A stretch of DNA of 64,000 nt from Bacilli bacterium (GTDB lineage Bacteria > Bacillota_I > Bacilli_A > RFN20 > CAG-826), in NCBI GenBank assembly GCA_045597865.1, contig JAZLKX010000028.1, positions 32,001 through 96,000 on the forward strand. Direction: 5' to 3'. Position 1 is the stretch's first letter. Each line of letters starts with the position of its first letter. The translations under genes were made by a program, and so were the position numbers. Positions 1 to 64,000 of this stretch are shown here, in pieces. The notes beneath the pieces were generated by a model that worked only from the letters and a program-made list of their open reading frames with translations, ran no database searches and was not told the origin of the DNA.

Positions 1-400
1 ATGCACCTGTTCCGTTTGCAGCATCGATAATTTCTCCGGCAAGTTTTTCTTCCATTGATTTTTCGTTTCTTAAACGGGCATAGGTGACTAACCAACGAAG
101 TCCTAATGTAACTTTACGTTCTGCTGAAACTTCGACAGGGACTTGATAGTTGGCTGCGCCAATACGACGAACTTTAAGTTCGACTTCTGGCATAATGTTG
201 TTGATTGCGGTTGCAAAGACATCCATTGCTGGTTTTCCAGACTTTTCTTCAATTCTCTTGAAGGCGTTATAAAGAATGGTTTGAGCAGTGCCTCTTTTTC
301 CGTCAATCATAATACGATTGATTAATGCAGTGACCAATTTTGAATTATAAATTGGATCTGGCAAAACAGAGCGTTTTGCGACTTTACCTTTACGTGGCAT
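1..400 (-). CDS. rpsG: 30S ribosomal protein S7 (3' end runs off window)
   Basis: Manual translation from ATG at 400: [35 protein letters not shown]...[11 protein letters not shown]; directly downstream of rpsL. Confidence 0.97.
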
Positions 401-423
401 ATTGTTTTCTCCTTTCTAAATAA

Positions 424-843
424 CTATTCGGCTTTTCTTGGACGTTTGGTTCCGTATAAGCTTCTGCCTTGACGACGAGCTTCGATACCAGCACAGTCAA
501 GAGTACCGCGAACGATGTGGTAACGAACACCTGGTAAGTCTTTAACACGGCCACCACGAATGATGACTGTGGAGTGCTCTTGTAAGTTGTGTCCTTCACC
601 ACCGATGTATGCTGTGACTTCATATCCATTGGATAAGCGTACACGAGCGTATTTTCTAAGAGCTGAGTTTGGTTTCTTTGGTGTCATTGTTCCGACACGG
701 GTACAAACGCCTCTCTTTTGAGCGGATGGTTGATCGCTTGTTGTAGATTTTAATGAATTCCATCTTTTACCAAGAGCTGGTGATTTGGACTTCTTCACTA
801 ATCTTGAACGACCTTGTTTAACTAATTGATTAATAGTTGGCAT
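424..843 (-). CDS. rpsL: 30S ribosomal protein S12
   Basis: MPTINQLV...[11 protein letters not shown]...[12 protein letters not shown]; SD AAAGGAGG before ATG at 843. Confidence 0.99.
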
Positions 844-871
844 TGATTGTCCTCCTTTCAATGATTCTATC

Positions 872-950
872 TTATTGCACACATTCTCCGGTGTACCATA
901 TTTCCGGTAAATATATAGACCCATCTCGGGTCCTTCGTGTGTCGACATAG
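872..950 (-). promoter_or_regulatory. Putative structured rpsL leader RNA
   Basis: GC-richer 5' UTR with closing stem CACAC/GTGTG, hairpin GACCC-GAGAT-GGGTC and motif ACACCGGAGAATGTGTGC. Confidence 0.5.
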
Positions 951-978
951 ATTTTACTATCTATATATAGATTGTCAA
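951..978 (-). promoter_or_regulatory. sigma-A promoter of str operon
   Basis: TTGACA-16 nt-TAAAAT on minus strand. Confidence 0.7.
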
Positions 979-1011
979 CAAATATTTTAATTATTATTTT
1001 TTAAATAAAGA

Positions 1012-1058
1012 AAAAGCTGGGTTTTAGGTTTCAAAAATTCCTATGTTTTCCCAGCTAT
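1012..1058 (-). terminator. Probable intrinsic terminator after M6 protease gene
   Basis: AGCTGGG/CCCAGCT outer stem followed by U-tract on minus strand. Confidence 0.5.
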
Positions 1059-2587
1059 TTTTTAGAAATCTCCACTTTTTCGAAGTCTATTTTGACTTTC
1101 GAGAACGTTGACCACTCGATTGAAATTTTGAATTCTAATTTGCCTTCTACATTCAAATTTAATTCAGGAATTTCATCACCATATCTGAAGAGGTTCGCGT
1201 CCACCGCTGCCCCTGCTTTCATTCCTTCTTCGTGATTTAAAATGAGGGAATAAAGATAATTTTCTTGGTACTTATCAGGCTCTAAATAGGTGTTATTATC
1301 GTGAGCAAATCCAACACTAATTTTTGAGGTTGGAGACATGCTTCCATAATCACAATAATCCTTGATTTTCTTGTTTTCGAAATAGGCGAGTCTTGCATCA
1401 ACATGATAAATTTTAACGCCTGGAACTCTAGGAAGTTTAGCCTCGCTATTCCCAACTGAAATATCATAAGAATTTAAACCAGTTGGAGTGTAATATTCAA
1501 ACAAATAATATTCATCAAATGGTGTGTGATTCCAATTGTTTGCAAGTAAAATTACATCACCTGTTTCGGTGAATGATTCAATCTCAATACCCGCGGTTGA
1601 ATTTACGTATGTTGGTTTTGTCCAATTAAGAAGCATCTTTGAAAAAGATGTTTCATCCCCAATTGAACAATCCATCATATCAATTCTGGCTGTTGGTTCT
1701 GGAATAACAAATTTATCGACCACTTCTTCCTCTTCGTCTTCTTCTGCTTTATCGGTTTTTTCTTCTGGAAAAATGGTTGGATAATAATCAGTTAATCCAA
1801 GCAAATGACCAGTTTCATGAATGTAAGTGTGAGCGTCTGGTTCACCATATTGTAAATACATAAATGATGAGCTAGACCATGAAAGTGGAACCTCACTAAA
1901 AGTGTAGGCCCAAAAGAAGCCAGATTCATCCTCTTTAGTATCAGAAATGCTAGGATGGGTATAAACCATGTAAATCGGCACGTTTTTGCCTGTTTTTAAG
2001 CCTTCTACTTCGTAGTCAGCGATATCATCATAATTTTCTTTGTACCAATCGATAACTTTTTTATAAACATCATTTGCTAAAGCATCACGATCTAATTTCT
2101 TTTCTCTAATCTTCTCGACAGAGTAAGGGAATGTATAAATCTTATCGCAAACTTTTCCATCAAGTTTTAATTTTCCATAACTTGATTTATTGAAGTATTC
2201 TCCTACCGAAACATAAGCATTGTTATTAGCAGATCCAAAGAAAGCTTTGTTAATTGCATCAATATATTGTTCATCACTAAGGAAAAGTTTATCTACTTTG
2301 TAGTCGCTAAATTCTACTGGTACAACAATAATCTTTTGTTCTCCAACAGATTTCAAATGACTTTGTTCAGCGTAATCTCTAAACATAGAGTAAGAATCAC
2401 CTAAATCAACTTCATTTTCACCTTTATTGTCCATAACTTTAAAGTTAAGGTATTCTTCTCTTGTGTCTTCTTTTTCTTGAATAAATTCAAAATGTACAAA
2501 TTTGTGTTCACCAAAATCACACCCAGATAAGGCTAAAGTACCCACGAGTGCGGTCGTAATAACAAACAAATTTCTTTTGAAATTCAT
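1055..2587 (-). CDS. M6 (immune inhibitor A-like) zinc metalloprotease lipoprotein
   Basis: Signal peptide with lipobox LSGC; VVPVEFSD, SVGEYFNKSSYGKL, HETGHLLGLTDYY, DMMD, EYYLFEYYTPTG, GVKIYHVDAR motifs. Confidence 0.85.
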   Translation of the reverse strand: MNFKRNLFVITTALVGTLALSGCDFGEHKFVHFEFIQEKEDTREEYLNFKVMDNKGENEVDLGDSYSMFRDYAEQSHLKSVGEQKIIVVPVEFSDYKVDKLFLSDEQYIDAINKAFFGSANNNAYVSVGEYFNKSSYGKLKLDGKVCDKIYTFPYSVEKIREKKLDRDALANDVYKKVIDWYKENYDDIADYEVEGLKTGKNVPIYMVYTHPSISDTKEDESGFFWAYTFSEVPLSWSSSSFMYLQYGEPDAHTYIHETGHLLGLTDYYPTIFPEEKTDKAEEDEEEEVVDKFVIPEPTARIDMMDCSIGDETSFSKMLLNWTKPTYVNSTAGIEIESFTETGDVILLANNWNHTPFDEYYLFEYYTPTGLNSYDISVGNSEAKLPRVPGVKIYHVDARLAYFENKKIKDYCDYGSMSPTSKISVGFAHDNNTYLEPDKYQENYLYSLILNHEEGMKAGAAVDANLFRYGDEIPELNLNVEGKLEFKISIEWSTFSKVKIDFEKVEISKK

Positions 2588-2700
2588 GCCTTTATTATAA
2601 CCAAATTTAACCAAAATAAAAGAACGAGTGAAAACTCACTTCATTTTTAGCCATAGAAGCTAGTCTTCGTATGGCTCGATTTTTCACCTATTTTCTTTTA

Positions 2701-2737
2701 AAAAGAAAAAGGTTACCGGAATTAACCAGTAACCTTT
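2701..2737 (-). terminator. Intrinsic terminator of rpoBC
   Basis: AAAGGTTAC...GTAACCTTT stem plus poly-U on minus strand. Confidence 0.8.
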
Positions 2738-2745
2738 AAGAAATT

Positions 2746-5700
2746 TTAGTCTTGATCTTCTGGACGATCGTGAACTTCAATATACTGTTTCTTAACTTCT
2801 TTCATTCTGTTCTTAACAGTGAATTTAGCTAAGGACTCTTCAGCTTCTTCTTCGGTTAATAAACCGGTACCTGCTGGAATGAGTTTACCAGTAATGACGT
2901 TTTCCTTAAGTCCATGGAGAGCATCGTGTTTTTCTTTAATTGATGCATCAGTAAGAACACGTGTTGTTTCTTGGAAGGATGCAGCTGATAAGAAGGACTT
3001 AGTTTCAAGAGCTGCCTTGGTAATACCAAGGATAAGTTGTCTTGCAACTGCTGGGCGTTTGCCTGTAAATAAGGCGTCTTCGTTTCTAGCTGTAAATTCT
3101 TCAATATCAAGTCTTGTTCCAGGAACCATGTCAGTATCACCACTATCGACGACAACAACTTTCTTAAGCATTTGTCTAACGATAACTTCGATGTGTTTAT
3201 CGGAAATTCCGATACCTTGAGCACGGTAAACCTTTTGAATTTCCTTGAGGATGTAGTTTTCAACACGAACGTTGTCACTAACTTCAAGTAATTGTTTTGG
3301 AGCAATAGCACCTTCGGTGATCTTACCACCATTGAACACGTGATCACCAACTTTGACTCTTAAGTGAGCACCATAGCTGGAGATGTATGTTCTTTCTTCA
3401 AGATCGTTCTTGACTGTGACGTGGTAACGTCCGCCTTGTTCTTCAATCTTAGCAATCTTACCATCGATTTCAGAAATGAGAGCTTCACCTTTTGGATTAC
3501 GTGCTTCAACAAGTTCTTGAACTCTTGGAAGACCTTGAGTAATATCTGAGCCAACAACACCACCGGTATTGAATGTTCTCATTGTTAACTGAGTACCTGG
3601 TTCACCAATGGATTGGGCTGCCATAATACCAACTGCTTCGCCTTTCTTGACGAGTTCGCCGGTAGCAAGGTTTTTACCATAACAATGGACACAAACACCA
3701 TTTTTAGTTTCACATCCGAATAATGAACGGATTTCAACTTCTTTGATGCCTGCTTTAACGATTGCTTTAGCATCGTTTTCACTAATCATTGTATTGGCTG
3801 GAACGATAACTTCACCATTTGCTGGGTTAACGATTGCTCTAAGAGAGAATCTACCAACAAGTCTATCTTCAAGTGGGACGATAACAGCATCACGTGAGCT
3901 ATCTCTAATTTCAAAGACTACGAAGCCATGGTCTGTTCCACAATCGTCTTCTCTAACGATAACGTCTTGAGAAACGTCAACAAGTCTACGTGTAAGATAA
4001 CCTGAGTCAGCTGTCTTTAAGGCTGTATCAGCACCACCCTTACGGGCACCGTGAGTTGCAATAAAGAACTCGGAGACAGAAGCACCTTCACGGAAACATG
4101 ATTTAACTGGTGTTTCAATTTCTTCACCTTTTGGGTTAGCCATAAGGCCACGAACACCGGATAATTGAAGAATGTTAGACATGTTACCACGAGCACCGGA
4201 ATCAGACATCATGAAGATTGGGTTACGTTTATCAGCATAGAATTGAACTTCAAGTTTATCCTTCGCTTCACTACGAACGCCATTCCAAATATCAACGATT
4301 TCTTTGTGGTGTTCTTCTTTAGTAAGAAGACCTTTAGAATAAAGTCTATTAATTTGATCGACTTTAACATCGCCTTTCTTAACGATTTCATCTTTACCTT
4401 TAAGCATTGGAATATCGCTAAGAGAAATTGTAAATCCTGCGCATGTAGAATACTTGAAACCTTGGTCTTTCATCTTATCAAGGACAGCTGATGTCTTTGA
4501 TGTACCATATCTATGGTAAATTTCATCAATGATTTGTCCAAGGTGTTTCTTCTTATATGGAGCATGGATTGGAGCGTTATGAATTGCTTCCTTGAGATTT
4601 GTTCCCATTGGTACAAAGTATTCAAGAAGATCACCTTTGAGGTTTTCTTTCTTGTCTGAGTCATTTAAGAATGGGAATTCTGCTGGGAAGATAAGGTTGA
4701 AGATAACTTTACCGACAGTTGTGAGTAAGTAAGACTTATTCATTTCTTCGGTGAAGCCTGTCTTCTTTAAGGCAGCACCCTTAATTGCGATTCTGGTGTG
4801 AAGGTGAGCTTGTTTTGTTTGATAAGCTGCGATAACTTCGTCAACAGATTTGAAGACTTTAGCTTCACAATTACCATAAATGGTAAAGAGCTCATATTCT
4901 TCCATATCGCCTCTGTCTTTTCTTCTACCTGCACGAGCAAGTAAATCTTCTTTGGTTTCTTCAAGAGTAAGGTAGTAGTTTCCTAAAACCATGTCTTGTG
5001 ATGGAGTAACGATTGGTTTTCCATCTTTAGGACCAAGAATGTTGTTTGATGCAAGCATCAAATTAAGAGCTTCTTGTTGGGCTGCTTTAGAAAGTGGAAG
5101 GTGAACGGCCATTTGGTCACCATCGAAGTCAGCGTTGAATCCTGTACAAACAAGTGGGTGAAGACGAATTGCACGTCCATCAACAAGTTTTGGTTGGAAT
5201 GCTTGAATACCAAGACGGTGAAGTGTTGGAGCACGGTTAAGAAGTACTGGGTGATCGCTAATAATCTCTTCGACAATGTCAAATACGATTGGTTCACGAG
5301 CATCAATAATTCTGTCAGCGGCTTTATGTGCGCTCACGTATCCGCGTTTAATTAAGAGGTTTGCAATGTATGGGCGTAAAAGGGAAATAGCCATTTCTCT
5401 TGGAAGTCCACATTGATACATCTTAAGATCTGGTCCAACGGCAATAACGGAACGACCTGAATAGTCGACACGTTTACCGAGTAAGTTCTGTCTGAAACGA
5501 CCTTGTTTACCCTTTAAGCTTGAGCTTAAGGATTTGAGTGGTCTTCCAGATGGACCTTGAACTGGTTTATTTCTACGACCGTTATCAATTAATGCATCAA
5601 CTGCTTCTTGAAGCATACGGCGGGCGTTCATTAAGATAACGTTTGGTGCGTTAATATCAATGAACTTTTTAAGACGTGTGTTACGCATGATGACTCTACG

Positions 5701-6606
5701 ATAGAGATCGTTTAAGTCACTTGCTGCGAAACGACCACCGTCAAGTTGAAGCATTGGACGTAGATCTGGTGGAATAACTGGAATAACGTCAAGAACCATC
5801 CATTCTGGCTTGTTGTCAGATTGTCTGAAGGCTTGAATTGCTTCAAGTCTTTTGATAGCTTTGGTACGTTTTTGTCCAGTTGAGGTTTTAACTTCTTCAG
5901 AAACTTTTAAGAAATCTTCTTCAAGATTGACTTCTTTTAAGAGTCTCTTCACTGCTTCTGCACCTTCGCCGAATTCAGCACCGGTGTATTTGCTAATGAA
6001 TCTTGCTGTTGTTAAGAAATCAAATGGTTCTTGTGGAAGAGCAAGTTTCTTAACCATATCTTCTGCTTTTTCTGCATCAAGTGAACCTGCCTCAATTAAT
6101 GGGGTGATTTCTTGAATGACTGCAATAAATACATCTCTTGCGGTCTTTTCATCAAGGAATTCGCGGTATTTTAATACTTTTGAGTTACCTGGATTTAAGC
6201 AGATATGTGATACGAAGTAGACAACTTCTTCGAGTTGTTTTGGAGGAATGTCGAGGATTAAAGAAATTCTTGAAGGAATACCTTTGAGGTACCAGATGTG
6301 GGTACATGGAGAAACAAGTTCAATGTGACCCATTCTTTCTCTACGAACATCTTTAGAAATAACTTCGACACCACACTTTTCACAAACCATGCCTGCGTAT
6401 CTGATCTTTTTATACTTACCACAGTGACATTCATAGTCTTTGGAAGGACCAAAGATTTTTTCACAGAATAAGCCTTGCATTTCTGGTTTTTGTGAACGGT
6501 AGTTAATTGTTTCTGGTTTGGTAACTTCACCATGTGACCACTCACGAATACGGTCAGGAGAAGCAAGACCAACTTGAATTCCAGCTAATTTTGAAACGTC
6601 AAACAT
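2746..6606 (-). CDS. rpoC: RNA polymerase beta' subunit
   Basis: NADFDGD catalytic motif, N-terminal Zn finger, [12 protein letters not shown]. Confidence 0.99.
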
Positions 6607-6624
6607 AATCTAAATCTCCTTTCC

Positions 6625-9600
6625 TTATTTCTCGAGGTATTCGTTAGCATCTTCATCGCTAACAATACCGAGTTCGTCACTGTGGTTTTCACCAGTGAGG
6701 TTACGAATAGATGAATTAATCTTACGCTCTTCTTTTTGAGCTTCTCTTGCGAGGGCTTCAGTATCGATCTTATGACCGTCTTTGTCGACTAATCTAACAT
6801 CCATACAAAGTGCGCTTAATTCTTTAACAAGAACATTGAATGCCTCAGGAATGCCTGGTTCAGGAATGTCTTGTCCTTTAATAATTGCTTCGTAGGTTTT
6901 TCTACGACCGACTCTATCATCGGATTTAATGGTTAAGATTTCTTGTAATGTGTGGGAAGCACCATAAGCTTCAAGAGCCCAGACTTCCATTTCACCGAAT
7001 CTTTGACCACCGTTTTGAGCTTTACCACCAAGTGGTTGTTGTGTAACTAAGCTGTATGGTCCTGTTGCACGGGCGTGAATCTTATCATCAACCATGTGGA
7101 CGAGCTTAATCATATACATAACGCCAACGGAGATTCTTTCATCGAATCTTTCACCGGTACGGCCATCGTATAAGACAGTCTTACCATCTTTATCAAGTCC
7201 AGCTTTATCCATTAAATCATAGATTTCTTCGTTGCTAATACCGTCAAAGACTGGTGTAGCAATCTTAATACCAAGTTTTTGGCAAGCAAGACCTAAGTGA
7301 ATTTCGAGAATCTGACCGATGTTCATACGAGATGGAACACCGAGTGGGTTTAACATGATGTCAACTGGAGTACCATCGGCAAGGTATGGCATATCTTCGA
7401 CTGGAAGAATACGTGAAATAACACCTTTGTTACCGTGACGTCCTGACATCTTATCACCTTCAGAGATTTTTCTCTTTTGAGCGATATAAACTCTAACGGA
7501 TTTCTTAACTCCTGGAGGGAGTTCATCGCCATTTTCTCTTGTGGCGATCTTAACATCTACAACGATACCTGCACCACCGTGTGGAACACGTAATGAGGAA
7601 TCCTTTGTATCTTTTGTCTTTTCAGCAAAGATGGCCATAAGAAGTTTTTCTTCTGGAGTTGGTTCACTTTGTCCTTTTGGAGTTGTTTTACCAACAAGAA
7701 TGTCGCCTTCTTTAACTTCAACACCTTTAAGAATAATGCCGTCTTCATCTAAGTAAGCGCGTGCTTCTTCGGAAACGTTTGGAATATCACGAGTAATTTC
7801 CTCTGGACCAAGTTTTGTGTCACGGCAATCAATTGTGTATTCTTCGATGTGAATTGTTGTGTAGACATCATCTTTGACAAGACGCTCAGACATAATGACA
7901 GCGTCTTCGTAGTTATAACCATCCCAGGTCATAAATGCGATGGTAACGTTTTGACCTAATGCAAGGTCACCATTCTTCATGGATGGACCATCTGCGATTA
8001 CATCGCCTGGTTTAACTTTATCGCCAACTTTGACAATAGCAGTTTGGTTAATACATGTGCCTTGATTTGAACGTTGGAATTTTTGTAAATCATAGACACG
8101 TTTGCCTTTTGCTTCTTTGACAATAATTTGTCTAGAGTCAACGTATTCAACAGTACCTTCTGATGCAGAAATAACTGCTAAACCTGCGTCTTTTGCGACT
8201 CTATGTTCAACGCCTGTTCCAACATATGGAACTTCTGGACGAAGAAGTGGCAAGGCTTGACGTTGCATGTTAGCACCCATAAGAGCACGCTTTGCGTCGT
8301 CGTTCTCAAGGAATGGAATACATGCAGCAGCAATAGAAACGATTTGTTTTGGGCTAACGTCGATGTAGTCAATTAAATCTGGTGAAACTAATACGTTTTC
8401 GCCATTGTGACGTGCGACAACTTCTTCATCAGTAATGAATCCGTTTTCGTCAATCTTAACGTTAGCTTGTGCGATATAGTGATCGCGTTCCATGTCTGCT
8501 GATAAGTAGACAGATTTGTCTGTGACTTTTCCGCCTTTTTCAACAACACGGAATGGAGTTTCAATAAAGCCATAGCTATTAACTTTTGCGTATGTAGCTA
8601 AGTTATTGATAAGACCAATGTTTTGACCTTCTGGAGTTTCAATTGGACAAATACGACCGTAGTGTGTTGGGTGAACGTCACGGACAGCCATAGATGCTCT
8701 ATCACGGGTAATACCGCCTTGACCTAAAGCGGAAATACGACGTTTATTTGCTAACTCTGAAAGTGGGTTTGTTTGATCCATGAATTGTGAAAGTTGTGAA
8801 CTTGCAAAGAATTCACGGATTGTGGATGTTAATGGTTTGATGTTCATTAATGATTTGATAGAAGAAGTCTTCATATCAGAAATGGACATCTTTTGTTGAA
8901 CGGTTTTGACCATCTTGGTTAAGCCGATTCTGAATTGTGTTTGAATTAATTCACCAACACAACGAATACGTCTGTTGCCAAGGTTATCAATATCATCGAC
9001 ATCACCGAATCCTGCCATAATATTCATTAAATAAGAGAAGATAGCAATAATATCGGAGAATGTGAGGCATTCAACTGTGAGGTTAAGATCTGTACCGACA
9101 ACGTTTTGGACTTCATCCATCTTTTCGTCGACATAGACTTTAACCATATTAACTTTACCAGAGAATCCTTGAGCGATTTCTGGATCAGCTTTACCTTTTG
9201 GAGCGGCTCTATCGAGTGCTTCAATAAGGGCTTTATTTGCTTTAACTGTTATCTCATGGGCTCCTTTTTCAAAGAATTCTTCATCCATGAGGTGTAAGAC
9301 GTCTGACTTGGAAATGTATTCGCCTTTCATCTTAACAATTTCGCCATCTGCAGAAACTAAGTTTTCAGCAAGATAACGACCTGCTAAACGGTTATAGATA
9401 CCGAGTTTGCTACGATATTTATAACGTCCGGCTCTACCTAAGTCATAACGTTTGTGATCAAAGAATTTTTGGATTAAGAAGTTTGCAACACCTTCTGGAG
9501 TAATTGGCTCGCCTGGTTTTAACTTCTTGAAAATGTAAACTAAAGCATCAAATGGGGTGACAATGTCTTTATCCTTTTCAACTGTTGCTTCAAGCATTTC

Positions 9601-10245
9601 ATTTCTACCAAAAAGTTTTCTTAACATCTTTGGATCATCAAGACCTAAAGCTTTAAGAATAATGGTTGCTGGCATCTTCTTTTGACGGTCGATGCGGACA
9701 TTAATTAATCCTTTTTGATCAGTTTCGAATTCTAACCATGTGCCACGGGATGGGATTAAATCGGCATTGTAAATCATCTTGCCGGATTTATCCATTTCAG
9801 TTGAAATGTATGCACCTGGTGAACGAACGATTTGGGAAACAATAACTCTTTCTGCACCATTGACAATGAATGTTCCAGATTCAGTCATAAGTGGGATATC
9901 ACCCATGAAGACTTCTTCTTCCTTCATTTCACCATCACCAACATTACGTAAACGTAATTTAACGTAAAGTTTTGATGAGTAAGTGTAATCGTGTTCCTTA
10001 CATTTTAAGTATGAATACTTTGGTTCTCTTAACTCACAAGAAATGAAATCAATGAATGATGTTTCTGTGTAAGAGGCAATTGGGAAGACTTCGTTCATGA
10101 CTTCTTGAATGCCTTTTTCTAAGAACCATTTGTAGGAATCTGTTTGAATTTCTACAAGATTTGGTAACTCAAGACTTCCTGAAATTTTGGAGAAGTTAAT
10201 TCTACCAGTAGGAAGTAATGGGTAATCTTTATAAGATTTGTTCAT
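6625..10245 (-). CDS. rpoB: RNA polymerase beta subunit
   Basis: [43 protein letters not shown]. Confidence 0.99.
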
Positions 10246-10258
10246 TATTTGGCTCCTT

Positions 10259-10861
10259 TCAATTCACTTTTGAAGCTTTAAGGATGTAATAACCTTTTTC
10301 CCTAGCTAGAACAGCTACGTTTCCAAACAGCTCTTCTAGGTAGGTCTTTACGGATAAAGCACCCTGCTGCTTTCTAATAACTATATAAAGTGAACCGCCA
10401 TCAACTAGATGAGATAACGCACCTTTATAGATTTCGTAGGTAACTTTCTTACCAGCACGAATAGGTGGGTTACTCACAATTGAATCGTATTTTCCTTCAA
10501 TCTCTAAATAGATGTCACTTTGAAGGACAGTGACTCGTTGGCCTAACTTGAGCGTGGTTGCGTTGCGCATACACAAGCCTAGCGCGCGCATGTTAACGTC
10601 TGAACAAGTGACGTTTAACCCTGGGTGGAAATATGCCAATGTTAAGCCTATCGGGCCTATTCCACAACCAAGATCTAATAAGTTTGATCCAAGATCAAGG
10701 GGAAGGAGCGTCTCAATGAGAAGCTCACTTCCCTTATCTAATTTATTCTTGGAAAAAACACCGGCATCCGATTCTAAAGAGAAATTTACGTTATTAAAAA
10801 CGTAATAAACATTTCTTGGACTTGATTCCAAGGTTTCATCATTTTCAAAATAATGAGACAT
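10259..10861 (-). CDS. rsmC: Class I SAM methyltransferase, RsmC/YbxB family
   Basis: [17 protein letters not shown] motifs; conserved position between rplL and rpoB in Bacilli. Confidence 0.85.
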
Positions 10862-10894
10862 CTTTAGATACGGATAAGAATTGAATTAAATAAA

Positions 10895-11272
10895 TTATTT
10901 AATTTCAACTTCTGCACCAGCAGCAACAAGAGCTTTCTTGTGTTCTTCTGCTTCAACTGGTGAAATGTGTTCTTTAATGTTGCATGGTGCACCATCAACA
11001 AGTTTCTTTGCATCCATAAGTCCGAGACCTGTGATTGCTTGAACTGCTTTGATGACTGCGACTTTTTGCATACCGCATGCTTTAAGAACTAATGTAACGT
11101 CTGTTGGTCCTTTTGCAGCTTCTTCTTCTGCTGGAGCTGCTGCTGGGCCTGCTGCTGCGACTGCTGCAGTGACGCCAAATTCTGCTTCAACGGCTTTGAC
11201 AAGATCGTTTAATTCAACGATTGACATTTCCTTTAATGAAGCAATGATTTCTTCGTTTGTTAACTTTGCCAT
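10895..11272 (-). CDS. rplL: 50S ribosomal protein L7/L12
   Basis: [18 protein letters not shown], Ala-rich hinge, [15 protein letters not shown]. Confidence 0.98.
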
Positions 11273-11293
11273 AATAAGTTCCTCCTATAGGCA

Positions 11294-11782
11294 TTAATTT
11301 TTGCTATCCGCAACTGCTTTGACTGTAGCAGCGAATTTTTGGATAGGTGCATTTAAGCACGATAAGAACATGGATAATAAACCGTTCTTGTCTGGTAATG
11401 ATGCAATTGTCTTCATTCCTGCTGCATCCATGACTTTACCTTCAGCTAAACCTGCTTTGATTACTAAGAGTTCATTTTTCTTAGCAAATTTTGCAAGTAC
11501 TTTTGGTCCAGCATTGATTTCTTTGGAGAAGACGTAGGCATTTGAACCAGTTAAGTATTGGTCAAGTTCACTGTAGCCAAGATCTGCGCTTGCTTTTGTA
11601 ACAAGTGTGTTCTTGTAAACATTGAATGATGCACCAACGGCTTTAAGTTGCTTTCTAAGATCGCTTAATTCAGCGACTGTTAATCCACGATATTCGACAA
11701 TTGTCAAAGATGCTGAATCTTTAAAGGAATCGCTAATCTTTGCAACAATCTCTTTCTTGGACTTGAGAGTTTCTTGATTCAT
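11294..11782 (-). CDS. rplJ: 50S ribosomal protein L10
   Basis: VEYRGLTVAELSDLRKQL, VYKNTL; synteny. Confidence 0.98.
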   Translation of the reverse strand: MNQETLKSKKEIVAKISDSFKDSASLTIVEYRGLTVAELSDLRKQLKAVGASFNVYKNTLVTKASADLGYSELDQYLTGSNAYVFSKEINAGPKVLAKFAKKNELLVIKAGLAEGKVMDAAGMKTIASLPDKNGLLSMFLSCLNAPIQKFAATVKAVADSKN

Positions 11783-11833
11783 TGTTCTACCTCCTTTTTT
11801 TAATAGTCAATTTGAGGCTCCAATATATTGGTT

Positions 11834-11892
11834 TTAATACACCTCGGTAACATTATTAAGCCCCGTGGCCGTTACTGTCTTAGATATATTGT
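11834..11892 (-). promoter_or_regulatory. L10 leader (ribosomal protein autoregulatory RNA)
   Basis: Minus strand CTAAGACAGTAAC...GTTACCGAGG matches the AAGACxGYA.../...CCGAGG kink-turn pattern; lies between rplA and rplJ. Confidence 0.85.
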
Positions 11893-11905
11893 GCTCTTTA
11901 ATCAA

Positions 11906-12586
11906 TTATTCGCCGATTGCGAAGTGAATTGATGGGCCCATTGTAGTATGTACAACGGCATTTTTGATGTAGGTACCTTTTACAGCAGCTGGTCTCACTC
12001 TTAAGAGTGTTGAGACTAATGCTTCAAGGTTCTCTACGAGTTTGGCACTGTCGAAGCTAACACGACCGATTGATAAATGCATATTTGCATCTTTATCGAG
12101 ACGGTATTCAACTTTTCCAAGTTTGAATTCTTTGATTGCTTTAGCAATATCTGGTGCAACTGTTCCTGCTTTTGGGTTTGGCATTAAGCCTTTTGGACCT
12201 AAAATACGAGCAATTTTACCAAGTTCGCCCATCATTTCTGGTGTAGCGACGATTACATCGAATTCGAACCAATTCTCTTTTTGGATTTTTTCAATTAATT
12301 CCTTGCCTCCGGCAAAATCCGCACCGGCTGCTTTTGCATCCTCAACCTTGGATGTGATTGCGCAAATCTTTTTGCTCTTTCCGTTTCCGTTTGGGAGTAT
12401 GAGAGTACCTCTGATTTGTTGATCTGCTTGTGTGGTATCAACATTAAAATGGAATGAGACATCGACTGTTGCGTCAAATTTGACGGTTGATGTTTTCTTG
12501 ACAAGATCACATGCTTCCTTAATGGAATAAACCTTTGTGGAATCTACGAGTTCTGCGACCTTTTTGTAGTTCTTACCGAATTTCAT
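11906..12586 (-). CDS. rplA: 50S ribosomal protein L1
   Basis: KFDATVD, LGPKGLMPNPKAGTV, TTMGPS. Confidence 0.99.
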   Translation of the reverse strand: MKFGKNYKKVAELVDSTKVYSIKEACDLVKKTSTVKFDATVDVSFHFNVDTTQADQQIRGTLILPNGNGKSKKICAITSKVEDAKAAGADFAGGKELIEKIQKENWFEFDVIVATPEMMGELGKIARILGPKGLMPNPKAGTVAPDIAKAIKEFKLGKVEYRLDKDANMHLSIGRVSFDSAKLVENLEALVSTLLRVRPAAVKGTYIKNAVVHTTMGPSIHFAIGE

Positions 12587-12588
12587 AA

Positions 12589-12999
12589 TTAGTCTTTCAC
12601 TGAGATACCCATGTTACGGCATGAACCTTCAACAATCTTCATTGCTGATTCAACGTCGTCACAGTTAAGGTCTGGTAACTTGTATTCTGCGATTTCTTTA
12701 AGTTGTGCTTTGGTGATTGATCCAACGATAACTTTTGGGTTTGCTGAACCTTTTTTGACACCTGCTGCTTTAAGGATTAATCCTGCAACTGGAGAAGTCT
12801 TGATTACAAAGTCATGAGATTTGTCTTCATAAGCTGTAATAATGACTGGAACGATTTCGCCTTTTCTGTCTGCAGTCTTTGCATTAAAGTCTGTACAGAA
12901 CTTTGGCATGACGACACCTGCTGAAGCAAGTTTTGGTCCTGGTTTAGCTTCGCCGCCTGGGAGTTCCATCTTAACAACTTTGACGATTCTTTTACTCAC
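12589..12999 (-). CDS. rplK: 50S ribosomal protein L11
   Basis: FCTDFNAKT, KTSPVAGL, EIAEYKLPDLN, GSCRNMG; GTG start with SD AGGAGG. Confidence 0.97.
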   Translation of the reverse strand: MSKRIVKVVKMELPGGEAKPGPKLASAGVVMPKFCTDFNAKTADRKGEIVPVIITAYEDKSHDFVIKTSPVAGLILKAAGVKKGSANPKVIVGSITKAQLKEIAEYKLPDLNCDDVESAMKIVEGSCRNMGISVKD

Positions 13000-13034
13000 G
13001 TGACATTTCCTCCTTTTCTTCTTTAGATTTGTCC

Positions 13035-13082
13035 GTGTCGTGGTCTATTTTGGACCGATCGTTTGGTCCTTCCACGATACGT
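13035..13082 (-). promoter_or_regulatory. L1-binding site in rplK leader
   Basis: Minus strand TCGTGGAAGGACC...GGTCC-AAAATAGACCACGA, a stem with asymmetric internal loop typical of the L1 operator. Confidence 0.75.
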
Positions 13083-13224
13083 ATGTAACACTTGCGCGCT
13101 CTCTCATTCAGCGAACAAAGTGCGTGTGTATTATATATGATAGGTATGTGCGTGTAAAGAAAATTTTTAAAAAGTTTTGCCAGATTATCCAACAAAACTT
13201 TCTATAAATACTTTGTATTTAACT

Positions 13225-15402
13225 TTATTTAATTTTTCTATAAATTAATGATAAAGAATGCAACGTGAGCAACACGGTTAAGCCTGTGTCTGCGAGTATG
13301 CCTACGAACAATGCAGCTTCCCCAATAACATCTGCCAAAATTAAAGAAATAACAACTATTTTTACAAGCAATGCGAACACAATATTGAAGATTGCGACAA
13401 ACTTGGTTTTCTTTGCAATTTTGATTGAGTCATAAATCTTTAATGGGTGGTCTTGCATGATAACAACATCAGAGTTCTCAACAGCAACATCAGAACCTAT
13501 TCCGCCCATTGCAAAACCAACGTCACTTCTAATGATTGAAGGAGTGTCATTTATACCATCACCAGCAAAGGCAATTAAGCGGCCTTTTTCAGCAAAATCT
13601 ATAGCTTTTTCCACATATTTTGTCTTATCTTGAGGTAAAAGTTTGGCGTGATATTCTTTGATTCCAACAGCCTCTGCAACCTCTTTAACTGTAGATTCTT
13701 TATCGCCAGAAAGTAAGACAACTTTTATTCCCATTTCATCCAATTTTTTAATCAATAATTTAGCTTTATCTCTAACAACATCTTTTAGAACAACATAACC
13801 AATATAGTTACCATTTTTTGCAACATGAATTGCAGTTCCTCCAACATCCACTTCCTCCACCACAATTCCTTCATTTTTGAGAAGATCAACATTACCTGCT
13901 AAAATCTTATTTCCTTCATATTCTGTCTTAACTCCAAGACCTGGAACTTCTTCATAATTCTTTTGTGATAAAGCTATTGAAGAAACGTTTTTATGCAAAC
14001 ATATTGCTTTAGCAATTGGATGATTAGAACGTGATTCCGCAGCTAAAAGAGCGGTCTCTAATTCTTTTTCAGTTACTTTGACTGGAACAAGCTCACTTAC
14101 TTCAAAATTCCCATAAGTGAGAGTTCCAGTCTTATCTATAAACAAAGTTCCAACTTTACAAAGGGAATCTAAGTAGTTGGCACCTTTGATAACAACACCA
14201 CGGCGTGATGCTAGACCAATTCCTGCAAAGTAAGCAAGAGGAACAGATATAACAATTGCGCACGGACAAGAGACAACAAGAATAGCTAATCCACCAAAAA
14301 CTGATTGTGCCCAATCATGAGTAATTAAACCTTTAATAACAGCAAATAAAATACCTGCTAAAAATACAGTTGGTGTGTAAATTCGCGCGAATTTTGTAAT
14401 GAATTTCTCAGCTTTTGCCTTTCTTTCGCCACTTGATTGAACTAGCTCAAGAATCTTAGAAATGGTTGAATCTGCAAAGACCTTATTCACCTTTATTGTG
14501 ATTGATCCGCTTCTTAAAATCGATCCACTTAACGCATTGTGACCAACTAATGCATCTACAGGCATTGGCTCTCCCGTTAACGAAGAAACATCAAGTGTGC
14601 CCTGACCATCAACAATTTCTCCATCAGCTGGAACAATTTCTCCGATTCTAACTATTATTTTATCTCCAACTTTAAGCGTCTCAGGTTTAACCTCGACAAC
14701 TTTGTTGTCGGTTATTAAATTTGCAGTATCAGCACGAAGGTCAATTGCATTAGTGATTGCATCTTTTGATTTACCTGTTGCAATGTGTTCAAAAAGTTCT
14801 CCGATTTGGAACAAAACAATAACCATAACTCCATCCATTAAATCAACTTCAAAAGCACCGGAATCCATTCCGTTTTTTACTAAAATTGAAAGAGTAAAAA
14901 CACCGACAGTTGATAATGTTAAAAGCAAATTCATGTCTATTGGATTTCTTAATTTAATAATGTTTTTAACAACTCGCCAAACTATGTCATATAGACAAAC
15001 TAATGCAGCAATTCCATACAAAATCGCCGCTAAAACGTACATATTTTGACTATTTTCCATCATTTCCTCGGTGATGGTAAATTTAACAACAAGCATTAAA
15101 ATAGCTGAGAAAAGAATTCTTCCAAGCATCACATAAAAATGTTTATTCAAAAACGAATTTTTAACATTTCTTCCTGCTTGCAATTTTTCAATTCTTAATG
15201 GATCATCTTCAACCTCTTTGATGAGTTTTATTAATTCATCTGTTTGAAGTGGTTCATCTTTGTAGTTGATGTACAATCTTTCGTTAGCAAAATCGATTGT
15301 GGCTGAGTGAATAATTTCTTGTTTGTTTAAATAACGCTCAACATTAGCTGCACAGTTGGCGCAATCGAATCCAGAAATGTGATAAATAACCTTTTTTGAC
15401 AT
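13225..15402 (-). CDS. cadA: P1B-type Zn/Cd-exporting ATPase
   Basis: N-terminal GFDCANC HMA domain, TGE, SCPC, DKTGTLT, HP, GDGIND. Confidence 0.92.
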   Translation of the reverse strand: MSKKVIYHISGFDCANCAANVERYLNKQEIIHSATIDFANERLYINYKDEPLQTDELIKLIKEVEDDPLRIEKLQAGRNVKNSFLNKHFYVMLGRILFSAILMLVVKFTITEEMMENSQNMYVLAAILYGIAALVCLYDIVWRVVKNIIKLRNPIDMNLLLTLSTVGVFTLSILVKNGMDSGAFEVDLMDGVMVIVLFQIGELFEHIATGKSKDAITNAIDLRADTANLITDNKVVEVKPETLKVGDKIIVRIGEIVPADGEIVDGQGTLDVSSLTGEPMPVDALVGHNALSGSILRSGSITIKVNKVFADSTISKILELVQSSGERKAKAEKFITKFARIYTPTVFLAGILFAVIKGLITHDWAQSVFGGLAILVVSCPCAIVISVPLAYFAGIGLASRRGVVIKGANYLDSLCKVGTLFIDKTGTLTYGNFEVSELVPVKVTEKELETALLAAESRSNHPIAKAICLHKNVSSIALSQKNYEEVPGLGVKTEYEGNKILAGNVDLLKNEGIVVEEVDVGGTAIHVAKNGNYIGYVVLKDVVRDKAKLLIKKLDEMGIKVVLLSGDKESTVKEVAEAVGIKEYHAKLLPQDKTKYVEKAIDFAEKGRLIAFAGDGINDTPSIIRSDVGFAMGGIGSDVAVENSDVVIMQDHPLKIYDSIKIAKKTKFVAIFNIVFALLVKIVVISLILADVIGEAALFVGILADTGLTVLLTLHSLSLIYRKIK

Positions 15403-15403
15403 T

Positions 15404-15772
15404 TTATCTTTCCTCCACATGTTCTTTTACTACATTTAGAAGCTCTTTTACGTGCCCGTCTTTTAAAGAATAATAAATTTTCAAGCCGTCTCTTCTTGTT
15501 TTTACAATATTTTTATCTCTTAAAACTTTTAATTGATGCGAGACAAGTGATTGGGAACAACCAGTGGCTTCTACGATTTCGGAAACTGACTTCTCAATCA
15601 TGCAAGAAAGCACTCTACATTTGCTGCAACAATTGAGTTCGCTACAACAACAAGAGCATTCTCTCTCATTAACAAGTGAAACCATTATTTTTAGGCGTGT
15701 TTGATCAGAAACAACCTTCAATAATTGTTCCATTTTTCTAATAGTTTGAATGTTAATTCTTTCAAAGTTCAT
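15404..15772 (-). CDS. ArsR/SmtB metalloregulator with Cys-rich insertion
   Basis: DQTRLKIM...SQSLVSHQLKVLR...RRDGLKIYYSLKDGHV...EH; start ambiguous among ATGs at 15778/15775/15772. Confidence 0.9.
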   Translation of the reverse strand: MNFERINIQTIRKMEQLLKVVSDQTRLKIMVSLVNERECSCCCSELNCCSKCRVLSCMIEKSVSEIVEATGCSQSLVSHQLKVLRDKNIVKTRRDGLKIYYSLKDGHVKELLNVVKEHVEER

Positions 15773-15779
15773 CATCATT

Positions 15780-15808
15780 ATTATATGAATGGTTGTTCAT
15801 ATAGTCAA
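15780..15808 (-). promoter_or_regulatory. sigma-A promoter with overlapping SmtB/CzrA-type operator
   Basis: TTGACT-17 nt-TATAAT; inverted repeat TATATGAA-N6-TTCATATA at 15782-15803. Confidence 0.9.
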
Positions 15809-15823
15809 CAATTTTTTTGCAAA

Positions 15824-15852
15824 TAAAAAACACACTACATAGTAGTGTGTTA
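15824..15852 (-). terminator. Intrinsic terminator after nusG
   Basis: AACACACTAC-ATA-GTAGTGTGTT stem plus U-tract. Confidence 0.8.
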
Positions 15853-15871
15853 ATTATCGAATTTTAATCAA

Positions 15872-16438
15872 TTATAGACGTTCAATTTCTGAGAAATCTA
15901 CATCGACTGGAGTTGAACGACCGAAGAAGATTGTTTCAACTCTACAAGCACCAGTCTCCTTATTGATGGATAAGATTTTGCCTTCTGTACCTTCAAGTGG
16001 TCCTCTGATGACTCTAACTGGATCGCCAATGTTGTAGTGTTCATACATTGCTGAATCAATGATGCCCATACGTTTAAGAACTGGTTCAATTTCTTCTTTA
16101 GAAACTGGAGTTGGTTTTTGACCACCACCAGATGAACCAACGATACCAACAACGCCTGGAGTGTTACGGACGTGATACCAACTATTGTTGGTCATGAACA
16201 TTTCTACGAAGATGTTTCCTGGGAACAAGTTTTTCATCTTAGTCTTTCCTGTAGGAAGACCTGTTTCTCTATCAATTACTGGAACTTCTTGTTCTGCAAC
16301 TAAAATGTTGGTGATATAATCACCCATTCCAAGTTGATCAAATCTTTTTCTAAGGTTTTCAGCAGCTTTTCTCTCGTGTTGAGAATAAGTGGTAACAATG
16401 TACCAATGCTTTTCGCCTAATTCTTCTTTTTCTTCCAT
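15872..16438 (-). CDS. nusG: Transcription termination/antitermination factor NusG
   Basis: WYIVTTYSQHE, VRNTPGV, KOW motif VRVIRGPLEG, FGRSTPV. Confidence 0.98.
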   Translation of the reverse strand: MEEKEELGEKHWYIVTTYSQHERKAAENLRKRFDQLGMGDYITNILVAEQEVPVIDRETGLPTGKTKMKNLFPGNIFVEMFMTNNSWYHVRNTPGVVGIVGSSGGGQKPTPVSKEEIEPVLKRMGIIDSAMYEHYNIGDPVRVIRGPLEGTEGKILSINKETGACRVETIFFGRSTPVDVDFSEIERL

Positions 16439-16453
16439 TGTTTTGTCTCCTTA

Positions 16454-16654
16454 TTATGCTTTGAGTCCTGCAAAAACATTCTTTAAAGCTTCAATAACCT
16501 TTCCAGCAGCTAAGTCTTCTAAAGAAAGGATTAAAGCGCAGAATACACAAATAACAATTGTAGTAATAAGAGCAGTTAAAAATGCTTCTCTTTTAGGCCA
16601 ACGAACACGTTTGCCTTCTTTGATAACTTCTTTGGTATATTTTTTTACACCCAT
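16454..16654 (-). CDS. secE: Preprotein translocase SecE
   Basis: EGKRVRWPKREA followed by one TM helix; between rpmG and nusG. Confidence 0.92.
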   Translation of the reverse strand: MGVKKYTKEVIKEGKRVRWPKREAFLTALITTIVICVFCALILSLEDLAAGKVIEALKNVFAGLKA

Positions 16655-16665
16655 AGTTATTCCTC

Positions 16666-16812
16666 CTACTTGCTTTCCTTATGCAATGTTTGCTTATTGC
16701 AATGTGGACAAAATTTCATTAATTCAAGACGTTCAGTTGCGCCTTCTTTTTTGGTAGTTGTGTAATTTCTACTAAGGCATTCAGGGCAAATTAAAATAAC
16801 TTTCTTTCTCAT
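16666..16812 (-). CDS. rpmG: 50S ribosomal protein L33 (Zn-binding form, 48 aa; below ORF track cutoff)
   Basis: Manual translation [48 protein letters not shown]. Confidence 0.97.
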
Positions 16813-16845
16813 AAAACGTTATCCTATTTAACATCTTGTGCTGTA

Positions 16846-16874
16846 ATCATACATTACTCATTTAACAAAGTCAA
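16846..16874 (-). promoter_or_regulatory. sigma-A promoter for rpmG-secE-nusG
   Basis: TTGACT-17 nt-TATGAT on minus strand. Confidence 0.7.
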
Positions 16875-16884
16875 GTAAATTGAC

Positions 16885-17709
16885 TTATTTTGCATTCTCA
16901 AAAATCTCAATTAGTGGATTTAGAGAATCTGTTTGATAATCTTCAATATTCCCTTGATCCACTAATTGGGATATTGTTGGATCGATAGGTAATTCTGCAA
17001 GAACTTTAATGCCTGATTCTTCAATAATTTTCTTTGATTCTTCTGAACCGAAAATTCTAATTTTTTCATCACATTTTGGGCATTTAATGTAAGCCATATT
17101 TTCAACAATTCCCAATGTGTTAATGTACATCATTTTTGCCATATTAATGGATTTTTTAACAACCATAGAAACTAAATCTTGTGGACTTGTTACAATAATG
17201 ATTCCATCGATTGGATACATTTGAAAAATTGTTAATGGAACGTCGCCTGTTCCTGGAGGCATATCAATGAACATATAATCAACATCACCATAGGTGACAT
17301 CAGTATATAGTTGCTGGACAAAACCAGCAATCATTGGTCCTCTCCAGATGATTGGAGATTCATCGTCAGGCATCAATAAATTGGCTGACATAATCTTAAT
17401 TCCGTGCTTAGTTAACACTGGATAAATTGCAGTTTCATCAGAACTCGCCATCTTTCCTTTTAAGCCAAACGCTTGAGGTATAGATGGGCCAGTGATATCG
17501 GCATCAACAATAGCAACGTTGTAGCCCTTTTTATTCATGGCCGATGCAAGCAAAGATGTAACTAAGCTTTTACCCACACCGCCCTTACCAGAAATTACAG
17601 CATAACAATGCTTAATTGTGGTATTCTCATTTGGTTTTAATTTTTCTATTTTGCGTGATGCACAATCACCTTGTGAACAGCTCGCGCAATCGTGATTACA
17701 TTCAGACAT
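16885..17709 (-). CDS. mrp: Mrp/ApbC/NBP35 Fe-S cluster carrier ATPase
   Basis: N-terminal CxxDCxSC, GKGGVGKS, DADITGPS, DMPPGTGD, ENM..CPKC. Confidence 0.93.
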   Translation of the reverse strand: MSECNHDCASCSQGDCASRKIEKLKPNENTTIKHCYAVISGKGGVGKSLVTSLLASAMNKKGYNVAIVDADITGPSIPQAFGLKGKMASSDETAIYPVLTKHGIKIMSANLLMPDDESPIIWRGPMIAGFVQQLYTDVTYGDVDYMFIDMPPGTGDVPLTIFQMYPIDGIIIVTSPQDLVSMVVKKSINMAKMMYINTLGIVENMAYIKCPKCDEKIRIFGSEESKKIIEESGIKVLAELPIDPTISQLVDQGNIEDYQTDSLNPLIEIFENAK

Positions 17710-17743
17710 AAAATAACTCCTTGCTATAATAATAGCATAATAG

Positions 17744-18352
17744 TTATTTAAGTTCTATTTTTAATTTCATTGATTCGAGATCTTTTTGAATTAATTTTTT
17801 GATGTACCTATATTGGCCTTCGGTTAATCTGAGTCTGCGCATGATTTCCATGCTGTTATAACCAGCTGATTGTAACATAAAAACTCTTTTCTTTTTAATT
17901 TCTATAGCATCATCAGTTGCTTTGGGAGATGACATTTGCAAATGGATTTCTTCAAAAGAAATTTGTTCCGGAATTGATGCACAATTACAGTCTTCAACTA
18001 ATTCATATAAACTTGTTCCGTCCGATGTTGTTTCGTCTAAAGATTTACCCTGTACACTAAAAATTTTGCACAATTCAACTAATTTAGAAGTAAGCCTTTT
18101 GTTCAAAACAAATTTTGCGAAATCAAAGAAACTTTTTGTTTCAGATGAAAAAGATGTGTAAACATAGTTTATTATGAATAAAATATAATCATCAATGTCG
18201 TCTAAAGTTATATTATAAATCGACATTTTTTCCATAAGTGATTTTGCAACTTTTCTTCCATAATTAAAAAGATAATTAGTCAACTCTTGTAAGGCTCTGT
18301 TGTCACCATTTTGACTAACCTTAAAAAGATTATCGACGTAATCTTTATTCAT
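17744..18352 (-). CDS. Divergent SigH-like sigma-70 family protein
   Basis: Region 1.2/2-like GDNRALQEL...SFFDFAKFVLNKRL, SLDE, C-terminal HTH GYNSMEIMRRL; occupies the sigH position after rlmB. Confidence 0.6.
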   Translation of the reverse strand: MNKDYVDNLFKVSQNGDNRALQELTNYLFNYGRKVAKSLMEKMSIYNITLDDIDDYILFIINYVYTSFSSETKSFFDFAKFVLNKRLTSKLVELCKIFSVQGKSLDETTSDGTSLYELVEDCNCASIPEQISFEEIHLQMSSPKATDDAIEIKKKRVFMLQSAGYNSMEIMRRLRLTEGQYRYIKKLIQKDLESMKLKIELK

Positions 18353-18385
18353 TACTTTATCCTCCTTTAAGGAAGATTTTATCTT

Positions 18386-19126
18386 TTACTTGTTTACAAT
18401 TCTTGATAACAAAATTCCAACAGACACTGAAACATTAAGACTATTAACGTGTCCTTTCATTGGAATTTTAATAATGAAATCGGAGTTTTCCATAACAAGT
18501 CTTGAAGCTCCATGGCCTTCCGAACCAACTATTAAAGCAGTTGGACCTGAATAATCTAAAGCTTCATAATTGTCTTTACCGCTACCATCTGCAGTATAAA
18601 TCCAGAAACCATTTTCCTTTAATTTGTTGATTGCTGAAACTATATTATTTACTTCTGCTACCTTTACATATTCGATAGCACCTGTTGAAACTTTGGCGAC
18701 CGTCATATTTAATGGAACTTGATTGCGTGATTTGATAATCACCCCATCGACTCCAAATGCGTCCGCAGAACGCAAAATTGCACCAAAGTTATGTGGATCT
18801 TCAATCTCATCCAATATGAGAATTAAAGGATGGTCACTCTTTTTGGAACATGAAATGATTTCATCTAAAGATGAATATTCATAAGGAGCTACCTCGACAA
18901 CGATACCTTGGTGGTTTCCACCACGAACTAATGAGTTCAAATAATTCAATTCAACATACTTAGGAGAAAGTTTGTTTCTTTGAATTTCACCAAGGATCTT
19001 ATCGTCTTTAAATCCTTTTTGAAGATAAATTGCTTTCACTTTATTTTGCGATAAAGCATTTAAAGAAGGCAATCTTCCATACACTAATTCTACTCTATTT
19101 TTTGAAGGTCTATTCCCATTTTTCAT
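18386..19126 (-). CDS. rlmB: 23S rRNA Gm2251 methyltransferase
   Basis: NHQG, DEIEDPHNFGAILRSA, GSEGHG, IPMKGHVNSLNVSV. Confidence 0.95.
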   Translation of the reverse strand: MKNGNRPSKNRVELVYGRLPSLNALSQNKVKAIYLQKGFKDDKILGEIQRNKLSPKYVELNYLNSLVRGGNHQGIVVEVAPYEYSSLDEIISCSKKSDHPLILILDEIEDPHNFGAILRSADAFGVDGVIIKSRNQVPLNMTVAKVSTGAIEYVKVAEVNNIVSAINKLKENGFWIYTADGSGKDNYEALDYSGPTALIVGSEGHGASRLVMENSDFIIKIPMKGHVNSLNVSVSVGILLSRIVNK

Positions 19127-19128
19127 AA

Positions 19129-20460
19129 CTAGATAATTTTATTCTCCATTAAGACGTTTCTGAGCTTATCAGATTCCTCAAATTTCTTCTCTGATTTTAA
19201 TCTCAAATATTCTGCATAAATTTTCTCTAATTCTGGTGTCAAAATTGGAGCATCTAAATCGATTCCTAAAATTGAAAGCATTGCATTAATTGAAGCGAAA
19301 ATATTGGAGATTTCCTGGAGATTTTGCGGATTTTTGCGCAATTCTACGTTTGCAAGTTTAACCTTTTCAAAGAGTGCAGCAAGGGCATTTGAAGTGTTTA
19401 AATCATCAGCCATTGCAGCTAAGAAATCAGCCACTTCTGGGGTACCTGATTTTAGGTCTCCATGATTGACTTGAATTGCCACTGCTAATTGGTTATAAAC
19501 TTTCTTAATTTTTTCTAATTCGTTAACAGTTGATTGAACTGTTTCTTCTGTAAATGAAACTGGAGCACGATAATGAGTTTCTAAAATAAGAAGTCTCATA
19601 ACTTTTCCGCCATATTTTGCAATTGCGTCTTTTGCTAAAACAACATTGCCTAATGATTTAGACATTTTCTCGTTTCCAAAATTAACGAAGCCATTATGCA
19701 TCCAAACGTTTGCAATCTTATTGTGATCATGTGCTTTTGCTTGAGCAATTTCATTTTCATGGTGTGGGAATTTTAAGTCAAATCCACCGCCGTGAATATC
19801 AATCTTTCCATCAAAGATGGAGTTAATCATAACACAGCATTCTGTATGCCATCCTGGACGGCCTTTTCCCCAAGGGGAATCCCATTGAATGCCAACATCT
19901 GTTTTCTTCCATAAGCAGAAATCTAATGGTGATTCTTTCTTAGAATTTTCTTCAATACGAGCACCAACTACTAAATCATCAATTTTGATATTTGATAATT
20001 CACCATAGTCTTGGATTGAACTTATTCTAAAGAATACATCTCCATCAATTTCATATGCGGCGCCAGTTTTTACTAGGTCATCAATGTAAGAAATGATGAA
20101 ACCCATGTATTCGGTGACTCTTGGGTTTTTATAATGTTGTTTAACATTGAGTTTGCTAAGAACTTCTTTGTAGGCTTTAATGTAACGATCAGTAATAACA
20201 GATTCAGAAACTCCTTCTTCCACTGCTTTTTTAATAATCTTATCGTCAACATCAGTAAAGTTAGAGACAAGCTTAACATTGTAACCAACGTACTCTAAAA
20301 AACGTCTGAGTGTATCAAACACAATAACAGGACGAATATTTCCAACGTGTGCATCACCATAGACTGTTGGTCCACAGCAATAAATGGAGACTTCATTTTC
20401 TCTAATTGGTTTTAATACTTCAACACTATTTGATAATGAGTTAAAAACTTTAATTTCCAT
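19129..20460 (-). CDS. cysS: Cysteinyl-tRNA synthetase
   Basis: CGPTVY..HVGN, GRPGWHTEC, DLKFPHHENE, KMSKSLGN. Confidence 0.98.
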   Translation of the reverse strand: MEIKVFNSLSNSVEVLKPIRENEVSIYCCGPTVYGDAHVGNIRPVIVFDTLRRFLEYVGYNVKLVSNFTDVDDKIIKKAVEEGVSESVITDRYIKAYKEVLSKLNVKQHYKNPRVTEYMGFIISYIDDLVKTGAAYEIDGDVFFRISSIQDYGELSNIKIDDLVVGARIEENSKKESPLDFCLWKKTDVGIQWDSPWGKGRPGWHTECCVMINSIFDGKIDIHGGGFDLKFPHHENEIAQAKAHDHNKIANVWMHNGFVNFGNEKMSKSLGNVVLAKDAIAKYGGKVMRLLILETHYRAPVSFTEETVQSTVNELEKIKKVYNQLAVAIQVNHGDLKSGTPEVADFLAAMADDLNTSNALAALFEKVKLANVELRKNPQNLQEISNIFASINAMLSILGIDLDAPILTPELEKIYAEYLRLKSEKKFEESDKLRNVLMENKII

Positions 20461-20472
20461 AGCAATTCTCCA

Positions 20473-21735
20473 TTATTTTGCGTCAATAATGCGCTTTTTA
20501 TGTTTTGGACGTGCTGGTGTTTTAGGAGCTTTTTTCATTGCTTTCATGAACGATTCAGCAAGTCCACCTTTAGCTGTTTCACGGTATCTCTTGTTCAAAT
20601 CTTTTCCGGTTTTGTACATTGTTTCGACAACTGTATCAAACGAGACAGCATTTGATGCGTGAGCGTATTCTGCAAGTCTTCCAGCAGCAACTGCACGGAT
20701 TGCAGCAATAGCATTTCTTTCAATACACGGTATGATGACGTAGCCACCAACTGGGTCACAGGTCAAACCAAGTGAATGTTCCATAGCGACTTCTGCAGCA
20801 CATTCAATACCATCAATGTCTTCTTTTTTGAGATAAGCATAAGCTGCAGCAGCCATTGAACAAGCTGACCCAATTTCAGCCTGACAGCCTGCTTCAGCAC
20901 CTGCTAGAGAAGCGTTATATTTAATAACGTTACCAATAATTCCAGCGACCGCTAAGGCCTCAAGAATTGTTTGTCTTGGTTTTTTATACTTCTCGCCATA
21001 ATATTTCATTACCGAAGGTAAAACACCACAAGAACCACATGTTGGAGCAGTAACAACGACTCCGCCCGATGCATTTTCTTCACTAACAGCAAATGCATAG
21101 GCATACATCATTCTAAATGAGTTTCCGACTTCAGATTCGTCAACATAAAGGGATTTAAGGAAATCTTTAGCTCTACGTTGAACATGAAGTTTACCTGGAA
21201 GTTCTCCGGTTGCTTTAAGGCCCCTATCGATAGCGGCCATCATTGCGTCATAAACTTCACCAAGATAATCAAAGATTTCTTCACCTTCACGATTCACTAT
21301 GTAATCAACTAAAGTCCAGTTATTCTTTTCACAAACTTTACGGATTTCAGCAAAGTTCTTTTCTTTATAAATTTCTGGTTCTGGTGCGCTCTTTTCGTCA
21401 CCAATACGAATAGAACCGCCGCCTGGTGAAGTTGCCCATAAAATCTCATGAGTTCCGTCTTTATTATAAACATCAAACTTTACAGTATTTGGATGTTGTG
21501 TTTTAGTTTTGTAATCAAAATAAATGTTTGTTGGAATTGGAGCACACGAAGTGACAATAGCTTTATCAGTCATGTGACCTCTGCCAGTTAAAGCAAAAGA
21601 TCCAAATAATGTAACATCAAAATGATCTGCATTTGGGAAGTTTTTTACAGCATATTTTGAGATTCTTGAAGGTCCAATTGTATGTGAAGAGGAAGGACCA
21701 TTTCCTATACGGTATAAATAACGGATTGATTTCAT
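20473..21735 (-). CDS. sdaA: Fe-S L-serine dehydratase, single-chain
   Basis: GPSSSHTIGP, EENASGGVVVTAPTCGSCG, GCQAEIG, GLTCDPVGG, PCIERN, RETAKGGLA. Confidence 0.95.
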   Translation of the reverse strand: MKSIRYLYRIGNGPSSSHTIGPSRISKYAVKNFPNADHFDVTLFGSFALTGRGHMTDKAIVTSCAPIPTNIYFDYKTKTQHPNTVKFDVYNKDGTHEILWATSPGGGSIRIGDEKSAPEPEIYKEKNFAEIRKVCEKNNWTLVDYIVNREGEEIFDYLGEVYDAMMAAIDRGLKATGELPGKLHVQRRAKDFLKSLYVDESEVGNSFRMMYAYAFAVSEENASGGVVVTAPTCGSCGVLPSVMKYYGEKYKKPRQTILEALAVAGIIGNVIKYNASLAGAEAGCQAEIGSACSMAAAAYAYLKKEDIDGIECAAEVAMEHSLGLTCDPVGGYVIIPCIERNAIAAIRAVAAGRLAEYAHASNAVSFDTVVETMYKTGKDLNKRYRETAKGGLAESFMKAMKKAPKTPARPKHKKRIIDAK

Positions 21736-21774
21736 AGTGCAGTTATTTTAACACATAGACATACAAACGCAAAT

Positions 21775-21808
21775 AAAAAAGCGGAGCTACGAAGTAACCC
21801 CGCTAATT
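21775..21808 (-). terminator. Intrinsic terminator ending the 14-gene Mo-hydroxylase operon
   Basis: AGCGGGGTTAC-TTC-GTAGCTCCGCT followed by U-tract on minus strand. Confidence 0.8.
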
Positions 21809-21822
21809 TATATTTAGAGCAA

Positions 21823-22833
21823 TTAACGTCTATCTGATGGTTTCTTGTCGTGAACAAATAATGCCATAACAGCTTTAGCTGTGTGGATTCTGTTCTCAGC
21901 TTCTTGATAGACAACTGATTGTGGTCCATCAATAACTTCATCAACAACTTCGTTAACACGGTCTGCTGGAAGTGCATGCATGTAACGGCAGGTTGGTTTT
22001 GCAAGAGCCATTTTGTCTGGTGTACATTTCCATGCTTTTAAGGCAAGAAGTGCATCATCGACGACTGTGGTTGATTGGTTGGTGACCCATGAACCCCAGT
22101 TCTTTGGGAAGACAACATCAGCATCTTTATAAGCTGCATCCATGTCGTGAGTAATAGTGAGAGATCCACCATTTTCAGCGGCATTTTTGCGGGCTTTTTC
22201 GATAACCCAGTCTGGTAAATCATATCCTTCTGGGTATGCTAATGTGACATCAATTCCGTATCTTGGGAAGAGTAAAACTTGTGAAACTGGAACTGAAATT
22301 GGTTTCTTGTGTGTTGTGGCCATTGCCCAAATAACAGAGACCTTTAAGTTCTTAGTTTTGCCAAATTCATCTTCGATTGTCATTAAGTCTGCTAATGCTT
22401 GCATTGGGTGATATAAATCACATTGTAAGTTAATGATAGGAACTGTTGACCATTTGGCCATTTCACGGATGTATTTGTTTCCGAGTCCCCAGTTACAATA
22501 TCTACAAGCAATCATGTGACCGAATGAAGAAAGAATAACTGCAGTATCTTTTGCTGATTCACCATGAGCAATTTGCATCATTGATGTATCAAGGAATGTG
22601 GCGTGGCCACCTAATTGTGCCATACCTGATTCAAATGAGTTTCTTGTACGTGTTGATTGTTCAAAGAACATCAAGAAACCTGTTTTGCCCTCTAAGAAAG
22701 GCATTGGTTCGTTAGCATAGAAAGCATCCTTCATTTCATGGGATACTTTGAGCATGTAGTCGATTTCTTCCTTAGTAAAATCTTCTAAGGTAATAAGATG
22801 ACGACCTGCGAATCTTGGTTCGATTTTTTCCAT
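21823..22833 (-). CDS. YgeW-like (knotted-type) carbamoyltransferase
   Basis: STRTR, NLQCDLYHPMQ, W-A..KPISVP, FPKNW, HALPADR; lacks the OTCase GDGxNN and SMG motifs. Confidence 0.8.
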   Translation of the reverse strand: MEKIEPRFAGRHLITLEDFTKEEIDYMLKVSHEMKDAFYANEPMPFLEGKTGFLMFFEQSTRTRNSFESGMAQLGGHATFLDTSMMQIAHGESAKDTAVILSSFGHMIACRYCNWGLGNKYIREMAKWSTVPIINLQCDLYHPMQALADLMTIEDEFGKTKNLKVSVIWAMATTHKKPISVPVSQVLLFPRYGIDVTLAYPEGYDLPDWVIEKARKNAAENGGSLTITHDMDAAYKDADVVFPKNWGSWVTNQSTTVVDDALLALKAWKCTPDKMALAKPTCRYMHALPADRVNEVVDEVIDGPQSVVYQEAENRIHTAKAVMALFVHDKKPSDRR

Positions 22834-22844
22834 TTTCTATACTC

Positions 22845-24065
22845 CTATTTTTGTTTTGCTAAATTCTCGAGGTAAAGTCCTGGAATTGTAGCGTATAAAG
22901 CTGCACAAATGACAAGATCTTGTTTACGTGTCTTTTCATTTGGTGCGTGAGCTTCTTTTTCATCACCTGGGCCGAAGCCTAAGCAAGGAATTCCAAAACG
23001 TCCACAGATTGAGACGCCATTGGTTGAGAATGTCCACTTATCAATAACTGGAGCTTTTCCAAAGAGTCCTTCGTAACCTTGTTTTAAGGATTGAACGTAG
23101 ATTGATTCCTCTGGAATAACCCAAGTTGGGAAGTAACATTCTTGTTTATAAACTAATCCAGTGTAGGCTGGACGTTCATAATCATACATTGTGACTTCTG
23201 CTTTAGCAGCTTTAACTGCTGGTAAGTTTTCGATTTCGGCAATTGATGTCTTATCGTTTTCACCAACTGTTAAACGTCTATCAAGTGAGATCCAGCAACC
23301 ATCAGCAACTGCACAGCGGCTTGGTGATTTGTGGAAAATTTGGGAAATAGTAACAGTACCTTTTCCTAAGAATGGATCATAGGCAAGACCTGTTTCGTTA
23401 AGTTCCTTAACTTGATTAATAATGTCTGCCATTTTGTAAATAGCATTATCGCCACGTTCTGGTGCAGAACCATGGCAGGAAATACCACGGACGTTGACTT
23501 TGATTTCCATACGTCCACGGTGACCACGATAGATTTGGCAGCTTGTTGGTTCAGTTGAAACAACGAATTCTGGTTTAATCTTATCTTGTTCAATAATGTA
23601 TTTCCAGCAAAGACCATCACAGTCTTCTTCTTGAACAGTACCTGTTACAAGAAGTGTGTAATCATCTTCAAGGCCTAAATCTTTAATGATTTTGCCTGCA
23701 TAGACCATTGAAGCCATACCACCTTCTTGGTCTGAAGTTCCACGTCCACCAATGTAGACATCATCTTCAAAACCTTCATATGGATCGAACTTCCAGTTCT
23801 TAATTTCGCCAATACCGACTGTGTCGATATGTGCGTCCATAGCGATGAGGTGTTTACCATGGCCAATATAGCCCATTACGTTGCCCATTGGGTCGATTTC
23901 GACTTTGTCAAAACCAACTTTGAGCATTTCTTCTTTAATGCGGAGAACGACATCTTTTTCTTCACATGATTCTGATGGAATCTTAACCATGTCACGAAGG
24001 AATTTTGTCATATCAGCCTTATATGATTCGGCTTTCTTGAGGATTTCTTCGAATGAAACTTTCAT
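22845..24065 (-). CDS. ygeY: YgeY-family M20 amidohydrolase (ureido/carbamoylase)
   Basis: [56 protein letters not shown]. Confidence 0.92.
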
Positions 24066-25435
24066 TATTTGATTTCCTTTCCACGCATTTCTTTAATCTT
24101 CTTATCGTATTCGAAGACTTTGTTATATTCTGCTTCCCAGAATTCTGGTTTTCTCATGGCATCAAGATATTCTTGTTTGTAGCCGAATTTTAACCAGTCT
24201 GATTCTTTTTGTTTGAAGAGTTTTTCTTTAGCTTCTGCTCCACGTGTATCTAAGATATAGGAACCATCAGCGCCCATAAAGACGTCGTTGAACCATCTCT
24301 CTAAAACGTGATCAGTAACTTCGAGTTCTCTATCATGGAGGTTCTTAATGACTGATGGGTATCTATCAAATGAGTCGGTTGCGATTGTAACGACGTTGTC
24401 GTTTGGACCGAGTTTGAGATATTTTGCCATCTTGATAGCTCCAAGAATATTACAAATACCGGAGACACCAAAGAGGTCTACCATTGAATCTGCAACTTTT
24501 GCTGGAACACCATGTGCTTTAAGGATTTCTTTACCTTCATGGATAACTGCTAAACCACGAACACAATCATCATCGATGATTTGGGTGATGAAGTCAGTTG
24601 TTAAGGCGTTGTGAATAAGAGTAATCATCTTATCGCCAATACCTTCAATTCTGTGTTGTCCTAAACCACCATTGGTGAGTGTTGAACATTCATGTGGTTC
24701 AAGAGCTGCAATTTTACATTCTGGGAATGCAACTTTAATTTGGTCGCCTGCTGCTAAAGTACCGGCTGAGCCTGGTGCTGAACAGAAACATGCGATACGA
24801 CCATTACCAATACCTTTAACAGCTTCGATACAGGAATTACCAGTAACGTGTCTGTGGAAACGATAGTTTGGTAAAAGCTCAAATTGAGCTAAAGTTCTAT
24901 TCATTGGGTTCTTCTTAAGTTCGTATGTTCTTTCAAGTGTAAGAATAACGTCTGATTCTGAACCTGGTGTCAAATCAAGTTTTGCACCGTATTTTGAAAT
25001 ACGTTCATATCTTTCTTTTGACATGTTGTCTGGCATAATGACGATTGCATCATATTTCATCAAGTTTGTGATGTAAGAAACGCCAATACCAAAGTTGCCT
25101 GTTGAAGGGCCGAGAATTGTGTGTTTTCCTGGGATAATTTCGCCATCAACACATCCTTCCATAAGTGTTGAATAAGCTGGACCAACTTTGTGTGATCCAG
25201 ATGGAAAATACTTACCAAGTAAGACAACGATATTTGCGTCTACACCTGTAAGTTCCTTAGGAAGTACAATTTTATTAACTTCGTCTTTATCATTCTTCCA
25301 TGTGATATTGAAGAGGTTAATTGGGTCAAGTTCATTTGCCTTGATTGCTTTGAGAGCATCTGCTCTGACTTTAGGATCTTGATGTGATGGATTTAACATT
25401 TCATCATACGTAGGTCCAAATGGAATTTTTGACAT
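24065..25435 (-). CDS. Large fold-type II PLP enzyme (cysteine-synthase-like, function unknown)
   Basis: FPSGSHKVG (PLP Lys), [27 protein letters not shown]. Confidence 0.8.
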
Positions 25436-25436
25436 T

Positions 25437-26681
25437 TTAAATTGCTCCTTTTTGTCTTAAATACTCATCCAATTTGTCCATGTTAGGTTCAAGTGGATCA
25501 GGCATGGATACCGCCTTTTGTCCGTTGACTGGGTCTTTTAGACCATTACCAGTCACGATAGTAGTAACTGTTTCATTAGGTTTGATGATGCCTAATTCAA
25601 CAGCCTTTTTGATGCCTGCAATTGCGGCAACACCGGCAGGTTCACCGAAGATACCTTCGGTTCTTCCGAGTAAACCCATTGCTTTAATGATATCACTATC
25701 AGGCACTGAAACCCAAGCACCATTACTGAATTTAATTGCATTAAGTGCTTTAATAGGGTTTCTTGGGATGCCAACTGCAATAGAGTCAGCAAGAGTGTTT
25801 TCATCTGCTTCTTTGAGTGGTTCACCTGTTTCACTTGAAATAACAAATGGACAACATCCAGTAGATTGAACACCAAAAATTTTTGGAATTCGTTTGATTA
25901 AACCTAACTTATGGAATTCCATAAATCCTTTGTATACGCCACCAACTGTGCATCCGTCACCAACAGATACAGCTACCCAATCAGTAGGTTCCCAGTTAAG
26001 TTGTTCGGCAATTTCCATAGAAACTGTCTTTTTACCTTCAACCATGAATGGGTTTATGGCAGCATTACGGTTGTACCAACCGTATTTATCGATAGCAGCT
26101 TTAGAAAGTTGGAATGCGGCTTTATAGTCGCCGTCAACTTTCACTAAAGTAGCACCGTATAAACAAATTTGCGTGGCTTTGCCAATAGGTGCTCTTTTTG
26201 GGACGAAAATAACTGCTTTGAGTCCCATATGAGCTGCTTGACAAGCACAGCTTGATGCGGCGTTTCCTGTAGAAGAACAAGCAATAACTTTTGCTCCAGC
26301 TTCAACAGCCTTTAAGACTGCAACACCAGAAGCTCTATCTTTGCTTGATCCACTTGGATTTAAGCCATCATCTTTTACGTATAGCTTTGCTACACCTAAT
26401 TCTTTCTCTAAATTTCTTGCATGATAGAGTGGAGTCCATCCGACTCTTAACATTTCATCGATGTGATCTTCTTTAATTCCCATGATAGGTGCATAACGCC
26501 ACATTGAGTAATTACGGTTGTTAGAAAAGTATTCTTTGGTAAGTACTTTTTTAAGCTCATCGTAATCATAGATTACGTCAAGGATGCCTTTTTCGCCACA
26601 GTGAGGACAGGTTAAACCTACTTCACCTTCTTTAAATTCGGCACCACAGATCGTACAACGATAACCTTTAATATAACTCAT
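25437..26681 (-). CDS. Threonine-synthase-like PLP enzyme with N-terminal Zn ribbon
   Basis: CxxC...CxxC, GWTPL, NPSGSSKDR, SSTGNAA, EGKKT, TGNGLKD. Confidence 0.85.
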   Translation of the reverse strand: MSYIKGYRCTICGAEFKEGEVGLTCPHCGEKGILDVIYDYDELKKVLTKEYFSNNRNYSMWRYAPIMGIKEDHIDEMLRVGWTPLYHARNLEKELGVAKLYVKDDGLNPSGSSKDRASGVAVLKAVEAGAKVIACSSTGNAASSCACQAAHMGLKAVIFVPKRAPIGKATQICLYGATLVKVDGDYKAAFQLSKAAIDKYGWYNRNAAINPFMVEGKKTVSMEIAEQLNWEPTDWVAVSVGDGCTVGGVYKGFMEFHKLGLIKRIPKIFGVQSTGCCPFVISSETGEPLKEADENTLADSIAVGIPRNPIKALNAIKFSNGAWVSVPDSDIIKAMGLLGRTEGIFGEPAGVAAIAGIKKAVELGIIKPNETVTTIVTGNGLKDPVNGQKAVSMPDPLEPNMDKLDEYLRQKGAI

Positions 26682-27532
26682 TATTTACCTCCTACAACTT
26701 TGTCGATAAATTCTGAAACGATGTTCATTGCAACTTTATGACGGTATTCAGCATTTGAACGTTGGTCATCAATTGGAGTAATGATTTTTCCATACTTCTC
26801 AATGAACTCATTTTTACGAGCTTTTAATTCAGAAACTGATAAGCCAATAATTTCTTTTTCGATGTCATGAGAACGGACTGCTTTAATTGAGACAGAACCG
26901 AAAGATAATGCAAATTTCTCGACGATTTTCCCGCGAATTCCCCAATATCCTGCTACCATGACCTTAGAAATTGAATCGGCTTTTCTTGAGCCAACTTTCC
27001 ACCACATATCACCTAAATAATCAAGTTTTGGGAAGATAAGTTCAGTGATTAATTCATCTGGATGACGATCAATTTTTCTAACGCCAAGAACAAAGTTTTC
27101 GACGTCAACAAGTCTTTCACCATTTACTGACTCAAGTTTAACTTTTGCATCAAGTAAGAAATCAACAACAATTGTGTCACCTGCTGGAGATGCGTTTGCA
27201 AGGTTTCCAGCAAGTGTTGCAAAGTGTCTAATGTTTGCTGATGCAACTTGGCTAACTGCTTTCTTTAATAATGCAGGTGTAAGTTTTGAATTTAAGACTT
27301 CATCAAGAGTTGTGCCAGCTTTGACATGAACTCCTGCTTCGTCTTCATAAATACCTTTTAATTCATCAATGTGTGATGTGTATAAAATGTCTTTATCAAA
27401 CTTAGGTGCTAAACCTGCAGTGTTTTTCTTCATGACCATGAGGTCAGAACCGCCTGCTACTATGTAGCAATCGTGCTTAGAAAGGACTTCTAATGCTTCT
27501 TTTTTAGAAGTTGGAATGTATTTTTCTACCAT
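26681..27532 (-). CDS. Xanthine dehydrogenase family FAD-binding subunit
   Basis: AGGSDL, IRHFATLAGNLANASPAGD, PIDDQRSNAEYR. Confidence 0.92.
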   Translation of the reverse strand: MVEKYIPTSKKEALEVLSKHDCYIVAGGSDLMVMKKNTAGLAPKFDKDILYTSHIDELKGIYEDEAGVHVKAGTTLDEVLNSKLTPALLKKAVSQVASANIRHFATLAGNLANASPAGDTIVVDFLLDAKVKLESVNGERLVDVENFVLGVRKIDRHPDELITELIFPKLDYLGDMWWKVGSRKADSISKVMVAGYWGIRGKIVEKFALSFGSVSIKAVRSHDIEKEIIGLSVSELKARKNEFIEKYGKIITPIDDQRSNAEYRHKVAMNIVSEFIDKVVGGK

Positions 27533-27996
27533 AATCCTGCTCCTTTCTTAGCAGCTTTTAAGACTGCTTCAACGATTGCTTGATAACCTGTACATCTGCA
27601 AAGGTTACCAGACATTTCTTCTCTAACTTGTGCCTCGGTTGGATGAGGATTGTGTTTGAGAAGTGAGTAGGCTGCAATGATCATTCCTGGAGTACAGAAA
27701 CCACATTGTGAGCCACCCATTTCAGCAAATGCTTGTTGTAAAACATCAAATGCTTTTGTTTCTTTTAAACCTTCAATTGTAACGAAGTCATGGCCAATTG
27801 CGTTTGCAACTGGAAGTAAGCATGAGTTAACGGATTTGCCATCCATTAAAACAACACATGCTCCACATGAGCCTTCACCACATCCTTCTTTGGTGCCATT
27901 GAGGTGTAAAACGTCTCTAACAACATCAAGGAATCTCATGGATGGATCGACATCAATTTCAACAGGTTTTCCATTCATATTAAAATTAATTTTCAT
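27526..27996 (-). CDS. Xanthine dehydrogenase family 2x[2Fe-2S] subunit
   Basis: KEGCGEGSCGAC, QCGFCTPG, NLCRCTGY. Confidence 0.95.
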   Translation of the reverse strand: MKINFNMNGKPVEIDVDPSMRFLDVVRDVLHLNGTKEGCGEGSCGACVVLMDGKSVNSCLLPVANAIGHDFVTIEGLKETKAFDVLQQAFAEMGGSQCGFCTPGMIIAAYSLLKHNPHPTEAQVREEMSGNLCRCTGYQAIVEAVLKAAKKGAGLW

Positions 27997-30082
27997 GTTT
28001 CATAACCTCCATAAGATATTCAGGATTTGCAGGGATTTTTGAAATTTTTCGGCCAATTGCGTTCTCAATTGCGAGTGCAACAGCAGGTGCTCCACCAACC
28101 AATGTGAGCTCGCCCATTCCCTTTGCTCCGTTAGCGCCATAGATAAATGGATTATCGATGAATGCTGTTTCCATATGAGGAGCATCTTCAAATGTTGGAA
28201 TGATGTAATCAGATAAGTTTCTGTTTCTCATTCTTCCATCAACACATTTCATTTCTTCTAAGTAGCCATAGCCAAGTCCTTGGAGTAATCCTCCATCAGC
28301 TTGACCTACAGCAATTCTTTCGTCTACAACTCGACCAACGTCATAAGTTGACCAAGTATTTAAGACCGATACTTGATATGTAACTGGATTGAATTCAACT
28401 TCAACTACGTTGACACCCCAAGAATAACCTGGATAAGCATCACCTTGCATTGTATCTTCATCCCAATGGATGTAGCTTGGTCCAACGTAAGGTTCGACGT
28501 ACTCTTGTCTTTCTCCGCTCTTCCAAATTTCTTTTAAGTGTTTTGCACACTTCTCAAATAAGAAGCCGACAATAATTATTGTACGTGATGCAGCTGTTGG
28601 TCCAGAGTCAGGAGTGTGGTCTGTATCAGGTGCTTCAAATGAAACTTGATCTTCTGGGAGACCTAAAGTATTTGAAACAATCTTCTTAAGTGTTGTGCGG
28701 TTACCTTGACCAAAATCAACTGGTGCGGCGTAACAATAAACATGGTCATGTTCATCTTTAACAAGTTTTACTTTGCCGTGAATGATGTCTGACTCACCTG
28801 AACCAGTAAATCCGCAACCATGGAGGAAGATGGACATACCAATGCCTTTATTACAACCTGGTTTTGAATAAGTTTTTAGCTTACGTTTGTAATCTGACAT
28901 CTTCATAGCCTTTTCCATAAGTTCTTTTAGAATGATTGGATCATGGAAATGACCGTTATTTGCAGTTACATCACCTTGCTTTGCAAGATATTTAAATCTA
29001 AGTTCTAGAGGATCAACTCCAAGTTCTTTTGCAACGTGATGAATGAACATTTCCATTGCAAAGATTGTTTGAGGAGAACCGAAACCTCTAAATGCTGCAG
29101 TTGGAGTTGTGTTTGTCATATAGACATCTCCAACAACATCTAAATTTTCAAATACATAAGCATTTGATGAAGCAATTAAAGCACGAGAAAGAACAACACC
29201 AGAGCATCCTTTGTATGCTCCGCCATTTAATCCGACTCTAATCTTTAATCCTAAAATATTGTTGTCTTTATCAACTAATGCTTCATATTCACTAAGTGAA
29301 GGATGGCGTTTTGTTGTGAAAGTAATGTCTTCAGCACGTTCAAAACACATCTTAACTGGTTTATGAAGTGCTAAAGCAGCAACTGCTACTTGTGAGCCAA
29401 TCATTGATGGATAGTGTTCCTTACCACCAAAGGCTCCACCGACTGCTGGTTGGATTACTCTAACTTCGTCATCTTTAAGTCCGCAGGATCTCATAACTGC
29501 ACGCTTAATATAGAAAGGACATTGCATTGAACCTGTGAGTGTGAGTTTATCGTTCTCATCAAAGTAACAAATGATGCCTTGGTTCTCTAAGTAAGCTTGC
29601 TCTTGATAACCTGTTTCGTAAGTATGTTTGATTACCTTAACTGCTTTAGCTTTTGCAGCCTCGTAATCGCCCTTCTTAAATGCCTTGTGAATGTAGCTTT
29701 CAGTTAACTCATAAACAGGGGTTTCTTCTTCATAATCAATTTTGATCTCGGAAGCCAATTTATCCAGGATTTCCTTGTCTTTTCCAACAAAAATACCTAT
29801 GGATTCCCCAATAAAGTTAACTCTTCCAGCTGCAAAGACAGGCCAGTCTGAGAAGATAATATTAACGACGTTTTCGCCCTTAATATCATCAGCACAGAAC
29901 CAGTGATATCCTTCTGGCATTTTAGGAAGTGTTATCTTCTTAATTTTTCCACGAGCCACTGTAGATCTAACAGTCTTCGCGAAAAGCACATCTGGGAAGC
30001 TAATATCATCTGTGAACTTAGCTTCACCACGAACCTTTTCAGGAAAGTCTACCTTTGCTGTGGAAGTTTTAAATTTATCCAT
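27986..30082 (-). CDS. Xanthine dehydrogenase family molybdopterin-binding subunit (XdhA/PucD-like)
   Basis: QAYLE, GGAFGGKE, FRGFGSPQ, GQG, PTAASRT, GAKGMGE. Confidence 0.93.
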   Translation of the reverse strand: MDKFKTSTAKVDFPEKVRGEAKFTDDISFPDVLFAKTVRSTVARGKIKKITLPKMPEGYHWFCADDIKGENVVNIIFSDWPVFAAGRVNFIGESIGIFVGKDKEILDKLASEIKIDYEEETPVYELTESYIHKAFKKGDYEAAKAKAVKVIKHTYETGYQEQAYLENQGIICYFDENDKLTLTGSMQCPFYIKRAVMRSCGLKDDEVRVIQPAVGGAFGGKEHYPSMIGSQVAVAALALHKPVKMCFERAEDITFTTKRHPSLSEYEALVDKDNNILGLKIRVGLNGGAYKGCSGVVLSRALIASSNAYVFENLDVVGDVYMTNTTPTAAFRGFGSPQTIFAMEMFIHHVAKELGVDPLELRFKYLAKQGDVTANNGHFHDPIILKELMEKAMKMSDYKRKLKTYSKPGCNKGIGMSIFLHGCGFTGSGESDIIHGKVKLVKDEHDHVYCYAAPVDFGQGNRTTLKKIVSNTLGLPEDQVSFEAPDTDHTPDSGPTAASRTIIIVGFLFEKCAKHLKEIWKSGERQEYVEPYVGPSYIHWDEDTMQGDAYPGYSWGVNVVEVEFNPVTYQVSVLNTWSTYDVGRVVDERIAVGQADGGLLQGLGYGYLEEMKCVDGRMRNRNLSDYIIPTFEDAPHMETAFIDNPFIYGANGAKGMGELTLVGGAPAVALAIENAIGRKISKIPANPEYLMEVMKHEN

Positions 30083-31179
30083 TATTTAGCCCCCTTGTGA
30101 TAAGTAAGTGCTTTGACTGGACATTTGCTAACACAAAGACCGCATCTGAAACATTTCTCAGAATTGAACTTTGGAGTTCCGTCCATTTCTATTGCGAAAT
30201 AAGGACAGATTCTGGCACATGTGCCACACTTGCTACACTTTGTAGCATCAACTGTTGGAGCTTCGCCCATTTCATAGCGAAGTTCTTGATGTAAACCTGT
30301 CTTTATAACATCTTCGACTGATTTGAATCCATACTTTTCAAGTGTTGCTGGGAGGTCAGCAATAATCTTGGCATAGAGTTCTTTTCCACGGAGCATAGCT
30401 GCAGACAACATTTGAACTGCACTTGCACCTGCGAGTAAGAATTCGATGACATCACTTGCAGAAGCAATACCACCAACACCAATAACGGTTAAGGATGGTT
30501 CTGCTTTCTTAATTGTATAGACTGTTGCTAAAGCAATATTCTTAATGTATGGTCCAGAGGTCCATGCAAATCCTTTAGCGTTTCCATAAATAATCTCTCT
30601 ATTAGCAATATCAATTTTCATTGATGGTCCTAATGAGTTAACTGCAACAACACCATTTGCGCCATTAACTTTAATTGTATGGGCAAATCCTTCTGGATCT
30701 GGCATATGAGCAGATATCTTCATATAGAATGGCTTTTTGGTAAGTCTTCTAATTGTTGCGACTGTTTCGCCTAATTGATTTAAGTCATTTCCGACGTAGT
30801 GAGTTGAAACTTCGAATGCATCTGCGAATTTATCGAGTAAAGGAATTAACACTTCCATATCTTCTTTGGTATAACCAACTGAAATAATAAGAGGCTTACC
30901 AATTGAGTTTTTCTTATAGAAAGGTAAAAATTCATTAATCCATTTTTCTTTGCTGTATTCTGTCCAGAGTTCACAGTTCATAATGTAATCACGATCGCCG
31001 TAAATACATGGGTGTGGAATGTGAGCATCTTTTGTTGAAATAGTTTTTGCAACAATTGCGCCACAACCTGCAACCTTCTCTAACCAGAGCATTTTTTCTG
31101 CATCGCCAACGACTGGTCCAGCAGCTGGCATAAGTGGATTTTCAAGTACTAATCCGTCAAACTTTGTAGATATGTCCAT
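30082..31179 (-). CDS. PreA/dihydroorotate-dehydrogenase-like FMN oxidoreductase with C-terminal 2x[4Fe-4S]
   Basis: ENPLMPAAGP, KTIS, NCEL, NSL, SGP, IGVGGI, GASAVQ; CSKCGTC..CP and CFRCGLC..CP. Confidence 0.85.
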   Translation of the reverse strand: MDISTKFDGLVLENPLMPAAGPVVGDAEKMLWLEKVAGCGAIVAKTISTKDAHIPHPCIYGDRDYIMNCELWTEYSKEKWINEFLPFYKKNSIGKPLIISVGYTKEDMEVLIPLLDKFADAFEVSTHYVGNDLNQLGETVATIRRLTKKPFYMKISAHMPDPEGFAHTIKVNGANGVVAVNSLGPSMKIDIANREIIYGNAKGFAWTSGPYIKNIALATVYTIKKAEPSLTVIGVGGIASASDVIEFLLAGASAVQMLSAAMLRGKELYAKIIADLPATLEKYGFKSVEDVIKTGLHQELRYEMGEAPTVDATKCSKCGTCARICPYFAIEMDGTPKFNSEKCFRCGLCVSKCPVKALTYHKGAK

Positions 31180-31181
31180 TG

Positions 31182-32474
31182 TTATTTTCCTCCTTTAACT
31201 TTGGCCCATAAATTATCAGCATATTGTCTAGCCTCAATAACTTGATTTACTAAGGATTTGCTGGTGATTTTGTAGTTTTTCACGCGTTTTTTACCATAAG
31301 TGTAGACATCGCTTGGTTTGAAATTTGGGAACAATCCAAACACGATGTGACCGAGTGCGTTGGTCTCGTCCATCTTGGTAAATGGAGTGTATTGAACTCT
31401 CATAAAGTCGGCTTCATAACCAGACTTAAATTCACCAAGTTTTACACCTAATCTATCTCCAACATATTTGTAAGAGTTTCTAATCATCTTTTGGATGTCA
31501 CCAACGCCTAATGCAGTTGGAGAGCCTGCTCTTACATGTCCAGAGAACAAAACGTTCATGTATTCACTTGCCATGTTGGAATTTAAACCATCATTTCCAA
31601 CCATGACTGGAATATTGTGATCAATGTAGTTTTTAACATAAGGTAAACCAACTGCATTGTTCATATTTGAGGTTGTGTTAACAACCATATAACATTTATT
31701 TTTGGCAATGATGTCGAGTTCTTCATCTTTAAGATGGACACCATGAACGATAAGTGAATTTGGAATTAAGATTCCTGCTTCATCAAATCTTTCAATAATT
31801 GATTTTCCATATTTAGCATAGCTATCTTCTTCATCCATTTCAGATTCTGAAACGTGAACGTGAACTGGAACACCATTTTGAACTTTTGCGATACTCTTTA
31901 GAGTCTTATCTGAAATTGACATTGAAGCGTGCATTCCAAATAATCCTTCACCTGGATACTTTCTAGCAAAGCTAGAGTTCTCTTTTAAACAAGCTTTTAC
32001 ATCGTAACGGTCAGATGTTTCAAAGCAGAAGATTCCACGCATTTTAAGTGGTCCTACAAATGCTTTGCGGAGTTCTTTAAGTGAACCAAGAATTTCTCCT
32101 GAAGCGTGATGGTCAATTACTGAAGTAACACCATTAAGTAAGAATTCTTCACCTGCACAAATTGCAGAGTAGTAAGTTTCTTTGTTAACAAGTTTAGCAT
32201 CTAGCTTCCACCACATTTGATCTAAGATATCTTGGAAATTCTTTGGATTGAATGGAAGAATTAAACCACGAGCAAAGATTGAATAAATGTGTGAGTGTGC
32301 GCAAACAAATGTTGGCATAAGTAAGTCGCCACCAAAATCTTCGACTTTGTCGTAGCCTTTGTTTTTAAAGTTTTTCATGTCACCTACTTCGACAATCTTG
32401 TCATCATAAACAAGGTAGCCGTTTTCGATGTAGGTTACATAGTCATAAATTCTTGCGTTAATAATAGCGTTCAT
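31182..32474 (-). CDS. ssnA: SsnA-family amidohydrolase
   Basis: AHSHIYSIFARG, ILDQMWWKLD, DHHAS, CFETSDR, GMHAS, HVHVSE, SNMNNAVG. Confidence 0.85.
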   Translation of the reverse strand: MNAIINARIYDYVTYIENGYLVYDDKIVEVGDMKNFKNKGYDKVEDFGGDLLMPTFVCAHSHIYSIFARGLILPFNPKNFQDILDQMWWKLDAKLVNKETYYSAICAGEEFLLNGVTSVIDHHASGEILGSLKELRKAFVGPLKMRGIFCFETSDRYDVKACLKENSSFARKYPGEGLFGMHASMSISDKTLKSIAKVQNGVPVHVHVSESEMDEEDSYAKYGKSIIERFDEAGILIPNSLIVHGVHLKDEELDIIAKNKCYMVVNTTSNMNNAVGLPYVKNYIDHNIPVMVGNDGLNSNMASEYMNVLFSGHVRAGSPTALGVGDIQKMIRNSYKYVGDRLGVKLGEFKSGYEADFMRVQYTPFTKMDETNALGHIVFGLFPNFKPSDVYTYGKKRVKNYKITSKSLVNQVIEARQYADNLWAKVKGGK

Positions 32475-32475
32475 A

Positions 32476-33780
32476 TTATTTCACCCCGCATTTAATTTCT
32501 TTTCCAGTGTGTGGAACAAGTTTTCTATCTCTTAAAACGAATTTACCACGGATGATAACGTGTTGGAACTCACCTGCTCCAAGAATGCCATCATAGATTG
32601 AATAATCGCATGTTCCGTGATTCTCTTTTTCGAAATAATCTGGGATTTCTTTGAAGATTGAAATGTCTGCATCTTTGCCAACAGAAATCTCGCCTTTTGT
32701 AGGGAAATCCTGGAGAATTGCAGTGTTTTTTGACATTTTTTCAATGATTGGATCACCAAATCTTTTATACATAGTTGAGAAGCTGTGTTCGATTCCACCA
32801 ACGCCTAATGGGAAGCCCATAAGGTGTGGATAATCTTTCTCTTTTTTCATAAATGCACAATGGTCGGTGCCAATGCACATTACGTCTGTATAGTATGCTG
32901 TTAAGAGTTGTCTTTCTCTTTCACTTCTTAGAGGAGGAGCAAATGTAAATAGCTTGCCATTCTTCTCTTCTAAGACTGAATTATTGAATACAAAGTATTG
33001 AGGACAAGACTCAACAATGTAGTTTTTGTTTAAGATATCACTAAATTGTTCTTTTAGAGCTTTAAGTGTTTCTCCGCTTGAACAGTGAACCATATAGAAA
33101 TTACCGCCAACTTCTCTAACTAGCTTTGCTAGCTTTAAAGCTTCACTAGTTTCAGAAAGTGATGGACGTGAGACTGGTAAATCTTTGAAAGTATAACTTT
33201 CTCTAAGATCAATCATGTTGTCATTTTCGATATGAGCTTCAATCATTACATCATATTTCTTTGAAAGTTCGAGTAATGTCTTGATATCTTTATCATAGGT
33301 TCTGCGTCCGGTATCAGAATAAGTTGTAAACAACTTAATTGTCTTCATACCGAGCTTTTTGACGGTTTTAACGTATTCTTCAAGGTCGCCGTTTGGAATC
33401 TTTATGCATGCGTGCATATGGTAGTCAACTATGGATTTCTTTGCCAAAGCAATTCTTTCATAGTATGACTTTTCTAATTCCTCGGCATTACTTGTAGGAT
33501 CTAAGAAATCTACAATAGTAGTAACACCGCCATAGGCGGCTGCAACACTACCAGTGTAGAAATCATCGCACGATGTAACACGACCACAATTAAGCTCAAA
33601 GTGAACATGTGGATCAATTAAACCTGGTAGGATTCTTAATCCTTCAGCGTCTAATACATCAAAAGCGTTTTTGATTTCATCTCCGATATAAACGATTTTC
33701 TCGCCTAAAATAGATAAATTGGTTTTAACCCATTTACCTTCTAGGTAGACTAATCCGTTTTTAATCGTTAAATCGTTCAT
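32476..33780 (-). CDS. Dihydropyrimidinase/hydantoinase (HyuA-like cyclic amidohydrolase)
   Basis: PGLIDPHVHF, AAAYGGVTT, carboxylated-Lys strand IKLFTTY, ESCPQY, PPLR, GTDHCAF. Confidence 0.87.
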   Translation of the reverse strand: MNDLTIKNGLVYLEGKWVKTNLSILGEKIVYIGDEIKNAFDVLDAEGLRILPGLIDPHVHFELNCGRVTSCDDFYTGSVAAAYGGVTTIVDFLDPTSNAEELEKSYYERIALAKKSIVDYHMHACIKIPNGDLEEYVKTVKKLGMKTIKLFTTYSDTGRRTYDKDIKTLLELSKKYDVMIEAHIENDNMIDLRESYTFKDLPVSRPSLSETSEALKLAKLVREVGGNFYMVHCSSGETLKALKEQFSDILNKNYIVESCPQYFVFNNSVLEEKNGKLFTFAPPLRSERERQLLTAYYTDVMCIGTDHCAFMKKEKDYPHLMGFPLGVGGIEHSFSTMYKRFGDPIIEKMSKNTAILQDFPTKGEISVGKDADISIFKEIPDYFEKENHGTCDYSIYDGILGAGEFQHVIIRGKFVLRDRKLVPHTGKEIKCGVK

Positions 33781-36095
33781 TATTTCTTTTCCTTCATTGC
33801 CTCAAAGATCTTTTCTGGAGTAATTGGTAAGTGATGAATTCTTACGCCAAAAGCGTTATAAACAGCGTTGCATAAAACTGCTGGTGGAGTATCAATACCA
33901 ATTTCACCAACTGACTTAGCACCGAACGGTCCTGTTGGTTCATAAGAATCAGCAAATTCGGTAACAAGTTCTCCAACTTCTTTACAGGTTGGAATGTGAT
34001 AAGTATCAAATGTATTTGAAAGGAGTTTTCCTTTTTCGTTATAGATAACTGCCTCACTAGAAGCCATACCATAACCTTGAACAATACCACCTTCAACTTG
34101 GCCTTTGGCCAATGCTGGGTTGATTGTTGTGCCACAGTCAGTAACTGTAACGTACTTAATCATCTTATATTCATAAGTTTCGGTATCAAATTCAAATTCT
34201 CCAAATGCTGCCATAAATGGAGGTGGAGAAACATGACCATGATATGATTCTGTAACAGCGATTTGATGTGTATCGTTGTTATAAAGTCTTCCAGTTGATA
34301 AATCAACTAAGGAGATTTCTTTATCTCCAGCTTTGAAGACTTTGCCATCAAATTCAACATCATCTGGTTTAGCTTTAAGTTCAACTGCTGCTTCTTTAAT
34401 GAGTCTTTCTCTCATCTTGCAAGCTGCATTATATGCAGCATTACCAGAAACATAGGTTGTCGATGAAGCGTAAGCACCACAATCGTATGGAGTTAAGTCT
34501 GTATCAGATGAATAGATAATGACTTTGTCCATTGTTGTTTGTAGTGCTTCTGCAACGATTTGAGAAATAACGGTATCAGAACCTTGTCCGATATCGGTTG
34601 CACCGACAGTAACCATGTAAGAGCCACCATCATTAAGTTTTATTGTACAAGAACCCATGTCTAAGAATGGAATTCCTGAACCTTGCATAGCAATGGCACA
34701 GCCAACTGATCTAATCTTGTGGTCTCCAACTTTCTTAACTGGGTATTTCTTATCCCAATCCATAAGTTCTCTACCACGTTTAATACAATATGGAAGCTTG
34801 CAGGATTCCATAATCATTTCTGTACCTTCGGTACCTTCACCCATAATCTTAAAGATTGGTGAAGTTTCTTGCTCTTTCATGGAGTTAATCTCACGAAGTT
34901 TGATTGGATCCATGTGAAGAGCTTCTGCGAGTTCATCTATGATGGACTCGACAGCATAGTTACCTTGAATAGCACCATATCCACGATATGCGCCTGCAGA
35001 TACGTGGTTGGAGTAAACAACTTTACCACCAAATTTAACGGCTTTAACTTTGTTATAAAGTGGTAAAACCTTTGAACCAACAATCATGAAGACTGTTAAG
35101 GCGTGTTCACCATAAGCACCTGTATCAGAAAGTGTTCTACAATCGATTGCGTTAATAACGCCATCTTTGTTAGCACCAACTCTAAGAGAAATTCTCATTG
35201 GGTGTCTTGTGTAGGAACAACCAAAGACTTCTTCACGAGTGTAAACACATTTTGCAGGTCTATTTGTTCTTAAAGTAACAAGGGAAACAAACATTTCTCC
35301 ATGGAAAGCTTGCTTTCCACCAAAGCCACCACCAACTCTTGGTTTAATGACTCTAACTCTATCAACTGGAAGACCTAAGGTCTTGCAGATGATTCTACGC
35401 ATGTGATATGGAGTTTGAGTTGTAGAATAAACAACAAGTCTATTGTGCTCGTCTAAGCGTGCATTACAAGTGTGTGGCTCAATCATAGCGTGGGCTTGTG
35501 CTTGTGAATAGAATGTGTCTTCGACAACAACTTCAGATTTCTTTAATTCTTCTTCAACATTACCAACTTCCATCTCATAGGCTGCTGCAACGTTCTTCTT
35601 TGGTTCAAAACCAATTGGGAACATGTCGTGAATGCCATCTTCTGGGTGAATAACTGATTTGTTTTCGAATGCTTTTTCAAAATCTAAAACTGGTTCTAAA
35701 ACTTCATAATCAACTTTGATTAATTTCATAGCTGCTAGAGCAGTTTCTTCATCAACTGCTGCAACAGCGGCAACTTCATCACCAACATAACGAACGTATT
35801 CATCTAAGATGAACTTGTCGTATGGTGATGGTTCTGGATAACCTTGGCCCGCACGTGTAAATGAAACATGTGGAACGTTATCTTTTGTAAGAATACAGGC
35901 AACACCTGGATACTTTTCAGCTTCGCTGACATCGATAGATTTAATTCTAGCGAATGCATGTGGAGATCTTAAGATCTTAACAATTAAAGCACCTTGTGGA
36001 GCTAAGTCATCGGTGTAAACACCGCGACCTTGCATTAAGCCTTTTCCATCAACGGAAGGAGTTAAGTTGTTTACAACTTTGAAATTCTTTTTCAT
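33780..36095 (-). CDS. Molybdopterin-binding subunit, XdhD-like
   Basis: FTRAGQGYPEPSPYD, GGGFGGKQ, AYRGYGA, DIGQGSDT, GAYASSTTY, GAKSVGE. Confidence 0.92.
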   Translation of the reverse strand: MKKNFKVVNNLTPSVDGKGLMQGRGVYTDDLAPQGALIVKILRSPHAFARIKSIDVSEAEKYPGVACILTKDNVPHVSFTRAGQGYPEPSPYDKFILDEYVRYVGDEVAAVAAVDEETALAAMKLIKVDYEVLEPVLDFEKAFENKSVIHPEDGIHDMFPIGFEPKKNVAAAYEMEVGNVEEELKKSEVVVEDTFYSQAQAHAMIEPHTCNARLDEHNRLVVYSTTQTPYHMRRIICKTLGLPVDRVRVIKPRVGGGFGGKQAFHGEMFVSLVTLRTNRPAKCVYTREEVFGCSYTRHPMRISLRVGANKDGVINAIDCRTLSDTGAYGEHALTVFMIVGSKVLPLYNKVKAVKFGGKVVYSNHVSAGAYRGYGAIQGNYAVESIIDELAEALHMDPIKLREINSMKEQETSPIFKIMGEGTEGTEMIMESCKLPYCIKRGRELMDWDKKYPVKKVGDHKIRSVGCAIAMQGSGIPFLDMGSCTIKLNDGGSYMVTVGATDIGQGSDTVISQIVAEALQTTMDKVIIYSSDTDLTPYDCGAYASSTTYVSGNAAYNAACKMRERLIKEAAVELKAKPDDVEFDGKVFKAGDKEISLVDLSTGRLYNNDTHQIAVTESYHGHVSPPPFMAAFGEFEFDTETYEYKMIKYVTVTDCGTTINPALAKGQVEGGIVQGYGMASSEAVIYNEKGKLLSNTFDTYHIPTCKEVGELVTEFADSYEPTGPFGAKSVGEIGIDTPPAVLCNAVYNAFGVRIHHLPITPEKIFEAMKEKK

Positions 36096-36547
36096 TATTT
36101 CTTACCTCCTAAGAAAGCTTTAATTGCTTTTTGTTGGGATTGATAACCTGTGCATCTGCAGAGGTTTCCAACCATGTAATCTTTGATTTCTTCATCGGTT
36201 GGATGAGGATTTTCTTTCTTGAGTGCGTGCACCATGAGTGCAAATGCTGCATTACAGAATCCACATTGATCTGCGCCTTCTTTTGAGAAGCATTCAGAAA
36301 GTGCTGCTGCTTCATCTTGAATGGATTCAACAGTCATCACTTTGTGACCTTCAACTTTTGCAGTTAAAAGTGAACAGGATAAGACTGGTTTATCATCTAC
36401 TAATACTGTACATGCTCCGCATGAGGAACCATCACAGCCTTTTTTAACGGATTTAACTCCATAATTACGAAGTGTATCTAAAAGATACTCTCCAGGTTTG
36501 ACATTGACTTCAACATCTAAACCATTAAGGTTGAATTTGACTAACAT
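36095..36547 (-). CDS. 2x[2Fe-2S] subunit of XdhD-like enzyme
   Basis: GCDGSSCGAC, QCGFC, NLCRCTGY. Confidence 0.94.
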   Translation of the reverse strand: MLVKFNLNGLDVEVNVKPGEYLLDTLRNYGVKSVKKGCDGSSCGACTVLVDDKPVLSCSLLTAKVEGHKVMTVESIQDEAAALSECFSKEGADQCGFCNAAFALMVHALKKENPHPTDEEIKDYMVGNLCRCTGYQSQQKAIKAFLGGKK

Positions 36548-37314
36548 TATTTAGATACCTCCTCAAGAGCACGTCTTACGTATGTGAGTGCGAGTTGTTT
36601 ACGATAAGCACTCTTGGTGGCAATGCTATCTCCGAACTTAAGTTCTTCAACTGCAAGTTCGGCAGCTTTAGCAAAATCTTTGCCACCCTCATTTAAGTAT
36701 TTCATTGAATTTTCGCAAAGTGCTGCAACTAAAGGACGTGAACCTACAACGACTTTGTATTCTTTGCCTTTTACGACTGCAACATTAAGGATTGGATAAT
36801 CTAAAGCTGTGATTTCTACCTTCTTAAAATAGGCTTTGTTTTTATCCTTGAAAATACGGATATTTGTTAAAATTCCATCGTAAAACCCAGGTTTTTTGAC
36901 ATATTCATCAAGTGTAATGACTGCTTCAGGATAAAAGACAAGTTCAACATGATGAGCAAGTAAAACTGTAATGATATCAGAGAATCCATACTTGCCATAA
37001 ACTGAACCACCAACAGTTGCGATTTCTCTAAATGCTGGGCCCATAATAGCTTTGGTTGCCTCTCTAATAACTTCTGGTACGAGTGGAGATTTTTCAAGTT
37101 CTCTTTGGGAAACCATTGCACCGACTTCAACATAATCTTTTTTATCTTCAATCTTGTCTAAACCAAGAAGTGAGAGATCGATTAATGTGTCGACATCTGC
37201 GTTTCCTTTCTTTAACCAAAGACCACCTGCAACAATTTTATTACGAGGAGACTCTTTGACTAACTTGTAAGCTTCTTCTAAAGAAGATGCTCTTAGGAAA
37301 GATTTTGCTTTCAT
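36547..37314 (-). CDS. FAD-binding subunit, YgfM-like
   Basis: AGGLWL, IGAM-like VGAMV, FREIATVGGS, FSD, SAYRKQLA. Confidence 0.88.
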   Translation of the reverse strand: MKAKSFLRASSLEEAYKLVKESPRNKIVAGGLWLKKGNADVDTLIDLSLLGLDKIEDKKDYVEVGAMVSQRELEKSPLVPEVIREATKAIMGPAFREIATVGGSVYGKYGFSDIITVLLAHHVELVFYPEAVITLDEYVKKPGFYDGILTNIRIFKDKNKAYFKKVEITALDYPILNVAVVKGKEYKVVVGSRPLVAALCENSMKYLNEGGKDFAKAAELAVEELKFGDSIATKSAYRKQLALTYVRRALEEVSK

Positions 37315-37880
37315 AAAGTAAGTTCCTTTCTTTGTAATTCAATGAATTTGTTGTAATCTTCAATTGTATCAATGTCAAAATTGATAAATGGATCATCTAC
37401 TGGAATTATTTCCACCACATCATTATGTTTAGAAATAAAATCACAGAGCTTAGAATCTAAAGATTCTTCACACAATAATTCAACATATTTCTTTGAAATA
37501 TAAACAGGATGTCCTGTTTCTCCTTCATAAGAAGGAATACGGATATCCTTGTTTCCGTGAAGCAAAGCTTCAATTGTTGAATTATTCACATTTGTGATGT
37601 CACCTGGGAGTATGAGCACATCACTCTTGCTTGCGCGTGCGCCAGCAAGCACCGATGTAAACATGCCTAAAGAAAAATCCTTGTTATAAATAACCTTAAC
37701 ATCAGACAAATGAGGAACGAGTTCATCATTATATCTTCCGGTTACAACAAGGATTTCATCAACGTAATTTCTTAAAGAGTCAATTGTATGACGAATAAGA
37801 GGTTTACGATCTACCTCCAGGAGGAGCTTATTAACTTTGGCTCGGGATGAACATCCTCCCGCAAGGACAATTCCAACCAT
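37311..37880 (-). CDS. mocA: Molybdenum cofactor cytidylyltransferase (MocA/YgfJ family)
   Basis: IVLAGGCSSR..NKLL, GMFTS, PGD, GHPV, DIDTIEDY; first gene of a Mo-hydroxylase operon. Confidence 0.85.
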   Translation of the reverse strand: MVGIVLAGGCSSRAKVNKLLLEVDRKPLIRHTIDSLRNYVDEILVVTGRYNDELVPHLSDVKVIYNKDFSLGMFTSVLAGARASKSDVLILPGDITNVNNSTIEALLHGNKDIRIPSYEGETGHPVYISKKYVELLCEESLDSKLCDFISKHNDVVEIIPVDDPFINFDIDTIEDYNKFIELQRKELTL

Positions 37881-37906
37881 TAAGTTTCTCCTATGTGTGT
37901 GCCTAT

Positions 37907-37935
37907 ATTTTACACGTATATGTAAGAGGTTTCAA
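37907..37935 (-). promoter_or_regulatory. sigma-A promoter of the 14-gene operon
   Basis: TTGAAA-17 nt-TAAAAT, then SD AGGAG; TTACA-N6-TGTAA repeat overlaps spacer and -10. Confidence 0.75.
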
Positions 37936-37951
37936 TAATTTGTTATATAAC

Positions 37952-37986
37952 AAAAAAAGGATTACCGATTTGGCAATCCTTGTTTT
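37952..37986 (-). terminator. Intrinsic terminator
   Basis: AAGGATTGCC-AAATC-GGTAATCCTT plus U-tract on minus strand. Confidence 0.8.
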
Positions 37987-38003
37987 GATTAAATTTTAAA
38001 GAA

Positions 38004-38687
38004 TTATTTTAAGAAAATTGTGGAGACAACTGCTGCACAAATCATAACTGCTGCGAAGACTGGTGAATAAGCAAAATGTTGGACTTTTGCAGTGAATTTT
38101 GCGAAATTTGGACGCTTTTTAAGTGCTCTAACACCAACACCGATTCCCATGTATGCAGCGCAATATGCAAACGAAATTGCATTCATTGTGACAACGTATT
38201 CAAGAATCTTTGACCAGTTAACAATTCCATCTACGATGTATGCACTTTGGAATGGAACTGCTGTTGCCATTGAATAACCAACATAAACGGTTCTAATAAG
38301 GGTTGAAGCAACAACGAAAGTAACAAAGGATTTTAATGAACAAATCTTTTCTGGTTTTGTAACTGCAAATGCTGCAGCCATAATTCCAGATTCCATAATG
38401 ATTGCTACCATTGGGTTGATAACCTTGTTAACCATTGGAACAAAGAAGAAACAAATAGTCTTAATTGCTGCGGCAACAATACCTACATATAAAGCAGTTC
38501 TGGCTTTGCCAGTTACTTTGTATGCTCTACCACAGATCATATAAGCAATTGGGAACATGACAGCTGTTGATGCAAAAATAATTGAATCAAATGCATCTAA
38601 ATGTAAAAGAGTTCCTAAAGTTGCTTCAAGTAAGCCCCAAAGGCCACCGAGCATTAAGACTGTAATGATGAGTTTTGATTTTTTCAT
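38004..38687 (-). CDS. Multi-pass membrane protein, possibly ECF S-component-like
   Basis: About 6-7 hydrophobic helices, GGLWGLLEATLG N-terminal motif; SD GAGGTG before ATG 38687. Confidence 0.6.
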   Translation of the reverse strand: MKKSKLIITVLMLGGLWGLLEATLGTLLHLDAFDSIIFASTAVMFPIAYMICGRAYKVTGKARTALYVGIVAAAIKTICFFFVPMVNKVINPMVAIIMESGIMAAAFAVTKPEKICSLKSFVTFVVASTLIRTVYVGYSMATAVPFQSAYIVDGIVNWSKILEYVVTMNAISFAYCAAYMGIGVGVRALKKRPNFAKFTAKVQHFAYSPVFAAVMICAAVVSTIFLK

Positions 38688-38872
38688 AAATTTCACCTCG
38701 CTAATAATGAGTTTATCAAAATATTTTTGCTTCAAAAAGTAAAAATTTTTGCCTCGCGCGCGCTCAGTTTAACCTTGAAACTGCGGGCGCATAAAAATTA
38801 TTTTTAATTTAATAAGAGAGTGCTATAATTTGTCTCGTCGATTTTAGCAGCAAAAAGTTGGTATAAATTTTT

Positions 38873-39424
38873 ATGAGACTCGTAAACAAAAGACCAGTAT
38901 TCAGAATCACATTTCTTGCTCTCAATTTAGCACTCTATATTGGGTTATCTTTTATCTCAATTCGTTTGCCTGGACAAGAGATTACTTTTAAAGGTTTGCC
39001 GCTCGTCTTTGTTTCTTGCGTTTCAGGACCATTGGATGGGGTTTTTGTGGCGATTTTCGGCGAATTTATCGCACAACTTACTTCTGCTTATGGCTTAACA
39101 CCAACCACTGCATTATGGATTTTACCGCACGTTTTCAGAGCCTTAATTGTGGGCTTTATGATGCGCAAAAAAGATGTATTTGAAAACAAAAAATGGTGGG
39201 TGTTTACTGTCATACTTTCTGGCATCGCTGTCACCGTTTCAAATTCTATCGTCATCTACCTTGATGGAGTGATTATGAATTATCCATCAGTGTTAACTGC
39301 AATAACAATGTTAACAAGAGCTGCTGCAAGTATTGCAACATCAATTGTTTATATCATATTAATTCCACTGCTTATAAAACCAATTATGAAAGCAGGAAAA
39401 CTTGAAAGAAAAAGCAGTGAATAA
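38873..39424 (+). CDS. ECF transporter S component (FolT/folate-family-like)
   Basis: 183 aa, 5-6 TMs, AxxxA in TM1 (ALNLA), LP...GPLDG motif. Confidence 0.8.
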   Translation: MRLVNKRPVFRITFLALNLALYIGLSFISIRLPGQEITFKGLPLVFVSCVSGPLDGVFVAIFGEFIAQLTSAYGLTPTTALWILPHVFRALIVGFMMRKKDVFENKKWWVFTVILSGIAVTVSNSIVIYLDGVIMNYPSVLTAITMLTRAAASIATSIVYIILIPLLIKPIMKAGKLERKSSE

Positions 39425-39435
39425 TCACTGCTTTT
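39410..39435. terminator. Bidirectional terminator embedded in convergent gene ends
   Basis: Perfect AAAAGCAGTGA-ATAA-TCACTGCTTTT spanning both stop codons. Confidence 0.7.
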
Positions 39436-39886
39436 CAAATCCCTTTTTCATCTTGGCCATCATGCGTTCATCATCACGCTTTTTAATGGTTTCTCTTTTA
39501 TCGTATAATTTCTTACCTTTTGCCAATGCAACCTCTACTTTTACTTTGCCTTTCTTAAGATAAACCTTTGTTGGGACAATTGTCATAACTTTCTCTTTTG
39601 CCTTTTTGCCCATCTTAAGAATTTCATTTTTATGTAATAAAAGTTTACGAGTTCTATTTGGTTCATGGTTGAATGAATTGCCGTGTTCATAAGGAGCAAT
39701 GTGCATGTTTAAAATAAATGCTTCATCATCCTTAATTACTATGTAAGAATCAGTTAAAGATGCTCCATTTTTACGAATGGATTTAATTTCAGATCCTTTA
39801 AGTTCAATTCCGCACTCCAAAAAATCCTCTAAGAAATAGAGAAACTTGGCTTTAGAATTGTTGACTAGAATTTTGATTCCTTCCAT
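39425..39886 (-). CDS. smpB: SsrA-binding protein
   Basis: GIELKGSEIKSIR, HIAPYEHG, RTRKLLLHKNEI, GKKLYDKRE. Confidence 0.98.
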   Translation of the reverse strand: MEGIKILVNNSKAKFLYFLEDFLECGIELKGSEIKSIRKNGASLTDSYIVIKDDEAFILNMHIAPYEHGNSFNHEPNRTRKLLLHKNEILKMGKKAKEKVMTIVPTKVYLKKGKVKVEVALAKGKKLYDKRETIKKRDDERMMAKMKKGFEKQ

Positions 39887-39896
39887 TCTTTTTACC

Positions 39897-42800
39897 TCAG
39901 TGTTTCTTCTTCAAAGCAACACATATAATAGTAATTATAGCACCAACAGCTACTGCTCCACCACCAGCAGCTCCTGCAATAACTGCAATATTTGGATTTT
40001 CCTTTGGTGGTTCAGGTGTTTGCTTTTCATTTATTTTAACAATGTAATGAACTGTTTTTTCTACACCATTTTCCTTATAGGAAACAGTAATAATATCATT
40101 ACCAGCTTTTGTTCCATTAAAACCGCTAACTGAGGTTGGTTGAACAACCTTGCTTGATGAGTTGTTGTAGAAAGCAGTTACAACTAATCCTTCCATTGAG
40201 AAAGTATCTCCGACATCATACTCAGCTTTGTAATCGCCAGAAACTTCGATATAACTAAGCTGTAATTGGATTAACTTAATTGTGTAAGTTGCAGAAACTG
40301 AAACACCATCTTCTTCGTATGAAACGGTAATTGTTTGATAACCAACTTCAGTAGAACTAAATCCACTAACATCGAATGTATCGATTTCTCTTGTAGTACC
40401 ATCAGAATAAATAGCGGTAACTTTCAATCCATCATATGTAAATTCATCACCTGTATAGAACTCTTTTGGATACTTTCCAGAGAGTTTGATGGAAGATAGT
40501 GTTACAGGTGAAATAACCGTGATTTCGTAGGTATTTTCCACTGTTTTCCCGTTTTCTTCATATTCTACAAGAATTTCTTGATCGCCTGGTTCTAACATGT
40601 CATAACCGCTAATTGATGTAGGCTCAACTATCTTGCTTGAACCATCGTCATAATGAGCTGTTACAATCAATCCATCAGAGTTAAATTCTTCACCTAATTC
40701 AAATTCTTCTTGGTAATCTCCAGAGAGGGAGATGTGTGTCAAGACAACAGGAATTTCTTCAACATTAATTTTGTATGTTGCATAAAGTTCACCATAATAA
40801 ACTGTTACCGTTTGTTCTCCTGCTTCTTGCATATCATAACCAGTAATCTCGGTTGGAGAAACTTTGCCTTCGGTTTTGTTATTGTATTTTGCAGTAACAA
40901 TCAATCCTTCACTTGTAAAAGTATCTCCTACTATGTAGGAAGTCTTATAAGTTCCAGATAATTCAATCGATTCAGCTTCAACAGCAATAACTGTTACATC
41001 AAACGTTGCGGTTTTCTCTATTCCTAATTCATTTACATATACTGTAATAGTTTGTTTGCCTACTAAATTTTTATCATAACCAATAATGTTTGTTGGATAA
41101 GTTTCTTTATGACTTCCATTGTTATAATATGCTTCAACTTTCAAACCTGCAGTAAGTAAGTCTTCTCCTACAAAGTAGGTTGTTTTGTTTGGTTCAGAAG
41201 TAATTACAATGTGATCAAGCAAAATAGCATTTACAGTAATTGAATAAGTATCAGTTACTGTTTTGCTTCCCTCAGTATAACTGACTGTTACCGTTTGTTC
41301 ACCAATTTCATCCATGTCGTAACCAGTAAATATGACATCATCTGAAACATCGATAATGCATCCATTATCTAATGTGCATTTTGCAACAATTCCAGCACCA
41401 GAAAATTCATCACCTACAAAGTAGGAAGTCTTTGATGGCTCGCTTTCGATATCTAACGAAAGTGGGGTGGCAGCAACAACAGTGACTGTGTATGTTTCAG
41501 TTAAAGTTGTTCCTTTTTCAACATAAGTAACAGTGATTGTTTGGTCGCCCAATTTTGTCTTATTATAACCTGTTACTGAGTAATTGGTTATTTGGTTACT
41601 ATCGCCATTGTTATAATTGCAAACAACAACTAAACCATCATATGTAAAATCTTGGTTTTCAATAAATGTTGTTTTGTAATTTCCTGATAAAACAATTTCA
41701 GTTGGAATAATATTACTTACAGTAATTGAATAAGAATCAGACTCAGTGACATTATTTTCGGTGTATGAAACAGTTACAGTTTGATTTCCGGCAACTGATA
41801 AATCATAACCTGAGAATTCTGGCTCAACTTGAGAATATAAACCATTACTAAATTGGGCAGTTGTTACCAAACCACTTGTATTGAGTTGATCACCAACAAA
41901 ATATGAAGTTTGATATGAACCGCTAATAGCAACATCTTCAAGTACTCGTGCACTTGGAGTTCCACCGCTATAAGTTACCTCAATTGAAATGATTTTTACT
42001 TGGCCGCTTGTTCCGCCAGAACTATTTCCTACATTATAGAAAAGTGAATCACAACTAGTTGTAATTGAACCACCTGAAACAAGTGGAACATTTTTGAATA
42101 ATAATGAACCATTATTTGCAGGTGTATAAACAATAATGACTTCATTTAATTTGTAACCTTCATCAACTGAAACAGTTAGAACTGGAGATTCACTTTGATA
42201 AATTCTCCACTCGTACCCACTTGAATAATATTTTCCAGAATTAGAGCCACCTGAAACCGAAACAGTAACAACATTATCTAAATCAAAACTTGTATATTTG
42301 CTTGAATTTGCCCAAGAATTTTCAGATGCAATACTTTGTATTGTTTTTGATACATTTACAGCTTGAGCTGGATCTTTAATAACTGAAATTGTGTATGAGG
42401 CATCAACGTTTTCTTTATAGGTTACGGTTATAGTTTTTGTGCCTACTGTACTCATGTCTGGATTAGAAATTGAGCATTTATCCGAAACATCGAAAGTTGT
42501 TCCGTTATTGTTGTGTGCAGTTATTACTAAACCTTCACTAGTAAATGTTTCGCCTTGAATGAATTCGATTTTATAATCACCGCTTAAATCAATTGAAATA
42601 ACACTAATATTATTAACTTTTACTTGATAACCAGATGATTTAGTCACTCCGCCTTCAGTGTAAGAAACAACCAGTTTTTTGTAACCTGTTGTACTTGAAT
42701 CAAAACCTGTAATAACTACTGATGAAGTTACATCAACAGTTGAGAAATCACTGTAGTGAGCATTAACTACAAGACCAGTATTATCAAAAGCGTCGCCCTT

Positions 42801-45164
42801 ATAAAATTGTGTTTTAGGGGTTCCATCAATTGTTATTGAAAGTAATGATTTTCCAGCGTCCTTTGAGTCGTCATAAACAACTTTAATTTCTTTAATACGT
42901 CTATGACCGCTTGTTGACCCAGATAATGTAAAGGTAACTGAATCTGCTCCATCTGCCTTAGTCCAATGACCAGTTTCAGGATCAACTGTACCCTTATCAA
43001 CATTGTAAACATTTGTTCCTCTATTATCACCACTACCATAGGTAAAGGAAATTTCTACTATCTTTTTACTACCAGCAATTGTGAATGAGTTTTCGTGATA
43101 AACTCTAATTCCGGTACCAGTATTGTAATAAGCAGCAGCTGTTTCTGGGCCAAAGAAAGTTACTGTATAATCTCCACTTGAAACTGAACTAATTGTTTGA
43201 CCGTTTTCGAATTCATAACTTGGGAAAGAGAAAGTTACAGTGTTTTCCTCGACTGGAACTGCTTCAATTTTTACATTATAACTTGTGTATTTACCATTAT
43301 AGTTAGCATACACAGTGCAATTGCCAACAGTGCTTGAGTCAAAACCAGAGAATTCGGTATATTCAGTTACATCTTCGTTACTTACATCAACACCGCCCTG
43401 CTTATAAAAAGCAGTTACTATAATTCCTTTGTTTGAATAGCTATCACCTTGATAGAAAGTTGTTTTATAATCGCCACTTAATACGATTCTATCTAAAACA
43501 ATTGGTTCTGGAACAGTAACGGTTGCACTTCCAAAAACAGAACTGGCAGTATCTTTTGTTATAGCTTTAATTGTTGCAGTACCTGGTCCAACAGCAGTTA
43601 CATAACCTGTGCTAGAAACTGTTGCAACATCAGTGTTACTTGAAGTCCAAGTGACACCTTTTGTTGTTGTGTCAGCAGGTAAAACTGTGGCTGTTAAACG
43701 TCTTGAAGAACCGCTCTCTAATTCAAATGAATTTGGCGAAATTGTTATGGAATTTGGGTGAATTACCGAGGATTTTACAGTGATATTTACGTCTGCGGTC
43801 TTTCCGCCATATGAAATTGTAACCTTGGTAATTGATGTTGAAAGTACACCGTTTGGTGACCATGTATAACCTGTAACAGGAACAGAGGTTCCGTCGTCAT
43901 AATTTGCCTTAACAACCATACCTGTTGGGTTAAAACTTTCTGTATCCAAATATGAAGTTTTATCAGGATTGGTTGTAACCGAAATACTTAGTAATTGTTT
44001 CTCGATTGAAGATCCATTGATTTTGTCATGTTCAGGATCAGCGATTCTTGAAGAATCGCCAAAAGCAATGTCTGCCCAGTCTGGGAAGTCAATAAATGGG
44101 TTTCTGTTATGTGTGAAGTTTGTATACAAAAGATTGTTTCTATGAATTTCGTATTCATCAGGTGGATCAATCTTGTTCCATTCGAGTAAGTCTGATAATA
44201 CACCCATACAATATGGGTCGCTTGGTCCAGAAGTGCCTGTTCTATTATCAATTGTGTCACTTAAAATAAGGTTTGGCTCATTGCCATCAATGTCTTTTGT
44301 AGCGCCAGCATAGTTATTGTATCTAGCGGCCATATAAAATATGGCTCTAGCAATATCGCCTTTATCACAGTCTTGTGGTTCAAAAACTGTGCCGCTTCCA
44401 AGAGTTAATGATTTGCCCTTATAGTTATGTCCAACAGTTTCTGGATATCTTGTGTTTGCATCGGTGATATCACCATCATTTAAATCGACGTATCCGAAAT
44501 AATAATTTGAGTGAACGTTATTTGCCCATCCGTTTCCGGCCCATAAATGCATTGGGTCACCACGAGCACCGCCAGATGTTCCAGTCGGAACACTATCAAA
44601 ACCATGTGATTTTGCCCAAATATGTTCTTGGTTAATACCAGTTCCGTTTTGTTCGTGATTTCCCCATGCTTTAACAGGATTATCAATGTCTCGATTTATG
44701 TATAAAGCATGAACATATGGGTTTTTAGTCTCATCAGATTTACCAGCTGCAAAGGTATAACCTTTGATTGTGTTTGTTGTCTTATCGTATGTACCATTTT
44801 TAACTGCTGATGCAGGAGATTTTTCCCAATCACGATCACTAATTTCATAAAGTCTCCATATAGATTCTTTACCGTTATCATAAGAAAAATATTTTTGACC
44901 TTCTGAAAGAATTGGTTTTAAGTTCTTTAAAAGATTTGTTCCCTTTTTATTTGCGGCAGTTAATCCATTCAAGTCAGAATAGTAGTTTCTAATATCTTCG
45001 GAAGATGTGTCATTTAAGTTAATGTCCATCTTGCTTAAGGATGTATAGTCATACGCTTCGACAGGAGAAGCTTTCGCTGTTTTATCAACAAAAATAACTC
45101 CCAACGCAAACGAAATTGGAAGTAATGCAATGATAGAATTTTTAATAAAATTGCTATTTTTCAT
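39897..45164 (-). CDS. Surface endonuclease-I-family nuclease with about 12 Big_3-like and 1 Big_2 Ig repeats, C-terminal TM anchor
   Basis: Signal peptide; NQEHIWAKSHG, DPMHL, KGDIARAIFYM, NRNPFID; repeated SG.YKT.Y..G..F...GL.V.A.Y..G units; TM plus KKKH tail. Confidence 0.9.
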   Translation of the reverse strand: MKNSNFIKNSIIALLPISFALGVIFVDKTAKASPVEAYDYTSLSKMDINLNDTSSEDIRNYYSDLNGLTAANKKGTNLLKNLKPILSEGQKYFSYDNGKESIWRLYEISDRDWEKSPASAVKNGTYDKTTNTIKGYTFAAGKSDETKNPYVHALYINRDIDNPVKAWGNHEQNGTGINQEHIWAKSHGFDSVPTGTSGGARGDPMHLWAGNGWANNVHSNYYFGYVDLNDGDITDANTRYPETVGHNYKGKSLTLGSGTVFEPQDCDKGDIARAIFYMAARYNNYAGATKDIDGNEPNLILSDTIDNRTGTSGPSDPYCMGVLSDLLEWNKIDPPDEYEIHRNNLLYTNFTHNRNPFIDFPDWADIAFGDSSRIADPEHDKINGSSIEKQLLSISVTTNPDKTSYLDTESFNPTGMVVKANYDDGTSVPVTGYTWSPNGVLSTSITKVTISYGGKTADVNITVKSSVIHPNSITISPNSFELESGSSRRLTATVLPADTTTKGVTWTSSNTDVATVSSTGYVTAVGPGTATIKAITKDTASSVFGSATVTVPEPIVLDRIVLSGDYKTTFYQGDSYSNKGIIVTAFYKQGGVDVSNEDVTEYTEFSGFDSSTVGNCTVYANYNGKYTSYNVKIEAVPVEENTVTFSFPSYEFENGQTISSVSSGDYTVTFFGPETAAAYYNTGTGIRVYHENSFTIAGSKKIVEISFTYGSGDNRGTNVYNVDKGTVDPETGHWTKADGADSVTFTLSGSTSGHRRIKEIKVVYDDSKDAGKSLLSITIDGTPKTQFYKGDAFDNTGLVVNAHYSDFSTVDVTSSVVITGFDSSTTGYKKLVVSYTEGGVTKSSGYQVKVNNISVISIDLSGDYKIEFIQGETFTSEGLVITAHNNNGTTFDVSDKCSISNPDMSTVGTKTITVTYKENVDASYTISVIKDPAQAVNVSKTIQSIASENSWANSSKYTSFDLDNVVTVSVSGGSNSGKYYSSGYEWRIYQSESPVLTVSVDEGYKLNEVIIVYTPANNGSLLFKNVPLVSGGSITTSCDSLFYNVGNSSGGTSGQVKIISIEVTYSGGTPSARVLEDVAISGSYQTSYFVGDQLNTSGLVTTAQFSNGLYSQVEPEFSGYDLSVAGNQTVTVSYTENNVTESDSYSITVSNIIPTEIVLSGNYKTTFIENQDFTYDGLVVVCNYNNGDSNQITNYSVTGYNKTKLGDQTITVTYVEKGTTLTETYTVTVVAATPLSLDIESEPSKTSYFVGDEFSGAGIVAKCTLDNGCIIDVSDDVIFTGYDMDEIGEQTVTVSYTEGSKTVTDTYSITVNAILLDHIVITSEPNKTTYFVGEDLLTAGLKVEAYYNNGSHKETYPTNIIGYDKNLVGKQTITVYVNELGIEKTATFDVTVIAVEAESIELSGTYKTSYIVGDTFTSEGLIVTAKYNNKTEGKVSPTEITGYDMQEAGEQTVTVYYGELYATYKINVEEIPVVLTHISLSGDYQEEFELGEEFNSDGLIVTAHYDDGSSKIVEPTSISGYDMLEPGDQEILVEYEENGKTVENTYEITVISPVTLSSIKLSGKYPKEFYTGDEFTYDGLKVTAIYSDGTTREIDTFDVSGFSSTEVGYQTITVSYEEDGVSVSATYTIKLIQLQLSYIEVSGDYKAEYDVGDTFSMEGLVVTAFYNNSSSKVVQPTSVSGFNGTKAGNDIITVSYKENGVEKTVHYIVKINEKQTPEPPKENPNIAVIAGAAGGGAVAVGAIITIICVALKKKH

Positions 45165-45265
45165 TAGGCACTTATAATAGCATTCTTAATTGAGTTTTCA
45201 ACAAAATTACAAATTTTGCCAATCTATTGTAGAGATTTTTTTAAACATAATTTAAAATAGAAAGC

Positions 45266-46198
45266 ATGAAAACAAAAGAACTCATTTTAAAGTTTGAAGA
45301 GAAAGAAAATACATACAATTTTGTTGATAAAATTAACAAAATTGATGACCCAAAATTAGTCAAAATTTTAGGAAGAGAAAATATCAAAAATTCAAACTCA
45401 ACATTGATTATAAAATCAATGAATTTACCAATTTTTGACGTTATTCAATTCAAAATTAACGTCGCTGAAGTTGGATCATTTTTATTCAATTTTGAAAAGA
45501 GCAAAATGGATGATAAAACTCGTGAAGAAATCCTCTCAAAAATATCAAAATTACACGATGATGTTGAACCAACAAAAGAACTTCAAATCAATAAAGTAAA
45601 AAACTTGATAAAAATTGTTTCAGAATACGAAGAAATCTACTGTAGTTATCTTCCAAATGGTAAATTCAAATTTACTTTTGAAGAACTTTCTGAAACCTTA
45701 AAAAATGTTAATTTTGATTTTCCAATTCTCGCTCTTGAAAATAAAGAAAAAGATGTATTTGATGTAGAAGGAAGCAAACTTGGATTTAGAAAATTTACAA
45801 TCGACTATCTATTTACTTCAATTTTCTCTATCTTAATGTCTTTTGGCATTATGACTGGAATTTATCAAATCTATAACAAACAATCTATTGCTGCTTTCTT
45901 GCTTGTCTTAGCTTTTGTATTCTTTGGTGTGCTCTGTTATGCAATTTACAGTGTTGTCTATAAGCAACATAAAGAAGTTAACAAGGGCTTGAAGTATTTC
46001 TTACTAATTTACACAACAATTGGAATTGCACTTGGAATTGTCCTTTCCTTTGTTGTTTGTAAGTTCGCACTAACTGCAGAAGTTGAAGGTTTAAGCCTTA
46101 CCAAAATAGGCCTTATTTCAGGCGGCGTTTCTTTAGCAATTTCTATTGGTGCAATTTTCGTTCCAAAACTAATCAATTTAGTTGTTAAGAAAATCTAA
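45266..46198 (+). CDS. Hypothetical membrane protein (soluble N-half, 4 C-terminal TMs)
   Basis: 310-aa ORF filling the gap between nuclease genes, own -10 and terminator. Confidence 0.75.
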   Translation: MKTKELILKFEEKENTYNFVDKINKIDDPKLVKILGRENIKNSNSTLIIKSMNLPIFDVIQFKINVAEVGSFLFNFEKSKMDDKTREEILSKISKLHDDVEPTKELQINKVKNLIKIVSEYEEIYCSYLPNGKFKFTFEELSETLKNVNFDFPILALENKEKDVFDVEGSKLGFRKFTIDYLFTSIFSILMSFGIMTGIYQIYNKQSIAAFLLVLAFVFFGVLCYAIYSVVYKQHKEVNKGLKYFLLIYTTIGIALGIVLSFVVCKFALTAEVEGLSLTKIGLISGGVSLAISIGAIFVPKLINLVVKKI

Positions 46199-46217
46199 AA
46201 TATCAAGGAAAACATAT

Positions 46218-46246
46218 GAAAATCCCGCGGAATTCGCGGGATTTTT
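46218..46246. terminator. Bidirectional terminator
   Basis: AAAATCCCGCG-GAATT-CGCGGGATTTT between convergent genes. Confidence 0.85.
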
Positions 46247-46261
46247 AATGTTTTAAGTTAA

Positions 46262-49200
46262 TTAATTTTCTTTACGTTTTTTGTAGATTACGAACACACC
46301 AATTGCAGCAACTCCAACTATACAAATAACGACAATTGCAATGGTTGAATTATCTAGCACGCTACGCATAAATCTATTCGCTAATGAAACGTTGGTTGGA
46401 GCATTACCGCTTCCATCAACAACGAAGTCCTCAAGTTGAGCATCTTCACCATAAGTATCAACAATATAGCGATAATGTCTCATACATTCACTAACTAAGA
46501 AACTTGGAGTTGTAGAACAGAAAGCGTTCTTACCATCTGATTCCATAGCTAAATATTCAGTTTTAACATCACTCCAAAGAGCTTTTAAACCATTCAACTT
46601 TGTTGTCAGATTAGATGATAAGCATGGACCATTTGAGCCTCTTGTAACATCGATAAAGTAGTTTGCCCAAGCTTCAGCTTGTTCTTGACCGCTATAGGAA
46701 TTAACTATTGATGTTTCTGTTTTTACTTCAAAGGCTCTAATATAAATTGCAACATCTGATGTTTGTGCCCACTCTGCAGTAACGTTACCAGTAGCATCGC
46801 CTTCGAAAACGTATTCTGTTGATGTTGTTGTGAGTGTGGCTGTATCAATAACATCACCGGCTTCAGCAACAGCTGCACCACTAGGGTTACTAATGTATGA
46901 GAAATATGTTGAGCCAACTCTAACTTTTAAGGTTCCGCCTTTAAAGCCTGTTGCGCCACTTGTTGTAACAGCAACACGTGTTACTCTCATTTGGTTATTT
47001 TTAGTAAGAGACATTGTTGCTGGACCATCACCTGATTTTCCAATAGCTTGGCCTCTACCTTCGTATGTTGAACCAAATGTTGAAGTGTCAGCAGTTAAAG
47101 AGAAAATTTCTCCATTAATTGAAACGTTACCGTTTCCATAGAATGTTTTGGAATTAATTTCTGTTTTTGATGTAGATCCTTCAATTTCTTCAGTATGAGA
47201 AGAAGACCCTGTATTTGTAACTCTAAAATCTGCTTCGCAGGTTTTTGTAACACCATCAAATTTATAAGTAGCTTTAACGTGTTGTGTACCTAATCTTGTC
47301 GTGTCAACATATACAGAAGGCGATATTTGATTTGTTACATCTAGTGATGCACCGCTTTGATAATGTGCAGTAACACTAAGATCAAAAATTCCGTCGCCTG
47401 ACATGTAAGAGACTGTATTATTTGTTGGTAAATTTGTAAATTCAATACTTGTCAAAATATCATTAACTGTAAATGTTTTTGCATTTGAAACAACATTGCT
47501 TCCATCTTTTGCTTTAGCAGTAATATTTGCGGAACCAGGTCCAACTGCCGTAACTAAACCATTTGAATCTACTGTTAAAACGTCAGTGTTTGATGAAATC
47601 CAATCAACTGTTTTGTTTGATGCATTGCTAGGCGAAATTGTTGAAACATTGACCTGTACGGTGTCACCAACCTTTAACGATGATTTTGCACAAGTAATTG
47701 TTATCGAAGTAACAAGAACTGGAGTAACTGTAACGGTACAAGTAGCGTACTTAGTACTATCAGCGGCTGAAGTAACTTTAACTGTTGCAGTACCAATAGC
47801 ATTTGCTGTGACTCTACCACTTGTGTTTACAGAAACACATCCACTAGGATCAGCATTTTCAACAGTCCAAGTAACATTCTTATTTGAAGCATCAGATGGA
47901 TTTACTGTAACAGATAAAGTTGAATCGCTGCTACCACAAGGAATACTTAATGTATTCTTATTTAATGAAACGCTTGTAACAGCAATTGGATTTACTGTTA
48001 CAGTACAAGTGTCTGTTTTACTGCCATCAACAGTTGTAACTGTGATTGTTGCAGAGCCTGGTGCAACTGCAGTAATTGTCCCGTTCGAAACTGTTGCAAC
48101 ACTAGGGTTGCTTGTAGACCACGTAACAGTTTTATTATCAGCGTTTGAAGGGGAAACTGTTGCTGTCAAAGTATCTGTTCCTCCAGGTAATAATGTTGTT
48201 GAGTTCTTATTCAAAGAAACACCCGTTACTCTTGTAATTGAATCACTAAATGCAAGATCTGCCCATTCAGGGTGATCAATATATGGGTTTCTATTGCCTT
48301 GGATTGAGGCAGCATAATTATTTCTAACCATTTCTGCGCTATCAACAGGATCAGCATGATGCCATTCTAATAATAGTTCTTTTGCAAGAGCCTCACTATT
48401 TGCATTCATAATATAGTGCAATTGTAAATTACCACAATAGCTTGATTTGCCAGATGGAGTTGAACCGCCAGCACCTGTAGCATAGTGAGTATACAAATAC
48501 ATAATAATACGAGCAACGTTACCTTTTACAGAATCTAAAGGTTCAAAAACATCACCAGATTTCCAACCACCTAAATACAAAGTATTATCATTCTTGTCTT
48601 TTGAATATTTTTCAGTAGAACTTGTGTGTTGGCTAACAATACCATATGGGCTGTTATTTCTTGCAGAATTTAATGTAGATTCAACTGGTCTTAAATGATG
48701 TAAATCAGAGCCAGCTTGGCTTGTTCCATATAATTGATTACCTTGTGGATCTTTTGAAAGAGATTGACACCAAACGTGTTCACGATTCCACGTACCAATC
48801 GCACCTTCCCCCCAAGTTTTAGCTATATCCCTTTGAGTATAAAAGTCGATAATGTAGTTAGAACTTGAACCAGGTTCCATGCCATAATAGTATGTTGGAT
48901 TTTTACAAGCATCGTAGTTTGTATAGGTGCTATGAGTATTAAACATCAAAGTATGCAAATCTCCAGACATATCACCAGATGTCGAATTGTAAATAGGTTG
49001 ATAATATGAAGAAGTTGAAGCAGATTCAACAATAATAGAACTCTCAGCAGTTGCTTGTGGGTTATAGAGAAATTGCGTGAACTTTAGTTACTCCCTCTGA
49101 AATACCCATAATAGTTCCAGTAGAATCCACATCAGCAATGTCGCCATCATCAGAATACAAAAACACGTCATTTTTGGAAGCTGTTGAAGGATTTGTTTCA

Positions 49201-50483
49201 ACATTCAAAGTTGTTTCTTCTTCAATCTTAATTCCTTTCCCGCTTTCCATTGATATTCCGGTTACTGGAACAATATCGCTTGTACCACCTAAAAGAGCTG
49301 AAATATCAAGTCTTCCATAACCAAAATTACTAGAATTTCCTAAATCAACACAAGAACCTACTAATTCACTTAAAAATTGAGAATAACTTTTATTTGGATA
49401 TTTTTCTTTCCATAAAGCTGCAGCTGCTGAAGCAATTGGTGAGGAAAATGAGGTTCCTTGTGTTTCTTTATAAGTACCTCCATCGTCTGGAACATAAACA
49501 TTACCAACAACAGTGATATCTGTATTATTTGTAAAATTTGTATTGAATGAACTATTAAAATTTGAATAAGTGGCAATTTCAGTTGTGCTAAATTTTGAGA
49601 GAGCTCCAACACCAATAATGTATGGATCTGATGCAGGATAATATTTATCCGAAGTAGTATGATTTCCTGCAGAAGCAAAGATAATTGTGCCGTCTTCTGT
49701 ACATGCTCTAGCATATTGTGCAATCGTATCCCAGGTTGAAGTGGCTTCAATAGAAATATTAACAACATCTACTTTAGTAGCTGGATCTGTATTTAAATCG
49801 GTGTGAATATATTTCAAGATTTCACCAATAGTGTCTGTATAGAAATCGCACTTGAATGGAATTAATGTTGCTCTTGGAGCAATTCCAATTGTTCCTGTTC
49901 CGGACTTAACATGTCCGTGAGCGGCTAATGTACCGGCAACGTTAGTACCGTGTGATGTAGCGCCTCTATGCTCAATTATTTGATGCGCAGGAATATATTC
50001 GCCATTGAGACTGAAGTTACCATTTACAGATGTACTAAATCTCATTATTTTTCCAGAGGAATTGCCTGATTCGATAAAATGGTTATCCGAGGCGGATGGA
50101 TTTGAAATATGAGTAAAATACGCAGCAGTATTGAAATCTATTATTGACTGTCCATACTCATCAAAGAAATCTGGATGGTCAATATCGATACCACTATCAA
50201 TATAAGCGATTCTAACGCCTTCACCTTGATATTTGTCCCAAACATTATAAATGTTTCCAACATAATCATGATATGTTTTATTACTATTTTCAGATTTATA
50301 CGAAATAAATTCGGAATCAATCGGAGTATAACTTGGATTGCCTTTTTTAGCCAACCCATTTCCTTCACTCATTGCGACACCAGGTTGAGCAATTTCATCT
50401 TTGTTAATAGGTGAAAAAGAAATAGCACCAGCAACTAATGCTAATGTTGTCCCAAGTAATAAACCAAATTTATTCTTATGCAT
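46262..50483 (-). pseudogene. Frameshifted S8 subtilase / Big_2 / endonuclease I / Ig-repeat surface fusion protein (about 1407 aa if repaired)
   Basis: ORF 49062-50483 has a signal peptide and intact D/H/S triad (IDSG, SHGT, GTSFS) and stops mid-Big_2. The frame of ORF 46262-48970 is open back to that point, completes the domain (LYNPQATAESSIIV), then has NREHVW, DLHHL, GNRNPYID and a TM anchor. Confidence 0.8.
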
Positions 50484-53400
50484 TTCTTCTTCTCTTTGAT
50501 ACTTTAACAGCAATTATTATAATAATTACAACTAAAAATACGATTCCAACAATAATACCAACAATAAATAAAGGTTTTGTTTCTGATTCTGGAGTTGGTG
50601 TTGGTTCTGGTGTTGGATCTGGAGCTTTTGGATTACGTCCAATAAAGTCAGTGAATCCTTCATCTTTATGTAATAAATAAATCTCATCGTAATTTGAGAT
50701 ACATTCTTTTAATTTTTCTGATAATCCATCTTCTGCACTAACAGCGCCATTACCATAATTGGTAACAATGTTCTTGAGAGCATTCTTTGCATCATTGCTT
50801 AAGGAGTTGTAATTATATTCAAGAACATTCCACATACTTAAAGTAACGTTTTCTTTTTCAACGTTTTCTAATTCGTTTTTGAAGATATATGTATAATCTG
50901 CTGCTTTATGTTCAACAGTAATTGTGCCTGTTTCAATAGTAACTTGGAATTGGGCAACAAGTTCACCAAAAATTACTTTAACAATGTTGTTCTTTTTAAA
51001 GTCGAAATCAAAGGTAACCATTTGAGTTACATCTTTAACTTTACTTCCAATTTTTGCTTCAACTTGTAAGCCAAGTGGATTGAACTCTTCAGATGCAAAA
51101 TAATTGAGTTTTAGTGGGAATTTTGCAATTTTTAACTCAGAAACCTCATCTTTTATAACTTCAATCTTGAATGAAATATTTGTGAAAGTTCCGAATGTAA
51201 TGTTGATTGTTTTTGTACCTGCAATTGACATGCTTGCAGGTGCACTAAATTCACATTCGCTGGTAACGTCTGCAACAGTACCGTCGAGATAGTGAGCTTC
51301 AACAACTAAACCCGTTGAATCAAATTCTTCACCAACGTTATAGATCGTCTTATCTGGATATTTTGCAACAACAACTTCAACAATGTCGTTTACAGGAGCT
51401 TTTCTAACAACACTAATAGTGCAACTATCTGAAACTTTTCCATCAACAGTAGAAACTGTGATGGTTGAGTCATCATAGTCAATAGCATTTATTAAACCAG
51501 TGTCTGAAACTGTAATAGTTCTTGAATCTGAAGATGACCAAACTAAAGTTTTGTCAGTTGCATTGCTTGGTAAAATCTCAACCTCTAATTGTAATTCATC
51601 GTTAAGATACATAGTAGATGGAGCATTTTTAATTTCAATGCTTTCTACTGGTATTGGATCAATTGGAGTTTCACTAACAACCAATTCTACTTGTTCAATT
51701 ACGTCAGAGCCATCTAAAGCATGAACTTGAATCATTGTTGATCCAACACCAACACAAGAAACTAAACCAGTTGAGCTAACAGTTGCAACATCTTCGTCTT
51801 CGACGATAAACTCAACATTCTTGTTTGTTGCATTACTTGGATAAACAGTCCAATCAAGTTGAACTTCATCACCTACATAGTGAGTTCCGTAAATTTGATC
51901 AACTTGAATTGATTCAACTTCAATATCTGGTTCTTTTACAACGGAAAGAGAAATGGTTTTCTTTACAGAAGAATTGTCAACTGAAGTAACAGTAAGTGTT
52001 GTGTTACCAATCTTCTTACAAGTAACTAAACCAGAAGATGAAACTGTTGCTACAGATGTATCACTAGAATTAAATGTAACACTCTTGTTTGTTGCATTAC
52101 TTGGTGAAACTGTATATGAAATTTGGAAAGTATCACTAATATGGTGATCGTTTGATGGAATACTTGCATCAATAGAACTTACATGGATAACATCGCCTTT
52201 TGTAACGTTTCTATCAAGTGTAACTTCATCGCTTCCTTTAAACTTAAAGTAATCGGTTGAATTTTCAATATATCCATATCCATGGAAGATAATTGTGTCG
52301 CCTGTTTCAAGAACATCATATTGATCTTTTGTCATGTTAAGTGAGTTAACAGTTACAACAGAACTTGTCGATTCAAGGTCTTTTACATACATCTTGTGTC
52401 TGAATGTTGAATCTTCACTTGTTAAGAATGAACCCGCAACACCTTTACAATAAATTTGTTGTTTTGTATATGAGCCACTGGTTGTGCATTCATTTTCAAT
52501 AATCTTTTTAGCAGCAGAAACACTTATTGGGTTTTCAAGTGTTCCGTAGTTAACTGTAGCTTCTGTTACAGTAATGCCACTTACAGTGGCGGTTTGAGTT
52601 ACTGAACCGAAGGTATAAGAAAGAGTTACAGAAGTTGTTCCTTTTGTTAATGGATCTGGGCTAACAGTAACTTTACTAGTAACATTTTCAGTTGAATTAT
52701 CATCAAATGTAGCAGTAACGGTTAAACCTGCTGTGTCGAAATGTTCTCCAGCAACATAAGATTTCTTTGTTGGAGTACCAGAAACTGCAATCTTAGTTAG
52801 AGTTTTTGTTGGTGTTGGTTCATCACCATCAGTCCAACCATTGTATTGATCACAATATTTTTTGGTGTCTGAGTTAGCGTTGCCCCAAATTTTACAAGCA
52901 TAGCTTCTATGATCAATAAATGGATTTCTATTTCCTTGAAGGTATTCAGCACCTTCATTTCTATTTTGTTCTCTTTCCAATACAGGATTTTCAAGATGCC
53001 ATTTAATTAGGTGACTAAGTCTTCCCATTAAATTGTCTCTATTTGAATTTGATGTTGAATGTGAATCAGCTTCAAGCAAAGAAAGTTTGCTGTTAGCAAC
53101 TACACAGTAGAAAATAATACGAGCTGAGTCGCCTCGATATGACTCGAGTCCAAAGTCTTCCATTGCTGGATCCCATCCATTGGATGAATGGCATTTTCCC
53201 TCAACATAGAAAGAGTTTCCGCGGCTACCATTTTCAGCATTTAAAGTTGGTCTAGGCATGTGAATATCATCTTCAACACTGTTGCCACCATGACTGTTTG
53301 GCCAAACGTGTTCTCTGTTCATGCCTGATGTAGCAGAATTTCCTGAGTAAAAAGTGATTAATTTAGTGCCATATGGTTGCCCATTTGAATCATATTGAAC

Positions 53401-53694
53401 AGAATTTGGATCATAATCAGTGTATTTAAATTGGCCAGAAGGGCTTGTACCCATTCCGCTATAACCTACGGTTGTTTTTCTTTTGCTTGAGTTTAGTGAT
53501 TGAAGAGCAGAAAGTAGATCGTTACCTGTTAAATCATCTGAAATACCACTATAGTAAGTATCAGCATCATGATTTGTGTAAGTTGCAAATGTTGGTACAA
53601 CTTCATTTGAAGCTGTTTTAGCAGCTAAGCCAAGACCGCAAATTGATGTTGCGGCAAAGGCTAACAATATAAACGGTAATCTAATCTTCTTCAT
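50476..53694 (-). CDS. Surface endonuclease-I-family nuclease with Big_3/Big_2 repeats and C-terminal TM anchor
   Basis: Signal peptide; NREHVWPNSHG, RGDSARIIFY, QGNRNPFID; V.PSNATNK.V repeats; PT-rich linker, TM, KRRR. Confidence 0.9.
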   Translation of the reverse strand: MKKIRLPFILLAFAATSICGLGLAAKTASNEVVPTFATYTNHDADTYYSGISDDLTGNDLLSALQSLNSSKRKTTVGYSGMGTSPSGQFKYTDYDPNSVQYDSNGQPYGTKLITFYSGNSATSGMNREHVWPNSHGGNSVEDDIHMPRPTLNAENGSRGNSFYVEGKCHSSNGWDPAMEDFGLESYRGDSARIIFYCVVANSKLSLLEADSHSTSNSNRDNLMGRLSHLIKWHLENPVLEREQNRNEGAEYLQGNRNPFIDHRSYACKIWGNANSDTKKYCDQYNGWTDGDEPTPTKTLTKIAVSGTPTKKSYVAGEHFDTAGLTVTATFDDNSTENVTSKVTVSPDPLTKGTTSVTLSYTFGSVTQTATVSGITVTEATVNYGTLENPISVSAAKKIIENECTTSGSYTKQQIYCKGVAGSFLTSEDSTFRHKMYVKDLESTSSVVTVNSLNMTKDQYDVLETGDTIIFHGYGYIENSTDYFKFKGSDEVTLDRNVTKGDVIHVSSIDASIPSNDHHISDTFQISYTVSPSNATNKSVTFNSSDTSVATVSSSGLVTCKKIGNTTLTVTSVDNSSVKKTISLSVVKEPDIEVESIQVDQIYGTHYVGDEVQLDWTVYPSNATNKNVEFIVEDEDVATVSSTGLVSCVGVGSTMIQVHALDGSDVIEQVELVVSETPIDPIPVESIEIKNAPSTMYLNDELQLEVEILPSNATDKTLVWSSSDSRTITVSDTGLINAIDYDDSTITVSTVDGKVSDSCTISVVRKAPVNDIVEVVVAKYPDKTIYNVGEEFDSTGLVVEAHYLDGTVADVTSECEFSAPASMSIAGTKTINITFGTFTNISFKIEVIKDEVSELKIAKFPLKLNYFASEEFNPLGLQVEAKIGSKVKDVTQMVTFDFDFKKNNIVKVIFGELVAQFQVTIETGTITVEHKAADYTYIFKNELENVEKENVTLSMWNVLEYNYNSLSNDAKNALKNIVTNYGNGAVSAEDGLSEKLKECISNYDEIYLLHKDEGFTDFIGRNPKAPDPTPEPTPTPESETKPLFIVGIIVGIVFLVVIIIIIAVKVSKRRRNA

Positions 53695-53742
53695 ATCTTC
53701 ATCTCACCTTTATTAGGTGATATTACCATATACCCAAAATAT

Positions 53743-53778
53743 AAAAAAAGCAAGTATTTTAATAATACTTACTCTTTT
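53743..53778 (-). terminator. Probable terminator after folA
   Basis: AAGTATT/AATACTT stem with flanking U-tract. Confidence 0.55.
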
Positions 53779-53802
53779 AATAGTTAATTTTAAGGACTAA
53801 TT

Positions 53803-54303
53803 TTAATCCTGTTTTCTAACGTATGTGCAAAATCTGATTGTGAAGTCTCCATCTTGCATTGGAATGCCTTCATCGATACATTCGAATGCTGGATCAAGAT
53901 CAAGATTTGGGAAGAAAACTTCAGCCTCTCCATCAGCATCAACCTTGGTCAAAAGTACCTTGTCAACGTATGGTAAAGTTTGACGATAAATGGATGCTCC
54001 ACCGATAACGTAAACATCTTCATTTTTACCAAAATCCTGGAGAATTTGTAGGAATTTTTCAAAATTATGGATGTTTTCGACACCATCGTAATTATGAGTT
54101 GGATCACCGCTTAGGACGAAATGTTCACGGTTTCCAAGTGGCTTACCTCCAGGGAAAGAGAGCAAGGTATTTTCACCTAAGAAAACCTTGTGGCCTCTTG
54201 TCTCAAGTCTGAAATGTTTCATGTCGAGAGGCAAGTTAAAAAGAAGGCCGTTTTTCTTGCCGATACCATATTTGTTGTCAACACATAAAATTGAAATAAT
54301 CAT
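53803..54303 (-). CDS. folA: Dihydrofolate reductase
   Basis: GIGKKNGL, DMKHFR, GKPLGNR, VIGGASIY, FFP; downstream of thyA. Confidence 0.95.
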   Translation of the reverse strand: MIISILCVDNKYGIGKKNGLLFNLPLDMKHFRLETRGHKVFLGENTLLSFPGGKPLGNREHFVLSGDPTHNYDGVENIHNFEKFLQILQDFGKNEDVYVIGGASIYRQTLPYVDKVLLTKVDADGEAEVFFPNLDLDPAFECIDEGIPMQDGDFTIRFCTYVRKQD

Positions 54304-54304
54304 A

Positions 54305-55135
54305 TTAAATAGCCACCGGAATCTTTTCTTCTAATTTTTCGTATTCATAGTCTACGAGTTCGAAGTCTTCAACTTTGAAATCATAGAAATTTTTAACATT
54401 TGGATTAACTTTTAAGGTTGGTGCCTTATGTTGAGGTTTTGCGATAACTTTCTTAACTAAATCAACGTGTCTATCATAGATGTGTGCATCTGCAATAACA
54501 TGTACGAGTGTACCAGGTTTTAAACCAGAAACTTGAGCAAACATTATTAATAATAATGAATATTGTAAAACGTTCCAGTTATTTGCAGTTAACATGTCGT
54601 TACTTCTTTGATTTAAAATGCCGTTTAATGTATCTCCAGTGACATTAAATGTCATTGAGTAAGCACATGGATAAAGATGCATTTCATGAAGATCTTGGAA
54701 GTTATAGATGTTTGTCATAATTCTTCTTGATTGAGGATTGTGTTTTAAATCATAAAGAACTCTATCAACTTGATCAAAGTCTCCTTCAGGATAATGATGT
54801 TTAACTCCTAATTGGTATCCATAGGCTTTGCCTATTGAACCAGTTTCATCAGCCCAGCTATCCCAAATATGAGATTTCAAATCATGAATGTTATTGGATT
54901 TCTTTTGCCAAATCCAAAGAAGTTCATCTAAACATGACTTAAATGCTGTTCTTCTAATAGTTAAAATTGGTAATTCTTCTTGTAAGTTGTAACGGTTAAC
55001 AATACAGAATTTCTTGATTGTATGAGCAGGTGTCCCGTCTTCCCAATGTGGTCTAACTGGAAGCTTCTCATCTGAAAAACCAGTCTCAAGAATTTCCTTC
55101 ATGTTTGCTACAAAAATTTCATCTGCACGTGACAT
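54305..55135 (-). CDS. thyA: Thymidylate synthase ThyA
   Basis: ELLW, IWDSWAD, GKAYGYQ, SRR, LYPCA, QRSND, DAHIY. Confidence 0.97.
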   Translation of the reverse strand: MSRADEIFVANMKEILETGFSDEKLPVRPHWEDGTPAHTIKKFCIVNRYNLQEELPILTIRRTAFKSCLDELLWIWQKKSNNIHDLKSHIWDSWADETGSIGKAYGYQLGVKHHYPEGDFDQVDRVLYDLKHNPQSRRIMTNIYNFQDLHEMHLYPCAYSMTFNVTGDTLNGILNQRSNDMLTANNWNVLQYSLLLIMFAQVSGLKPGTLVHVIADAHIYDRHVDLVKKVIAKPQHKAPTLKVNPNVKNFYDFKVEDFELVDYEYEKLEEKIPVAI

Positions 55136-55271
55136 AAAAGTTATCTCCTTGGTGAATAGTATACCAGTTTATACAATAAACTCCACTGTTATCAAAACTT
55201 TTTTAATTATATTAAAGTAATAACTGTGGAGTTTTTATAGCTTTTTCGCATGACTAAAACAAAGAAAAAGC

Positions 55272-55313
55272 CGGGATTTCCCGGCAATTTCCCCGCAAAA
55301 TCGCGGATATTTT
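55272..55313. repeat. Short palindromic intergenic element/terminator, copy 1
   Basis: About 32/41 identical by manual alignment to 63016-63056; contains GCCGGG-ATTT-CCCGGC hairpin. Confidence 0.5.
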
Positions 55314-55322
55314 TAATTTTTG

Positions 55323-58300
55323 TTATTTGCAAATACTTGGCATTTCAGTGTCTAATTTTACACTAACTGATTTTCCTGGTTTATCCAAATAATTGGCATC
55401 ATAACTTGCCTTTTCTTCAGCACTCTTGTTGTTATAATAGCCGCAAATTTTTTCAAATCTTTCGTGAGCTGCTTTATAAATGTTGCTTGTTGCCCATGAT
55501 TCAGAAGTTGGCTCAATGTCAACGAGGTTAATGGTTGCATCTAATCCGATTGTAACAATTGCTTGAACTGATAATTTACCCTTAAGTTGATTGAGGTAGC
55601 AGCTTTCGTCATCGCCATTTGCAACTTTAGAACCATAAAGTTTTGCATCAAGAGATTTGAGGGCGGAAATACCACTGACTCTGTCAAGGTTCATTCCAAT
55701 ATCCCATTCATACTTGTTATTTGCGACATCGATTTTGTCGACAAATCCATTTTCTTTGAACATGGATTCATAATCTGCAACACCTGCTCCAGTATCGAGA
55801 TTAATCTTACCAACTTGAGAGGCAAGGGTGTCTCTAAAGTCAAGGACGCCTGCAAGTAAGTATTGAGCAATATTGTCAACAAATCCTTTGGATGTTGCTC
55901 TATAGTAATATTGTTCAAAACCGTGTCTGAAGGCACCAGTGTGGTTTTCATTTCTAACAATGTGGAAATAACCGCCAACATTATCAGATGAAGTTATATC
56001 GTAATGCCTTGCAGGTTCAAACAAGAACTCTGATGAAACAGTAGTAAATGCGTCGTTAGAAGCAATAATAATGTATGGAATGTCTTTAAAGACACCATAA
56101 ACTTTTGTATCTTCACCAACAACTTCGATATAGAAATCTAACTTAATTTTGACTAAATCAATAACTGACAAGTTAATTGTTACATCTGCTGTTAAGTGGT
56201 AACAGTTAAGTTCGGTTGATTCAATACCAAATTGAACAAGTGTTGCAAGTGATGAGAAGTTCATGAATGTGTCTTCTACATTAACTGGATTTTCCATTTC
56301 TGGATCGAAATCTTGTAATGTAATCTTAAGATTAACGACTTTGTTTCCTAATGTTTCATTCAAAACAAGATTAATGATTTCGATAGATTCAAGTTGTTTA
56401 ACTTCATTTACAACTTTGAAGTTGAGGTGAATCTTCATATCTTCTTCAACAAAGCCTGCGAAGAGATCTTTTGATAAATCAAGCTCTAAATATGTTCCTT
56501 CGATATTTTGTGCAATCTTATGAACAAAGCCTGATCCTGCAAGTCTTAAATAGTCTTTTCCTGCAATAATTTGTCCAATAGCAGATTCATAAATAATCTT
56601 AATGATTGGATCTAAGAATTTCATAAATCTACGATCTTGTTTTTCAATAACTCTCATGACAACTGCAATGATGTCATCTAAAGATGAAACTTGTAATTTA
56701 CCTTTAAGTTTTCCGGTTGGACCGTAAACAAGTTTCATATCATTGTCTTCTTCATTATTTGAAGTGTTGTTAACAAAAATACTGATTGGATGTGTTTCAG
56801 ATTTTTCTGCAACATTTTCTGCGTTTTTGTGGTTGTAGATATTAATATCTCCAAAGCCCCACTTTTCGCCATAATCAAGTTGTCCTTTTCCTTCAAATGA
56901 CATACCTAATTGGTCTTGACCAAGTAATGAGCCTTCGAGTTTAAAACCAGTTTGTTTAGAATCAAGGATTTGTGTAACTTGATCAAAAACACCCGAGACA
57001 AAGTCTAATGGTTGATAATTATCTTTATCTTCTAAAACTGCATCAATATTTGTTTTTTCATATGGTCTAGTAGTTAAGTCGAGTTGGAAAATACCTTCTG
57101 CCATTTGAATATCTGAACACTTCAATGAAGTGACACCTGTTTCTCCATTTTGTGTTGCACCTAAAGTAAGTTCAACTTTGGAGTTTTCACCAAGACCAAG
57201 TGAACTTAAATTTAATTTAAGATCTAAGCCTTCTTCTAAGGAAGAGATGGATTCAAGAACATCAATAATTCCTTCGTAATGTCCGGCTTTAATGTCTTCG
57301 ACAAGAATTGATTTTGTGATGAAATCAAATAAGCCTTCTTCTTGTGGTTCACCACGAACTGCTCTTCTAGCTCTTTCATCAGCGTCGCCTTCAATAAGTG
57401 GGCTAACTTTATCAATGATTAAGTTAAGGGATTCAATATCCATCTTAGCTTTAATAACATCATCATTTAATGATAAGTATGCATTTTGATCTGCGTATGT
57501 AAGATTTAAGTCTGCATAGTGTTCTTCATCTCTGTTTACAGAGAGACCAATGCCAGCATTAATGTTATCAAGAAGTTTTTCAACAACAGTTTCTTCTCCA
57601 TCTTCAGATCTAGTAACTTGTTTTGTAACAATTTCTTCTTTTCTGAAGGTTTCAGCATTGATTACTTTTGGAATGTATGAAAGTAAATCAAATTGAGATA
57701 AATCAACATCAATATCTCCACTGATTTGACCGATATTTGTAACATCTTCACCAACAATTTGATCAACATTGAAATCTAAGTCAAGACCAATGGTTCTTTC
57801 GTTAATTAAATTAAAGACATCGGTAAACCAAGATTTGTAGTTAATAATTTCAATAAACGTTTTGTCTTTATAATCATGGAGACCATCATAACGTTCATCA
57901 TCGAATGCATAAACTTCATGGTCTTTAAAGATTTCAAGGCTTACTGAACCTGAAATGCTAACATTTCCAATATTAACACTTACAAGGTCTGCACCAAGTA
58001 AATCATTGGTTTCTTTATCAAGATAAAGTGCAAGCTTAATTGGATCTTCTCCTTCGCCTAAAGCGATAGATAAATCTACTTCTACTTTTTTCTCATCAAA
58101 ATCTTTTTCTTCGGTTTCAAGACCAAGTCCACCGCCACCAGACATAAGTGAACCAATATCAAAATCGCTAAGTAAACCATCAATAACACTATCAATATCA
58201 AAATCGATACCTAAACCTTCTTCTTCAGAAACACTAGGATTGAAGAATAATGTGTTAAGGTGATCAAATAAATCTTGTGTAGAGTTATGGCTTGATTTGA

Positions 58301-58733
58301 GATATAAATCTTGGAATGCAAGATAGAAATCTCTGCCTATGTAGCCTATGGCTAAATCAACAGTTTTTGTGTTGTATTCAACACCTAAATCTAAAGTAAC
58401 ATCAAAATCATTGATGCTTTCCATTGAAAGAGCTAAGGAACCATCAATAGTAACTTCGTTATCTGGCCATTCAATCTTAAGTGAATCGATAGAGCCAACA
58501 ATACCTTCTAATTTTTCATCTGAATCAACATCGACTGCATTCATAAGTCTTGAAACAAACTTTGAAAAGTGTGTTTCTTCAGGTGTTTCAATTTCAGGTT
58601 CGTCAAAGACGATATTTCTAATTCTACCTGGAACAAGGAAAAATGTGGCAGCTAAACCTGCTGCGAATGCAAGAAAGCCTGATCCAATACGAATCGACCA
58701 TTTTTTAATTTTTTGTTTCTTTTCTTTTGTCAT
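55323..58733 (-). CDS. Large acidic beta-rich hypothetical protein with N-terminal membrane anchor
   Basis: 1136-aa ORF, basic N-terminus plus TM, internal degenerate repeats; ATGA overlap with upstream gene. Confidence 0.85.
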   Translation of the reverse strand: MTKEKKQKIKKWSIRIGSGFLAFAAGLAATFFLVPGRIRNIVFDEPEIETPEETHFSKFVSRLMNAVDVDSDEKLEGIVGSIDSLKIEWPDNEVTIDGSLALSMESINDFDVTLDLGVEYNTKTVDLAIGYIGRDFYLAFQDLYLKSSHNSTQDLFDHLNTLFFNPSVSEEEGLGIDFDIDSVIDGLLSDFDIGSLMSGGGGLGLETEEKDFDEKKVEVDLSIALGEGEDPIKLALYLDKETNDLLGADLVSVNIGNVSISGSVSLEIFKDHEVYAFDDERYDGLHDYKDKTFIEIINYKSWFTDVFNLINERTIGLDLDFNVDQIVGEDVTNIGQISGDIDVDLSQFDLLSYIPKVINAETFRKEEIVTKQVTRSEDGEETVVEKLLDNINAGIGLSVNRDEEHYADLNLTYADQNAYLSLNDDVIKAKMDIESLNLIIDKVSPLIEGDADERARRAVRGEPQEEGLFDFITKSILVEDIKAGHYEGIIDVLESISSLEEGLDLKLNLSSLGLGENSKVELTLGATQNGETGVTSLKCSDIQMAEGIFQLDLTTRPYEKTNIDAVLEDKDNYQPLDFVSGVFDQVTQILDSKQTGFKLEGSLLGQDQLGMSFEGKGQLDYGEKWGFGDINIYNHKNAENVAEKSETHPISIFVNNTSNNEEDNDMKLVYGPTGKLKGKLQVSSLDDIIAVVMRVIEKQDRRFMKFLDPIIKIIYESAIGQIIAGKDYLRLAGSGFVHKIAQNIEGTYLELDLSKDLFAGFVEEDMKIHLNFKVVNEVKQLESIEIINLVLNETLGNKVVNLKITLQDFDPEMENPVNVEDTFMNFSSLATLVQFGIESTELNCYHLTADVTINLSVIDLVKIKLDFYIEVVGEDTKVYGVFKDIPYIIIASNDAFTTVSSEFLFEPARHYDITSSDNVGGYFHIVRNENHTGAFRHGFEQYYYRATSKGFVDNIAQYLLAGVLDFRDTLASQVGKINLDTGAGVADYESMFKENGFVDKIDVANNKYEWDIGMNLDRVSGISALKSLDAKLYGSKVANGDDESCYLNQLKGKLSVQAIVTIGLDATINLVDIEPTSESWATSNIYKAAHERFEKICGYYNNKSAEEKASYDANYLDKPGKSVSVKLDTEMPSICK

Positions 58734-59653
58734 TTTGCTGCCTCCTCATTTAATCCTTTGTAATCAATTTTTTCTGCAAGTTCTGGGAATTTCATTTCTT
58801 TCCCTGGGAAATAGTAATACATGAGGTCGTTTTCAACGCCCGCTGATACTCCAACCATTGTTGCAGTGAATTTTGAATGTTCATTCATCTTCACAATATT
58901 TAGATTCTCATCTAACCAATAGGTTAGGTCTAACAACGAGAACGTTGGATACGTTGCCAAATCAGAAATCGTCTTCATTTGGTAACGGTAGTTATATGCA
59001 CCTTTTGTTGGCTGTAAGCTAAGCGTTACTTTGTAACCATCACCGTCTTTTACAAGTTCCTGTTTTTCGACGGTGCTTGTTGCAATCAAATAGATTGCCA
59101 TGTCTGGGAGATTGCGCCCCCACGCCTCTTTGTACTCATTGTACTTGTACACAACAGGCTCGCTCTTGAATGTAGCGTGTGCATCATTACCATCTACGAT
59201 AACGTCACCGCTGCCTGTTTCATTAAATACTTTAGTATCTTCAAGTTCGCCTTCTTGTAACATACGTTTGGCAACGCCAACCATTGAAGATTTTGAGATT
59301 TGTTCTTCGAAGTATGAGTTATTTCTCTTTATTTGAACACTTCGAATGTATTGTTTAACTGCTGTATCTGCTAAACCAGTACAGAATGAAACTGAATATT
59401 CGTTTTGTTTATACTTCTCAAAGGAGTAATTAACGATTTCGAAAGGTTGAAGTTGTTCAGTAGCAGCTTTTACAGATCCTGCTTTCTCAACTGCCTTGAA
59501 TAATTCATCAGCATTTGGTTTGCAGGCTTCTGGATTAAAGCCAACAATGTTTTCGACTGGTTCAACGATGCATCTTTTGTAGATAACACCTGCTCCAGCT
59601 CCAACAACTAGTGCGCTTCCTCCAATGATTGATAACAGTACAGCCGTTTTCAT
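58730..59653 (-). CDS. Hypothetical membrane-anchored protein
   Basis: MKTAVLLSIIGG N-terminal hydrophobic helix; start moved to 59653 because a TACACT -10 lies 9 nt upstream. Confidence 0.8.
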   Translation of the reverse strand: MKTAVLLSIIGGSALVVGAGAGVIYKRCIVEPVENIVGFNPEACKPNADELFKAVEKAGSVKAATEQLQPFEIVNYSFEKYKQNEYSVSFCTGLADTAVKQYIRSVQIKRNNSYFEEQISKSSMVGVAKRMLQEGELEDTKVFNETGSGDVIVDGNDAHATFKSEPVVYKYNEYKEAWGRNLPDMAIYLIATSTVEKQELVKDGDGYKVTLSLQPTKGAYNYRYQMKTISDLATYPTFSLLDLTYWLDENLNIVKMNEHSKFTATMVGVSAGVENDLMYYYFPGKEMKFPELAEKIDYKGLNEEAAK

Positions 59654-59830
59654 AACGCATATAGTGTACACGGAAGTTGAGCGTGTGTTCTATATTGTTT
59701 GGAACCAGAAAGAGAGAGAAGAGAGTTGACTCTCAAAATCAGAGAGTTTGGAGAAAAATATTCTCCTGGTACCCACCAAAATCGCATTTTTTCATTGAAA
59801 AGGGCTGAAAATAGTGTAAAATGGTGTTGT

Positions 59831-60445
59831 ATGGAAAAATTAGATCAAATCATTGCAACGAACCTCACCTACCTAAGAAGGAGAGCCAAATTAACCCAAT
59901 TAGAGTTCGGGGAGAAGTTCAATTATAGCGACAAAACCGTCTCAAAATGGGAAATGGGCACAGTAATTCCAAGTGTCGAAACTTTAAAACAAATTGCTGA
60001 TTTTTATGGTGTCTCACTTGACTATATTTGCACACAACACAAGTCATCAAAAGACTATGAATCTGAAAAAGGAAAAGTTGTTAAGCCACAAGAAAAGATG
60101 ATCTTCATGGCATTGTTCGTTAGTGTCATTTGGTTTATTGCAGCTGTTGTTTATGCAGTTGGCTATATGAGACTCGGTACAGCAGACTCAGCACAAAATA
60201 CTTGGTGGGTCGCCTTTATTTACGCTGTTCCAGTTTCATTCATGGTTTTGGCATACTTTGTTACCAGATATTTCAAAGGTTCAAAATGGTCATACATTTT
60301 CTTCTCTGCATTCATCTGGTCACTTCTCGGATCCATTTATGCAAACCTATTTGTATTAGGTTCTAATTACTGGTTCTTGTTCCTTATTGGTGTACCTGCG
60401 CAAGCGTCTATTATCTTATTAAGAAAGTTAAGAAAAAATAACTAA
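59831..60445 (+). CDS. XRE-family HTH regulator with C-terminal 4-TM domain
   Basis: NLTYLRRRAKLTQLEFGEKFNYSDKTVSKWEMG..PSVETL; TTGAAA-16-TAAAAT directly upstream. Confidence 0.9.
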   Translation: MEKLDQIIATNLTYLRRRAKLTQLEFGEKFNYSDKTVSKWEMGTVIPSVETLKQIADFYGVSLDYICTQHKSSKDYESEKGKVVKPQEKMIFMALFVSVIWFIAAVVYAVGYMRLGTADSAQNTWWVAFIYAVPVSFMVLAYFVTRYFKGSKWSYIFFSAFIWSLLGSIYANLFVLGSNYWFLFLIGVPAQASIILLRKLRKNN

Positions 60446-60714
60446 AATATTCGAGAATATGAGCGAAAATCCTCCAAATTCTGGAAGATTTTTTCTTTTT
60501 TGATACCTCTAAGTGCTTGTGTTCCAATTAGTGCAAATGTATCCCCTTGAACACACCAACATGGATGAAACTTATCATCATTTCTTAGCTCTTCATACAT
60601 CAATTTAAAGCCAAGATTTTCTAAAAATTTGATCAATTCTTTTTGCTCTTTTTTGCTACTAACAAAAATGGCGTGGCCTTCTTGAAAAATTGCCTTATTA
60701 ATTTGGTTTGACAT
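60442..60714 (-). CDS. 90-aa hypothetical protein downstream of SAM riboswitch
   Basis: Strong SD TAAGGAGG before ATG at 60714 (MSNQINKAIF...). Confidence 0.7.
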   Translation of the reverse strand: MSNQINKAIFQEGHAIFVSSKKEQKELIKFLENLGFKLMYEELRNDDKFHPCWCVQGDTFALIGTQALRGIKKEKIFQNLEDFRSYSRIF

Positions 60715-60749
60715 ATATAATTTCCTCCTTATGTCTTGCCATAAAGAAG

Positions 60750-60773
60750 AACAAAGCCCATACAAGATGGGCA
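60750..60773 (-). terminator. Riboswitch expression-platform terminator
   Basis: GCCCAT-CTTGT-ATGGGC-TTTGTT; its 5' arm CCCATCT is complementary to aptamer P1 3' strand AGATGGG. Confidence 0.75.
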
Positions 60774-60788
60774 AAGTAATAAAAAAAT

Positions 60789-60874
60789 AACCCATCTACC
60801 AAGCTTTAGCACCTTACTATTTGCAGGTTGCTGACGGGTCATTGAGCTTGTCTCTCGCCGTCTCTTTATGGTGC
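60789..60874 (-). ncRNA. SAM riboswitch (SAM-I superfamily, P4-less / SAM-I/IV-like)
   Basis: CCATAAAGAG-ACGGCGAGAGACAAGCTCAATGACCCGT-CAGCAACC-TGCAAATAGTA-AGGTGCTAA...GATGG contains the AGAG, kink-turn GA/UGA, GCAACC and GGUGC core motifs. Confidence 0.88.
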
Positions 60875-60971
60875 ATATATTATATCACAAATAAGCTCCA
60901 ATTTCCATTAAATCTGGCATAGGGATTATTATTACTTACAAAACAAAAGTTTTCCGTGTATAATAAAGCCT

Positions 60972-62861
60972 ATGTACGTAATTAACCAGATTTACGGATT
61001 AGCAATCGCAGTAGTTCTATTAATATTATTCATGACTACTAGAAGACTTACCTTAAAAGGTACTTCTTCTTTCTTACGAACAATTGTTATTGTTATTATC
61101 TGTCTTTTCTTTGATGCTCTTTCCTGTGTTGCAATTAAAAACTGGTACACACCAGAAAATTCAAATGGCCTCAACTTGTTAGTCCAAGCAATATGTAAAA
61201 CATATTTAATCACGATGATTTGGGTTGGTTGGACAAACTTCTGTTACGTATGTCTTGACCTGAACTCAACCAAAAAGAAACATAATAGACTTTGTTTTAT
61301 TATGGCTGGCATTACTTTAGTAATGTCTGTAATTATTGGCGTCTTACCTATTGATGTTGTTTATATTTCAGAAAAAGAAATGTTTACACAAGGTGCTGCA
61401 GTTATTGCAACCTATGTTTGTGCTCTTTTCTTTATCTTCTCATCAATCATCGTTGCAATCTATGTCTTAAGAGTCAGAAATAGAAGACGTGGATTTGCAG
61501 TTTTGTTCTCGCACATTATTTGGATTTCTGCAGCGGGCGTACAGGCATTTAATAATGCTTTATTGCTTGTTGGCTTAGCAATGGCTGTTGGTTTGCTTAT
61601 CCTTTATATTGTTATGGAAAATCCAGACGCACACATTGATAGAGCGCTTGAATGTTATTCAAGCTCTGCCTTTAATGAGTATTTGGAGTACATTTTCGAA
61701 AAGAAAAAAGAAGTTTGTGTTCTTGATGTTTCTGTCACTTCTACATCAGCGATGGAAGGCAAAGGTGTCAACATCCAAAAAGAAGTCAAAAAATTGATCC
61801 ATTATGCTTCTAAAAATAGAAAAATTCGTATCTTTAAAACATTTAACGTTGGAATAGCTATTGTCGCTGAAAATAAAGAGATAATTATTAATGCAATTCA
61901 AGACTTAGTTAAGGTTGCTCAAGAGAAACAAGTCAGCAAAAATATCCTTATTCTTTTCATCCCAAGTCTTGAGGGTGTAAACGATACTTATAACCTTACA
62001 AGATTAATGACTTTTGCAAGACAACAATTTAGAGAAAAAACTGGAGAAATCAACGAAATTACCCTTGAATTCGTGGATAAATTCAATTCTTTAGACATTG
62101 TTAACAACGAAATTTTAAAAGCCTTAGATGATGATAGAGTCGAGGTATTTTATCAACCAATTTATAACACAAAACAAAAGACTTTTGAACTCGCAGAAGC
62201 CCTTTGTAGAATTAGAAATTCAGATGGTTCATTAATGTCTCCGGGAACTTTTATTCCTGTATCGGAATCTACAGGTTCTGTTTCGCTTTTAGGTGAACGC
62301 GTTTATAGAAAAGTATGTGATTTCTATAATGAAGATAAAATCGAAACTCTTGGTGTTCAAAATATTGACGTTAATCTATCCGCAGTACAATGCGATAATC
62401 TTGAACTTGCAAGGAAGTTTGCAGACATCGCAAAAGAAAAAGGAATTGCTCCGAGCATGATTTCATTTGAAATTACTGAAACAGCATTCTCCTCAGTAAA
62501 AGCAAATATGTTAAACAATATGAATCAATTAATTGATTCTGGTTTCGAATTTGCACTTGATGACTTTGGTAAAGGTGCTTCTAACCTTATGTACGCAATT
62601 GAGATGCCTGTTAAAGTTATTAAACTCGACATGGAACTCACACAACTCTTTATGAAAGACGAGAAAGCAAAAGCTGTTGTTAATGCAATTATTAAGATGT
62701 CACACGATATGAATCTTAAGGTTGTATCAGAAGGTGTAGAAACAAAAGAGCAAGTTGATATCATTGCAAAGGCTGGTATTGACTATATTCAAGGCTTCTA
62801 CTTCTCAAAACCACTACCAAAACAAGAATATTTAGAGTTCTTGAAAGGACATCAAAAATAG
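60972..62861 (+). CDS. Membrane-bound EAL c-di-GMP phosphodiesterase (about 7 TM, degenerate GGDEF, EAL)
   Basis: YQPI, AEALCR, VNLS, EITET, LDDFGKG, KLD, EGVET, QGF all present. Confidence 0.92.
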   Translation: MYVINQIYGLAIAVVLLILFMTTRRLTLKGTSSFLRTIVIVIICLFFDALSCVAIKNWYTPENSNGLNLLVQAICKTYLITMIWVGWTNFCYVCLDLNSTKKKHNRLCFIMAGITLVMSVIIGVLPIDVVYISEKEMFTQGAAVIATYVCALFFIFSSIIVAIYVLRVRNRRRGFAVLFSHIIWISAAGVQAFNNALLLVGLAMAVGLLILYIVMENPDAHIDRALECYSSSAFNEYLEYIFEKKKEVCVLDVSVTSTSAMEGKGVNIQKEVKKLIHYASKNRKIRIFKTFNVGIAIVAENKEIIINAIQDLVKVAQEKQVSKNILILFIPSLEGVNDTYNLTRLMTFARQQFREKTGEINEITLEFVDKFNSLDIVNNEILKALDDDRVEVFYQPIYNTKQKTFELAEALCRIRNSDGSLMSPGTFIPVSESTGSVSLLGERVYRKVCDFYNEDKIETLGVQNIDVNLSAVQCDNLELARKFADIAKEKGIAPSMISFEITETAFSSVKANMLNNMNQLIDSGFEFALDDFGKGASNLMYAIEMPVKVIKLDMELTQLFMKDEKAKAVVNAIIKMSHDMNLKVVSEGVETKEQVDIIAKAGIDYIQGFYFSKPLPKQEYLEFLKGHQK

Positions 62862-62862
62862 T

Positions 62863-63000
62863 ATGAAAAAAGAGAAGAAAAACGAGGCACCAAGAACTAT
62901 CTCAAAAGCCGATCAAGATATGATTGATGAACTCGATTACGAGTATAAAAAAGCCCACAAGCCTTATGACAAGTGGGAGAGACATTGGGACGAAGCTTAA
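62863..63000 (+). CDS. Small charged hypothetical protein (45 aa)
   Basis: MKKEKKNEAPRTISKADQDMIDELDYEYKKAHKPYDKWERHWDEA; starts 1 nt after EAL stop, AAAGGA upstream. Confidence 0.5.
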   Translation: MKKEKKNEAPRTISKADQDMIDELDYEYKKAHKPYDKWERHWDEA

Positions 63001-63015
63001 TCGTCCCTTTTATTT

Positions 63016-63056
63016 GGGTTTTTACGGGGATTTCCACGCAAAATCCCAAATATTTT
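63016..63056. repeat. Short palindromic intergenic element/terminator, copy 2
   Basis: ATTTGGG-TTTT-ACG...CGC-AAAA-TCCCAAAT hairpin between convergent genes; similar to 55272-55313. Confidence 0.5.
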
Positions 63057-63060
63057 GCCT

Positions 63061-64000
63061 TTAAAGTATCTTTGCTTTTAATTTGATTTTGCCATCGCTG
63101 ACATGCTTAAGAACATCATAAATAATGACTGTTCCCCAAGAGTCAATTTTACAGTATGCGAGGGCTTGACCAAGCATCTCATTTTCGTCTGGATCATTAT
63201 CAGTTGGATCAATATGATTTCTTACGAGTAAAGCCTTAAAAAGATCGAGACAAATGCCACCGTTATAAACAAGAGCGCCTTCTTTGTGATAATCAAGCGA
63301 AAATCTTAAATCAAAAGGTAAATTAATGGAATCATAATAGGCTTGAACGTCTTCATCATCACATAAAGTTGGTTGAACAACCTTAAGTGAGCCTCTTCCA
63401 TTGAATTTTGTGCCATAGAATGAACCAGAAGTAAAGAAATCAAGTAAGTCAACGACATTGTCATTAAAGTTTTGAACAAAATTAATAAGATCAGCGTCTA
63501 CTTCAGGATGAGAAGCATAAAGTCTCACAAACTCATCCATTCTTGTTTTCTCAAAGTTTTGATTAAATACAACTACTTTGTAGTTCTTTGCCATTGGATT
63601 AATGCCAAAGTCAATTAATTGCTCTTTTAGAGTCTTAAAAAGGCTAAATTCAGGGTTTATATAGCCATCTATAGATGGATGACCAATAAATTCATAATGA
63701 GAACAGTTTCCGCCTCTTCCTTTGGCGAAATCATGTTTAGTTAAATCATAGCCTCTTCCAACAATATGCATTGAGTATTGAGTAACTACTTGTTGCCAAG
63801 GATGAGCATCTTTCATAAGAGGAACTGGATTTTGAATTGATTCAAAGTCAAAGAAAACAAGATAATCAATATCATCGTTTAAATAATCTCTATGAAGGAT
63901 TGAATTCATAAGATCCATATGAATGACATAGTCAAACCCTTTTCCTAACCATTCAGTTTGGAATTTAATTTGGCTTCTAGCGTTTCCATATTTAATAACG
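63061..64000 (-). CDS. DUF2779 domain protein (RNase H/DnaQ-like putative nuclease), 5' end off window
   Basis: FFDFES...P.QQVVTQYSMH, FNQNFEK, VDLL, SLKVV, YCKIDS; frame stays open to the window edge. Confidence 0.8.
   Translation of the reverse strand, partial: VIKYGNARSQIKFQTEWLGKGFDYVIHMDLMNSILHRDYLNDDIDYLVFFDFESIQNPVPLMKDAHPWQQVVTQYSMHIVGRGYDLTKHDFAKGRGGNCSHYEFIGHPSIDGYINPEFSLFKTLKEQLIDFGINPMAKNYKVVVFNQNFEKTRMDEFVRLYASHPEVDADLINFVQNFNDNVVDLLDFFTSGSFYGTKFNGRGSLKVVQPTLCDDEDVQAYYDSINLPFDLRFSLDYHKEGALVYNGGICLDLFKALLVRNHIDPTDNDPDENEMLGQALAYCKIDSWGTVIIYDVLKHVSDGKIKLKAKIL

Follow-up and report, generated by a model that had tools for sequence, protein, structure and literature searches.

Organisation and transcription of the locus

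Within the window, the 64,000-nucleotide stretch of Bacilli DNA that was analysed, the layout of open reading frames places fourteen minus-strand genes at 37880..21823 in one tight run, in which neighbours never overlap, or lie apart, by more than 11 nt (Table 1). AGGAGA precedes the mocA ATG at 37880, and the promoter-like site (37935..37907) is found directly 3' of the terminator that ends the preceding gene, while the terminator-like hairpin at the other end (21804..21780) starts 19 nt past the last stop codon. Across the whole region, neither promoter-like sites (40 versus 58.1 expected) nor terminator-like sites (14 versus 13.1 expected) exceed the numbers found in shuffles, and the bounds of the operon therefore rest on where the two strongest terminators lie and not on site counts. 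We regard the run, which comes from an uncultured gut bacterium, as confirmed to be a real operon, with a promoter-like site at its head and a strong terminator at its end. The initial annotation had described fourteen abutting or overlapping genes with one promoter and one terminator, and this description stands, as do the gene families and order it gave, which are borne out by family-model matches for all but the last gene. When the operon is divided into 30 bins, RNA-library contigs from four studies cover 28–30 of them at 90–99% identity, which lends weak support to its transcription because such contigs cannot exclude DNA carry-over.

Table 1. Features of the operon and its flanks (positions in the window).
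Feature	Position	Strand	Length (aa)	Characteristics
Membrane protein	38004..38735	-	243	Own terminator at 37981..37957
Promoter-like site	37907..37935	-		TTGAAA-17-TAAAAT; 10/12 matches; ~27 nt 5' of mocA start codon
MocA-like molybdenum cofactor cytidylyltransferase	37311..37880	-	189	PF12804, 104 bits; TIGR03310, 122 bits (below cut-off, 186)
FAD subunit 1, YgfM-like	36547..37314	-	255	PF00941; best E. coli match YgfM (30%)
2Fe-2S subunit 1	36095..36547	-	150	PF01799 + PF00111
Mo subunit 1, XdhD-like	33780..36095	-	771	Candidate urate to 2,8-dioxopurine reductase
Hydantoinase/dihydropyrimidinase-like amidohydrolase	32476..33780	-	434	TIGR02033, 214 bits (below cut-off, 393)
SsnA-like amidohydrolase	31182..32474	-	430	NF005540, 333 bits (below cut-off, 444)
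UacX-type reductase	30082..31179	-	365	DHO_dh FMN domain (PF01180) + two 4Fe-4S motifs (PF00037 x2)
Mo subunit 2, XdhA-like	27986..30082	-	698	Candidate xanthine/hypoxanthine dehydrogenase
2Fe-2S subunit 2	27526..27996	-	156	PF01799, 113 bits
FAD subunit 2, XdhB-like	26681..27532	-	283	PF00941 + PF03450; best E. coli match XdhB
ThrC-like fold-type II PLP enzyme	25437..26681	-	414	PF00291, 258 bits; N-terminal CxxC...CxxC zinc ribbon
CysK-like fold-type II PLP enzyme	24065..25435	-	456	TIGR01139, 130 bits (below cut-off, 351)
YgeY, M20 ureido-group hydrolase	22845..24065	-		TIGR03526, 686 bits (above cut-off, 321.5)
OTC-like carbamoyltransferase	21823..22833	-	336	TIGR00658, 256.7 bits (below cut-off, 280.85)
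Intrinsic terminator-like hairpin	21780..21804	-		11 pairs, 6 GC, T-run; closes operon
Fe-S L-serine dehydratase (sdaA)	20473-21735			Just downstream of operon

Encoded proteins

The two molybdenum subunits differ in their affinities. Mo subunit 1 is closer to E. coli XdhD (36% identity, 487 bits) than to XdhA (33%, 377 bits), and its best solved relative is the alpha subunit of 4-hydroxybenzoyl-CoA reductase, a reductive dehydroxylase (326 bits), whereas Mo subunit 2 scores higher with XdhA (25% identity, 210 bits) than with XdhD (151 bits) and has bovine xanthine oxidase as its best solved relative (220 bits). The MocA-like protein shares 28% identity with E. coli MocA, and the upstream block of mocA and the genes for FAD subunit 1, 2Fe-2S subunit 1 and Mo subunit 1 was kept in all ten relatives retrieved. 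Searches of the genome for MoaA, MoaC and PF00994 domains gave no match, which implies that both molybdenum enzymes would work only with cofactor from outside.

The membrane protein encoded next to the operon has no Pfam or NCBIfam match, and belongs to a conserved family which in relatives lies inside the cluster. In a structure search of 48,161 chains its top 15 matches all belonged to S components or proteins related to them (Z from 11.1 down to 7.8, with 147–173 residues aligned at an rmsd of 3.5–4.2), and the family has the ECF S-component fold of about six helices seen in the FolT, RibU, BioY, ThiT, PanT, BtuM and CbiM structures, although it is only 6–14% identical to solved ECF S components. 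The genome encodes an EcfA1-EcfA2-EcfT module, and we consider the membrane protein a candidate importer of cofactor or purine.

A domain search found no NAD/FAD domain in the UacX-type reductase, and this, together with its Fe-S clusters, points to an electron donor of the ferredoxin type. The enzyme shares only 27% identity with the true PreA of the genome, which has a separate PreT/PreA pair for pyrimidines. The hydantoinase-like protein, a candidate hydantoin-ring hydrolase, shares 27% identity with E. coli HyuA, and the SsnA-like protein 31% with E. coli SsnA. At 72% identity, YgeY is the sole close ortholog of an E. coli enzyme in the operon; the other nine enzyme types, out of ten, all score under the cut-offs of their families and share only 25–36% identity with the E. 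coli enzymes, so that regiochemistry, step order or substrate could differ.

The last gene had been labelled ygeW-like, and we rejected its identification as the knotted YgeW since the product scores higher on the ornithine carbamoyltransferase model than on the YgeW models, whose cut-offs of 500 and 453 bits lie above the 182.8 to 193 bits that it reaches; the gene is better called OTC-like, and its product shares 35.5% identity with E. coli YgeW. A tblastn search found no paralog, making it the only carbamoyltransferase of the genome, and we found no published description of an OTC-like transferase in place of YgeW. Carbamate kinase, also said to be missing, is indeed absent from the operon but not from the organism, as a lone gene on another contig (C21) encodes a protein 52% identical to YqeA. 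No arginine deiminase was found in the genome, and with no second carbamoyltransferase this leaves the kinase without another visible source of carbamoyl phosphate.

The two PLP proteins score only 47.8 and 24 bits on YgeX/DpaL models with a 276-bit cut-off. The ThrC-like protein lies below the cut-off of NF006050 (272 bits, cut-off 303) and above that of TIGR00260 (212.7 bits, cut-off 167), and all 21 sequences compared share its C9, C12, C25, C28 and K114. The CysK-like protein has helical extensions at both the N- and C-terminus (AF2 model, pLDDT 89.5), and its nearest folds are CysK, beta-cyanoalanine synthase and O-ureido-L-serine synthase. We found no published description of such a pair, a zinc-ribbon ThrC-like and a 456-aa CysK-like protein, in place of YgeX.

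Distribution and genomic context

In 80 of 80 loci the CysK-like protein retains 73–93% identity, and no other gene of the cluster is conserved as strongly (medians of 76% for it and 44–73% for the rest). The ThrC-like gene is present in 75 of these loci, the other five stopping at a contig edge on that side, and all ten genes from the hydantoinase-like to the OTC-like gene are present in 43.

Amongst 399 Bacilli genomes sampled, 32 encode YgeY and 27 the CysK-like protein, all of the latter within the 32 with YgeY; a close CysK-like protein (at least 68% identity) is found in 26 of the 32, and none of these 26 has YgeX, SelD or YqeB. In a second phylum, 38 of 75 YgeY-positive genomes carry a CysK-like protein of at least 44% identity, and only one of the 38 has YgeX, in a separate cluster. 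A more distant CysK-like subtype (36–43% identity, ~495 aa) occurs together with YgeX in 10 of 22 genomes, and in one locus (L094) it adjoins YgeX in a single cluster that also holds a ThrC-like gene and an OTC-like gene sharing 67% identity with that of our operon. Because the distant subtype of the pair stands beside YgeX in the second phylum, it is not proven that the pair is a YgeX replacement.

The PLP-pair clusters of relatives contain genes for adenine deaminase, guanine deaminase, xanthine permease or XPRT. In L054, a complete Mycoplasmatota genome, the cluster includes adenine deaminase; in a second locus (L068) the pair has true YgeW, HyuA, SsnA, ArcC, adenine deaminase and XPRT around it, and in a third (L093), from a genome lacking YgeX, it is surrounded by YgeW, YgfK, SsnA, HyuA, Se-XDH and guanine deaminase. 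We note separately that MoaA, MoaC and MogA/MoeA domains are also missing in 18 of the sampled genomes bearing YgeY or the CysK-like protein.

The initial annotation had reported the absence of YgfK, YgeX and NCS2 permeases from the operon, and this extends to the whole of the 96.9%-complete genome, in which true ygfK and ygeX orthologs were looked for and none were found; nor were an NCS2 nucleobase permease, any urate or xanthine permease, selD, yqeB or yqeC.

Proposed pathway and alternatives

We propose, with a probability of about 70% and on the basis of sequence comparisons, that the products of the operon carry out the reductive urate (2,8-dioxopurine, 'yanthine') pathway of anaerobes in a variant form independent of selenium, and the earlier suggestion of a purine/urate operon of the ygeW-ygeY-ssnA-hyuA-xdh type is supported. 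Gene content, operon structure, conservation and genomic presence or absence were observed directly, and from these we infer every reaction, above all the roles of the PLP pair. The XdhABC-like enzyme of Mo subunit 2 and its partners would oxidise hypoxanthine and xanthine to urate, from which the split XdhD-YgfM homolog, matured by MocA, would remove the 6-oxo group to give 2,8-dioxopurine. This would be dearomatised by the ferredoxin-type UacX-like flavoenzyme, and the SsnA-like and hydantoinase-like amidohydrolases would then open the two rings to yield 2,3-diureidopropionate. YgeY would hydrolyse one ureido group and the OTC-like transferase phosphorolyse the other to carbamoyl phosphate, which the carbamate kinase from another contig could use to form ATP. 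Finally, the ThrC-like and CysK-like enzymes may together dispose of 2,3-diaminopropionate, with pyruvate and ammonia as the probable products; one of them, for instance, could racemise or pre-process the D-isomer and the other perform the beta-elimination.

An alternative concerns this last step: the pathway might run through 2,8-dioxopurine with the pair doing something other than the work of YgeX, acting instead on the C3 amino acid in another or an additional reaction. The distant subtype found with YgeX in the second phylum would fit this, as would the beta-replacement enzymes nearest in fold to the CysK-like protein, whose conservation is atypical of a simple lyase; the step might be a beta-replacement salvaging diaminopropionate or albizziin to serine or cysteine, a stereo-inversion, or the beta-elimination of urea from 2-amino-3-ureidopropionate. 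YgeX-less genomes would then owe their pyruvate to some other enzyme, for instance the downstream Fe-S L-serine dehydratase, and sdaA does follow the operon in 11 of 80 loci, but these are all close relatives, the linkage is missing outside them, and a strong terminator parts the two. The closer subtypes (at least 44% identity) almost never co-occur with YgeX, and the two PLP enzymes are always found together where the locus is not truncated, so we judge this alternative to be the less probable one, though a serious competitor.

We think it very improbable that the same enzyme families have been reused for a different N-heterocycle (a pyrimidine, pterin, methylxanthine or nicotinate-type compound), as the initial annotation had allowed. 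The sub-cut-off scores of nine enzyme types, the less than 32% identity of both ring-opening hydrolases to SsnA and HyuA, and the lack of a detectable urate or xanthine permease speak for such reuse, but they are outweighed by the close match of YgeY to the E. coli enzyme, the best matches of Mo subunit 1 and FAD subunit 1 to XdhD and YgfM, the purine genes in the clusters of relatives, and the separate PreT/PreA pair for pyrimidines.

Comparison with known systems

The operon is most likely a variant of the published reductive urate pathway and not a new kind of system. It had been put forward as undescribed, but the pathway is known and the substitution at the reductase step has been published, with Li et al. 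2025 (PMC12507026) naming and assaying a PydA-like PF01180 enzyme of C. difficile, UacX, in place of YgfK. The E. coli K-12 locus (xdhABC / ygeW-ygeX-ygeY-hyuA-yqeA / mocA-ygfK-ssnA-ygfM-xdhD) represents the reductive urate pathway of Li et al. 2025 (bioRxiv 10.1101/2025.04.24.650524), and shares with our operon two XDH-family enzymes, MocA, a dearomatising reductase, two amidohydrolases, YgeY, a carbamoyltransferase and terminal PLP chemistry. In contrast to E. coli, our organism lacks YgfK, YgeX and the knotted YgeW, YqeB, YqeC and SelD, a XanQ/UacT-type permease and a sigma-54 regulator; its XdhD counterpart is split into three subunits, and all genes sit in one operon except for carbamate kinase. 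Nearly every enzyme is swapped relative to the known route, and BLAST or HMM screens keyed to YgfK or YgeX would miss the operon, as had been predicted.

The C. difficile uricolytic cluster described by Li et al. likewise replaces YgfK by an FMN enzyme of PF01180 that carries Fe-S clusters but lacks an NAD/FAD domain, and our reductase has the architecture given for UacX, to which it may be orthologous judging by architecture only. According to the same source YgeX is retained in C. difficile, which relies on the hydrolase UacY and involves neither a carbamoyltransferase nor a carbamate kinase, whereas our operon keeps phosphorolysis through the OTC-like enzyme and has no YgeX. The suggestion that other enzyme families fill the reductase and PLP steps holds in so far as such families occupy both positions, with a PreA-like/UacX-type enzyme at the first and the ThrC-like and CysK-like pair at the second. 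Like YgeX/DpaL (2,3-diaminopropionate ammonia-lyase; NF006058, TIGR03528), the pair is of fold-type II and occupies the cluster position where the usual last enzyme would sit, but it consists of two proteins and not one, drawn from the ThrC and CysK branches.

Operon layout and transcription signals

The ORF listing placed 14 genes on the minus strand, with neighbouring genes overlapping by at most 11 nt or separated by at most 11 nt, by arithmetic on the ORF coordinates. Pfam and NCBIfam searches gave the order as MocA-like; the FAD, 2Fe-2S and Mo subunits of a first xanthine dehydrogenase (XDH)-family enzyme (FAD1, FeS1 and Mo1); a hydantoinase-like amidohydrolase; SsnA-like; a DHO_dh protein with two 4Fe-4S clusters; the Mo, 2Fe-2S and FAD subunits of a second XDH block (Mo2, FeS2 and FAD2); ThrC-like; CysK-like; YgeY; and a carbamoyltransferase. 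The signal scan found a promoter-like site before the first gene and a hairpin after the last, and with these results the 14-gene operon with promoter, terminator and family order described in the initial annotation was confirmed. It should be noted that the totals of promoter and terminator sites in the whole scanned region were not above those of shuffles, so that the argument for the operon boundaries rests on the positions of the two strongest terminators. The leader read from the sequence is only ~27 nt, and an Rfam scan of 21000-40000 found no riboswitch or leader element (a sub-threshold osmY match, 25.3 bits against 46.9, was taken as chance).

Features of the operon and its surroundings (window positions)
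Feature	Position	Strand	Remarks
Operon, mocA start to OTC-like stop	37880 to 21823	-	ORF listing
Promoter-like site, TTGAAA-17-TAAAAT	37935..37907	-	promoter scan; immediately past the upstream gene's terminator
Terminator of upstream gene	37981..37957	-	terminator scan
11-pair hairpin with T-run	21804..21780	-	terminator scan; 19 nt beyond the final stop codon
ThrC-like gene (414 aa)	25437..26681	-	
CysK-like gene (456 aa)	24065..25435	-	
Fe-S L-serine dehydratase gene (sdaA)	20473-21735	-	beta part shortened; downstream of the operon's strong terminator
cysS	19129-20460	-	follows sdaA
Membrane-protein gene (243 aa)	38004-38735	-	no Pfam family; just upstream of the operon
Second ECF S component	38873-39424	+	PF07155, 45 bits; folate-family model under cut-off; divergent from the membrane-protein gene
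1755-aa ORF	39897-45164	-	upstream of smpB

Contigs from animal gut metatranscriptomes (RNA libraries of four studies) matched 28-30 of the 30 bins of 21500-38200 at 90-99% identity, which records presence in these libraries only, as strand and transcript ends are not shown and DNA carry-over is possible. We note that sdaA and cysS lie downstream of the operon in 11 of 80 loci, all from close relatives; they were ruled out as operon members by the intervening terminator, and their linkage may be relevant if the two pyridoxal-phosphate (PLP) enzymes, ThrC-like and CysK-like, yield serine.

Probable purine-pathway enzymes and what the genome lacks

In the parts available of Li et al. 2025 (PMC12507026), the anaerobic pathway converts urate to 2,8-dioxopurine (XdhD-YgfM), which is followed by dearomatisation by YgfK, ring opening by SsnA and HyuA, then YgeY and YgeW, and finally YgeX. 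Mo1 has XdhD as its top E. coli match (36% identity, 487 bits, above XdhA at 377 bits), scored 568 bits on TIGR03313 (under the cut-off of 1102), and has as its top match among solved structures 4-hydroxybenzoyl-CoA reductase, a reductive dehydroxylase; the E. coli protein nearest to FAD1 is YgfM. Mo2 is 25% identical to E. coli XdhA (210 bits, above XdhD at 151 bits), its top solved match is bovine xanthine oxidase, and FAD2 is nearest to XdhB. By these matches, Mo1 would fit a urate dehydroxylase and Mo2 a xanthine dehydrogenase, and the labels XdhD-like and XdhA-like assigned in the initial annotation are supported.

The candidate for the dearomatising step is the PF01180 protein with two 4Fe-4S clusters and no NAD or FAD domain, which fits UacX as described in print and is only 27% identical to the PreA of the same genome. 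The SsnA-like protein scored 333 and 308 bits on the SsnA models (cut-offs 444 and 455.5; 31% identity with E. coli SsnA), and the hydantoinase-like protein 214 bits on the D-hydantoinase model (cut-off 393; 27% identity with E. coli HyuA). YgeY scored 686 bits on TIGR03526 (cut-off 321.5), is 72% identical to E. coli YgeY, and is identified by this as the ureido hydrolase. The final gene had been called ygeW-like, and here the label did not hold: the protein is instead OTC-like, with 256.7 bits on TIGR00658 against 183-193 bits on the YgeW models (cut-offs 500 and 453), although it is also under the OTC cut-offs (280.85 for TIGR00658, and 306 for NF001986, on which it scored 256 bits) and shares 35.5% identity with E. 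coli YgeW. In tblastn searches this was the sole carbamoyltransferase in the genome, and the two XDH-family enzymes of the operon were likewise the sole ones.

The proposal that other enzyme families fill these steps supposed that no ygfK or ygeX ortholog lay elsewhere in the genome, and neither was found: the best match to YgfK (169 bits against a cut-off of 835) was a GltD-like PreT, and the best to YgeX reached 47.8 bits against 276. The window corresponds to positions 32001-96000 of contig C28. The assembly is 1.74 Mb in 58 contigs and 96.9% complete; its contamination is 5.4% and genomes of the same genus are 1.1-1.2 Mb, which leaves the reported absences unaffected. Searches of this genome found no SelD, YqeB, YqeC or NCS2 permease, and no arginine deiminase was found. 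Carbamate kinase, listed initially as absent, is absent from the operon, yet a true single-copy carbamate kinase (389.5 bits, cut-off 358) is encoded on another contig, C21; as the OTC-like protein is the only carbamoyltransferase, this kinase has no visible partner outside the operon. A true PreT/PreA (dihydropyrimidine dehydrogenase) pair is also found on C21, where the kinase gene is adjoined by an EcfA1-EcfA2-EcfT module. The grouping on this contig (locus L010) comprises PreT/PreA, gdhA, serC, a serA-like gene, carbamate kinase, a dCMP-deaminase-like gene and EcfA1A2T.

Selenium genes are also missing from related genomes: all 26 Bacilli genomes that carry a close CysK-like protein (this genome plus 25 others) lack SelD and YqeB, and both are present in two YgeX-type genomes (G317 and G324). 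The operon is real and conserved, and most likely serves anaerobic purine and urate catabolism by a variant of the 2,8-dioxopurine pathway that needs no selenium and has YgeY as its sole ortholog of the model system.

A pair of PLP enzymes at the YgeX position

The ThrC-like protein scored above the cut-off on TIGR00260 (212.7 bits against 167.1) and under it on NF006050 (272.4 against 303), and retains the four-cysteine zinc ribbon and PLP lysine. The CysK-like protein falls outside CysK and CysM on TIGR01139 (130 bits, cut-off 351) and TIGR01136 (129 bits, cut-off 344), and has an invariant PLP lysine and STGN loop; its AF2 model (pLDDT 89.5) matched CysK and beta-cyanoalanine synthase folds at 22-30% identity, with extra N- and C-terminal helices. 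A prediction of the complex between the two scored 0.00 (mark 0.32), which neither supports nor opposes an interaction. Existing annotations give the PLP enzymes only as 'pyridoxal-phosphate dependent enzyme', 'cysteine synthase' or 'threonine synthase', and the Protein Atlas has generic names only ('putative cysteine synthase', 'hypothetical protein').

The CysK-like protein is encoded in >545 genome stretches, of which the best 80 are 73-93% identical; their record titles point to 'Bacilli' MAGs of the rumen and gut, to Izemoplasmatales and Acholeplasmataceae, and to two complete genomes of Mycoplasmatota. Among these 80 loci the ten-gene set from the hydantoinase-like to the OTC-like gene was complete in 43, and the ThrC-like gene was present and fixed within the purine cluster in 75, with the remaining five reaching a contig edge on that side. 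The CysK-like gene is the most conserved of the cluster, with a median of 76% where the other genes reach 44-73%. The upstream mocA-FAD1-FeS1-Mo1 block was found in 10/10 relatives once upstream DNA had been fetched, and this ruled out the first XDH block being specific to the rumen clade.

We compared the pair with YgeX in a Bacilli sample in which 399 genomes were scored and two further ones were not. YgeY was found in 32 and the CysK-like protein (E <= 1e-80) in 27, every one of these within the YgeY-bearing set. YgeX was found in three of the 32 (G250, G317 and G324) and in none of the 26 with a CysK-like protein of at least 68% identity. The three remaining YgeY genomes, from family f25, lack both YgeX and a close CysK-like protein, and in one of their loci (L093) a canonical YgeW-YgfK-SsnA-MocA-YgeY ... 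HyuA-SeXDH-GuaD cluster carries a ThrC-like gene and a 496-aa CysK-like gene (38% identical) at the YgeX spot. In another locus (L068) the pair is found within a cluster of true YgeW, HyuA, SsnA, ArcC, adenine deaminase and XPRT.

In a second phylum YgeY occurred in 75 of 301 genomes, and these 75 were cross-tabulated by class of CysK-like protein. YgeX was found in one of the 30 genomes with subtype A (at least 57% identity), where it belongs to a separate YgeX-YgeY-like-hydantoinase cluster (L091), in none of the eight with subtype B (44-48%), in 10 of the 22 with subtype C (36-43%), and in 11 of the 15 with no CysK-like protein; the pair at >=44% identity was thus present in 38/75 YgeY-bearing genomes. 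The pair and YgeX do coexist, as in the complete 4.9-Mb genome G695, where one cluster (L094) has subtype C (493 aa) and a ThrC-like gene next to YgeX, together with YgfK, a PreA-like gene, SsnA, a xanthine permease, a sigma-54 regulator, YgeY, ArcC (carbamate kinase) and an OTC-like gene 67% identical to that of our operon. Subtype C, at least, may do something other than YgeX. In the genomes lacking YgeX some enzyme must consume diaminopropionate, and the PLP pair is the only candidate within the cluster.

Molybdenum cofactor genes and a cluster-linked membrane protein

In the genome with the operon, MoaA (best match 56.8 bits, cut-off 284), MoaC and PF00994 (MogA/MoeA-type) domains were not found. 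PF00994 was also absent from all seven other members of its family, from 6/6 and 3/3 genomes of two further families (f5 and f10) and from G405, a further genome with the variant cluster. Of 33 cluster-bearing genomes, MoaC was found in seven and MoaA above the cut-off in six (G001, G176, G227, G250, G317 and G324), and G227, G250, G317 and G324 served as positive controls, as the same searches found molybdenum cofactor (Moco) genes in them. This leaves 18 cluster-bearing genomes (our own and 17 others, including one of one contig, one of two contigs and one complete) without MoaA, MoaC or PF00994, all of which encode MocA and two XDH-family enzymes. Moco synthesis genes are also absent from sequenced Dehalococcoides genomes according to the available part of a 2026 paper (PMC13390414), which is a precedent for such loss. 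Judged from gene content, this absence suggests dependence on external molybdenum cofactor.

The membrane protein encoded just upstream of the operon belongs to a family found in 26 of the 33 genomes. These are G405 and 25 of the 26 variant-cluster Bacilli, so that 26/27 variant-cluster genomes have it. The exception, G001, has MoaA and MoaC. The family was found in none of the six canonical-cluster genomes, four of which (G227, G250, G317 and G324) have MoaA and MoaC. In 19 of the 26 genomes with the family, by coordinate reading, its gene shares a contig with the CysK-like gene and lies <=15 kb away. In 6/10 fetched loci the homolog is inside the cluster in the order Mo1, membrane protein, XdhC, NTPase_1, hydantoinase-like, and an XdhC-type Moco chaperone and a PF03266 NTPase are found inside the cluster of six relatives (L103 and L104-L108); tblastn found neither XdhC nor NTPase_1 in our genome.

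There was no sequence-family match for the membrane protein, and we used an AF2 model of a homolog (the L104 member; 27% identical, pLDDT 87.1) for structural comparison. In a VIA search of 48,161 chains, the top 15 were ECF S components or related metal or cobalamin carriers (Z 11.1-7.8, with the next at 6.7), where Z below ~13 can be chance for helical bundles. Foldseek against the PDB returned nothing at E <= 0.001, and the S-component entry 5edl gave a TM of 0.56/0.60. A second, divergently transcribed S component was rejected as a member of the system, being beside the cluster in just one of 10 fetched relatives (L099).

ECF transporters usually carry vitamins and cofactors, which makes a Moco or pterin importer an attractive reading of a protein modelled as an S component, and EcfA1, EcfA2 and EcfT are encoded in the genome. 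A purine importer is the plain alternative. A bolder joint proposal is that the pathway may end in a two-enzyme PLP route undetected by published screens, and that these reduced-genome Bacilli may run a Mo-enzyme pathway without Moco synthesis by importing Moco or a late precursor through a dedicated, hitherto unrecognised ECF-type S component encoded in the cluster beside XdhC. In favour of the import are the 18 genomes without MoaA, MoaC and PF00994, the S-component-like gene in 26/27 variant-cluster genomes, its absence from the six canonical ones, and the MoaA and MoaC of G001. We hold this joint proposal tentatively, at a probability of about 0.3. If true, it would be the first bacterial uptake system for Moco or pterin; literature searches found nothing on ECF-type Moco uptake and nothing relevant on Moco scavenging.

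Comparison with known systems

The anaerobic urate pathway was worked out as recently as 2025, by Li et al. and Liu et al., and is used for surveying and engineering urate-degrading gut bacteria. The variant has none of three survey marker genes (ygfK, ygeX and ygeW) and lacks the selenium trait, yet is common, so that censuses relying on such markers may miss some purine degraders of the rumen, gut and sediment, among them the DNA-foraging Izemoplasmatales. For enzymology the two PLP enzymes offer a well-defined target, and the missing Moco synthesis together with the cluster-linked ECF-like membrane protein is a testable case for bacterial cofactor uptake.

No description in print was found for the PLP pair or the OTC-like transferase, for the ECF-like membrane protein, or for the loss of the selenium trait and of Moco synthesis. 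A ThrC-like or CysK-like enzyme is not mentioned in the available parts of Li et al., Liu et al. (bioRxiv 10.1101/2025.04.24.650524) or the Percudani commentary (PMC12990295), nor did additional literature searches turn one up. The commentary, in the part available, lists as open, among other points, the order of the ureido cleavages and the stereochemistry, for which R (= D) was proposed. The cluster figures of Li et al. (PMC12507026; Fig. 1b, Fig. 3g and Extended Data) give the 'YgeX' colour to PF00291 proteins and the 'YgeW' colour to those of PF00185. Both substitutions would be masked in this way, and the PLP pair may be shown there unnamed.

According to the text available of Liu et al., YgeW and carbamate kinase form ATP, and SelD and YqeBC are found in all cluster-bearing strains of a gut strain library; our genome differs from these strains in having none of SelD, YqeB and YqeC. 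The UacX-type reductase is already in print: in C. difficile, as far as the available parts of PMC12507026 describe it, UacX, a PydA-like PF01180 enzyme assayed with reduced methylviologen, takes the place of YgfK, and a hydrolase, UacY, that of YgeW/YqeA. Seen beside the mixed clusters of the two phyla, YgfK or UacX, YgeW, the OTC-like transferase or UacY, YgeX or the PLP pair, and the selenium-type or three-subunit XDH are thus freely combining components.
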